Below are positions 1 to 36,819 of a stretch of 36,819 nucleotides of DNA, one piece after another. The notes below the pieces were generated by a model, which made no database searches, had not been told where the DNA came from, and saw only the letters and a program-made list of their open reading frames with translations. Origin of the DNA: a virus (lineage: Duplodnaviria; Caudoviricetes); the IMG/VR virus record IMGVR_UViG_3300048857_000022, positions 1 through 36,819 of that record. One strand, written 5' to 3'. Position 1 is the first letter of the stretch. The number at the start of each line of letters is the position of its first letter. The position numbers and the translations under genes were made by a program.

Positions 1-18
1 GAGATTTATGGGCTGGTA

Positions 19-381
19 TTAGTGAGTTGAGCTGGGTTTAGGCGGCAGGTCCGGATCGTCGATACAGGCCGCAAAGACTTCCGCTATAGGTATTCGGTAA
101 CGCCTGCCGGATTCCGGATCGACCAGCACAGCGACCAGGCCGGTGCTGCTGTCTACGTCCAGGTAGCGATGCTCGGGCTCGGGCTTGAGTTCGGAATAGG
201 CACGGTCAACCAGGCGCTTAGCCGTGTGCTCCGGCACCTGCAACCGCTCGTTGAGGTGGGTAACGGCGCGCATGAGCAATTGGTCAGTGTTGCCCAGGTG
301 TTCGGCTTGATGGCGGATCAAGAAGGAGAGGGCAGCGGCCTGCATGCTGTCCAGATAGTTTTCAGGGAACTGAATATTCAT
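19..381 (-). CDS. Hypothetical early protein, phiCTX-like
   Basis: 120-aa ORF overlapping the ogr stop, in the early operon. Confidence 0.7.
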   Translation of the reverse strand: MNIQFPENYLDSMQAAALSFLIRHQAEHLGNTDQLLMRAVTHLNERLQVPEHTAKRLVDRAYSELKPEPEHRYLDVDSSTGLVAVLVDPESGRRYRIPIAEVFAACIDDPDLPPKPSSTH

Positions 382-674
382 GGACGCTGCTCCAGACCTG
401 ATTTATCCAGCGAGGCTGGCTTGGTGGAGCCCTGCGGGATCTTGGGCTTGAGTCTCCCGGTCACGGTTGGAGCCATGGGCACTACGTGATAAGGATTCTC
501 CAGCGCAGACGGCCGGATCTGGTGAACGATAGTCTGATGACCTTTGAACGTGGCTCCGCAGTCGAAGTTGGTGCACTCGTACCATACGTTCTTGAAGCAT
601 GGTGCCTCCTCTTCAGTGGTACGCATACGGAGCTTTTCACGGCAGCTAGGGCATTTCATTGCCATTGCTCCCAT
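378..674 (-). CDS. ogr: Ogr/Delta-like zinc-finger late transcription activator
   Basis: CPSC...YECTNFDCGATF C4 zinc-finger motif typical of Ogr/Delta. Confidence 0.9.
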   Translation of the reverse strand: MGAMAMKCPSCREKLRMRTTEEEAPCFKNVWYECTNFDCGATFKGHQTIVHQIRPSALENPYHVVPMAPTVTGRLKPKIPQGSTKPASLDKSGLEQRP

Positions 675-838
675 GGTTTTACAGCTCCCCTATCCTCGGA
701 AGCGGTGGCATTGAGGCCTAATTCTTCAGGTACGGACATCATTCTCGTAAACCTTTGATACTGCAGGGCCTGGCGTTGGTTGGCAGTCGTTACTGCCGCC
801 GTTCAGGCGTTCTGATTGGGTTCATGGGTTCCTCCTTC

Positions 839-1012
839 CTACACTTCATACAGTGCTCGGTTACGGCCTGTGAGCTTTATTGCGGCACGACGCAAGCGAG
901 CCTTAACTAACCATTCCGCCGCCTGGTTTCGGTCGGCTAACCCTTTGCGCTGCTGGACCCGGTCGAGCAGGTCGCACTCGTTGTCTTCATAATCAAAGCT
1001 GGCTTGAGGCAT
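839..1012 (-). CDS. Small hypothetical early protein (57 aa, MPQASFDYEDNECDLLDRVQQRKGLADRNQAAEWLVKARLRR...)
   Basis: Translated by hand (below the ORF-track cutoff). Co-oriented in the early operon. Confidence 0.6.
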   Translation of the reverse strand: MPQASFDYEDNECDLLDRVQQRKGLADRNQAAEWLVKARLRRAAIKLTGRNRALYEV

Positions 1013-1037
1013 TCAAGGTACTCATAAGTGACTGGGT

Positions 1038-1229
1038 TCAAGCTGAGGCCTGGCCTAACATGCTTTGAGGCAGTAAGAGTTCTCTTGCTTCCTGCATAGC
1101 CAACTGTCGGAGCAAGGTGGCTTGATCAAGACCGGTGTAATCCACCAGGGCATTGATCAGGGCCTGCTCGTAGTCGTCGAGGTTTATCGTGGCGCGATTT
1201 TTCCGAATTCGCTTACTGTCCTGGTACAT
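1038..1229 (-). CDS. Small early protein, RHH-like
   Basis: MYQDSKRIRKNRATINLDDYEQALINALVDYTG: strand-helix-helix pattern. Confidence 0.65.
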   Translation of the reverse strand: MYQDSKRIRKNRATINLDDYEQALINALVDYTGLDQATLLRQLAMQEARELLLPQSMLGQASA

Positions 1230-1293
1230 GTCAGAGTCCTACTTAACGTTTCCCGCAACACTGAAAAGCCCTTGCGCAATGCCGGGCATGCCA

Positions 1294-1506
1294 TCAACTC
1301 AAAATCACACCTTCTTTCAAACCCAGTAGAACGGCAGCTCGGTGAGATTCACCACGCGTGCACTTCTTCTGTCCGTTCAAAACGGCATACACAGTGCTGG
1401 GGCTCAGCTTGTTAGCTTTTGCGAACTCCTGCGCAGTAATTCCGAGCCGTCTTAGCCTGGCTTTCGCCTGATTACGGGCTTGCTCGGGGATGTCTGCGTT
1501 CGGCAT
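1294..1506 (-). CDS. Ner/Cro-like HTH DNA-binding protein (BcepMu gp16-type)
   Basis: GITAQEFAKANKLSPSTVYAVLNGQKKCTRGESHRAAVLLGLK. Divergent from the repressor. Start reassigned to ATG at 1506. Confidence 0.85.
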   Translation of the reverse strand: MPNADIPEQARNQAKARLRRLGITAQEFAKANKLSPSTVYAVLNGQKKCTRGESHRAAVLLGLKEGVILS

Positions 1507-1542
1507 AGTGCGAAACCGTGTGATTCTAGTGAATTTACACAG

Positions 1543-1571
1543 AGTTTTTACCGGATTTTCGGTAATGTCAA
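1543..1571 (-). promoter_or_regulatory. Early (lytic) promoter with overlapping operator
   Basis: TTGACA (-35, 1571-1566). The palindrome TTACCG-N6-CGGTAA (1548-1565) fills the spacer. Confidence 0.6.
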
Positions 1572-1588
1572 TAAAAAGGCACGATTTT

Positions 1589-1930
1589 ATGACCATTGGT
1601 TCGCGACTCAGAGCTGAACGGAAACGTTTAGGTATGAGCCAGACCGACTTCGCCAAAGTAGGCGGCGTAGGCAAGAACACTCAGGTGATTTACGAAAAAG
1701 ATGCTGGCAATCCAGATACGGGTTATCTGTCTGCAATTGCAGCTGTAGGCGTGGACGTAATCTTTGTTTTAACAGGTCGATATATTCAGGAGGGTACTCC
1801 TGCACTATCGCATGTTGAGCAGGAGATTCTTTGCAATATCCGTGATTTAGAAGATATTGAAAGGGAAACAGTAAGGCGTATGTTGCACGGCCTTGTCGTA
1901 ACCGCAGATAAGAAAACCAAAGATGACTGA
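1589..1930 (+). CDS. XRE-family HTH phage repressor (no S24 peptidase domain)
   Basis: MTIGSRLRAERKRLGMSQTDFAKVGGVGKNTQVIYEKD HTH_3 motif. Divergent from the Ner-like gene. Confidence 0.9.
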   Translation: MTIGSRLRAERKRLGMSQTDFAKVGGVGKNTQVIYEKDAGNPDTGYLSAIAAVGVDVIFVLTGRYIQEGTPALSHVEQEILCNIRDLEDIERETVRRMLHGLVVTADKKTKDD

Positions 1931-2051
1931 TAGATCTTTTAATAGCCCAGCTATGAAGCTTGGCTTTTATGTCTACAGGATCTGCATTAAATCCGTTATG
2001 CTTGTACATCAGTCAAACAACTCCATTTGTAGATCCTGTCACACAAAAGCA

Positions 2052-2099
2052 CTGTATAACTAACCAGTGCCAGACGAATGGTAGTGTATATAGATACAG
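2052..2099. promoter_or_regulatory. LexA (SOS) boxes
   Basis: CTGTATAACTAACCAG (2052-2067) fits CTG-N10-CAG. GTGTATATAGATACAG (2084-2099) has one mismatch. Confidence 0.65.
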
Positions 2100-2220
2100 C
2101 TCGCAATACTGTATAAGCCCCCATTCGCGATTAGCGAGCTATAAACCTGGCTGATCAGTAGACAAAAAGCGTGACGGAGTTGATAAAATTTAGCTTTATC
2201 AGCTCACAAAAGGATGTGTC

Positions 2221-2874
2221 ATGCTGGAAGCGCTAGTCATCGCCTTCTTTATCGTGGCGGGATCGGGTATCTCTGGAATGATTTACCCTCCATCGATAGG
2301 ACTTAAAAACAAAAGCCGCAAGCAGATACTTGGGCTTAGCGTAGTCTGTCTTCTCCCTGTGCTCTTAGGCCTTGCTTCACTCATCGGGTCGAAGTCAACA
2401 GGCTCGCCAAATTTCCTTCAAGGCCTACTTTTAGTCGTTACCGGCCTTTATGCATGTTGGTGGCCTTTTGTCTCATTGGTAATGCTGGTTAGAAAGCATT
2501 ACCAATTAAGGAAACAAGCACCTTCTGCTTTGAAGCCACGTTTACCTTCCGAAGACCTTCTCCAAAAAGCCCCTGCGCCTAAGCCAGAAAAAAAGATACA
2601 GCCAGCCCCTATTAAGCCTCTTAAAGAGCCAACCCGAGCTATACGCACCGGTTGGAAACTGGGTCTTATAGAGTTCACTTATGAGGATTCAGAAGGAGCT
2701 ATCACTAGCCGCAAGGTAACAGTTCACTCGGTTACGCATACGTACTTAAAAGGTAAGTGTCATGCACGTAAAGCCGAGCGCACTTTCCGCTTGGATCGTA
2801 TAGTTGGGGATATTATTGACCTTGAAACAGGTGAGCTTATTAGGCCTTGGGAGCTTGCCCATCGGTATGCTTAA
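2221..2874 (+). CDS. Membrane-anchored WYL-domain protein
   Basis: About three N-terminal hydrophobic segments, a Pro/Lys linker, and C-terminal IEFTYEDSEGAITSRKV...YLKGKCHARKAERTFRLDRI (WYL signature). Confidence 0.8.
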   Translation: MLEALVIAFFIVAGSGISGMIYPPSIGLKNKSRKQILGLSVVCLLPVLLGLASLIGSKSTGSPNFLQGLLLVVTGLYACWWPFVSLVMLVRKHYQLRKQAPSALKPRLPSEDLLQKAPAPKPEKKIQPAPIKPLKEPTRAIRTGWKLGLIEFTYEDSEGAITSRKVTVHSVTHTYLKGKCHARKAERTFRLDRIVGDIIDLETGELIRPWELAHRYA

Positions 2875-4151
2875 TCGGCTTTAATAATGTTTGCTTCCTG
2901 CATCTTCTTCCACTCCCGCTCTACAGCACGCTTTGCCGTGTGCTTGTTGGCGTATAGGTAGTGCAGCCGCTTGGGCTTGGTCTGGTCTCCTGCAGTAACC
3001 GCAACCTCTTTGCCCGTCTTCTTGTCCCGGTAGTATGCGACTACGCCGGTATAGTCGCCCTGAACATCCTCAAACAGATCTGATACCAGGTCCTCTGGAA
3101 GTTTGGCCTCCAGATCCAGGCGCGTGGTGTAGCCACCGTCTGCGGTGAGGCTGTGCTGGACGTTGCCGCCGTGCCAGATGATCGCGTCGATCTCGGCCTT
3201 AACTCCAACCAGGGTATAGCTGAGTTCGGGAATCAGATCCGGACGGCCCAGGGCCAGCTGGTAGGTGAGGGTAGCGGTCCCGCGCTGCAGACGATTCCAC
3301 TCCGCACGCGCTGCACGTAGAGCACTGGCCTGATCGCTGTAGGTATGCCGCAGGTCCTTGAGGTTGTTTCCGCCTCCGGCAATAGCGTGCTGTTTCTTTG
3401 CGCTGTTCACATCGTAGTAATAGGCCCTCACACCTTCGTAGCTTTCCCGATCCGCCTGCAGGTAGCTGTGCTGGTCGCCATCCTCGCGGGTGAGGGTGAT
3501 ATGGCCCAGATCCGCGCCGCTGGCTGTCTTGCCTTTGCCCTGCTGGATAAAGATCAGCCGGCCCGCTTTGACAGTGGCTACCGCGTCGTGGTCTTCACCC
3601 AGGCGAGTGAGCAGGTTGGCGTCAGACTCGCCGGTCTGGTCCAGCTGCAGCACCGGAAGCGTGTCGAGTTCCTTGGCAATGACTGGCGTCAGGCCTTGTC
3701 GAGTGGCAATAGTGCGCAGGATCGTCCCGAGGGTAGTGCTGGTGTAGCCGGCGTCTCGTTTCGCTTTCAGCGTCTTGCGTAGGTCCGCACTGCGGGCACG
3801 AATGCTCAGTATATCCGGTGCGCCGCTATGCTCGGTCTCGTCCACCACATAAGTGCCTTTGTCGACCAGGCCAGTAGTATTCCAGCCGAGCCATAAACGC
3901 ACCTTGGCGCCGCGAGGTGGGATAGCGAGCAAGCCATCGTGATCACTCAAGACAATGCTGAGCTGATCGGCTTCCAGGCCTCGGTTATCGGTGAGGTCCA
4001 GGCTAATCAGACGCGGGGCTATCAGGTTGCTGATGTCCGTCCCGTCCACGGTGAGCTTGTAGGTAGCGACTGGGTAACCAGCACCGTTCACCTCCTGGTC
4101 ATACAGCTTGCGCAGCTGGCAGGTGGCCTGGTTGAGGGCTTCGCGGATCAT
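2871..4151 (-). CDS. D: Baseplate hub / late control protein D
   Basis: RLISLDLTDNRGLEADQLSIVLSDHDG, DQTGESDANLLTRL; P2 gene order. Confidence 0.92.
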   Translation of the reverse strand: MIREALNQATCQLRKLYDQEVNGAGYPVATYKLTVDGTDISNLIAPRLISLDLTDNRGLEADQLSIVLSDHDGLLAIPPRGAKVRLWLGWNTTGLVDKGTYVVDETEHSGAPDILSIRARSADLRKTLKAKRDAGYTSTTLGTILRTIATRQGLTPVIAKELDTLPVLQLDQTGESDANLLTRLGEDHDAVATVKAGRLIFIQQGKGKTASGADLGHITLTREDGDQHSYLQADRESYEGVRAYYYDVNSAKKQHAIAGGGNNLKDLRHTYSDQASALRAARAEWNRLQRGTATLTYQLALGRPDLIPELSYTLVGVKAEIDAIIWHGGNVQHSLTADGGYTTRLDLEAKLPEDLVSDLFEDVQGDYTGVVAYYRDKKTGKEVAVTAGDQTKPKRLHYLYANKHTAKRAVEREWKKMQEANIIKAD

Positions 4152-4588
4152 AGGATGCTCCGCAGGATGCCATTGGCCGAAGCAATGCCGGCACCGAGCA
4201 GGTCGGTGCGGCTGTCGTCAATGCGCTTGAGCGAGAGGGTAAATTCAATCCGCCGAGCTGCACCGTCACGAAAGAAGATCGTTCTGGTTTCACTGATGCT
4301 TTCGATGACCCAAAGCCCCATGATTCGACCCGTACCTTCGATCATGGGCCAGGCCGAGCCGGACTCGGCCATGTAGCGCAGCACGTCAAGGCTGGCAGCA
4401 GTGCCGGTAAGCTCGGGCGCAAGCCAGCCGGGCAAGGTGATGCTGTCATCACCACGGCCCACAAACTGACGCGCCGGCGGGGCACCGACGCGCGAGCTGC
4501 TCGCGTGTCGGTATTCGGTTTGCCGCTGCAGCTCCTGGTAGGCGAGGGTGGAGAGGCTAAAGATAAAACGTCCTAGGGCCATCATCAT
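4148..4588 (-). CDS. U: Tail protein GpU
   Basis: MMMALGRFIFSLSTLAYQELQR...GAARRIEFTLSLKR. Confidence 0.92.
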   Translation of the reverse strand: MMMALGRFIFSLSTLAYQELQRQTEYRHASSSRVGAPPARQFVGRGDDSITLPGWLAPELTGTAASLDVLRYMAESGSAWPMIEGTGRIMGLWVIESISETRTIFFRDGAARRIEFTLSLKRIDDSRTDLLGAGIASANGILRSIL

Positions 4589-4594
4589 GGCGGG

Positions 4595-7165
4595 TTACTC
4601 CTGGTCTCGCAGGCTGCTGCGGCCGCGGGCGGATTGTTCAGACTTGGCCCTGGCCAGCTCGGCGCGTACCGCCTTGGCAATCGCCTGAGCGTCCATGCCT
4701 GGAGCGGCATTGATCGTAAAGTGATAGGTGTCGCCTGCCACCGGTGCCGGCGCAGCACGCTGCGAAACCGGCGGCCTATCATCAAAGGTGATGCCCGCCA
4801 TAGCTGGAGTGGCTGTGGTACTCACGCCAACGGCTACTGCACCGGCAGCGGTTAGGCGCTTGGCAGTATTCGCCATTTGCGATAGGGGGCCGTCTTCGCC
4901 CTTGGCTATCCCTACAGCTAGCCCTTGCATCGTGAAGTCGCCCAACTGGGCAAATACGCGGCTGGGCGAGTGGATCCCCGTCTTCTCCTTGAACCATTCA
5001 GCGGCGTTACCGGCCACTCTAAAAACCGAGTCCTTGAGCGCTCCCAACTGGCCGGTCATGCCGTTGATTAGGCCATCGATGATCATGCCGCCAAAGCCGG
5101 TAAACTTGGCCGGTAGCTCAATGCCCAGGTAGTTCAGAATGCCTGACCATGCGCTGTACATAAGCCCAAGCGGGCTAAAGTTGGCCAGAAGACCGGCAAC
5201 GCCTGCGATGCCATTGGAAAAGCCACTTTTGATCTCCTGCCAGAGCGAGGCAAACCAGGGGCCGACTGTTCCCCAATGCTGGTAGATCAGCGTGGCGGCA
5301 AGGGCAATGCCGGTAATAAGGGCCAGGATCGGGTTGGCCATGGCAGCCGCTGTCACCAGGCGGATCCCGGTGGCCACCAGGGGCAGGGCGGACCTGGCCA
5401 ACTGGAACAGGGTGCCGATCAGACTAAAGCCCTTGAAACCCAGCAAGCCCATGCCATAGCGCAGCAGCGCAAACGGGCCAAGCACACTGGCAATGGCCAG
5501 GGTGAGAGTGCCCATGCCGGCAGTAATGACGGCGATCACAGCTGCGCCTTTGACCAGGTTATTGGTCAGCTCCGGATTAGCCACGGTCCAGGCCTTGATC
5601 TTGCTGATCACGCCGGTGAGATTTTGAATAAGATTACGTAAGGGGGCGTCCTGGCCTTCTTCCATTTGAATGCCCAGGTCTTGCCAGGCGCTGCTCAACC
5701 CATCGAGATCGCCGCGCATGTTGTCGCCCATGACCTTGGCGATTTTGCTAGCCTGGCCACCAGAGGCCTTGAGTTCTTTGATAAATTTCTGCAGCTCGCC
5801 GTTACCAGCCTGTTCGACTAACACCTGAAATCCGGCGACCGCCTCTTCCCCGGCAATGTCCTTGAACAGGCCCGCGACCTTGGCATTACCCATGCCTTTA
5901 GTCTTTTTACTGAGGTCGGTCAGGATATCCGGCAGCGATCGCAGGTTGCCCTTGGCGTCCTTGGCTTTGACGCCCAGCTGGTCGAGTGCCTTGCCGGCGG
6001 CCTTGGACGGTGCGGCCAGGCGGGAGAGAATGCCGCGCAGGGCGGTACCGCCCATGCTGCCCTGAATACCGGCATCACCCAGCTTGCCGGCCATGGCGGC
6101 CACCTCTTCCAGCGGCTGGTTTAGCGAGGCGGCGACCGGGGCGACGTATTTCATCGTCTCGCCCAGCGTCTGCAGGGTAGTGTTGGACTGGCTAAAGGTG
6201 CCGGCCAGGACATCCCCCAGTCGGCCCATATCCTTGGCCTGTAGCTTAAAGCCGGTCAGGATGTTGGAAGCGATATCGGCCGTATCAGCCAGATCTGATT
6301 TTCCAGCCTTGGCAAGATCCAGCATGCCGGGCATGGCATCCTGAATGGCCTTGGGCTTGAAGCCAGCCATGGCCAGATACCCTTGCGCATCGGCGGCCTG
6401 GCCGGCACTAAACTGGGTTGAGGCACCCAGGTCCCTAGCCTGTTTGCGCAGTGCCTTATAGTCGTCTGAGTTCTTGTCTATACGGGCCAACGCCTGAACC
6501 CGGCTCATGCTGGCATCAAATTCCAGGCCTGGAGCCAGGAGCTTGCTGCCGGCATAGAGGATGCCGCTACCACCGGCCAGCATCCCGGCACCGGATCCGG
6601 CCATTGAACCGGCTACGCCCTTGGTCTTTTCATAGGACTGCTTCATCTGGCCCAGCCGCTCCTGCTGCGCAGCGACCAATTTCATCCGTTCCTGTTGGCG
6701 TTTGTAGGCCTGGGTGGTGGCTTCGATCTTGCTCTTGAGCTGGCTTTCGCTGCCGGCCAGGTTGCGGGTATCGACGCCGGCTTCGCGTAGTTTGGGAATC
6801 AGCCGCTGCAGCTCGGCGCGCTGCTCGGTGTGCTTGTTCTTCAGCCGCTCGACTGCCGCGCTGGCATTGATAAAGGTGCGCTGAAAGGCGGCCGAGGGTG
6901 CGTCTGTTGCCTTGAGCTGCTCCTGGTACTGCCTGAGCTTTTGCTGGGCGCGAGCGAGTTCTTCGCCGGTCTGCCGCACGGCATCATGCTGCTTGCGATA
7001 GTTGCCGATATCGGACTGCTGAGCGTTCAGGGCTTTAACCTGGTCGCGGGCGGCTTTCAGCGCTTTAGCCGTGCTGTTACTGCCGGCCATGATGCGCTTC
7101 ATAGGCGCGGTCACTTTGTCGAGTGCCGACAGCAGCACTCGGATCTGTAGGCTATTAGCTGCCAT
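4595..7165 (-). CDS. T: Tail tape measure protein
   Basis: 856 aa, Ala/Gly-rich, TP901-type core (GASTQFSAGQAADAQGYLAMAGF). Confidence 0.95.
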   Translation of the reverse strand: MAANSLQIRVLLSALDKVTAPMKRIMAGSNSTAKALKAARDQVKALNAQQSDIGNYRKQHDAVRQTGEELARAQQKLRQYQEQLKATDAPSAAFQRTFINASAAVERLKNKHTEQRAELQRLIPKLREAGVDTRNLAGSESQLKSKIEATTQAYKRQQERMKLVAAQQERLGQMKQSYEKTKGVAGSMAGSGAGMLAGGSGILYAGSKLLAPGLEFDASMSRVQALARIDKNSDDYKALRKQARDLGASTQFSAGQAADAQGYLAMAGFKPKAIQDAMPGMLDLAKAGKSDLADTADIASNILTGFKLQAKDMGRLGDVLAGTFSQSNTTLQTLGETMKYVAPVAASLNQPLEEVAAMAGKLGDAGIQGSMGGTALRGILSRLAAPSKAAGKALDQLGVKAKDAKGNLRSLPDILTDLSKKTKGMGNAKVAGLFKDIAGEEAVAGFQVLVEQAGNGELQKFIKELKASGGQASKIAKVMGDNMRGDLDGLSSAWQDLGIQMEEGQDAPLRNLIQNLTGVISKIKAWTVANPELTNNLVKGAAVIAVITAGMGTLTLAIASVLGPFALLRYGMGLLGFKGFSLIGTLFQLARSALPLVATGIRLVTAAAMANPILALITGIALAATLIYQHWGTVGPWFASLWQEIKSGFSNGIAGVAGLLANFSPLGLMYSAWSGILNYLGIELPAKFTGFGGMIIDGLINGMTGQLGALKDSVFRVAGNAAEWFKEKTGIHSPSRVFAQLGDFTMQGLAVGIAKGEDGPLSQMANTAKRLTAAGAVAVGVSTTATPAMAGITFDDRPPVSQRAAPAPVAGDTYHFTINAAPGMDAQAIAKAVRAELARAKSEQSARGRSSLRDQE

Positions 7166-7274
7166 CGGGGTTTACTCGCTTACGGGCGCGTTCACGCCAG
7201 TCCATTAGTTCAGCCAGGCCCAACTCATCCAGTTGGGCGGGCTGCCAGTGAAAGGTGATAGCCAGATCCGCCAT
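7155..7274 (-). CDS. E': GpE' (C-terminal part of the -1 frameshift product gpE+E')
   Basis: MADLAITFHWQPAQLDELGLAELMDWRERARKR. Frame stays open back to the slippery TTTTTTG at 7325-7331. Confidence 0.85.
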   Translation of the reverse strand: MADLAITFHWQPAQLDELGLAELMDWRERARKRVNPDGS

Positions 7275-7282
7275 CGCATCTT

Positions 7283-7618
7283 CTACGTGGCGGGGGAGAG
7301 TTCCGCCTTGATGGACTTCTTCAGCAAAAAACTGCCGATCTTGCCTCCCACTTCCACCAGGTCGGCTGGATCCATTGCGCGGGCTTCAGCTTCGGTAATC
7401 GAGGGCAGGCTAATGCGCGGGACCACTTTGATGATCGCGGTTACATCCAGGTTTAAAAGGTCGGAAAGGGATACGCCACGCAACTCGCCGGCGCTGGGCT
7501 TACGCAGGGTGAACTGGTCAATGACCTGGGCACCGCGTCTGATGGGCTCATCCAGCATGATGACATTCTGGTCCATTTCAGGGGCGGTAATAGCCTGGTC
7601 TTGGGTTGGGGTAGTCAT
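7283..7618 (-). CDS. E: Tail assembly chaperone GpE
   Basis: TLRKPSAGELRGVSLSDLL...MDPADL; lies between tube and tape measure. Confidence 0.9.
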   Translation of the reverse strand: MTTPTQDQAITAPEMDQNVIMLDEPIRRGAQVIDQFTLRKPSAGELRGVSLSDLLNLDVTAIIKVVPRISLPSITEAEARAMDPADLVEVGGKIGSFLLKKSIKAELSPAT

Positions 7619-7696
7619 AAGGTAAAGCTCCTAGCAGAGTGCCCGCCAAAACGGGCAAATGTGGCATTTAGAAATTTCTAAATCGAAAAAATAGGC

Positions 7697-8212
7697 TTAC
7701 ATACCCAGCGCTTTGCGCTGGCTTTCCAGACGATCCACGCCGCCGACCTTCTCGATGAAATTGAGCAGATCGATCTCGATCACGACTTCGCCGTCTACGG
7801 TCAGCTTGTAGTAGGTGCAGGTGGTGGTGATCTTGTGTTCGGTGTCTTCACCTGGGGAGGCATCGCCCATCTCGATGGTCTCGTGGCGGCCACGCACCAC
7901 GATCTCGACGGAGGCACTGGTATCGGTGTCGTCCTGCTGGAAGGCACCGGCAAAGCGCAGCATGACGCCGCTGGCTTTGGTAATGCCAAACTGCTTGAGC
8001 ACGGTCACATCCAAGCCGCCGAGCGTCCATTCAAGCTGGATACCATCGTCGCTCAGGCCGAAGTCGACCTTGACGGGGCCGTTCATGCCGCCGCCTCGGT
8101 AGCTTTCCATCTTGCGGCCAAGCTGGGGCAGGGTGACTGCCTTGGCTTCGCCGAGGTAGTTGTAACCCTCGTTAAAGAGGTTCATGTTTTTCAGTTTGCG
8201 GGGCAGGGCCAT
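7697..8212 (-). CDS. FII: Major tail tube protein FII
   Basis: MALPRKLKNMNLFNEG...YRGGGMNGPV. Confidence 0.95.
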   Translation of the reverse strand: MALPRKLKNMNLFNEGYNYLGEAKAVTLPQLGRKMESYRGGGMNGPVKVDFGLSDDGIQLEWTLGGLDVTVLKQFGITKASGVMLRFAGAFQQDDTDTSASVEIVVRGRHETIEMGDASPGEDTEHKITTTCTYYKLTVDGEVVIEIDLLNFIEKVGGVDRLESQRKALGM

Positions 8213-8261
8213 AGCGGCAGCTCTCCTGGGGCGCGCCTTGAAACGCGCTTATGCAAAGGGG

Positions 8262-9428
8262 TTAGGAATTCACGCGGTCGGCAAAGCTCGTCAGGTACGA
8301 GTCAGTAATGCGCTGCCGCAGGGTCAGGTCTTCCAGGGGCGGGACCGGGGTGTAGTCGTAGTCCAGGCGCAGCTGGCCAGCCTTGAGGGTGTCCTTGGTG
8401 TTTACCTCTTCGTCGTACCAGCACTCGCCGCCGAGCAGATAGCCCTGGGCCGTGAGGTCGCGTAGCTTGGCGTTGATGCCTTCGATGATGTCGCGGACCA
8501 GACTCGGGTGCATGGGCTTGTCCACAAACGTGAAATGCGCCTCGGCCATGGTGTCCATAAGCACCTGGGCGGTACGGGTGTAGTTCTCGAAGGCAAACAG
8601 CGAGTCGTCAGTGGTGGTGCGCGAACCCCAGAAGCGGTAGCCGCTCTGGTTGATCAGCGTGGTGACTTCGTGGCTGTTGAGGTAGTTGCTGTCGGTCGAC
8701 GGATCCTGCAGGTCGAAGAACACGTCCTTGCTGATGCCGGTGACGCCATTGACCGGAGCGTTGGACAGGGTCTTGTGCCAGCCGACCTCTTTATCCAGTT
8801 GCGCACGCAAACCCAGCGCGCGGGCGGTTGCGTTGGCCGTGACGGTCTTGTTTTGCGAGGTGCTCCAGGCCAGGAAGTCAGGCCAAAGCAGCATGAGTTC
8901 GCGCGCACCAAACTGGTTGCGGTAGGCCACGGCCTCTTCCATGGTTTCGCAGTTCCAGGCGCTCGCGTACACAAAGGCGCGCAGCTTTTGGGCAATGCTG
9001 ACCAGGGCAGCGGTGACGGCTTGGGTATCCAGACCGGGCACGCCCAGGATGCGAGGCGTAACGCCCAGTTGAGCCTTGGCAGACAGCAGGGCTTTCATGC
9101 CGGTGTATTTGCCGTTCGCAGATCCGCCGATGATGTTGGAAACGGTCTCGGCTTCGGTTGCGCCTTCCGGGACGCGGACCAGGACGGTGACCGGCTTGGA
9201 CTGGTCGGCGATGGCCTGCAGGGCCTCGGCCATGGTGCCCTTGGTGCCGGCCTTGCCGGCAGCACTCTGGACGTTGGTGATCAGAACGGGTTTGTTTAAG
9301 GGAAAAGCAGCGGCGTCGGCGTCGTCTGCAGTGACGACCATCCCGACAATCGCGGTGGAAACGGTGGAGATAGAGCGTGTGCCCTCGTTGATTTCTTGGA
9401 CACGGACGCCGTGTAAGTAGTCGGCCAT
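8262..9428 (-). CDS. FI: Tail sheath protein FI
   Basis: MADYLHGVRVQEINEGTRSISTVSTAIVG...GYRFWGSRT...DYDYTPVPPLEDL. Confidence 0.95.
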   Translation of the reverse strand: MADYLHGVRVQEINEGTRSISTVSTAIVGMVVTADDADAAAFPLNKPVLITNVQSAAGKAGTKGTMAEALQAIADQSKPVTVLVRVPEGATEAETVSNIIGGSANGKYTGMKALLSAKAQLGVTPRILGVPGLDTQAVTAALVSIAQKLRAFVYASAWNCETMEEAVAYRNQFGARELMLLWPDFLAWSTSQNKTVTANATARALGLRAQLDKEVGWHKTLSNAPVNGVTGISKDVFFDLQDPSTDSNYLNSHEVTTLINQSGYRFWGSRTTTDDSLFAFENYTRTAQVLMDTMAEAHFTFVDKPMHPSLVRDIIEGINAKLRDLTAQGYLLGGECWYDEEVNTKDTLKAGQLRLDYDYTPVPPLEDLTLRQRITDSYLTSFADRVNS

Positions 9429-9502
9429 TGGAGGTGTGCCTGCGCAGGTAAATGACACCGGCAAGGCTGAGGGAAACCCACGTGGGGTTCATCAAGCGCG
9501 GG

Positions 9503-9523
9503 TTGTAAGAAGCGGATTTACAA
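9503..9523. promoter_or_regulatory. Ogr-type late promoter activator site (pF)
   Basis: TTGTAA-N9-TTACAA upstream of FI; same motif at 17074 and 24550. Confidence 0.8.
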
Positions 9524-9542
9524 GATTGAGGACAATGGAGAG

Positions 9543-9956
9543 TTACGGCTGATCGTCAGATGCGTTTCCCTGGGACTTGATCAGTGCTTTGATAACTGCG
9601 TCTTGTAAAGCATCGACAGTCCATGGCTTATGTAAAAAAGACGCTGGCTGCTCGAGTTTAACTAGTCGTTCCGCATCGTAGCCAGAGGTTAAAACCACAT
9701 TGATATGGGGCCACTTTTTACAAACGATATTAGCCAGATCAACCCCATCCAGGTGTCCTGGCATTCGTATGTCAGTCACTAATAAAGCAATCTCCCCAGC
9801 TTTCTTTTCAAGCAAATCATACCCGGCATCAGCTGAGGGTAAGGCAACTATCTGTACGTCTAGCTCCTTTAATACTTCAATAATCAATCGACGCAGAAAA
9901 ACTTCGTCTTCAACAACGAGGATGGTCTTGTTTGAGAGAGCCTTGTCTGCATTCAT
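9543..9956 (-). CDS. Single-domain response regulator (REC, CheY-like)
   Basis: ILVVEDE...LLVTDIRMPG...LTSGY...FLHKPW: acidic pocket, phospho-Asp, Thr/Ser and Lys all present. Confidence 0.92.
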   Translation of the reverse strand: MNADKALSNKTILVVEDEVFLRRLIIEVLKELDVQIVALPSADAGYDLLEKKAGEIALLVTDIRMPGHLDGVDLANIVCKKWPHINVVLTSGYDAERLVKLEQPASFLHKPWTVDALQDAVIKALIKSQGNASDDQP

Positions 9957-10154
9957 ATCTAAAGGGAGTCACACCATTTTATCTTGTTCAAAATGGTGTG
10001 ACGAATGGCAATAAGTACATGTTTTGTATAGTTATTTAAGGTGATTTGTCTAAAATATGTTTAATATTTCTAGAAACTAGAATCAGCAGATGGCTGCTGT
10101 AAGCGGAGAGAAACTCGCATAAGATTCATAAGCCACGAGTTTTAATATTAGGTA

Positions 10155-10559
10155 CTAGGTAGAGGAAGGAGCAGCCTCGTCCAATACTTTGAGTACCACC
10201 CCACGCAACTGATCAATCGACCACGGTTTTGCTAAGAATTGGTCAAAACCGTTGAGACTAGCAAGTGAGTTTGTGTCATAACCCGAGGTCAGCACAATTT
10301 TGATGTGAGGCCATGTACTAGCCACTAGCTTTGCCAGATCGAGGCCATCTAGTCGCCCTGGAGTACGAACGTCTGTTATCAAAACAGCTACGTTGTGAGC
10401 GTATTTTTGCAGAAAGGAGTAGCCTTCGTCAGCGGTAGGAAGAGCCTCTATCCCTGAGCCAATAGGGTCCAGCACCTCTGCCATCAAAAACCTTAGATAG
10501 TCTTTATCTTCGATGATAAGAATCTTTTTTTCGATGGTGCATTTGCCTACTCCATTCAT
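10155..10559 (-). CDS. Single-domain response regulator (REC, CheY-like)
   Basis: ILIIEDK...VLITDVRTPG...LTSGY...FLAKPW. Confidence 0.92.
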   Translation of the reverse strand: MNGVGKCTIEKKILIIEDKDYLRFLMAEVLDPIGSGIEALPTADEGYSFLQKYAHNVAVLITDVRTPGRLDGLDLAKLVASTWPHIKIVLTSGYDTNSLASLNGFDQFLAKPWSIDQLRGVVLKVLDEAAPSST

Positions 10560-10631
10560 ATTACCGCTACCTCTCAGAGAGCTGAGTTGAAAACCTCTGT
10601 ACGGGTAAGTGTAGACAAAACCTGGTTGGGC

Positions 10632-11627
10632 TTAGCCTGGCAAGGCTTTCGATTTCTTTACTTTTCTCAGCTTGGCTAGCCGCTTCGAGCGACGGACATT
10701 TCTGTAAATATTAGGTACTTCATGAATGGGAGCAGTAAGCAGGCGAATGGACCAATAAGCTCGGCCCGTTGTTTTAAGCAGTAGCCTTCGCTCTTTGCGA
10801 TCAGCCAACTCTAGAAGCTCTTTGATGAACGAATAGAACTTAGGCTGACTTAGAAAATCATCGTCCATGTTCTCAGCAAGAATCCGGCCTATCGCTTTTA
10901 TGCTGCTCCAGATGGCAGCGAGCGGGATAATACAAATCGCTATGGGCACGACGATTAATTTAAAGAGCGCGCCGTACCAAAATTCAAAGCTATCCCATAA
11001 ATTAGGGAGACCTTGATAGAAGTTATCCTTATCTATCAGTGCTACAACGACACCGGCCACGATAGCCAGGACCCCGGCGAGATAAGTGGCAAGGTTACTG
11101 CTTGACGGCAAGCGAAAAAATTTCCGAGCCTTTTGGACATCCGTCTCTCCAGCATTAAGCTGAATTTCACGTCGCCACTTCCATTCCTCAATCAGGCTTT
11201 TAGCCAATTTCTCTAGGCTTTCCTGAGGGCCAAATAGAGCCTCGATTCGCTCGTATTTAGCTCGGTTGATCATCGTCACAGCGGCACGGAAGCTAGCTGG
11301 CCTCACTTGCGGATATAACCGTTTGCAGCGTTGCTGGTCGACCTCGCATATGACCTGCAAAAAGCTAGGTACAAGGACAAAAAACTCAAAGCCCAACGAG
11401 ACATAAGGCAGATGAGAATAGGTCTGGGATTTTAAGACAATTGTGTTGATTGCATTAAAGATCAATGAGCCAACAATCAACGCGGCAAGCAGTGCAACCA
11501 GCCAAAATATGCGCATAGAAAACGCATAGCCTGGTAAAAGGCTGAACTCTTTTTGAAAGGTTTTGATCTTGTGGGGAAGCGCTCGCACAGGCTTTAGTCC
11601 GTTAATGCCGAGGCAAGCAGGATACAA
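10632..11627 (-). CDS. Hypothetical multi-pass membrane protein (moron)
   Basis: About four hydrophobic segments in two pairs and a basic C-terminus. AT-richer than the structural genes. True start may be MRIFW. Confidence 0.65.
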   Translation of the reverse strand: MYPACLGINGLKPVRALPHKIKTFQKEFSLLPGYAFSMRIFWLVALLAALIVGSLIFNAINTIVLKSQTYSHLPYVSLGFEFFVLVPSFLQVICEVDQQRCKRLYPQVRPASFRAAVTMINRAKYERIEALFGPQESLEKLAKSLIEEWKWRREIQLNAGETDVQKARKFFRLPSSSNLATYLAGVLAIVAGVVVALIDKDNFYQGLPNLWDSFEFWYGALFKLIVVPIAICIIPLAAIWSSIKAIGRILAENMDDDFLSQPKFYSFIKELLELADRKERRLLLKTTGRAYWSIRLLTAPIHEVPNIYRNVRRSKRLAKLRKVKKSKALPG

Positions 11628-11891
11628 AAGTGAAATGTGATCTATCTAGCAATTTTCCGAGGGGCTGCCCAACGGGTGTACTCACCAGATTACCGGGCAA
11701 AGAATCGGAAGCAACCCAATAAGCGGCAATCACGAAACGTTCTAACAAGCCAAAAGCTAGGTGCTAGCCTGAATTTGCTTTGAGCACAGTAGGAGCAGTT
11801 CTACCTAACATCAAAGCGATATCTGAGCCCTAGAGAAGTATGCAATTCCTGGTGGCTCATGGTCACTCATCTTGTTAAACGGAGTTTTGAG

Positions 11892-12233
11892 ATGTCCTAC
11901 GATAAAGTGTCCATAGCAAACTCAACCGGCTATTCGATAACCGGAAAAGTCAGTTACAGAAGCGCTTTCTGTAGCAATGACGATTACTCAGTTGGTAACG
12001 GTAAAACCTGGACGGCAAGTTCACGAGGCATTTGTCTTCTGACAAAGATAACGGCAACAGTAGATACCCCAAATGGGAACGTTGACGCCAAGTCTTATAC
12101 TTCCGCCGGGACTACGTATGCTCGCTTTGCAGTTGTTGCAGCTGATGGAGGCTATGAGGTTACTCGTCTTACAGGCGCAGATGAAGACGAACAACCTGGC
12201 GATTATGTAGAGCCAACGGAGCAGCAAAAATAA
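11892..12233 (+). CDS. Hypothetical Ser/Thr/Gly-rich beta protein with two Cys (moron)
   Basis: GGAG RBS at 11881, ATG at 11892; opposite strand to the tail genes. Confidence 0.7.
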   Translation: MSYDKVSIANSTGYSITGKVSYRSAFCSNDDYSVGNGKTWTASSRGICLLTKITATVDTPNGNVDAKSYTSAGTTYARFAVVAADGGYEVTRLTGADEDEQPGDYVEPTEQQK

Positions 12234-12238
12234 GACAG

Positions 12239-12270
12239 GTATCTACCTAAGTTTTCCCTTAGGTAGATAC
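12239..12270. terminator. 13-bp perfect hairpin between convergent genes
   Basis: GTATCTACCTAAG-TTTTCC-CTTAGGTAGATAC. Confidence 0.6.
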
Positions 12271-12275
12271 GCCTT

Positions 12276-12701
12276 CTATGACAAAGCACTTAAAGCCCAG
12301 CGCATAGCCTCAGCTAAGCTGCCTGGCGAGTACCGCTGAGGCTGCTCCAGTCCGATTACCTGGGCGCAGAACTCCGAGCAAAACCAGCGCGACCGACTGT
12401 GGATTCCAACTGGCAGGATCTGGCTACCCAAGATCCCGATCCAGTCATATCCCGCGTCTTGCTCGGCCTGCAGCAACTCCTTGACAACCTCTTCGCGCAC
12501 CCAGGGCAACGGCAGGAAGTCCCAGACCGCTGGATCCGGCTCGATCAGCTTGGCCCGTACGCCACCGTCACGCGGCGAGCTGCTGGCAAAGCGGCCATCC
12601 GGCAGGACCAGTTCGCAGTGCGAATAGGGGCTGCGCGTCCAGATCCGGATGAGCCGGTCGTAGAGGTCACCATGGGCCTTGTAAAGGGCCAGCTGGATCA
12701 T
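12276..12701 (-). CDS. Permuted papain-like NlpC/P60 amidase (YaeF/YiiX-like)
   Basis: YSHCELV (His before Cys)...YDWIGI...WFCSEF. Confidence 0.75.
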   Translation of the reverse strand: MIQLALYKAHGDLYDRLIRIWTRSPYSHCELVLPDGRFASSSPRDGGVRAKLIEPDPAVWDFLPLPWVREEVVKELLQAEQDAGYDWIGILGSQILPVGIHSRSRWFCSEFCAQVIGLEQPQRYSPGSLAEAMRWALSALS

Positions 12702-12710
12702 GCGGCTACC

Positions 12711-13280
12711 TCATTCTTTAGGCCAGGTGATAGTGGCCACTTCAGCAGCAGTCTTGGCGGCTACAACCTGCTGCTCCAGCACAATCTTTTGTGCAATGGC
12801 TGCGTTAATGGCGTTCTTGCCATCCACACCGACCTGCTGGATCTGCGTGACCGTGTGTGCCTGATAAGCCCACTTGCCCTGGGCATCGGCGCACCAGAAC
12901 GGGGTGGTCCATTTCTCATCGACGCCAGGCAGGATCGAAGCCAGTACCGAGGCCTGCAGGTTGGACTGGTCGGTTGGCTTGGCCGGGTAGGTGTAGACCT
13001 CACCCAGTGCATCTGAGGTGAAACCTGCCGCGATCTCGGTCGCGCAGGCGGTCTCAAGCTCGGCGAGCTTGGCCGCTTTCAACTCATCCAGTGATGCCGG
13101 AGCAGGATCGGATAGCGCAGGCATGCCGCTGCCGTCCAGAACAATGATCTGTCCTACCGAGCGGCCCTTGAGCAGGGTTTCATAAAGCACATCGCTGATC
13201 CTGATGGCATCCTTGGGAATGACACTGTGAACGCTACTATCAAAGAACGCAGCCTCAGAAGGACTGTACAACTTGGACAT
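12711..13280 (-). CDS. Tail fibre assembly protein (G-like, DUF4376-type C-terminus)
   Basis: Follows the fibre gene; N-terminal YSPSEAAFFD..IPKDAI, C-terminal AAKTAAEVATITW. Confidence 0.8.
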   Translation of the reverse strand: MSKLYSPSEAAFFDSSVHSVIPKDAIRISDVLYETLLKGRSVGQIIVLDGSGMPALSDPAPASLDELKAAKLAELETACATEIAAGFTSDALGEVYTYPAKPTDQSNLQASVLASILPGVDEKWTTPFWCADAQGKWAYQAHTVTQIQQVGVDGKNAINAAIAQKIVLEQQVVAAKTAAEVATITWPKE

Positions 13281-13291
13281 GGCATAACTCC

Positions 13292-14611
13292 TTAATAGCC
13301 AATGGCAAACCAGTCGAAGGAATAACTTGCGGCGCTACCGCCTCGAAAAACATTGGGCTGGCTGGTACGACCTGAGTGGGTATAAATCGCGCCGGTGGTT
13401 TGCGCGTTCCAGGGCGAGAGCAGAAAACACGTACAAAGCGTGGGAAACGCAAGCGGATAGGTGAGCTGGTAGTAAGGCGCGGTCGAGCTGCTATTGACCC
13501 AGCCCCATTGAATGATCCAGCCACCCAGCCATGACGGAAACACGATGTAGCTTGCAGAGTCCTTAAGGCTGATGGAAAAGCCTGCCCGTAACTTTTTGGG
13601 TGTCACGATGGTGGCATCGTCAGTGCCCGCATTGGTCTGGGCCTGGGTCGCTACCCTGGCAATACCGGCCAGGGCTTCAGTGGCCTGAACGATCTTTTTC
13701 GCAATAGCCTGAAAAACGCGCAGCGGGGACATCCAGCGCGCCGCTGCAGAGCCATCCTCGGCTTCCTCCTGCGTTGCGGCTGAACTGATGGCCAGATAGC
13801 CCTGGGTTATGTCCGCAAAGCTCAAGGCCGTGCTGCCCAGGGTAATGGGTGCATTAGTGGTCAGCTTCCAGATCGTGTCCGCCTGCGTTGTGCCCTGCTC
13901 GACATAGACGGTTAGGCCCGGCGTCACCTCGGCGCTTTCGTCTGCATCGGCCGCGCGAAGCCAGCCGCCGGTGCTGGCGGCATAGATCCCGTTCCCGTTA
14001 CCTGTGGTCTGGTTCTTGACCAGGACGCGGTCACCCGCGACCAAGGCTATGCCATCAATCGTCTGCAGGCCGCTCAGGGTGATGTTGGCGGTGGTGGCTG
14101 CGCGGACCGACTGCTTGTTGTCCAGCCGGTTGATCGCCACGGTGATCGCATCATCGACATAGCCACGCGTAGCCAGCACAACGCTTGGGTCGATCTTGAG
14201 TTCGACGTTTGAGGTGCTGCTGACAATCAGGACCATGCGCAGGACCTGGGTGCGGCCGGAGCCTTCGGCCAGCTGTGGCTTGTAGCTGGGCGGGGTGTTG
14301 GCCACGGCAATCAGGTTGCCGTCTGCATCGATCAGGCCCATCTCGCGGATCCAGCTGCCGCCGGTGGTTTCGGGGATGACCAGCTCGGCGATAACCTGGC
14401 TGCTGTTGGCCTTGTCTACGGTCAGGCTGTTTAGCCCGGCGCGATACCATTCGCCCTTGAGCGCGGTCTGGTTACGATCAGGCGTAGGCACATTACCGCC
14501 GCCGTCGCCTACGGCCATCTTGCTGATCTTGAGGGTGGTGTTTAGCGCTGCCGCGTTGGCCAGCTTGGCCTCGCCAATAGCGGTGAGGATGGCGTAATAG
14601 GTCTGACTCAT
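13292..14611 (-). CDS. H: Tail fibre protein H
   Basis: YYAILTAIGEAKLANA...SYKPQLAEGSGRTQVLRM...IDPSVVLATR; C-terminal GGWIIQWG. Confidence 0.92.
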   Translation of the reverse strand: MSQTYYAILTAIGEAKLANAAALNTTLKISKMAVGDGGGNVPTPDRNQTALKGEWYRAGLNSLTVDKANSSQVIAELVIPETTGGSWIREMGLIDADGNLIAVANTPPSYKPQLAEGSGRTQVLRMVLIVSSTSNVELKIDPSVVLATRGYVDDAITVAINRLDNKQSVRAATTANITLSGLQTIDGIALVAGDRVLVKNQTTGNGNGIYAASTGGWLRAADADESAEVTPGLTVYVEQGTTQADTIWKLTTNAPITLGSTALSFADITQGYLAISSAATQEEAEDGSAAARWMSPLRVFQAIAKKIVQATEALAGIARVATQAQTNAGTDDATIVTPKKLRAGFSISLKDSASYIVFPSWLGGWIIQWGWVNSSSTAPYYQLTYPLAFPTLCTCFLLSPWNAQTTGAIYTHSGRTSQPNVFRGGSAASYSFDWFAIGY

Positions 14612-15216
14612 GGGTAGATGCTCAGGGTGTCGATGTCGTGAGAGATGCCGCCGGCCGAGTAACTGCCGCTGACGACAATGGCTTCGGGTTGGTAGGCGTA
14701 AACGGTGAGCGTCTCGCCCTGGTAGGTGGCAACGCCGAAATAGGGCGTGCCGCGGGTTTCGAGGCTGACGGCAAGACCCGTCAGGTGCCGGCTCAAGGGC
14801 TTGGCGTCATCGATGAGCAGGCCCAGGCCGTCATACATTTCCTCGGTGATGCCGCTGTCCAGCACACCGATATCGAGCTTGAAGGTGCCAGGGGTAGCCT
14901 GGGGCGACTCCTGCCACCACTCGCGGACGCGGATCAGGTAGCCCAGCGGCTCAACCACCCGGCGTACAGCACCAATGGTGCCCTTGTGCGAGTGAACGAA
15001 ATACGCGGCTTTGATGACCTCGCGCTTGGTCTTCTCTGACCAGGCGCTGTCCCAGCGATCCACCGAGCGCGCCCAGGCCAGATAGGGGAGCAGCTCAAGC
15101 GGGCAGCGGTCCGGATCCACCAGGTCACGCAGCGGGATAGGCACGCGCTTGATCTCGGCCAAGGCTTCAGCGGCGAGCCGCTCGAGCCTTGTTGAGTTGG
15201 CCGGCAGCAGGCTCAT
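14608..15216 (-). CDS. I: Baseplate/tail protein I
   Basis: MSLLPANST...CPLELLPYLAWARSVDRWD...HSHKGT. Confidence 0.93.
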   Translation of the reverse strand: MSLLPANSTRLERLAAEALAEIKRVPIPLRDLVDPDRCPLELLPYLAWARSVDRWDSAWSEKTKREVIKAAYFVHSHKGTIGAVRRVVEPLGYLIRVREWWQESPQATPGTFKLDIGVLDSGITEEMYDGLGLLIDDAKPLSRHLTGLAVSLETRGTPYFGVATYQGETLTVYAYQPEAIVVSGSYSAGGISHDIDTLSIYP

Positions 15217-16130
15217 GCCTGGTCTCCCAGGATGACGCGGGTTTCTGTGCAGTAGGCGGCCTGGGCACTGGTGGGGACGATATCGGTCCAGCCGTCCAGC
15301 TCGACCTTGGCCACGCCGGCTACATGCAACGCGGCATCGATTCCGGAGCGGGCCACGATCACGCCAAGACGGCGACGGCGGTTCACGTAGCTGGCCAGAT
15401 TCTTCTCGGCCGTTTGCAGGATCAGCTCGGACTCGGCCCCGGTATTCTCCAGGTACAGCCTGGCCTTAACGCTATAAGGCAGGATCTCGGCGGACTGGAC
15501 GATGACGCGATCCCCCAATGGGCGGACATCGTCATCGTTAAGCGCCTCGGCCACGGTGGCCAGTAGCTCAGAGGAAGCCGTGCCGTCGCCGATATAAGAC
15601 TGAACGGTGACGACCACGACGGCTGGGGAAGGGCTGACCGCCGAGGCATCAGCCACCTGGCCGCTGGCATTACGGGCATGCAGGATATAGGCATTACGGG
15701 GGCCGGCTACGCTTAAGCCCTCCCAGGCCATCTGCACGCGTTCACGCAGGGCATCATCGCCTTCCATTACGGCTGCAACCGGCGGCACGCTGGTGGTATC
15801 GGCCGGGGTAATGGTCAGGCGGGTCAGGTTGACGCCGCCGGCGATCTGCTCAAGGTCGGTGCCGGTGGCCTTGGCCAGCATGGTGCCCAGGGCGGCCTCG
15901 TTGACCCGTTGCCGCAAGAGCAGCTCGCGGTAGGCGTTCTCCTGCAGGAGCTTGACCAGGGGCTCGGATTCCAGCTCCAGGCGCGCGGCCAGAGTGGCCT
16001 GCTGGTCGGCCGGGTACAGGGCAATCAGCGCCGCCTTACGCTCGGCATAAATACTTTCAAAGTCCAGCTGCTCAACAATGGTGGGCTCGGGCAGCTGGGA
16101 GAGGTCAATCGGGGTAAAGGTGCTGGCCAT
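15213..16130 (-). CDS. J: Baseplate assembly protein J
   Basis: IDLSQLPEPTIVEQLDFE...LESEPLVKLLQENAYRE...LSVAGP. Confidence 0.93.
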   Translation of the reverse strand: MASTFTPIDLSQLPEPTIVEQLDFESIYAERKAALIALYPADQQATLAARLELESEPLVKLLQENAYRELLLRQRVNEAALGTMLAKATGTDLEQIAGGVNLTRLTITPADTTSVPPVAAVMEGDDALRERVQMAWEGLSVAGPRNAYILHARNASGQVADASAVSPSPAVVVVTVQSYIGDGTASSELLATVAEALNDDDVRPLGDRVIVQSAEILPYSVKARLYLENTGAESELILQTAEKNLASYVNRRRRLGVIVARSGIDAALHVAGVAKVELDGWTDIVPTSAQAAYCTETRVILGDQA

Positions 16131-16131
16131 A

Positions 16132-16473
16132 TCAGACTCCACCAAAGGCTAGAGGAACGCGAAGGCTCACGGCGGTATCGCTGACGGTGCTGTAGCCCTC
16201 CAGGTCGACGGCGGCCTGGCCCGGCCGGCTGCCCAGCGACAGGCCGATGCGAGTCAGCCGCAGGCGCGGCTCCCAGCGCATCAGGGCCATAACGGCCACG
16301 GCCTTGGCTTCAAGTGCGGTAGCATCGTTCAGGGGTTTGTCGATCAGCTCGAAGAGGTCGCAGCCGTAGCTTCTGCGCATAAGGCGTGAGCCCACAGGCG
16401 TGGTAAGGATGTCGCCTACGGACTGCTGCAGGTGCTCGATATCGGTCAGGGCGAGGCCGGTGCTGCGGTTCAT
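16132..16473 (-). CDS. W: Baseplate wedge protein W (gp25-like)
   Basis: HLQQSVGDILTTPVGSRLMRRSYG...WEPR. Confidence 0.93.
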   Translation of the reverse strand: MNRSTGLALTDIEHLQQSVGDILTTPVGSRLMRRSYGCDLFELIDKPLNDATALEAKAVAVMALMRWEPRLRLTRIGLSLGSRPGQAAVDLEGYSTVSDTAVSLRVPLAFGGV

Positions 16474-17027
16474 TTGAGCGGTGCTCCCGACTGCCCGGAA
16501 CCAGGCTCGACGTTGCCGTGCGGGTGCTTAACCAGGCTGATACCGGCCGCGATGACATCGTTCGAGACGGTTACCAGGCCGCTGATATCTACATCGCCCA
16601 AGATTGAGACGCCGCCGGGGGCGGTGAGCCGGACCTTGCCGCCGTCAGGCAGCGTGGCCATGAGCGTATGGCTCTGGCTGTCGTACTCGACCACGGCACC
16701 GTCTGAATAGGATCGGCGATGCAGACCGGCGCGGTCGGCATTGGCTGGATGCTGCTGGCTGAATAGCCCGGTCAAGGCGATGCCCTGGGCGGTTTGTCCG
16801 GAAGGGCTGAACAGGAGAACTTGCTCGCCTACGGTGGGAGGGTCCCATTCGGTATCAGCACCGGCGCGAAAGGCGACCCAGGGCAGCCAGCCGGTCAGCA
16901 GCTCACCACTCCTGACGCGTAGGCGTGGAGGTCGGTTGTCTTTGAGACTGCCATGGTCCAATTCGGCAACGGTGCCAAGGCGGATCAGGTTCTCGATCAG
17001 GCGGGAAAGGGCGGCGTAATCATTCAT
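16470..17027 (-). CDS. V: Baseplate spike protein V
   Basis: TGWLPW...WDPPTVGEQV; C-terminal HPH motif. Confidence 0.93.
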   Translation of the reverse strand: MNDYAALSRLIENLIRLGTVAELDHGSLKDNRPPRLRVRSGELLTGWLPWVAFRAGADTEWDPPTVGEQVLLFSPSGQTAQGIALTGLFSQQHPANADRAGLHRRSYSDGAVVEYDSQSHTLMATLPDGGKVRLTAPGGVSILGDVDISGLVTVSNDVIAAGISLVKHPHGNVEPGSGQSGAPLK

Positions 17028-17073
17028 GCCGCCAAGGATGAAAGGGGCGAGCGAGGCGTGCAGCTAGCGGAGG

Positions 17074-17094
17074 TTGTAGAAAGCGGTTTTACAA
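17074..17094. promoter_or_regulatory. Ogr-type late promoter activator site (pV)
   Basis: TTGTAG-N9-TTACAA upstream of V. Confidence 0.8.
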
Positions 17095-17114
17095 GAATTG
17101 CTTAGTTTCTAACA

Positions 17115-17480
17115 CTAAGGTAATCCTAAACGATTCTTTGCTTCACTTTTTAACCAATCAAGCAGTACATCAAACGCTACCCCACCCGCTGGCTTTATAA
17201 CGCTGGTTTTTGCTTTTGACCATAGACCATCGTCTTTAGCTGCCTCTAAAAACTCGTAGCCAGCCCAAGTAATGTGTAGCGGTATAGCTTGAGGTGAAGT
17301 GCTTTCATAAAATGTAGTATCAGCTGCTTTAATTAAGCCAGCTTCACCTAGAAGATGTATTTGAAAACCTATAAACTCTTTAGACAAGCCATCAATTTGT
17401 GGCAACTCATTAACGAGAGCGTGTTCTTTTTTTTCCATCCACAAGAGAATGGTTCGGCAAACATCTAAATCTCGTTTCAT
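17115..17480 (-). CDS. DUF2513-like protein (moron)
   Basis: MKRDLDVCRTILL...ITWAGYEFLEAAKDDGLWSKAK; AT-rich. Confidence 0.75.
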   Translation of the reverse strand: MKRDLDVCRTILLWMEKKEHALVNELPQIDGLSKEFIGFQIHLLGEAGLIKAADTTFYESTSPQAIPLHITWAGYEFLEAAKDDGLWSKAKTSVIKPAGGVAFDVLLDWLKSEAKNRLGLP

Positions 17481-17501
17481 AAATCTTCCTAGAAAAGCTG
17501 A

Positions 17502-18101
17502 TTAGCTGAAAAACTTAGTAGCCAGACCGCCTAAAGCTATTAGTGTTCCTACCACCCAGGTTAAGAATTTATTCTTTTCGTAAAGCTCTTCTATCCTAGA
17601 TTTAGGCTTCCACATATCAAGTTCAGACTTGATGTGCTGACCAATAAAATCAGACAACCTATTGATTTCAGAATCAACTGACCGACGGGGTATGCTGTCA
17701 GGAAAGCCATGCCCTAACAAGCGCTGGTCCACATCTGACATCGCATCAAAGATCTTATGTACAGAGCTAACGAGGAAAGCCTGGACTTCAGGAAGCAGAA
17801 GTCTGGCATCTATCTGATTCTCTTTTGCTTTTGAAATAGCTGTAGCGATCTCTTCTAAAATTAAAGCTTCAACAAACGGATCAATGTATCTCGTCCAAAA
17901 AACGTGACGAGGAGACCCTTTGAACTTAATTCCTTTGTAAGAGATTTCACCCCCATCGAAATCCTTGACTTTGAAAGGGTCTCCGGAAGTCATAAAAACC
18001 CAAGGTGTTACTTGATTTTTAATGAGTTTTTCAGTGGCATCATTGATGCGTTTTTGAAAAATAGGAAAAAGAGGAGTAGCCATTGATAGATCTAATATCA
18101 T
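17502..18101 (-). CDS. Hypothetical protein with C-terminal TM helix (moron)
   Basis: 199-aa AT-rich ORF ending FLTWVVGTLIALGGLATKFFS. Confidence 0.7.
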   Translation of the reverse strand: MILDLSMATPLFPIFQKRINDATEKLIKNQVTPWVFMTSGDPFKVKDFDGGEISYKGIKFKGSPRHVFWTRYIDPFVEALILEEIATAISKAKENQIDARLLLPEVQAFLVSSVHKIFDAMSDVDQRLLGHGFPDSIPRRSVDSEINRLSDFIGQHIKSELDMWKPKSRIEELYEKNKFLTWVVGTLIALGGLATKFFS

Positions 18102-18187
18102 CCTTCGACAAAAGGCTTGATTAACACTCTAGTCGTATCTAATCCAGCGGTATTCGCCTGAAAGCTAGCACTCTGCCGACGAAGTCG

Positions 18188-18646
18188 CTAATGCTCCAAA
18201 AACAAATGTTCTAAGATTAGATCCTCTACAAGCTTCAGGTCATCCTTAGCTAATCCTAATAGCTCTCGGCGGGCATAACGAACATCCGGCGCACCACGCT
18301 CAGCTCGGTCCTTCAGGCCGTACTGATGTACTCTTGCGATCCGAGCGATCCGGCCGGTAAAGCCGACCGTTACGGCCTGCTCGCTGCCTTGTGCTTTCAG
18401 GTAGCGGGCCATTTTCAGCTTTTGGAACATCTTCTTTTTGATCCGGCCCTGCTTGCCTCGCAGATCACGCTGCTTGCGCTTTTCATACGCTGAGCCGTCC
18501 GGATTCTTCTGAGCCGTGATCCGCTTGGTTTGGTTTTTACGGATCTCGCGGGCCGCATCCCTGGCCAGTCGGGTGCGCTCCTGAGGCTTAATCTTTTCCA
18601 GCAGCGGACTCAACCAGGTTTCCAGCGCGCTCAGGTCGTCACTCAT
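18188..18646 (-). CDS. S: Tail completion / virion morphogenesis protein S
   Basis: RITAQKNPDGSAY...ARIARVHQYGL...YARRELLG; start reassigned to MSDDL. Confidence 0.9.
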   Translation of the reverse strand: MSDDLSALETWLSPLLEKIKPQERTRLARDAAREIRKNQTKRITAQKNPDGSAYEKRKQRDLRGKQGRIKKKMFQKLKMARYLKAQGSEQAVTVGFTGRIARIARVHQYGLKDRAERGAPDVRYARRELLGLAKDDLKLVEDLILEHLFLEH

Positions 18647-19176
18647 GACCCGCTGCTCCGCTTGAGCTGTGGCGTCTCCAGGGCCATGGCGTCGCTGCCG
18701 TCTGGCGTCTGCCACTCGGCCAGGAGTTCATCGCCGGCATAGACCTGGAACAGGCCAGAGACCTCTGCTTCGGTGTATTGCGGCTCGCCGGCATGGGTGA
18801 GCGAGTAGGTGCCGTTGTCCTGCCGTTTCACAATCACTCGCTCGGTCAACGGCAGGGTGATGGACATGTCCACCTTGCTCTTGTCCAGGATATCCACCTC
18901 GAAGCGGATCCCCTCGGCCGATTTATCCAGGTTGGCCAAGAGCTCTGACTGGTTTGTCCGGACCCAGGCCAGCAGCGGTAGCATTACCGCATCCGGGTGG
19001 CCGGCAAAGTCGGTCAGGATAATCTGCAGCTCATAGTTGTACTCATAGGACAGGCTGGCCGCTGCCGTGCAGCGCACCTTGCCCTGGTCGATAAAGATCA
19101 GCAGCCGGTCGGGGTTGTGCCTGAGTTCGGGCACCGCTGCCATGAGATGAGCGCGCAGGCTTTCCGGCTTATTCAT
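18643..19176 (-). CDS. R: Tail completion protein R
   Basis: MNKPESLRAHL...NPDRLLIFIDQG...LPLTERVIV. Confidence 0.9.
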   Translation of the reverse strand: MNKPESLRAHLMAAVPELRHNPDRLLIFIDQGKVRCTAAASLSYEYNYELQIILTDFAGHPDAVMLPLLAWVRTNQSELLANLDKSAEGIRFEVDILDKSKVDMSITLPLTERVIVKRQDNGTYSLTHAGEPQYTEAEVSGLFQVYAGDELLAEWQTPDGSDAMALETPQLKRSSGS

Positions 19177-19429
19177 GCAGGCCTTCCTGATAGTCAACGA
19201 TCATATCGACCTTGGCGGCGCAGACAGCCCAGTCGTGCTCGATAGTTTCGATATCCCCGAGCAGCTCGCTGTTACGGGTGGGGTTGGTCTGGGACAGGGT
19301 GCAGCGGGTCACTACCGGACAGCCACTGACGATAAGCTGCGGAGCCGGTAAGAGCGGGGCGCTGCCGCAACCTGCGAGCAGCACTAGGCAGCTGACCAGC
19401 AGCCCAGTCTTTAAATGCGTGGTTTTCAT
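19169..19429 (-). CDS. lysC: O-spanin lipoprotein (Rz1/LysC)
   Basis: MKTTHLKTGLLVSCLVLLAG-C lipobox, CPVVTRC, WAVCAAKVD; overlaps the i-spanin gene. Confidence 0.85.
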   Translation of the reverse strand: MKTTHLKTGLLVSCLVLLAGCGSAPLLPAPQLIVSGCPVVTRCTLSQTNPTRNSELLGDIETIEHDWAVCAAKVDMIVDYQEGLHE

Positions 19430-19715
19430 CTTCCAGTTCCTTGAGTCGGGCCTTGCGTACATCAATCTCGCGGCGCAGGTCGGCCTGGATGGTTTGCAGC
19501 TGCCGCTGGGCATTGCGTTCGCCCTGCAGCGTGTGGGTGAGGGTGTCGATGGTGTGTTGCCGGTCGAGATTGGCCTGCTCGGCCTGGGTGGCCCGGCTCT
19601 CGGCACTGGCCTGGGCGGCCTCGGCCATCTCCAGGCGCAGGTGCTGGATCCAGAGAAACCCAGCCAACGCAACGAGCAGGGCCAGGCCGTAGCCGAGCTG
19701 CTTGAGCGTACTCAT
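19272..19715 (-). CDS. lysB: I-spanin (Rz/LysB)
   Basis: N-terminal TM, coiled coil, ...ENHAFKDWAAGQLP. Confidence 0.85.
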   Translation of the reverse strand: MSTLKQLGYGLALLVALAGFLWIQHLRLEMAEAAQASAESRATQAEQANLDRQHTIDTLTHTLQGERNAQRQLQTIQADLRREIDVRKARLKELEDENHAFKDWAAGQLPSAARRLRQRPALTGSAAYRQWLSGSDPLHPVPDQPHP

Positions 19716-19921
19716 GCCTGCTCCCAGCCCAGCCAGCTGCTTTCCCAGTGTTCGACAGTGAGCACGGCACGCTCGATCTGCTCGGAATCGCCACCAAAGG
19801 CCAGCCAGGTCACACCGGGCAGGGCCAGGTGCAAGGCCTCGCCCAGCTCGTTGGCCGTCTCAATCGGTGCGCATCCGGAAAACACAAACACATCGCTTTC
19901 CTGCGACGGCTGCCGGTTCAT
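19712..19921 (-). CDS. Small hypothetical protein in the lysis cassette
   Basis: 69 aa, translationally coupled to endolysin and lysB. Confidence 0.55.
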   Translation of the reverse strand: MNRQPSQESDVFVFSGCAPIETANELGEALHLALPGVTWLAFGGDSEQIERAVLTVEHWESSWLGWEQA

Positions 19922-20730
19922 TACGCCGCCTCCGCAGGCGCATCAGCCAAATGCCGCTCATAGGCGCGGGCCAGCTTGATGTCGTAGAGGTTTCGCTTGT
20001 AGGCCGGGCCGTTGTACAGCTCGGCCACCCTGGCCCATTTGCGGGCCTTGAGCGCGTTATGCAGGACGGTGTCAGCCAGGATGAAACGTACAAAGGCCTC
20101 CAGCTGCAGGCCTTCGCTCTTGCTCATCGCAGCCACAAAGGCCTGCACTGACTCATAACCCAGGCGCTGCCAGTGGTAGCCCATGATCTGGAACGCACCC
20201 CAGGAGGCGGACTCCAGCGCGACGGCCTCATCGATCTGCCGGGCCAGAGCCAGGCGCTGCCATTCGGCCGTACCGCCGGAATATCCTCCGGCCGTGGCGT
20301 TGACAAGGTTGGGATACTGCGCCTCGAGCATCGCAACATCATGCCCGGCCGCCTCGAGGCGTTCGCGGAAGACGTGCCGCTCAAACAGGATCTTGGCTTT
20401 GCCGTTAGGCAGGAAGCCTTCACCCTGGCTTTCTACTTCGTTGATGGCGTAGACACTGGCCAGCGATACCTCAAGTTGACCTGCCGCTTTGGCAAGGTCA
20501 GCATGCTGCAGGTGCTTGCCATCGTTAATGCCCAAGAGGCGCGCCTGGGTCTTGGGACCGGCGATACCGTCAGCCACCAGACCCGTCCTTAGCTGGTAGG
20601 CCTTCACGGCCTTTTCGGTGGCATCGCCGTAGATCCCATCCAGACGCAACTGCGCGCCCTGCTTATTCAGGGCATTCTGCAGGTCGATGACGGCCTGGCC
20701 TTTGTCGCCGTGCTTTAAGGTGACGGTCAT
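19921..20730 (-). CDS. Modular endolysin: PG-binding domain plus DUF3380-type muramidase
   Basis: LKHGDKG...DGIYG...DGIAGPKT; EVES...ILFERH...SASWGAFQIMG. Confidence 0.92.
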   Translation of the reverse strand: MTVTLKHGDKGQAVIDLQNALNKQGAQLRLDGIYGDATEKAVKAYQLRTGLVADGIAGPKTQARLLGINDGKHLQHADLAKAAGQLEVSLASVYAINEVESQGEGFLPNGKAKILFERHVFRERLEAAGHDVAMLEAQYPNLVNATAGGYSGGTAEWQRLALARQIDEAVALESASWGAFQIMGYHWQRLGYESVQAFVAAMSKSEGLQLEAFVRFILADTVLHNALKARKWARVAELYNGPAYKRNLYDIKLARAYERHLADAPAEAA

Positions 20731-21077
20731 TGCGCATCCTCCACCTTTTTGCTCAGGTAGCGGTCAGCCAGGCGGCGGACGCCTTCTACCCCCAGCAGGC
20801 CAATAACGCCGCCAAAGAACGGGGCGGCGGTCTGGGCAATGCCAAAGAAGTCCAGGCCGGAGCTGGTGGCCAAGCTAATGGCTCCGCACAGCGGGGCCTC
20901 CAGGAGGACTTGGCGGAAACTGCCGCCGCCGTAGAGGACGCGCAGAGCTGCAACCGTACAGCCCAGAAGGCCTGCATAGATCGTGCTCCACTCTGCTTGC
21001 AGCCGGGCGATCAGCCAGGCGTAGATATCGAAATTCTCGGGAGGCATGGTGGGCTTCTCGTTATTCATGGTGATCAA
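20727..21077 (-). CDS. Holin (lambda-like family)
   Basis: Three hydrophobic segments, GGVIGLLGVEGVR, directly upstream of endolysin. Confidence 0.85.
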   Translation of the reverse strand: MITMNNEKPTMPPENFDIYAWLIARLQAEWSTIYAGLLGCTVAALRVLYGGGSFRQVLLEAPLCGAISLATSSGLDFFGIAQTAAPFFGGVIGLLGVEGVRRLADRYLSKKVEDAQ

Positions 21078-21295
21078 TCCCAGAGGTTCACCTGCTGCGC
21101 CTCTTGGGCTTCAGCGGTTGTGGTGGATACGTCTGGCAGGGTGACGGGGTGTCCGATCGGCAAGACAGGTCCTAGCTCGGCGAGGCCCGGATTGGCCTCC
21201 AAGACCTGCTCGGTCACGCCGGCGGTTGCGCCGTAGTGCCTCCAGCAGAGCCGGTCGAGGGTGTCGTTTTGCTGTGCGCGGACGGTGGTGGCCAT
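21074..21295 (-). CDS. X: Tail protein X
   Basis: VRAQQNDTLDRLCWRHYG...ANPGLA...VNLWD. Confidence 0.92.
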   Translation of the reverse strand: MATTVRAQQNDTLDRLCWRHYGATAGVTEQVLEANPGLAELGPVLPIGHPVTLPDVSTTTAEAQEAQQVNLWD

Positions 21296-21756
21296 CAGAT
21301 AAGCTCTACTGTGCTGCGGCCCAGGCCAAGCAGGTCGCGGATGGCCCAGCGGGCATCGCGGCGGTACTCATCAATGCTTGGCGTGAGTTCGTCAGCGCTC
21401 TGGCTTCCTGCCTTGGTGGTGTCGTAGCTGCGGTAACGCTCGTAGAGTTCCGAGCAGGCCAGGCACGACACGGCGCGGGTATAGAGCTGCACCAGGAGGC
21501 TCTGTCCAGATATCGAATCCGAAGGGACTTCAGCCAGCGAGGCATAACCGAGTAATGTGTTACGCGCCTTGAACGCGACCAGGTCGCGGTTGGCGGAAAT
21601 CATTGCGCCGGTAATGGCGACCTGCAGACGGGTATCCGTAACGCTTGAGTCGATCCGTTGGGCTGCGCGCAGCTGATTGGCATCGAGATCCGGCCACCAG
21701 CCGTCATTGATCACGGTGAGTTCGGAGGCCTGGGCTACTGCTATAAAACCGCTCAT
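21295..21756 (-). CDS. L: Head completion protein L
   Basis: NDGWWPD...ERYRSYDTT...RDARWAIRDLLG..RSTVELI. Confidence 0.92.
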   Translation of the reverse strand: MSGFIAVAQASELTVINDGWWPDLDANQLRAAQRIDSSVTDTRLQVAITGAMISANRDLVAFKARNTLLGYASLAEVPSDSISGQSLLVQLYTRAVSCLACSELYERYRSYDTTKAGSQSADELTPSIDEYRRDARWAIRDLLGLGRSTVELI

Positions 21757-21856
21757 GGTGCCGCCTTAAGAATGGGTCGCCGGTGGTCAGGGCTTTTCTG
21801 CGAAGCACTAGGTTTGCAGTGAGCCCTGAGCCGGCGGGGTGCGCGGGGACGCTCGT

Positions 21857-22555
21857 TTAGCCGGGGTTTCCGGCATGTTTCTTCAGGAGGCGCTCGGCGC
21901 GCTCCAGATCCTTTTTGCCGCCGCAGCGGTCATGCAGGCCGATGGCCTTTTGCAGGGATTCGATGGCCGCCTGCAGCTGGCCAGGCTGGCCGGCGTTGTC
22001 GTCATCGATGCCATGGAGTTCTGCCTTGCCGATGGCCAGGTACAGCTTGGCCCTGGCCTCGTCAGGCATATCCTGCTCAGCCGTGAGTTCGTCGGTGCGT
22101 TTCAGGGTGTCCAGGTCAAAGGTGTCGCCGGCCTTTTGCGCATTGAGCGCAGCGGTGGCGACTTCCTCGGCGACCAGGCAGCCGGTGGTCCGGGCGAAGC
22201 GATCCGGCATGACAAGACCCTTGCCCAACACATACGCCGCAACGTCCAGCGCACCGGCGTAGTCGCCGGCATCGATACGCCAGATCATGACCGTGGTCAT
22301 GACCTCGTCCTGAGCGCCCTGGCCTGCGGACAGCACGCCGGCCACATAGTCCTCGTACTCGGGCAAGAGCTGCCGCTTGAGTTCGGCCTTACCCTGGGCA
22401 GACTGAATCTGCTTTAGGCGCAGGCGGTCCTGGAGCAACTTGGCCAGCTGCAGCTCATAACTCGTGGCCCCTTCCATGGAGCCATGCGGTGAGGCCTCAG
22501 CGGCCTCCCTGGCGGCGCGCTTGCGCAGCTGGGTACGTTGAGCAAGGGTCAGCAT
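21857..22555 (-). CDS. M: Terminase small (endonuclease) subunit M
   Basis: RLKQIQS...AQDEVMTTVMIWRIDAGD...DMPDEARAKL. Confidence 0.93.
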   Translation of the reverse strand: MLTLAQRTQLRKRAAREAAEASPHGSMEGATSYELQLAKLLQDRLRLKQIQSAQGKAELKRQLLPEYEDYVAGVLSAGQGAQDEVMTTVMIWRIDAGDYAGALDVAAYVLGKGLVMPDRFARTTGCLVAEEVATAALNAQKAGDTFDLDTLKRTDELTAEQDMPDEARAKLYLAIGKAELHGIDDDNAGQPGQLQAAIESLQKAIGLHDRCGGKKDLERAERLLKKHAGNPG

Positions 22556-22558
22556 GGG

Positions 22559-23590
22559 TTACACCGCCTCGACGTGTTCAGCCAGGGCGACCAGACCGAA
22601 GTCCTCGATCACATAGGCATCATTCGAGGACTGGTAATCCGCGATGCGGTCGTACTCCGGCTCGTCTTTCAGATAACGACGGCGGCCGCCTTCCTGAACG
22701 TAGATCGACAGGTTGGCCAGCGTCGTGACCAGAATGGTTCCTTCGGGGAAGAACGGTGCATCAACGACCGGCAGGCCACCCAGGCGCGCCTTGGCGACGA
22801 TCTCGTCGGCAGCGTTGGCCTCGACGTTGGACGCACCACCCTTCTCAACTGCGGCCAACAGTTTGTTGTGCATGAGATCGCGAGAGATCAGAACTACCAG
22901 ATCCGGGCGGCTGCGGTGCCAGGGTTCAAGCATCTGGACCAGGTCATAGACCAGGCCATCCAGCGTGCCGAAGTCCCCGACAAAACTGCCGTCTGCATTT
23001 TTGGAAGGATTAATCGTGATCTTGCCTTCGGTCTTTCCGCTATCAAGCACGCGATCTGCTGCGCCTTCGCGAATCTTCTGCAGCCAACCCTTGTTCACGT
23101 CCTGCAGAAGGGGATTCTTACCAAGATCGGTCGCCGCTTCGGCGCTCTTGCCGTTAAAGCCAATCATGATGCGGTCAAGGGCCTGACGCTCGGTGATGGC
23201 TTTGGACAGGCGAACCTGGAAGTCTGGAAATCGCGCCCAGGCATCGATCAGCTGGTAGGGAAACGCGCTGTCGAAGTTGGTCTGCTTGCAGCTGTAGCTG
23301 TCCTTGGTCAGCAAACTACGGTCCAGCGGATTGCGCCGGTTGCCGCCCTTGGTGTTAGTGCGGCTGGCAATCGGACCGTTCACGCCAAGCAGAATGGACT
23401 CGCCTTCCTGCTCGGTCACGGTGATGACATTGACCTTTTGCAGCAGCGTGTTGGACTCCTGAATGGCGGTTTCCAGCTTTTGCTGCACAGCGGGCGTTAC
23501 GTTGAATTTCTGCTCAGCCGAGCTGACGCCGTTGAGGAGGGCCACCTGACCCAGGAAGCCGTTAAAGACAATACGTGTTTCTTTGCGCAT
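22559..23590 (-). CDS. N: Major capsid protein N
   Basis: MRKETR...ALDRIMIGFNG...NPLLQDVNKGWLQK...SSNDAYVIED. Confidence 0.96.
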   Translation of the reverse strand: MRKETRIVFNGFLGQVALLNGVSSAEQKFNVTPAVQQKLETAIQESNTLLQKVNVITVTEQEGESILLGVNGPIASRTNTKGGNRRNPLDRSLLTKDSYSCKQTNFDSAFPYQLIDAWARFPDFQVRLSKAITERQALDRIMIGFNGKSAEAATDLGKNPLLQDVNKGWLQKIREGAADRVLDSGKTEGKITINPSKNADGSFVGDFGTLDGLVYDLVQMLEPWHRSRPDLVVLISRDLMHNKLLAAVEKGGASNVEANAADEIVAKARLGGLPVVDAPFFPEGTILVTTLANLSIYVQEGGRRRYLKDEPEYDRIADYQSSNDAYVIEDFGLVALAEHVEAV

Positions 23591-23617
23591 GGGGTTCTCC
23601 CGAGAATGCGGCGGGTT

Positions 23618-24460
23618 TTAGTAAGCGGTGAGGATCTGGCCGGTGCTGCCAGTGGCCGGCGGACGCTGCTGCTGGCTGTGATCGGCGGTCTTGCCGAGGG
23701 TGTCGGTGAGTTCGGTCAGGCGGGCTTCGAGCGCGTCCAGGCTTGTGCTGAACTCGCCCTGCTGGGTTTGCACCTTATTAAGATCCTCGCCCTGGTCACG
23801 CACATGGCCGGCCAGCTCGACCACGGCTTCGCCAAATTGGGCGAACGCCTGGTTATCCTCGGCCTGCTTGCTCTTGAACATGTCCTGGATGCGCGTGAAC
23901 AAAGCCGAACCGATGGAGGTCTTCTCCTGCACTTCTTCCAGCTCGATGCGGGTCTCTTCGCAGGCAGTGAACAGATTGTCAGGGGACTGCTTGCGCGCCT
24001 TGAGCGGGTTGGCTTCTGGGTTCTGGGCCGCAAACGAAAGCATTTCGGTGCCAATGCTGGCTGGGCTGTCGGTGACGGCCAAACCCACCAGATATGCCTG
24101 GCCGCTGGATCCGAATTTCTCGTTCACCTCGATGGAGGTGTACACCTTTTGCTTAAGGTTATTGACTATGTTTACCAGGTCGTCGGTAGGCTCGATCTGG
24201 GCAAACAAGGCCAGCTTTTTCTCGCCGTTGATCTCGACTTCCTGAGTCGATAAAGCCAGGACATCGCCATAGGCGCGGAAAGGCGAATCGGCCAGGGTGC
24301 TGCGGAAGTGTTCCATCCAGATGCGGGCACCGTAGACCTTGGGGTCGTAATTGGCGGCCATCTGCTCAATCCAGCTGCGCTCGATGGTGCGGCCGTCTGT
24401 GGTTGCGCCTTCGACGGCAACACGGAACTGCTTGGAACGAAATTTCTTTTTAGTGCTCAT
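23618..24460 (-). CDS. O: Capsid scaffolding/protease protein O
   Basis: FRVAVEGATTDGRTI...YLVGLAVTDSPASIGTE. Confidence 0.95.
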   Translation of the reverse strand: MSTKKKFRSKQFRVAVEGATTDGRTIERSWIEQMAANYDPKVYGARIWMEHFRSTLADSPFRAYGDVLALSTQEVEINGEKKLALFAQIEPTDDLVNIVNNLKQKVYTSIEVNEKFGSSGQAYLVGLAVTDSPASIGTEMLSFAAQNPEANPLKARKQSPDNLFTACEETRIELEEVQEKTSIGSALFTRIQDMFKSKQAEDNQAFAQFGEAVVELAGHVRDQGEDLNKVQTQQGEFSTSLDALEARLTELTDTLGKTADHSQQQRPPATGSTGQILTAY

Positions 24461-24549
24461 GCCGTGAGGTCCTCAATGCGGGGGTCGCGGGGTGCGTTGG
24501 CAGTGAGGGCATGGTCGTTTTGTGAGGCAGACGCAGCAACGAGCCGGGG

Positions 24550-24570
24550 TTGTAGATCGGCTGTTTACAA
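24550..24570. promoter_or_regulatory. Ogr-type late promoter activator site (divergent pO/pP)
   Basis: TTGTAG-N9-TTACAA between O and P. Confidence 0.8.
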
Positions 24571-24638
24571 GATGCAGCGCTAAGCAGATGAGGGACGAGG
24601 CGGCAGACTGGCAGCCATTAAACGCAGCCAGTCCCGTC

Positions 24639-26399
24639 ATGAACGAAGCCACTCTTACCCTGCCGATGGATACCCGACGCCAAGCCAAATTCTTGTATTG
24701 GATGGGTTGGCGTATCTCTGAAATAGCCGAAGCTACGGACGAGAAAGAAAAGACGCTGCACAGCTGGAAGACCCGCGACGAGTGGGACCGGGCCGATAAC
24801 GTCGAACGCATTGGCGGTGCGCTTGAGGCGCGCCTGGTGCAGCTGATCCTCAAGGAAGCCAAGACCGGCGGCGACTTCAAGGAGATTGATCTCTTGCATC
24901 GGCAACTGGAGCGTCAGGCGCGCATCCAGCGCTTCAAAGATGGCGGCACCGAAACCGAGCTGAACCCAAACCTTGCCAAGCGTAACGAGGGACCCAAGAA
25001 GCCGCCGAAGAAAAACGACTTTAGCGAAGAGGACATCGAGAAGCTAACCGAGGCCTTTATCGACGGCTGCTTCGATTACCAGAAGGATTGGTATCGGACC
25101 ATGAACCAGCGGACCCGGATGATCCTGAAAAGCCGGCAGATCGGGGCCACCTTCTACTTTGCCCGCGAAGCGCTAATCGATGCCCTGGTGTCTGGGCGGA
25201 ACCAGATCTTCCTGTCAGCCAGCAAGGCCCAGGCTCATCAGTTCAAGAACTACATGCAGGCCTTCGTTAATGAAGTCCTCGGTCGTCAGCTCACCGGCGA
25301 CCCCATCGTGCTGCCCAACAATGCCGAACTGCATTTTCTGGGCACCAATGCCCGTACCGCCCAGGGCCGCTCGGGCAATTTCTATTTCGACGAATTCTTC
25401 TGGACCTACAAATTCGAGGAGCTGAATAAAGTCGCCTCGGGTATGGCCCTGCACAAGAAGTGGCGAAAGACCTACTTCAGCACACCCAGCTCCATGGCCC
25501 ATGAGGCCTATAAGTGGTGGACCGGCGAGCGACTGAACAAGGGCAAGCCCACTGCGCAACACCTCAAGATCGATGTCAGCCATGATTCGCTGCAGCTCGG
25601 ACGGCTGTGTGAGGACAAGATCTGGCGACAGATCGTCACCATTCTGGATGCTGAGGCGCGCGGCTGCGATTTGTTCGACCTGGAAGAGCTGCGCATGGAG
25701 TATGCCGCCGAGGCCTTCCAGAACCTGCTCATGTGTGAGTTTGTTGACGATGGAGCCTCGATCTTTCCTTTGGCCATGCTGCAGCCGTGCATGGTGGACA
25801 GCTGGGTCGAGTGGGCCGAAGACTACAAACCCTTTGCCATGCGGCCGCTCGGTGATCGCCCGGTCTGGATTGGCTATGACCCGGCTGAAACGGGCGATAC
25901 GGCTGGCCTGGTTGTCCTGGCTCCGCCGCTGGTTCCCGGTGGCAAGTTCCGGGTCCTGGAGCGTCACCAGTTCAAGGGCATGGACTTTGCCGCCCAGGCT
26001 GAATTTATCCGCAAGGTGACCCAACGCTATTGGGTGACCTATATCGGTATCGATACCACCGGCATGGGCTCAGGCGTTGCGCAGCTGGTGAAGCAATTCT
26101 TTCCAGGCGTCACCACCTTTAGCTACTCGCCCGAGGTCAAGACGCGCCTGATCCTCAAGGCCTATGACGTGATCAAGAACGGCCGCCTCGAATTCGACGC
26201 CGGCTGGACCGACATGGCCGCTGCGCTCATGGCTATTCGCAAGACCATCACCGCAAGCGGTCGGCAGTTCACCTATACCGCGGGCCGCAGCGAAGAGACC
26301 GGCCACGCGGATCTGGCCTGGGCCTTATTTCACGCCTTACACAACGAGCCGCTCGAAGGGCAGACCACTGCCAATACCGGCTTTATGGAGATTCACTGA
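24639..26399 (+). CDS. P: Terminase large (ATPase) subunit P
   Basis: ILKSRQIGATFYFAREA, FYFDEFFW, GYDP, GHADLAWA. Confidence 0.96.
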   Translation: MNEATLTLPMDTRRQAKFLYWMGWRISEIAEATDEKEKTLHSWKTRDEWDRADNVERIGGALEARLVQLILKEAKTGGDFKEIDLLHRQLERQARIQRFKDGGTETELNPNLAKRNEGPKKPPKKNDFSEEDIEKLTEAFIDGCFDYQKDWYRTMNQRTRMILKSRQIGATFYFAREALIDALVSGRNQIFLSASKAQAHQFKNYMQAFVNEVLGRQLTGDPIVLPNNAELHFLGTNARTAQGRSGNFYFDEFFWTYKFEELNKVASGMALHKKWRKTYFSTPSSMAHEAYKWWTGERLNKGKPTAQHLKIDVSHDSLQLGRLCEDKIWRQIVTILDAEARGCDLFDLEELRMEYAAEAFQNLLMCEFVDDGASIFPLAMLQPCMVDSWVEWAEDYKPFAMRPLGDRPVWIGYDPAETGDTAGLVVLAPPLVPGGKFRVLERHQFKGMDFAAQAEFIRKVTQRYWVTYIGIDTTGMGSGVAQLVKQFFPGVTTFSYSPEVKTRLILKAYDVIKNGRLEFDAGWTDMAAALMAIRKTITASGRQFTYTAGRSEETGHADLAWALFHALHNEPLEGQTTANTGFMEIH

Positions 26400-27427
26400 T
26401 GAGCACTACCCTTCAGGATCTGCCGCCGGCATCGGTGGCAGACGAAGCCTTAAACACGGCCGGCATCGAGGCCTTTACCTTTGGCGATGCCGTTCCGGTC
26501 CTCGGCAGTCGTGAGGTGCTCGATTACCTGGAATGCTGGTTTAACGGCCGCTATTACGATCCGCCGCTTTCGCTCGATGGCCTCGCCAAGTCGGTGCGGG
26601 CCAGTGTCTATCTGCAGTCGGGCCTGAACTTCAAACGCAACATGCTGGCCCGTACCTTTGTTCCGCATAAGCTCCTGAGCCGTGCAGCGTTCGAGCAGCT
26701 GGTCCTGGACTGGCTGACCTTTGGCAATGCCTACCTGGAACGCCGCCGCTCGATGCTGGGCAGCACGCTCACGCTTTCCCCTGCCCTGGCTAAATACATG
26801 CGCCGCGGCAAGGACGATCAGTTCTATATGGTTCAGGCCTGGAGAGAAGAACACGCTTTTGAACCGGGCTCGATCTACCACCTGCGCGAAGTGGACATTA
26901 ACCAGGAGATCTACGGCCTGCCGGAGTGGATTGCTGCGTTGCAGTCGGCGCTTTTGAACGAGTCAGCCACCCTCTTCCGCCGCAAGTATTACAACAACGG
27001 CAGCCACGCCGGCTTCATCCTCTACATGACCGATCCGGCCCAGAACGAGGGCGATGTGGATGCCATGCGGCAGGCGTTAAAGTCAGCCAAGGGACCAGGC
27101 AACTTCCGTAACCTCTTCATGTATTCACCTAACGGCAAAAAGGATGGCATCCAACTGATTCCGATCAGCGAAGTGGCGGCCAAGGATGACTTTAGCTCGA
27201 TAAAAAACATTACCCGCGACGATATGCTTGCCGGCCTGCGGATTCCGCCGCAACTGATGGGCATCGTGCCGCAGAATGCCGGGGGCTTTGGCTCGATCCG
27301 GGACGCCGCGTTGATCTATGCAGCCAACGAACTCGAACCTGTCCAGGCGCGCCTGGCCCAGCTTAATGAGTGGATCGGTGATGAGGTGATCAGGTTTAAA
27401 CCCTATGAACTGGCAGCTTTGTCATAG
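26399..27427 (+). CDS. Q: Portal protein Q
   Basis: EAFTFGD...QEIYGLPE...FRRKYYNNGSHAGFILY...GPGNFRNLF. Confidence 0.96.
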   Translation: MSTTLQDLPPASVADEALNTAGIEAFTFGDAVPVLGSREVLDYLECWFNGRYYDPPLSLDGLAKSVRASVYLQSGLNFKRNMLARTFVPHKLLSRAAFEQLVLDWLTFGNAYLERRRSMLGSTLTLSPALAKYMRRGKDDQFYMVQAWREEHAFEPGSIYHLREVDINQEIYGLPEWIAALQSALLNESATLFRRKYYNNGSHAGFILYMTDPAQNEGDVDAMRQALKSAKGPGNFRNLFMYSPNGKKDGIQLIPISEVAAKDDFSSIKNITRDDMLAGLRIPPQLMGIVPQNAGGFGSIRDAALIYAANELEPVQARLAQLNEWIGDEVIRFKPYELAALS

Positions 27428-27467
27428 GTTTCTAACGATCTTGCTCGCAGAGGCAGGCGTACCTAAA

Positions 27468-27776
27468 TCAATACTCGAAATGAGTTTTCGCTTGCCCATT
27501 CTGATCAAGTTCAAGAGTGAACCATTTCCACTTGCCACCGGTATGATCAGACATGGCTTTATGCAAATCAAAAGACAGATCACTAAGTCTGACTACGGAT
27601 GTAAAAGACATCCCTATGGAATACCTAATACCTTGGAAGTAATAGGCAAAGCTTCCATCAAAGCATTCGTCGGTTGTGTCTAACTCACCTTTAAAATGTA
27701 TCGTCTCAAATGGCTCATTTACCTCGTTAAAACTGATATTTGCCATTTCATTTAAGATAGCCACTTGGTCTTGCAT
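27468..27776 (-). CDS. Putative orphan immunity protein (YezG/DUF600-like)
   Basis: Acidic 102 aa ending LHKAM..HTGGKWKWFTLELDQNGQAKTHFEY. Confidence 0.5.
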   Translation of the reverse strand: MQDQVAILNEMANISFNEVNEPFETIHFKGELDTTDECFDGSFAYYFQGIRYSIGMSFTSVVRLSDLSFDLHKAMSDHTGGKWKWFTLELDQNGQAKTHFEY

Positions 27777-27911
27777 GTGGGTCCGCTCTAGAGTCAGGTA
27801 ACCGGATTTAAACCTTATGAGCTTGCTATAGCACAGTAGCCCTGACCTAAAGACCGATTAGCTCAGCGCTCACGTGGCAGAATATATGTATCGATTTAAT
27901 AGTGGCTAGCA

Positions 27912-28484
27912 GTGATGGGAAGACCAACAAGCGGTATTGCCTGGAAGGCAGCAATCGTTGGAGGGGTGCGCTACGACTTAAATCACCTGCATCCTTATAT
28001 TTGGGAAGTGGTGATTCCTGGAAAGGAAAAAAGCGATAAGCATCCAGCCGTGCCTGAAAGAAAGATACGCGTAAACGTCTCCTTTGGGCTGCACTGTTTT
28101 GCTAGAGATCCACTGCCAAGCGAAAGGGTTAGCGATGATTTTTGGTATCAGGACAATCGAGAACGTCGAGTTTTCTGCCAGATTCGCTGGGAGCTTTCGA
28201 AGCAACTACCAGGAATCATTGCAACACTAGCGGAACGTCGCTGCATGCATACAGGCCGGGAGGAATTCGTAACGCTAGAGGTGCCTTACCAAGGAAGAAC
28301 CTTGGAATATGCAGTGTTTTTCACTGTAACCAAGGCAGGAAAAGCGGATCGGGCAGATTTGAACCTGTTTGTGAATAGTGCTCATGAGCGATACGACCCA
28401 CTCAAGTACACCAAGCCGATCAAGTTTCACTTCATCTTGTTAAACAGACTGCAAGGGAAACCCATCAAGCCGCCTCCCCGCTAA
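27912..28484 (+). CDS. YjaZ(HtrC)-like protein
   Basis: W...YDLNHL...VSFGLHCF..D...Y....ERRVFCQIR..L...H.G...L.LFVNSA...KF..I..N.L.GK, matching my recollection of E. coli YjaZ. Confidence 0.7.
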   Translation: MMGRPTSGIAWKAAIVGGVRYDLNHLHPYIWEVVIPGKEKSDKHPAVPERKIRVNVSFGLHCFARDPLPSERVSDDFWYQDNRERRVFCQIRWELSKQLPGIIATLAERRCMHTGREEFVTLEVPYQGRTLEYAVFFTVTKAGKADRADLNLFVNSAHERYDPLKYTKPIKFHFILLNRLQGKPIKPPPR

Positions 28485-28602
28485 AAAGCAAAACCCCGCA
28501 CGATGGCGGGGTTTTTTAATCCGGAGCCTCTTGGTTATCCCACTCTAGGGTGCGGGCCTCTTTCGAGGTGGGCGGGCGCTTTCACCGGTCGGCGCTACCT
28601 AT
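28483..28602 (-). ncRNA. Putative ~120-nt structured small RNA convergent with the yjaZ-like gene
   Basis: TTGACG-17bp-GAAACT promoter (28637-28609), GC-rich ORF-less body with CCTC-GAAA-GAGG hairpin, ending at the shared terminator. Confidence 0.55.
28490..28517. terminator. Bidirectional rho-independent terminator
   Basis: AAAACCCCGC-ACGATG-GCGGGGTTTT with A and T tracts on both sides. Confidence 0.85.
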
Positions 28603-28731
28603 GGATACAGTTTCCTAAAAGGTACTGCTCACGTCAACTTTTGACGTCACCTTCTGTCGCATAAGTTATGCTTAAAAACATCAAGGACAACCTTTTATCC
28701 AGACGAGAAAGCTGAATGAGAGATGGTAACT

Positions 28732-28869
28732 ATGGACAAAGAACTCTTTGATGATCTAGTCGAAAGCATGGAGCAGATTAACGAAATCGCTGCGGGGGAG
28801 CGGGAGCCCTCCCGCATCTTCGAGGTTGAGAAGGATCCAACCCACGTTATTTCTGCGCTACAGGCTTGA
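28732..28869 (+). CDS. 45-aa peptide resembling the N-terminus of NadS/HigA2-type antitoxins, lacking the HTH
   Basis: MDKELFDDLVESMEQINEIAAGEREPSRIFEVE..., translated by hand. Could be a truncated remnant. Confidence 0.5.
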   Translation: MDKELFDDLVESMEQINEIAAGEREPSRIFEVEKDPTHVISALQA

Positions 28870-28916
28870 TAGGCTGCCTGCTTGCTTTACGAAAAAGCCT
28901 CCAAATGAAGGCTTTC

Positions 28917-29315
28917 CTATGAGCTCTGTTTGGGTAATCGCGTTTTTGCACGGCTTACCCACTTGGAGTTGATATCTTCAAGGTCGGTTAGCTGGCCGGC
29001 TTCGGCTTCGGCCAATCCCTCTCGAATTGATTTTGAGTGCCACGAGTCGTCGTCCTTCAGTTCGGCCAAGCGTAGATCGTACGCGCTTTGAAGGTTCATC
29101 CAGAACTTCGCTGTAGTGCCTAAAGCATTACTGAGTAGCAGAGCCAGATCAGGTGTTATCTCCTGACGCTCACACAGAATTTCGTTCAGTGTGGTTTCTG
29201 GAATAGAGATTGTCTGAGCAAAACTTGCAGTTAAGGTACCTGACGGGTTTAGAAACTCTTCTCGCAGAATTTCTCCTGGATGAATTGGGCGCATTCCATT
29301 TTTGTGCATAGCCAT
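28917..29315 (-). CDS. higA: HigA-family antitoxin with a ParD/CopG-antitoxin-like C-terminal extension
   Basis: GMRPIHPGEILREEFL...ITPDLALLLS.ALGTTAKFWMNLQSAYDL, then WHSKSIREGLAEAEAGQLTDLEDINSKW. Confidence 0.8.
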   Translation of the reverse strand: MAMHKNGMRPIHPGEILREEFLNPSGTLTASFAQTISIPETTLNEILCERQEITPDLALLLSNALGTTAKFWMNLQSAYDLRLAELKDDDSWHSKSIREGLAEAEAGQLTDLEDINSKWVSRAKTRLPKQSS

Positions 29316-29500
29316 AAACATCCATTCATGATCTAAAGCAGAACTGCCGGTACTGGCTATCAAAGATAACAGCGATTCGAATTTAGATAGGCATTGCCGG
29401 CAGCACTTACAAATTAGCATATTTGCAATGAGCTGATCTTAAGCGATTCGCAGATGGGTATATGCATTCCGCCACAGCTCATAGCTTAAAGGTTTCAAGA

Positions 29501-29710
29501 CTACGACCTATCTATGGATTGAAGCTCTGCTAAAAGCTTTGCTGCTTTACGAGCACCGCGGCTGGCATTTCCCTCTCCTAGCTCAACAAACAGCTGATAA
29601 GTTTCATCGTCCAGCGTCATAAGCCGCTTTTGAGTTTTAATGCCTTCTGGCAAATCGGCGGCGCGCCCAGCGCCTGCACGCGCGCCGCCTCTTGCTGTTT
29701 TTTCTGTCAT
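29501..29710 (-). CDS. Small DNA-binding protein (RGGAR-GAGR motif plus RHH-like)
   Basis: MTEKTARGGARAGAGR...RLMTLDDETYQLFVELGEGNASRGAR. Confidence 0.7.
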   Translation of the reverse strand: MTEKTARGGARAGAGRAADLPEGIKTQKRLMTLDDETYQLFVELGEGNASRGARKAAKLLAELQSIDRS

Positions 29711-29738
29711 TGAGATTAACCCTTCCAATATGAAGGCC

Positions 29739-29768
29739 AAAAAAAACCGCTCCGAAGAGCGGCTTTTT
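29739..29768 (-). terminator. Rho-independent terminator
   Basis: CCGCTC-CGAA-GAGCGG flanked by A and T tracts. Confidence 0.75.
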
Positions 29769-29781
29769 CCAGCTGGCCTGC

Positions 29782-29961
29782 TTAGTGACCTAGAAACTTA
29801 GGAGCCACAACCCAAAGCAGCGCCGCAACAGTCCACACCGCACCAGTTACCAGAACTGGCTTTATAAACCATGCGGGACTGCTGAAACTTGCGGCACGCG
29901 CGTCGCTTTCGGCCTGCAGCTGCTGCAGTTCCTTAATAATGTCTTTTTCGTTGATCGGCAT
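29782..29961 (-). CDS. 59-aa protein with C-terminal TM helix
   Basis: MPINEKDIIKELQQLQAESDARAASFSSPAWFIKPVLVTGAVWTVAALLWVVAPKFLGH, with AGGAGG RBS; translated by hand. Confidence 0.7.
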   Translation of the reverse strand: MPINEKDIIKELQQLQAESDARAASFSSPAWFIKPVLVTGAVWTVAALLWVVAPKFLGH

Positions 29962-30027
29962 GGTTGCCTCCTATCGCGTGGCGTCGCCTATGGGAAAACT
30001 ATAGCCCTTAGTGCCTTTACTGTATAG

Positions 30028-30050
30028 AACCCCGCCTTTCGGCGGGGGCT
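30028..30050 (-). terminator. GC hairpin / terminator after the 65-aa gene
   Basis: CCCCGCC-TTTC-GGCGGGG. Confidence 0.6.
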
Positions 30051-30054
30051 TGGA

Positions 30055-30252
30055 TCATTTGTGAAGGTTATTTAGCAGAACACCTAATGCGCCGATCAGA
30101 CCGCTTAGGATGACTACCCAGTAACCGATTGCCTCCCTTTTTAGCTTTGCCGTTTCGGCTTTGGTTTTTTCCTCGTTTAACATTCCGATTCTTATGTCCT
30201 GAATCAGCTTGAGTCGTTCTAGCTCTTCCTTTGTTTGTCCTTTGTCTTCCAT
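30055..30252 (-). CDS. 65-aa coiled-coil protein with C-terminal TM helix
   Basis: ...KTKAETAKLKREAIGYWVVILSGLIGALGVLL; AAGGAG RBS. Confidence 0.75.
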   Translation of the reverse strand: MEDKGQTKEELERLKLIQDIRIGMLNEEKTKAETAKLKREAIGYWVVILSGLIGALGVLLNNLHK

Positions 30253-30290
30253 CGCTTCTCCTTTCTAACAAGGGCACTGCCTTGTATGAC

Positions 30291-30323
30291 TTGAATTATA
30301 TATATAATTCAAAAGAGAGGCAA
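30291..30323 (-). promoter_or_regulatory. Strong sigma70 promoter overlapped by a perfect 22-bp palindromic operator
   Basis: TTGCCT-17bp-TATAAT; TTGAATTATATATATAATTCAA (30291-30312). Confidence 0.75.
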
Positions 30324-30546
30324 GAAGTATGTTTTCATTAGGGCATCCGTCATTGAGCGCATGGGTATCGGCAGGTGCATTGACGACCAACGGTCGAAAC
30401 TCTGTAGGTAAAAATGCGGTCATTTTCATGGGAGCAATGGATACTGCTTTTCTTGTGTAAACTGCCGCTGGTCCTGCATTACCCCCAACCTGCGGCAGTT
30501 CTTTTCAACTATGAATGACCCTGCTCCAAGCATTAAGAGGTAGCCC

Positions 30547-30666
30547 ATGACGACAATTGAAAATTGCCCTTCATGCGGCACATCTGAGCTTGCACGTATG
30601 TATACCCTTAGCCTTTTATATTGCCCCGACTGCAACCTCTCGTTTGCCTGGGGCAGTCATAGCTGA
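30547..30666 (+). CDS. 39-aa zinc-ribbon microprotein
   Basis: MTTIENCPSCGTSELARMYTLSLLYCPDCNLSFAWGSHS; GAGG RBS. Confidence 0.5.
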   Translation: MTTIENCPSCGTSELARMYTLSLLYCPDCNLSFAWGSHS

Positions 30667-30678
30667 CCCTGCCAAAGT

Positions 30679-30909
30679 ATGCCCTTTGTCTCCCAACATT
30701 CTGAGTTCTTAGCGGCAGCTCAGGCCAGACTGACCTGCTCCTGTAAACGGCGCGATGCACTAATCAATATCATTAGGCATTTAGAAGAAAAGGGCATGGA
30801 CTTATGCAGTGCACGTTGAACGCTCCTAGCTATAGACGAACGTATAGAAATCCAAAGCTATCATCTGGACACGTTACTGAGGTCTAGAAGAACAAACCCT
30901 CCTGATTAA
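30679..30909 (+). pseudogene. Possible small helical protein interrupted by an in-frame TGA at 30817
   Basis: Frame reads on past the stop (...GMDLCSAR*TLLAIDERIEIQ...) to TAA at 30909. Confidence 0.3.
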
Positions 30910-30950
30910 CTCAAAACCTTAACCACCATAGTGTGCACGTAACATTTTAA

Positions 30951-31071
30951 TGTAGTCATTTGGGTATACCCCAGCGACTACACCCAAAACAGGCCTTTCA
31001 GGTGTAGCGATAAATAGGTAAAACGACTTATACGACTACACCTATAATTCGCTACACCTAACGACTACACC
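30951..31071. other. res site (three-subsite) for the serine resolvase
   Basis: Site I TGTAGTC..GGG-TATA-CCC..GACTACA (30951-30982); further CGACTACACC / GGTGTAGCG half-sites at 31001-31071. Confidence 0.8.
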
Positions 31072-31082
31072 CGAGGCCTTAA

Positions 31083-31736
31083 ATGTTCATTCGCGCTTAC
31101 CTTCGAGCCAGCACCGACGACCAGGACGCTAATCGGGCTCGAAAGACGCTCCAATCCTTTGCAGCCGACCAAGGTATCCGCATCGCTGCCTTCTATATAG
31201 AGAATGCCTCAGGCACGACAGTGGATCGCTCCGAGCTGCTGCGCCTGCTTGCTGATGCCTCACCAGGTGATGTGCTCCTGGTCGAATCAGTCGACCGACT
31301 GACCCGCCTTCCCAGACCGGCCTGGGAACAGTTGCGTAACCAGATCGCAGCGGCAGGCCTCCAGGTCGTCGCACTCGATCTACCCATCACGCATGCCGTA
31401 CTCAAACCTACGGGCGAGGACGGAATTCAGGAGTGGATGCTTAAAGCCATCAGCCAGATGTTTCTGGAGTTCATGGCCGCGTTTGCACGGAAGGACTACG
31501 ACCTACGGCGCGAGCGGCAAATACAAGGTATTGAGAAGGCCAAGCGCACAGGCCTATACCAAGGACGAAAAACCGATCAGGAGCAACGGCGTCGGATTCA
31601 GGAATGCTTAGCTAAGGGTTTCTCCGTTCGCAAAACGGCGGATCTGCTCGGCTGCTCAACCAGTACAGTGTCCAGGTTCAAAAGAGAAGCAGCCGCGCTA
31701 ATGCAGTCGGATAATCAATTCGCCATGAGCATCTAG
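31083..31736 (+). CDS. Small serine recombinase (plasmid resolvase) with C-terminal HTH
   Basis: MFIRAYLRASTDDQ...DVLLVESVDRLTR...RERQIQGIEKAK..G.YQGRK. Confidence 0.93.
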   Translation: MFIRAYLRASTDDQDANRARKTLQSFAADQGIRIAAFYIENASGTTVDRSELLRLLADASPGDVLLVESVDRLTRLPRPAWEQLRNQIAAAGLQVVALDLPITHAVLKPTGEDGIQEWMLKAISQMFLEFMAAFARKDYDLRRERQIQGIEKAKRTGLYQGRKTDQEQRRRIQECLAKGFSVRKTADLLGCSTSTVSRFKREAAALMQSDNQFAMSI

Positions 31737-31883
31737 GACTGGACGATTCATCTGTAGTTATAAGAGGCTGTACGCACGTCTAGAGACTTAGACCTAATGT
31801 AAATCTAGCGAATCTGGCAATTTGTCAACCAAACGGACATGGCAAATACAGACATCTGTCAACCAAACCATTAAGGAGCAAGC

Positions 31884-32096
31884 ATGCAGTTACATGAAAC
31901 CACTGAGGTCTGTGAGGCAACCTCAACTGAACAAGCAAACGAGCTACTGGCTAACGGATGGAATTTGTTAGCAGTGACTACTATTGGAGGTCCAGCAGGG
32001 CATAAACCCTGTTATGTCTTGGGGAAAAAGAAACTGACAGAGATTGCTGCAGCGACTCAAGCTGCGCAGGGGAAAGTATTACTATCAAAGGAATAG
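31884..32096 (+). CDS. Small hypothetical protein
   Basis: 70 aa with TAAGGAG RBS; hairpin AAGCCCT..AGGGCTT follows. Confidence 0.65.
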   Translation: MQLHETTEVCEATSTEQANELLANGWNLLAVTTIGGPAGHKPCYVLGKKKLTEIAAATQAAQGKVLLSKE

Positions 32097-32147
32097 AGCA
32101 TAAGCCCTGAACTTAGGGCTTGGTCAAGAGGGGATTTATATTGCGAG

Positions 32148-32416
32148 GCTACCAATCTTCATGTGTAAAGATCCCCTTCCCTATCGGGATCAAATCCGCT
32201 TTAGGCCCCCCTGGAGCTCAGATCGATACGCTGACCATTTGGTTAGAACTAGGGTCGAATGGAAGTATCCACAGCAGGCCGAAAGGGCGTGTAGTTCGGC
32301 AGGCGCATATAAGAGTTAGCCGCACGGTAAAACTCCCAGATCCCATGCTTTCCAGCACTGCGTAAAGATCGCTCAAGATTTAAGGTAACACCGTCTTTTA
32401 AGCGAACTATTGCCAT
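32148..32416 (-). pseudogene. Possible degraded gene downstream of rep (MAIVRLKDGVTLNLERSLRSAGKHGIWEF...)
   Basis: Begins 8 nt after the rep stop, terminates early, and protein-like sequence continues in another frame. Confidence 0.3.
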
Positions 32417-32424
32417 AGTCTCTT

Positions 32425-33156
32425 CTACCCTTGATCGGATGATATGGGCAACGCCTCAGCGTCTGTCGTTGAGTAAAACGTAAACTTCAACCGATCAGGC
32501 ACCCTGCCCTTTTTGATGATCTCGTAGTCCATCACCATGTTGGCCTTCTCAGGTAGCTCGTTCTTTGCTGGATCCAGCACACGCGTCCGGAGATTACTCA
32601 TACGCTCGTACGCTTTGCCTAGGCCAAGGCGCTCTCGGAAGTCGTCCAGTTTGACGATCCAGTAGCCGAAACCCTCGACCTCGTAGCGCATGAACATTTC
32701 GAAGAGTCGCACACTATGAACTGAGGTCAGGTTAGCTACACGCATCAGCTTGTAGCGCGTGAAATCGCCTGTCAGCTCAGATAGGTAGGGTGCGACAACA
32801 GGCGTGAAATACAGCTCAACGAAGCCGTCGTATTTGGTCGTGCTCTTACGCCAAATCCAGCGATATTCGTCTTCGGGGCTGTTTGCTACTTCAGGAATCT
32901 TGATAGTGCAGTGGTATAGGCTTTCTGTCGCTTCCTTGATGGCCTCATAGGCCCACTTTCCCGGCAGGTTGTATGCCTGAGCGAACTCATGCGCATAGAT
33001 GCGGATCGGCTCAGGGATTGGCTTGCGAGAGTCAATCTTGGAGATGGCTAGCAAAAGCAAGCGCTTCTCCTGGAGCGTCATTTTGTATGCCGCCTCCAAC
33101 AGAGCGTTACCCTTTACTACCCAGTGGTCGGCCTCATCGATCATCAGGTCCGTCAT
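32425..33156 (-). CDS. Plasmid replication initiator, Rep_3 (RepB / pPS10 RepA-like) family
   Basis: VVKGNALLEAAYKMTLQEKRLLLLAISKID...FTRYKL..VANLTSVHSVRLFE...RVLDPAKNEL...IKKGR. Confidence 0.93.
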   Translation of the reverse strand: MTDLMIDEADHWVVKGNALLEAAYKMTLQEKRLLLLAISKIDSRKPIPEPIRIYAHEFAQAYNLPGKWAYEAIKEATESLYHCTIKIPEVANSPEDEYRWIWRKSTTKYDGFVELYFTPVVAPYLSELTGDFTRYKLMRVANLTSVHSVRLFEMFMRYEVEGFGYWIVKLDDFRERLGLGKAYERMSNLRTRVLDPAKNELPEKANMVMDYEIIKKGRVPDRLKFTFYSTTDAEALPISSDQG

Positions 33157-33210
33157 AATGAGTCACATGCCGGGAATGAAAGACCGAGTGTATCTAATCA
33201 AAAGCCTATC

Positions 33211-33715
33211 TGCTACATGTCCGGAATTTGTAGCGCGAGTGTGGATAACGTCCGTTTTTTGTAGCATAGAGTCCGGAATTTGTAGCGCAAAGTCCGGAAT
33301 TTGTAGCACTCGCTTCGCTGGAAGCCGCATGGCTAAAGGCCTGCAGCCATCTCTATAAACAAGTTAAAAAACAAGTTAAAAAACAAGTTAAAAAACAAGT
33401 TAAAAAACAAGTTAAAAAACAAGTTAAAAAACAAGTTAAAAAACAAGTTAAAAAACAAGTTAAAAAACAAGATAAAAAAACAGATCAAGAACAGTGATTT
33501 TTTGAGTCTTTTTTAAGAGCAAAAGTCCAGAATTTGTAGCACTGAGAAAGCTAACTGCCCTCCCCTACTCGCTATAAAAACCAGAAAGTCCGGTGTTTGT
33601 AGCATGAGCTTCATCATTGACTGACAGATCGGCTGAAAAGCGTTGATCAGGAAAGGCGTTCCAGCCCATTTCTAGGTTGCCAGCCTCTATCCCAGAAAAG
33701 TCCGGAATTTGTAGC
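33211..33715. repeat. Iteron origin: seven GTCCGGAATTTGTAGC-like repeats plus DnaA box
   Basis: Copies at 33219, 33250, 33271, 33292 (last three 21 bp apart), 33525, 33588, 33700. TGTGGATAA at 33240-33248. Inverted half-site TGCTACA at 33211. Confidence 0.9.
33357..33480. repeat. AT-rich tandem 12-mer array (CAAGTTAAAAAA x9 plus one variant), probable unwinding element
   Basis: Direct reading of the sequence; adjacent to the iterons. Confidence 0.9.
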
Positions 33716-33726
33716 ACGAAAGCTAA

Positions 33727-33822
33727 ATACATATAAAATACTTACGTTATACGTATGATTTACCTATTCCATGCTCACATAAAATGTATTTTATGATTAT
33801 TTCATACGTATATTATATGTAT
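33727..33822. repeat. Centromere-like ATACGTAT repeats (downstream cluster)
   Basis: ATAC(G/A/T)TA(T/C)-like octamers at 33727, 33738, 33749, 33760 and 33804, 33815 (11-bp period). Confidence 0.65.
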
Positions 33823-33857
33823 ATCAGCTGGCTAAGCTGGGCTCTAAAACAAGCGGC

Positions 33858-34148
33858 TCACTCTTGTAGCCGCTTGAGTTCATTCCGAATAGCTTGCATC
33901 ACAAACGCTGTTCTGGTGTTCAAAACCTCGTCGTTTCGAACGAAATCATCTACACGCTCAAGCAGATCAGACGGGTAAAGCATCGTTACCGGCTCCCTTT
34001 TCTTCTTCTTTTTAGGCACCTCTGTTTCTGCTGGTTTACCGCTGTCTGGAGCACCCTGGATGAACTGCTTTATGGCTTGGTTATCTGGCTGCTCGGTAGG
34101 TGAAGCTGGAGCCATTCCAGGGGGAAGCATCGATACCCTCTTTTTCAT
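33858..34148 (-). CDS. ParG-like RHH centromere-binding protein
   Basis: Disordered N-terminus, IKQFIQGAPD, C-terminal PVTMLYPSDLLERVD...RTAFVMQAIR; overlaps the parA stop. Confidence 0.8.
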   Translation of the reverse strand: MKKRVSMLPPGMAPASPTEQPDNQAIKQFIQGAPDSGKPAETEVPKKKKKREPVTMLYPSDLLERVDDFVRNDEVLNTRTAFVMQAIRNELKRLQE

Positions 34149-34813
34149 TCAACATCTCCAAAGATATGACGCACCAAACGCTTAAGCTCAAAGCTGGCTT
34201 TTTGGTCTTTACGTTCAAGCTCATCGACACTCAGTCCACGACTTGATGCCACAGCAAATGCTTTCCGATCGCCAAGTGATGCATCCAAGAAAGGAAGCTG
34301 CGGGTAATGCTCAAGCACCCTTTCAGCTTCAAGATTGTCAGAAGCATTCACACCAGGGTCAGCCATAGAAAGCATGGCATGCACACGGAGAGGTTGAATC
34401 TTGGCTCGCGAGCGGGCCCGTTGTGCTTCATCTATAAGAGAAGCCATTTTGCTAAGTGCCCAAGTATCAAAGGCGCGAGGTTGGAACGGGACCACCAATA
34501 CATCGGCTAAGGCCAAGGCGGAGCGCAACGACTCGCTATCGAAACCACCACAGTCCAGGATTACGTCATCATAAAGTTTGGATTGATGCTCAACCTGTAC
34601 GTAGAAGTCATCGCCCTTCGGGTAATGGGATGCAGCAACAGCTGGTTTTACTCCATCCATTAAACGAAGCGTAATCGCCTGGCCAGAACTGTTCTGCGGA
34701 TCTCCATCGACCAGCCAAACATTCTTACCCTGATTAGCTCGTGCTACTGCTAGCTGAACTGAAGTGGTGCTCTTGCCGGTACCGCCTTTTGTATTGCCGA
34801 TGAGAACGATCAT
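34145..34813 (-). CDS. parA: Type Ib partition ATPase ParA
   Basis: KGGTGKST deviant Walker A, LVDGDPQ, VILDCGG; no N-terminal HTH. Confidence 0.93.
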   Translation of the reverse strand: MIVLIGNTKGGTGKSTTSVQLAVARANQGKNVWLVDGDPQNSSGQAITLRLMDGVKPAVAASHYPKGDDFYVQVEHQSKLYDDVILDCGGFDSESLRSALALADVLVVPFQPRAFDTWALSKMASLIDEAQRARSRAKIQPLRVHAMLSMADPGVNASDNLEAERVLEHYPQLPFLDASLGDRKAFAVASSRGLSVDELERKDQKASFELKRLVRHIFGDVE

Positions 34814-34878
34814 GACGCCTCCCGTGGCATCTGGTTATGTATGCGGTACGGATCATATCAATACTAAATGCATATGCA

Positions 34879-34930
34879 ATACATATTTTATACGTATGAA
34901 ATACGTATAAAATATGTATAAAATACGTAT
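34879..34930. repeat. Centromere/operator-like ATACGTAT repeats upstream of parA
   Basis: Octamers at 34879, 34890, 34901, 34912, 34923 (11-bp period). Confidence 0.75.
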
Positions 34931-35082
34931 ATAAGTATTACTTTGAATGTATTCCATATGTTTATCACATGCATGCAGCCTATTTCTCTTCCTCTGTACG
35001 ATCTGAGCCAGCGGCAGAGTAAGGACATGCGGCAAAAGATTCCGAAGAAGAAAAACTTTCTAGCTCCAGCACCCGGCGCGCG

Positions 35083-35103
35083 CAGTTGTCCCCCCGCGAC
35101 GCC
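35083..35103 (-). other. cos site (P2/phiCTX-type cohesive end)
   Basis: Minus strand GGCGTCGCGGGGGGACAACTG resembles P2 GGCGAGGCGGGGAAAGCAC and the 21-nt phiCTX end. Orientation relative to Q is correct. CCCTGCA repeats are nearby. Confidence 0.8.
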
Positions 35104-35774
35104 TGCGGGCTAAATAGGTCGCTTTTTCTGCACCCCTGCACAGGCCTCTGTACGGCCCACGGCGGGGCCTGCGCGGCATTTTCAGTCCCAATAAAACCCT
35201 GCAAAACCCTGCAGAGGTCCCCCTTTCCACGGCCCCCCTGCGCGCCCATACGGCCTGTCTCTGCTTTTGCCTGATTTGAGCGCTGCGCTCTTCTCTCAAG
35301 CCGCTCCGTTTGGAACGAGCGAAAGATTCTCAGCCACCTCCGTCACTGATTACCCCGGCTCGCTTGCGAGACGAAGCCTGCGGCGTGCAGCAGCTGGAAG
35401 GGCGCTAAGACCTCCAGGCGGCTCTGTTGCTCCAGGGAGAACCCAGGGGACCCCGCGCGCCTGTAGGCGCGAAGTCGGGGAACATCAATACAGAGGAGCC
35501 TGGCCCTCACACCGTGTCTGCGTTATGCACAGGGCTTAAAGGCTCTGTTCTTTAAGCGAAGCGGTACCACTCAACACTTTTTTTTGCATTTAACTCAAAA
35601 CAGCTAAAAGGGGAACTGGCCGGCTTGACTCTATCGAGAACTGAATGGGTAGAAACGCATACCTATTAGCGTGAATCTGGGGCGTTTTGAGAGGTTTTAA
35701 GAGGGCGGGAGGGTAATGCTGGGGTACAGGCGTGCAAAGGCCCCGCTGGGCAGCGGTACGCTTGAAAGGGAAGG

Positions 35775-36650
35775 CTATCGTCGAAAGAGGGCGTCTACCG
35801 CCTGGGTAAGCGCACTACCTGTCAGGCTGGGGTTTTGTTGGTTCAGCTGAACAGCAAGCTCGGCTCTCCTGCGGTTGAACTCAATCTGCTGCTCTTGCTG
35901 CTGGTTTTCTGTAGCGATTCGCTCACGTGTCTGGAAGGCACGACGACGCGCTTGTTTGGCTACGGTAGCCTCAGCTTGCTGTAGCGCCTTTTGTTGCTCC
36001 CGACGCTGGATCTCTTTGAGCTTTAGGCGGCGCTTTTCTTTCTTGCGCTCCCGAGCCTGCTTGAGTTGGTGCGCTAGACCCAGTTCGATAAACAAACGCG
36101 TCCGCAGGATGATCATGGTGCGGGTAATCCAGCGCTTGCCATCATGAAACAGCCGCTTCTGCTCACGGCGGATGTAGCGCGCTTTTTCCAGGAGTTTTAG
36201 CATCCGCGAAAGAGAACATTGATGGATCTCTGCGTCTACCGCTAGGCCATTCTGCAGGTTGAGGTGGAATTGGCCGTCATTATCCATCCAGCCAAGTACC
36301 ATTGTGGCGATATCGACACGGGCCATCATCGGCTCGGCGACGGCTGAAAGTTTGCTCCAGATCTCTTGTCTGACACGGCGGCCGGATAGGTGAACGCAAT
36401 CCAGGGAACGCAGCCATTTCCCCTTACGCTCGCTCGCTTCTACTTTGACACGTCTTGCGGCTTCGCCCAGGAACGTCCTTTTCTGAGCTTCGGACAGCCT
36501 GGCAACGTTGGTCTTGTCCCGATCAGGCAGTGGCTTACCGCGCTTGGACACTGGGAGGTAAAACGCAGAGGCCGGTGAATCAGCCGGTGCACGACGCGTT
36601 TTACCTTTGCGCTGCAGGACCTTTGCAGCGGTGTTTTGAGCGGTTTGCAT
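35775..36650 (-). CDS. Putative wHTH replication initiator in the P2 gpA position
   Basis: GLAVDAEIHQCSLSRMLKLLEKARYI HTH, LFIELGL, basic coiled-coil C-terminus; last gene of the early operon across the junction; no obvious HUH/YxxK motifs. Confidence 0.6.
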   Translation of the reverse strand: MQTAQNTAAKVLQRKGKTRRAPADSPASAFYLPVSKRGKPLPDRDKTNVARLSEAQKRTFLGEAARRVKVEASERKGKWLRSLDCVHLSGRRVRQEIWSKLSAVAEPMMARVDIATMVLGWMDNDGQFHLNLQNGLAVDAEIHQCSLSRMLKLLEKARYIRREQKRLFHDGKRWITRTMIILRTRLFIELGLAHQLKQARERKKEKRRLKLKEIQRREQQKALQQAEATVAKQARRRAFQTRERIATENQQQEQQIEFNRRRAELAVQLNQQNPSLTGSALTQAVDALFRR

Positions 36651-36692
36651 AACATTTCCTTGTACAGCGGGCAGAGCTTTCCCAAACCCATT

Positions 36693-36819
36693 GAGATTTA
36701 TGGGCTGGTATTAGTGAGTTGAGCTGGGTTTAGGCGGCAGGTCCGGATCGTCGATACAGGCCGCAAAGACTTCCGCTATAGGTATTCGGTAACGCCTGCC
36801 GGATTCCGGATCGACCAGC
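36693..36819. repeat. 127-bp exact repeat of bases 1-127 (circular assembly overlap)
   Basis: Identical sequence; 127 matches a common maximum assembler k-mer. Confidence 0.95.

Follow-up and report, generated by a model that had tools for sequence, protein, structure and literature searches.

The stretch of DNA analysed here (the window, 36,819 nucleotides) is a P2-type phage genome related to phiCTX that carries a plasmid cassette and no integrase, and it probably belongs to a temperate phage of the Pseudomonas luteola group whose prophage is a circular plasmid, likely with two replicons. A first-pass annotation had proposed a P2-type phage-plasmid, and our analyses support this reading, as a full phage gene set is combined with a Rep/Par cassette and the same layout recurs in relatives. 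In its gene content, the element agrees with the phage-plasmids of Pfeifer 2021 (full phage functions and plasmid replication/partition genes on one replicon).

The P2-type virion, lysis and switch set, initially described as apparently complete, indeed shows an uninterrupted series of head, tail and lysis genes, with Pfam/PHROG matches for Q, P, O, N, M, L, X, the holin, the endolysin, Rz, R, S, V, W, J, I and H, and also for the tail-fibre partner, FI, FII, E, T, U and D. The head cluster consists of divergent Q-P and O-N-M-L units with a P2-family capsid (PF05125, E 2e-121; further matches to PF05929, PF05944 and PF05926): the terminase ATPase P and the portal Q are encoded at 24639..27427 on the plus strand, and O, N, M, L, X, the holin, the endolysin, a 69-aa ORF, Rz, R and S form the head-lysis operon at 18188..24460 on the minus strand. 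Contractile tail and baseplate genes follow the P2 order, likewise on the minus strand, with V, W, J, I, H, the fibre partner and a 141-aa ORF at 12276..17027 and FI, FII, E/E', T, U and D at 2871..9464; the end of gene E bears a TTTTTTG run, which we take to be the P2 slippery motif. Homology and position identify a C/Cox-type switch and the late activator Ogr. The early operon (19..1506, minus strand) comprises a Cox-like HTH gene (1294-1506), 63-aa and 57-aa ORFs, an Ogr/Delta zinc-finger gene (378-674) and a 120-aa ORF (19-381), and continues past the origin with 35775-36650. A CI/C-like HTH repressor, whose identity among relatives is only 44-70%, is encoded on the opposite strand (1589..1930, plus strand), its gene and the Cox-like gene being divergent. 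Where P2 has int/attP, the window carries an accessory gene for a membrane-anchored WYL-domain protein (2221..2874, plus strand; PF13280, E 4e-6), the one protein among 15 accessory proteins to be matched by PADLOC, with WYL hits only. Two moron slots encode two stand-alone receiver domains plus 331-aa and 124-aa proteins without assigned function (9543..12233), and a DUF2513 protein plus a 199-aa protein without assigned function (17115..18101, minus strand; genes not found in the compared relatives). A promoter scan of the window gave a signal below shuffle level.

The predicted cos site proved to be of the phiCTX type, its core (35084..35104, minus strand) being identical to the annotated phiCTX cohesive end at 19 of 21 positions, at 30/33 with the flank included and at 39/50 over a wider span. 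The P2 junction aligns to the same place at 32/50 positions, as against 26-30 for 30 shuffles of the P2 query, and a P2/phiCTX-type cos is kept in 9/9 aligned elements. PMC13586616 describes the canonical P2 prophage as using an integrase and GpA. The window has neither a tyrosine integrase with attP nor a gpA rolling-circle initiator. Six-frame profile searches of the window for PF00589, PF05840 and PF07508 were empty, as was tblastn with P2 Int, phiCTX Int, P2 gpA, phiCTX orf37 and KS14 gp2, so no other reading frame was found to conceal either kind of gene. The absence of both genes that the first-pass annotation had reported thus holds under the HMM check it had proposed, and extends to large serine integrases. 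Among close relatives, PF00589 is absent in 4/4 and PF07508 in 5/5, the window included.

Profile matches and repeat counts above chance likewise confirm the plasmid features proposed earlier, namely Rep_3, iterons, ParA/RHH, centromere-like repeats and resolvase/res. Behind the portal gene, variable cargo (27468..30252) encodes a 102-aa protein, a weakly YjaZ-like 190-aa protein, a HigA antitoxin, for which no toxin was found, and small ORFs. A probable res site (30951..31082, plus strand), where conservation across five elements begins, precedes the gene of a 217-aa small serine resolvase (31083..31736, plus strand; profile match) that is 93-96% identical in relatives, whichever Rep cassette they carry. 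The Rep_3 plasmid initiator (32425..33156, minus strand; E 4e-32) lies next to a probable plasmid origin (33218..33715, plus strand) with six 17-bp AGTCCGGAATTTGTAGC iterons (chance mean 0.12), one perfect DnaA box (33240-33248, minus strand) and an AT-rich 12-mer array (33357-33479). ParA (34145-34813) and an RHH-like partner (33858-34148), the latter weakly matched (NF041551, E 6e-5), form a type Ib-like pair at 33858..34813 on the minus strand. Centromere-like ATACGTAT repeats occupy 33726..33823 downstream of rhh, and centromere/operator-like repeats with an 11-bp period 34878..34939 upstream of parA; WATACGTAT-type repeats yield 30 strand-matches (chance mean 4.7), and two clusters, one on either side of parA-rhh, account for 18 of these. 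Beyond the cassette, a conserved non-coding block (35065..35600, minus strand) extends from cos towards the gene of a 291-aa protein and is a candidate lytic origin; its conservation ends at the cassette border, just beyond cos. A DnaA-like box at 35523-35531 was rejected as an IncFII-style oriR, being not conserved in relatives, with one-mismatch boxes at chance level.

This 291-aa winged-helix protein, R291 (35775..36650, minus strand), is encoded by the last gene of the early operon, which the first-pass annotation lacked, and is a second, phage-side candidate for an initiator. It matched nothing in Pfam, PHROG or NCBIfam, nor any of 50,697 phage records, and a Foldseek search with its model returned only generic winged-helix proteins, none at E<=0.001. 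The profile of RepA from IncFII/L/M plasmids (NF040977) was matched by 18 of 56 scanned remote homologues of R291, all below the cut-off of 70 bits; R291 itself had no direct match to NF040977 or PF02387 and lies below their cut-offs. In R291, as in the IncFII and IncL/M RepA proteins, a winged helix precedes a long basic helix, and transitive profile matches through the homologues link the two (best E 1e-12); no antisense RNA was found in the window, where Rfam had 0 matches. Judging from sequence and position, R291 is a candidate remote relative of IncFII/L/M RepA that fills the slot for lytic replication. Remote homologues adjoin Q-P-O-N-M-L in eight long-contig loci, with a large serine recombinase in 5/5 checked, and a constitutive plasmid role is unlikely for the homologues at such loci. 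Among 49 listed close homologues with contig size, 20 lie on 35-44 kb contigs and none on a contig >121 kb; two are labelled plasmid.

It could be argued that R291 is the single true initiator in both states, with Rep_3 and ParA being stability cargo from the portal-side hotspot of P2. According to PMC13586616, the gpA-portal interval is a known hotspot, and the GC content of the cassette is cargo-like (0.48 vs 0.58). Furthermore, an Azotobacter relative has R291 and ParA with neither other Rep; R291 is the one Rep candidate detected there and is not part of the early operon, so it may not be lytic-only. Second R291-like genes also follow parA in the plasmid-like contigs L014, L017, L018 and L032. 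We nevertheless consider a single initiator unlikely, as a Rep gene occupies the slot in 11/11 close virion-type relatives or fragments reaching it, 5/5 aligned elements retain the iterons and the DnaA box, and R291 would be repressed in the lysogen because only 60 bp separate its gene from the early gene that precedes it on that strand.

The layout Q-cargo-res-Rep_3-RHH-ParA-cos-R291-early-CI-tail is common to plasmid unnamed2 of P. luteola FDAARGOS_637 and three further elements (G001-G003), of which G001 is a second closed circle. Records of relatives are plasmid entries or contigs of unit size, and the window record is itself circular. Among these elements the Rep/Par cassettes differ, whereas the borders that enclose them, at cos and at res, stay the same. 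Among 16 elements, the cassette is of the Rep_3 type in six and in five encodes a 271-aa putative Rep, which matches no Rep family and owes its putative role to its position in many plasmids (two such elements, L005 and G004, share the same data-set prefix). One element of each type occurs in both P. asuensis and FDAARGOS_637, the latter record being linear and composite and containing duplications of 22 kb and 14 kb. Sibling elements may be able to share one cell by differing in Rep cassette and repressor. Decay is seen among the relatives: capsid gene N of one FDAARGOS_637 element is interrupted by a mer/Tn3 transposon, and in P. luteola NBRC 103146, where cos-R291 contigs are present, no capsid or terminase was matched. 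It is nonetheless rather improbable that the window is a plasmid with a defective or domesticated phage, replicating as a plasmid and yielding no infectious particles or only tail-like ones, given that its 51 translated genes contain no internal stops (0/51), that none of head, tail, lysis, cos and switch is missing, that most structural proteins share 80-99% identity with those of relatives, in conserved gene order, and that its 36.7 kb come close to the 35.6 kb of phiCTX.

The circularity claimed for the contig is backed by a direct terminal repeat (positions 1-127 equal 36693-36819, an assembly overlap that leaves a unit circle of 36,692 bp), by the IMG/VR class of the record (direct terminal repeats) and by single contigs spanning the junction in runs X1 and X2, of which X1 may be the source run of the window and X2 may belong to the same campaign. 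In X2, the stretch from 36510 across the origin to 33386 is one 33,568-nt contig (33.6 kb), the listed differences being one substitution and one indel. A cos node (35067-35140) is common to other DNA in all three runs and spanned by no listed contig; X1 depth rises there from 129 to 247-270. That the window stems from an integrating prophage that was excised as a circle, or is a chimera of prophage and plasmid, as might be surmised from its metagenomic assembly, the branch points at cos and the 12-mer array, and PLSDB records labelled plasmid that are phiCTX-like phage circles, is highly improbable, because neither integrase class was found in the window, portal-cargo-res-Rep_3 lies on one contig in two runs, and the parA-cos border (33453-35378) aligns whole to an isolate record at 86%; the misjoin check suggested by the first-pass annotation thus gave no support for a misjoin. 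Contigs from the RNA run include long pieces over the repressor region, the morons and the res-Rep_3 and parA regions, those over the virion operons and R291 being short, shallow or lacking; as contig data cannot rank genes, we did not count this as a sign of a repressed lysogen.

The novelty implied by the first-pass annotation is not supported. Burkholderia phage KS14 is described in Lynch 2010 (PMC3091744) as a P2-like phage without integrase or gpA that has RepB, ParA and a serine recombinase, its plasmid prophage being demonstrated by miniprep, and Pfeifer 2021 counts KS14 and P88 among phage-plasmids. KS14 (Peduoviridae, Kisquattuordecimvirus, also comprising FLC10) shares with the window the P2 virion set, the lack of tyrosine integrase and gpA, a Rep_3-type initiator downstream of portal Q, ParA with a small partner, a small serine recombinase and a separate replication gene in the early operon. 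By analogy, KS14 proves that such a lifestyle can work with an anatomy like that of the window. However, the intergenomic similarity of the two is 10.3%, their Rep_3 proteins (gp37 in KS14) are only 31% identical, the lytic gene of KS14 encodes a 923-aa primase rather than R291, its resolvase gene adjoins the repressor, and no phiCTX-type cos was found in it. A clade of the window and KS14, and hence descent from KS14, was rejected in the P+Q+N tree (AU p 4.6e-53 under LG+G4 without a mixture model, with 16/21 rows of the first tree and the tested group named after that tree was seen); KS14 groups with the integrating phage KL3, and the window lineage is sister to phiCTX at 100/100, so that it likely reached plasmid life separately. 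A P88-pZM36 join in this tree is a long-branch pair that we left unused.

Phage phiCTX (Citexvirus) is the nearest described phage, with identities of 82% for P, 73% for Q, 65% for the Cox-like protein and 44% for Ogr, whose early-operon position is shared. In phiCTX, however, cos is preceded by the primase gene orf37, int and attP, and ctx fills the interval from cos to Q; the window has R291 with the non-coding block at the first of these places and the plasmid cassette at the second. The premise that phiCTX replicates by gpA is wrong: it is without gpA, orf37 being annotated as a primase with no blastp match to P2 A. The intergenomic similarity to phiCTX is 26.7% (a blastn-based estimate), and the window thus lies below the genus threshold of about 70% nucleotide similarity for both Citexvirus and Kisquattuordecimvirus. 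Zymomonas pZM36, Arsenophonus pArsFIN13 and Haematospirillum plasmid 1 are also circular (33-36 kb), with P2 virion genes, a ParA-type ATPase and no integrase in their (incomplete) annotation tables, yet they occupy separate branches in the P+Q+N tree and have no R291 match; pArsFIN13, moreover, has retained a replication endonuclease of the gpA type, and its Rep/ParA genes lie close to the switch region. The P1 phage-plasmid shows the same division of labour, with iteron Rep, partition and resolvase for the prophage and a separate initiator for lytic growth, while differing in its size (90+ kb), pac/headful packaging, tyrosine resolvase Cre, type Ia ParABS and unrelated virion module. What is new, as far as sequence comparison can tell, is a lineage sister to an integrating phage with a putative initiator, R291, in the lytic slot and swappable plasmid cassettes. 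We found no paper on it in the open literature (titles and abstract starts), and NZ_CP044087.1 may already be in the Pfeifer 2021 list.

In the two-replicon phage-plasmid that we favour, CI would shut the early operon during lysogeny, with Rep_3 firing at the iteron origin, ParA/RHH segregating copies through the ATACGTAT repeats and the resolvase keeping circles monomeric. In lytic growth, the Cox-like gene, Ogr and R291 would be co-expressed; R291 would drive amplification, probably from the conserved block between its gene and cos, Ogr would switch on the late operons, and terminase PM would cut at cos and package one circle. P2 terminase prefers closed circular monomers. Monomer packaging plausibly makes the P2 module compatible with plasmid life, and repeated plasmid origins in the family fit this without proving it.

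Cos-bearing, virion-less contigs of 13 and 29 kb look like satellites. In the former class, the 12.6-kb contig G012:C51 has cos, Ogr, AlpA, a primase, a Sid-like protein, a resolvase and an R291-like Rep; G012:C43, of the ~29-kb class, is cos-bearing, capsid-sized and cosmid-like, loaded with restriction and defence genes. The Sid-like protein compares to P4 Sid (7jw1_E) with TM 0.52/0.57 and E 0.13, with Z 9.2 (rmsd 5.3, 219/235 aligned) and, in hhalign, with E 0.014 at a probability of 3%; P4 Sid is the only near-full-length row among 50, yet within the helical background. There was no match to P4 Psu, nor any in BFVD at E<=0.001. A 12,993-nt contig in the run holding the window shares only the cos core, and the window cos found no match in G016, a 13.6-kb circle that encodes a Sid-like homologue. 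Tentatively, the P. luteola group might harbour a wholly extrachromosomal P2/P4-type system, in which cell-sharing P2-like phage-plasmids with swapped Rep/Par cassettes and repressors help cos-bearing plasmid satellites, and R291 might be a plasmid-derived initiator replacing gpA or primase in integrated and plasmid P2-like phages alike.

KS14 has so far been treated as an exception among P2-like phages. The window lineage and the Zymomonas, Arsenophonus and Haematospirillum plasmids suggest several switches of the P2 virion module to plasmid life, and searches demanding an integrase and gpA would down-rank such elements. With its nearest described relative integrating and sharp swap points at cos and res, the group is a small natural system for the transition from integrating phage to phage-plasmid, and it could be used to ask whether the packaging of closed monomers promotes such a transition. 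It may also provide a route by which defence cargo and cos-bearing plasmids are moved in P. luteola.

The features described in the first-pass annotation are real and the element is intact by sequence; as proposed there, it is very likely a P2-type phage-plasmid. The single IMG/VR record has a 127-bp terminal repeat and hence a unit of 36,692 bp. Profile and sequence searches recovered everything initially reported, i.e. the P2-type virion, lysis and switch genes, cos, Rep_3, iterons, ParA/RHH and resolvase with a probable res site. Specifically, 59 chosen ORFs were scanned against Pfam and PHROG. All the head, tail, baseplate and lysis genes of P2 came up, arranged as in that phage, together with a repressor, a divergent Cox-like HTH protein and Ogr, and translation of the 51 window genes used as queries revealed no internal stops. 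The cos core (35084-35104, minus strand) agrees with the cohesive end annotated in phiCTX at 19 of 21 positions, or 39 of 50 with the flanks; the P2 cos junction aligns at the same site with 32 of 50 positions, shuffles of the P2 query (n=30) reaching 26-30. In line with the original description, six-frame profile searches detected neither a tyrosine nor a large serine integrase in the window, nor gpA, and tblastn queries with P2 Int, phiCTX Int, P2 gpA, phiCTX orf37 and KS14 gp2 had no match in it.

The region between the portal gene and cos holds cargo, a probable res site, the resolvase, Rep_3, iterons, a DnaA box, an RHH-like gene and ParA. The origin region contains six iterons (chance expectation 0.12) and a perfect DnaA box that is kept in all five aligned origins, and ATACGTAT repeat clusters lie on both sides of the RHH-like and ParA genes. 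Inside the origin, at 33357-33479, a 12-bp AT-rich unit occurs in about 10 tandem copies, with about two in each of four relatives; this expansion is genuine and its copy number uncertain, since the array interrupts contigs and a 41-nt loop reaches about five times the flanking depth.

Three public sequencing runs contain at least half of the words of 27000-36692, and one of them (X1) may be the source run of the window. In another (X2), a single contig of 33,568 nt spans from 36510 through the coordinate origin to 33386, so there is no break at the circle junction, as the proposed circularity implies, or at the 27.4-kb border. Continuity at the 35.0-kb border has independent support, as the parA-cos segment 33453-35378 aligns in one piece, at 86%, to plasmid unnamed2 of the Pseudomonas luteola isolate FDAARGOS_637. 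Contig ends fall within the 12-mer repeats and in a cos node of 74 nt (35067-35140) that is common to other DNA, and X1 depth climbs from 129 to 247-270 across cos and R291, an overlooked 291-aa winged-helix protein gene at 35775-36650 (minus strand). The cos break and depth rise probably reflect sibling elements that have cos and R291 in common, because the satellite-like contig L016 aligns with the window only at 35068-35141, and contig C43 of P. luteola NBRC 103146 chiefly at 35061-36717. The database entry for plasmid unnamed2 (NZ_CP044087.1; L001-L003), a linear plasmid of 120.7 kb, combines two phage-plasmids and contains large duplications; the two are joined via a mer/Tn3 transposon, which interrupts capsid gene N in one of them, and a common resolvase region. 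Contigs of an RNA run gave long pieces at 1032-2653, the moron slots, 27375-33386 (gapped) and 33525-34919, strand and level not being readable from the contigs.

Three close virus records (G001-G003) and the two FDAARGOS_637 elements have 31-43 of the 51 window genes in common, mostly collinear, at intergenomic similarities of 55-69%; four close virus records that were searched all lacked a tyrosine integrase. Among the 49 close R291 homologues listed with known contig size, 20 come from contigs of 35-44 kb, and no contig is longer than 121 kb. The named carriers are P. luteola, P. asuensis, P. lutea and Pseudomonas sp. (two tagged plasmid), which points to a host from the P. luteola group. 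A P2-like contig of Azotobacter beijerinckii (37,809 bp, with a terminal repeat of 44 bp), which also carries cos, ParA and R291, is sister to the luteola clade.

Two limits of non-coding conservation define a cassette: on one side conservation stops just past cos, and on the other it starts at the res site. Across 16 elements or fragments, Rep_3 with the window-type ParA occurs in six and a 271-aa protein, an alternative putative Rep, in five; two fragments end short of the slot, and three elements differ. Among the five of the 271-aa type, the ParA of three belongs at high identity to either of two other types, and one has a more distant ParA. The 271-aa protein had no Rep family match; it matches 318 plasmid records, frequently at the record start. 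FDAARGOS_637 carries one element of each Rep type, with repressors 41% identical, and in P. asuensis, alongside two terminases and two cos sites, each type of cassette is present once. Two 271-aa-type elements with the same data-set prefix, not necessarily from one cell, count against a simple one-Rep-per-cell rule.

R291 starts 60 bp after the last early gene, across the coordinate origin and on the same strand. Its structure model (pLDDT 81) comprises a winged helix and a long helix, with generic fold matches only. It matches an ESM Atlas cluster at a score of 0.95, with PF02387 in 10% of the members; one aligned homologue matches NF040977 (E 2e-8), as do 18 of the 56 homologues scanned (drawn from 119 profile hits) at E<=0.001, none above the cut-off. 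Judged from these matches and their below-cut-off scores, R291 is RepA-like and not a member of IncFII. Remote homologues (32-38%) adjoin Q-P-O-N-M-L at eight long-contig loci, and each of the five loci checked encodes a large serine recombinase plus an upstream S24 repressor, a context that fits a replication role after induction. Further homologues follow parA in plasmid-like contigs or belong to phages of 34-41 kb with other kinds of virion (G005-G010; L033, L035, L039, L041, L043, L048), G005-G010 all encoding a tyrosine recombinase and four of them ParA. In the Azotobacter relative, R291 is the sole Rep candidate found. We infer a lytic role for R291. L022, L024, L026, L028 and L030 are P2-like elements on long contigs in which an R291-like gene stands beside head genes, accompanied by a large serine recombinase and an S24 repressor; L022 adjoins a radical-SAM/TRAM gene. 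In a 53-kb stretch of G014, matches are limited to head genes and a weak tape-measure match.

Contrary to the novelty initially implied, P2-type phage-plasmids are already known. As Lynch et al. 2010 (PMC3091744) showed, Burkholderia phage KS14 has neither a tyrosine integrase nor a homologue of P2 A; its genes include those for RepB, ParA and a small serine recombinase, and lysogens yielded it as a plasmid. Pfeifer et al. 2021 (PMC7969092) assign KS14, P88 and Arsenophonus elements to the loose VP882 community. Additional P2-capsid plasmids carrying ParA are pZM36, pArsFIN13 and a Haematospirillum plasmid. A tree built on P+Q+N (16 rows, 1215 columns) groups the window clade, together with the Azotobacter contig, with phiCTX (100/100), KS14/FLC10 with KL3 (100/99) and pArsFIN13 with P2/186 (96/99), and a topology forcing the window clade together with KS14 was rejected (p-AU 4.6e-53). 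The simplest reading is that plasmid life was acquired independently; ancestral plasmid life with integrases regained later would be a less simple account. The gpA replication ascribed to phiCTX in the first-pass annotation is not borne out, as phiCTX has a primase instead. Where phiCTX has primase-int-attP the window has R291, and where phiCTX has ctx it has the plasmid cassette.

Two tandem stand-alone response-regulator receiver domains at 9543-10559, common to the P. asuensis element, constitute cargo, possibly for lysogenic conversion of host signalling. At 2221-2874, where P2 has int/attP, lies a gene for a membrane-anchored WYL-domain protein, a slot whose content varies between relatives, and 28723-29420 encodes a HigA antitoxin, its toxin not found, with an adjacent 48-aa fragment that by eye resembles an antitoxin N-terminus. 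Relatives carry a reverse transcriptase-trypsin fusion between Rep_3 and the resolvase (L009:9357-11153; L002:9268-11064) and SEFIR/TIR, ApeA-HEPN, Dam and kinase genes; their cargo slots behave as defence hotspots.

P. luteola NBRC 103146 gave no capsid or terminase match and has two cos-bearing contigs, both of draft status. C43 (L074, L075, L014; 29,188 bp) bears a phiCTX-type cos (20/21), Ogr, R291 (86%), ParA, a second R291-like gene, many restriction/defence genes including type I restriction, and a small tyrosine recombinase; virion genes are absent, and it may be a natural cosmid. R291 also occurs on other contigs of 28-31 kb. The P4-sized C51 (L096, L016; 12,574 bp) has cos, Ogr, AlpA, a primase-helicase, SIR2, a resolvase, an R291-like gene and a Sid-like helical protein, for which P4 Sid is the only near-full-length one among 50 structural matches listed (Z 9.2, 219/235 aligned, within the helical background). 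No integrase was found among its scanned ORFs, and it is a candidate plasmid satellite. Homologues of the Sid-like protein occur on 13-kb contigs. X1 yielded a 12,993-nt contig that has only the cos core in common with the window. In a 13,606-bp circle (G016, L099), a Sid-like homologue stands beside a P2 capsid gene, along with a D5 primase, resolvase, Mob, Ogr and tape measure; the window cos has no match there.

Most likely, the window element has two replicons, as in P1, whose prophage and lytic replicons are separate, and as the gene list of KS14 implies for that phage. The Rep_3/ParA/resolvase replicon would serve the prophage state, and R291 with Ogr, controlled by CI/Cox, would serve lytic growth; cos would be cut by PM, and progeny would likely be circles, gpA being absent. 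P2 prefers closed circular monomers for packaging, and such packaging may suit plasmid life, a compatibility that the first-pass annotation suggested and that stays a hypothesis. PMC6893505 says in general terms only that some phages favour substrates of this kind. The lineage, the RepA-like early initiator, the cassette swapping, the co-residence and the candidate satellites were not found in the open-access literature searched; the kind of element is itself known.

Follow-up and report, generated by a model that had tools for sequence, protein, structure and literature searches.

The window, i.e. the whole stretch of 36,819 nt that was analysed (positions 1-36819), corresponds to a virus record that is complete and carries direct terminal repeats. 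Among the 30 ORFs scanned, P2-type head, tail and portal genes are found together with Rep3, ParA-type and resolvase genes, a combination which indicates that the window is likely a P2-like phage-plasmid. The closest genome locus is that of Pseudomonas asuensis (97% protein identity). A variable cargo slot (27428..30943, not assigned to a strand) is bounded by the P2-type portal gene (26399-27427) on one side and by the resolvase/Rep3/ParA block on the other side. It contains a gene of the YjaZ family (PF27200; 27915..28484, + strand), which encodes 189 aa from its ATG or 190 aa from an in-frame GTG at 27912. The Shine-Dalgarno sequence of this gene is weak (-1.5 kcal/mol); -5 kcal/mol or better is reached in 23 of 70 homologues.

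As a preliminary description of the locus had proposed, the gene ends at a bidirectional intrinsic terminator (28483..28516), which is common to the gene and a convergent RNA. The scan lists its hairpin (28490-28515) on the - strand, and it is considered bidirectional by inspection, because on the + strand a run of six T follows the GC stem. A hairpin is found at the terminator position in most homologue loci. The predicted transcript starts at about 28602 and comprises ~120 nt (28602-28483). Its conserved body of ~87 nt (28516..28602, - strand) was delimited by class alignment and pair counts. According to the alignment, it is composed of P1 (28599-28592 with 28579-28571), a pseudoknot helix (28588-28585 with 28524-28521), P3 with a GAAA loop (28569-28556), P4 with a bulge and a 6-nt loop (28555-28539) and an A-rich linker (28538-28525), all on the - strand. 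P3 contains the GAAA-tetraloop hairpin noticed before (CCUC-GAAA-GAGG at 28568-28557). Since the single sequence folds no better than its shuffles (z -1.04; 32 of 200 shuffled sequences reach an equally good fold), the RNA structure is based on comparison. The RNA had been called ORF-less: This applies to the - strand, where no ORF of at least 25 aa exists, whereas a 53-aa ORF on the + strand (28503-28664) overlaps the element. The overlap between RNA and CDS amounts to about 2 nt, at the stop codon only. No tandem-repeat array is present at the RNA, and an Rfam scan of the window yielded only weak, terminator-driven matches and none to sroH (RF00372), a ribozyme or a riboswitch.

A sigma-70 promoter (28609..28637, - strand) is predicted upstream of the RNA, with a -35 box TTGACG (28637-28632), a spacer of 17 nt and a -10 box GAAACT (28614-28609). 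The sequence is there as originally described, but it scores 8/12 and thus stays under the scan threshold of 9; as a single site it is not above chance. Support for the promoter comes from conservation at the same position in homologues: A sigma-70-like site (at least 8/12) is located just upstream of the RNA at 59 of 81 loci (two of 83 were left out due to a short flank) compared to 60 of 3240 random positions. The -35 box is overlapped by an inverted repeat (28630-28649), a possible operator or divergent promoter, and similar palindromes are found at the -35 in L010, L012, L032, L067, L070 and L080.

Conservation, structure and spread of the RNA element

Genomes and metagenomes, together with viral contigs and plasmids, provided 126 loci. 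Of these, 27 were duplicates and one was the copy in the window itself; the other 98 were kept, and 80 non-redundant loci with a full-length gene and a downstream flank of at least 150 nt form the counted set. The RNA element is present at 80 of these 80 loci, L018 with its C-terminal frameshift included; it was assigned mostly by covariance-model matches or class alignments, and in L028, L039, L043 and L044 by inspection or weak matches. Since the protein was used to find the loci, this counts RNAs per gene and not genes per RNA. The downstream-RNA check bears out the conserved two-part layout that had been suspected before. In the opposite direction, the RNA model was applied to 151 Pseudomonadaceae genomes, four of which carry the gene. 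It produced one match, at a gene, and missed the RNAs of the other three gene-bearing genomes, so that the lack of RNAs without a gene is a weak negative.

The RNAs were grouped into class A (with the window RNA), B, C, D (SroH, by Rfam matches) and smaller ones. All follow a common layout, in which the 5' strand of P1, the 5' strand of the pseudoknot, an optional hairpin and the 3' strand of P1 precede P3, P4, the A-rich linker, the 3' strand of the pseudoknot and the terminator. Paired cells account for 97.9% in class A, 97.1% in class B, 90.6% in class C and 99.4% in class D, with two-sided changes in 5, 11, 16 and 9 pairs, respectively; these percentages are optimistic because the structures were drawn from these same, related sequences. 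In each of the classes A-D, the covariation score was reached by none of 500 shuffles, and slid controls pair at 22-46%. Within a single class, the pseudoknot helix has one varying pair only. Across classes, it keeps pairing while its sequence changes (24 different best-helix sequences): When strand segments were chosen by hand, the RNA's own 5' and 3' strands pair with a score of at least 9 in 81 of 83 RNAs compared to 67.5% of other-class pairs and 40.8% of shuffled ones. These data predict that the RNA folds as a pseudoknot. A model built from class C alone detects the window RNA at E 8.7e-5, with the next match at E 2.6. In one SroH-type RNA (L126:949-1177), ~140 nt are inserted in the optional hairpin and both ends are intact.

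At most loci, gene and RNA are convergent. Two Vibrio plasmids (L042:1262-1390, L046:1311-1399) carry an SroH-type RNA upstream of and co-oriented with the gene in the order promoter-RNA-terminator-ORF, and about 40-60 nt separate the terminator from the start codon. In L021, the RNA is downstream and co-oriented, and in L129 and L130 it is displaced by 250-550 nt (model match E 0.27 each). The latter two had been candidates for RNA-less loci with a protein neighbour, which was rejected when the displaced RNA was found. The longest complement between the RNA and the 5' region of its own mRNA comprises on average 6.3 nt, as with non-cognate mRNAs (6.3 nt; n=70), and the duplex energy is -44.8 kcal/mol for own and -43.7 kcal/mol for non-cognate pairs (n=70). 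The earlier expectation that base-pairing with the mRNA is unlikely agrees with these values. Both the lack of excess complementarity and the variable position of the RNA point to an action in trans on the protein. Loss is one-sided. Beside seven disrupted genes with flank (L018, L021, L022, L091, L098, L102, L113), the RNA is kept; some of the frameshifts may be assembly errors. Two truncated genes (L020, L109) are found without RNA, and each full-length gene among the 80 counted loci is accompanied by the RNA. The comparison of loci establishes, at sequence level, that the YjaZ-family gene and the adjoining RNA sequence travel as one unit.

The mobile-element setting was confirmed both by the variable phage slot and by homologues on 646 plasmid records, many of them near-identical Klebsiella copies. 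In one case, the gene is on a ColE1-type plasmid of 2308 bp with two annotated CDS only, and htrC is among the listed ColE1 cargo genes in an excerpt of PMC5864857. In GenBank phages, the gene was not found. It is present in 3741 of 5426 E. coli genomes and the sroH RNA in 3743 of 5426; sroH is at least 99% identical in 3734 of 3750 E. coli records, and its distribution has been termed patchy (excerpt of PMC3318445). O157-type E. coli yjaZ carries a deletion.

The YjaZ family and its relation to SroH

The window protein is, by sequence comparison, a member of the YjaZ family PF27200, in agreement with the homology to YjaZ/HtrC proposed at the outset. It aligns with E. coli K-12 YjaZ with 29% identity over 140 aa (E 1e-13), and PF27200 is present in all 62 relatives scanned. 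The NCBIfam YjaZ equivalog (PRK09717) matches at E 9e-11; with 42.1 bits and a cut-off of 324 bits, the protein stays far below membership in this equivalog. Residues H60 and R91 are invariant in the family, and H24, R85, S95, Y132 and S155-A156-(Y/H/F)157 are nearly invariant. An enterobacterial clade including E. coli YjaZ (L001:787-1326, L040, L041) has H24F and S95A at such near-invariant positions. Searches with the window protein against Pfam, PHROGs and PADLOC profiles gave no match, a scan of 113 members revealed no family common to two members, a profile search of the PDB yielded nothing below E 0.07, and an Atlas search that set aside PF27200 no usable match. In a protein tree built by a quick method, the RNA classes track the protein clades, which is explained by linkage alone and was set aside as evidence.

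For the protein fold, RelE/BECR RNases had been named as comparison. By structural comparison, the predicted core (residues ~50-165) is compatible with a RelE/BECR-like fold, albeit at low scores (best Z 4.2, rmsd 3.0 over 74 residues), and type II toxins of the RelE/ParE/BrnT/HigB (BECR) group are its closest structural neighbours: 17 of the best 18 matches are annotated as RelE/ParE/BrnT/HigB/YoeB toxin-antitoxin toxins or a CDI toxin. Foldseek, on the other hand, returned nothing at E<=0.001 against PDB and BFVD. ToxN is absent among the structural matches listed, which are RelE-like and weak; a likeness to ToxN is possible, and profile and family searches found no ToxN-family sequence match. 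The protein is predicted to be a RelE/BECR-fold ribonuclease, and the only nuclease-related pointer in its sequence are the conserved His/Arg/Tyr residues.

The same arrangement is known from E. coli. In K-12, sroH (Rfam RF00372) is convergent with yjaZ (htrC), as had been stated, and is located 1 nt after it, and both have a common terminator, so that homologous protein and layout are as in the window. SroH class and window class have the same covarying RNA topology. In contrast, the proteins are only 29% identical, with F24 and A95 in E. coli, and the window RNA is matched neither by RF00372, whose only structure is the terminator, nor by the SroH-class (D) model. Among 20 loci, RF00372 matches were found in L001, L040 and L107 only. 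The best window match of the SroH-class model (34583-34661, E 0.042) falls within parA and is regarded as a chance match. A model from classes A, B and C gave weak matches on SroH elements (E 0.5-2.6; six of the ten matches in that range are on SroH). Because of this weak link at sequence level, homology to SroH rests on topology, position and partner gene. With the same topology beside a YjaZ gene, the window RNA belongs to the extended SroH-like family that is proposed here.

SroH is expressed, polyadenylated and accumulates in the absence of poly(A) polymerase (excerpt of PMC5389530), and it is listed as a PNPase target (excerpt of PMC13572404). Secondary accounts in both sources describe a K-12 sroH deletion as viable and sensitive to envelope stress. 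Viability counts against a tight toxin-antitoxin pair, since lethality would be expected unless yjaZ is silent or attenuated; H24F and S95A may be the cause of an attenuated E. coli YjaZ. One mRNA target, kbl, has been reported for SroH in vitro (excerpt of PMC6172242). No paper naming both yjaZ and sroH, none on yjaZ function by title, no assigned function and no description of YjaZ-SroH as toxin-antitoxin system were found in the literature covered, outside of which lay most subscription papers and all supplements; RNA-motif screens might list the window-type RNA in such supplements.

Proposed function and alternatives

We consider it fairly probable that gene and RNA constitute a toxin-antitoxin pair. 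The toxin would be the predicted RelE/BECR-fold ribonuclease, and a separately transcribed RNA, predicted to form a pseudoknot, would block it. This RNA would be short-lived and supplied in excess by a promoter of its own, while the protein would be made sparingly. The RNA would bind and block the protein, probably using the conserved P4 loop and the A-rich linker as contacts. Upon loss of the element, or when another phage halts host transcription, the RNA would decay, and the freed nuclease would cut cellular RNA. This would result in addiction on plasmids and on the window phage-plasmid, and possibly in abortive infection. SroH would be the antitoxin of E. coli YjaZ. Overall, the earlier reading is partly supported: Toxicity, binding between protein and RNA and RNase activity remain predictions from sequence.

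Like ToxIN, CptIN and TenpIN, the module combines a protein with a pseudoknotted non-coding RNA containing an A-rich stretch, and it is likewise spread over plasmids, phages and chromosomes. The antitoxins of these three systems are tandem repeats encoded in one operon with the toxin, whereas the module RNA is single-copy (~90 nt), usually downstream and convergent, and has its own predicted promoter. The ToxN fold is MazF/Kid-like; the module protein, in contrast, is predicted to be RelE-like. The mode of action is most likely that of a type III system, but the lack of repeats, the separate convergent transcription and the different predicted fold place the module outside ToxIN, CptIN and TenpIN. 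The toxin folds of AbiF, which is HEPN, and AvcID, whose toxin is a deaminase, also differ, and searches of Pfam, PADLOC and Rfam linked the module to neither of them. Both are non-classical RNA antitoxin systems that were later grouped with type III, and the Vibrio copies of the module match the type III order promoter-RNA-terminator-toxin (excerpts of PMC12283969). Complementarity of the RNA to the toxin mRNA, which characterizes type I, is not found.

The chief rival is a non-toxin ribonucleoprotein, in which the RNA is scaffold, activator, substrate or sensor, e.g. in an anti-phage complex, and the protein alone is harmless. It would fit the same co-occurrence and covariation and the viable sroH deletion. 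It would also fit the location in the portal-proximal slot, as the region adjacent to the portal of E. coli P2-like phages is a described defence hotspot (excerpt of PMC9122126). We nevertheless regard it as unlikely, because the RNA persists at disrupted loci, all intact genes at the counted loci have an RNA beside them, the module is abundant on plasmids including one of 2.3 kb, and the Vibrio order is that of type III systems. Still less credit is given to an RNA that controls gene expression instead of the protein, be it by antisense or trans base-pairing (type I-like) or by convergent transcription. The convergent layout at most loci and the in vitro target of SroH would be in line with such a role, whereas the short CDS overlap, a complementarity equal to that of non-cognate pairs, and the co-oriented, upstream and displaced copies speak against it, as does the compact covarying fold, which leaves little unpaired for base-pairing.

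Two further explanations appear very improbable. The HDV nested pseudoknot has the strand order P1-PK-[hairpin]-P1'-...-PK', and HDV-like ribozymes contain P3/L3 with a P1.1 pairing. The strand order of the element resembles the former, and a G-U pair opens P1 in most members of classes B and C, so that a catalytic or ligand-binding (riboswitch-like) RNA with the gene as its companion could be imagined. However, the P3/L3-equivalent hairpin is missing in class A and its loops are variable in the other classes, Rfam gives no ribozyme or riboswitch match, and nothing but the element is found between promoter and terminator. Equally improbable is a DNA site or leftover devoid of a functional RNA: The single-sequence fold is no better than shuffles, and public sequencing contigs provide here neither strand nor transcript ends, but two-sided covariation in four classes, enriched promoter-like sites upstream of the RNA and the annotation and expression of SroH contradict this explanation.

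About 69% of complete E. coli genomes contain the uncharacterised yjaZ and the orphan RNA SroH, for which the toxin-antitoxin reading proposes a single, testable function. The RNA family defined here is far wider than Rfam SroH and has a structure absent from Rfam. More tentatively, and with some doubt prevailing, the RNA-antitoxin family including YjaZ-SroH might be the first to hold a RelE/BECR-fold ribonuclease by RNA, using a single pseudoknot with its own promoter that senses element loss or phage shut-off on hundreds of plasmids. If a RelE-type nuclease is indeed inhibited in this way, RNA antitoxins have also evolved with a further toxin fold and in the absence of a repeat array, and therefore, repeat-based searches would overlook a class of systems. 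The presence of the module on 646 plasmids would also be relevant to the persistence of plasmids and to phage resistance.

Neighbouring genes of the cargo slot

Two relatives (L132, L133) with portals 94-95% identical have portal, resolvase and both slot flanks in common with the window, and the stretch with the YjaZ gene is absent. Of the 102 listed slot ORFs of relatives, 57 were scanned, from 30 of the 80 loci. PADLOC detected AbiL/AriA-like gene pairs downstream of the portal in three loci (L144, L147, L148), nine of the 57 ORFs match methyltransferases, and the rest had no PADLOC match; slot ORFs lacking a PADLOC model are candidates for defence genes. In the window, a 102-aa ORF (27468-27776, - strand), divergent to the yjaZ-like gene, is weakly similar to YezG-like immunity proteins (E 0.005). 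A HigA-family antitoxin gene (28917-29420, - strand; TIGR02607, E 8e-26) is present, and no cognate toxin was seen. The 48-aa ORF at 28723-28869 (+ strand), which had no family match in profile scans, presumably resembles the start of another HTH antitoxin. Both genes beside the module are possibly decayed type II systems. A stretch at 29739-29882 (- strand) matches Rfam ryfA weakly (E 1.6e-4, 28 bits, far under the gathering score), ends with a strong terminator and overlaps a 59-aa ORF; it possibly encodes another small RNA or represents a terminator only. Distant from the slot, a WYL-domain protein adjoining an HTH gene is encoded at 2221-2874 (+ strand); WYL-domain regulators are frequently linked with defence loci.
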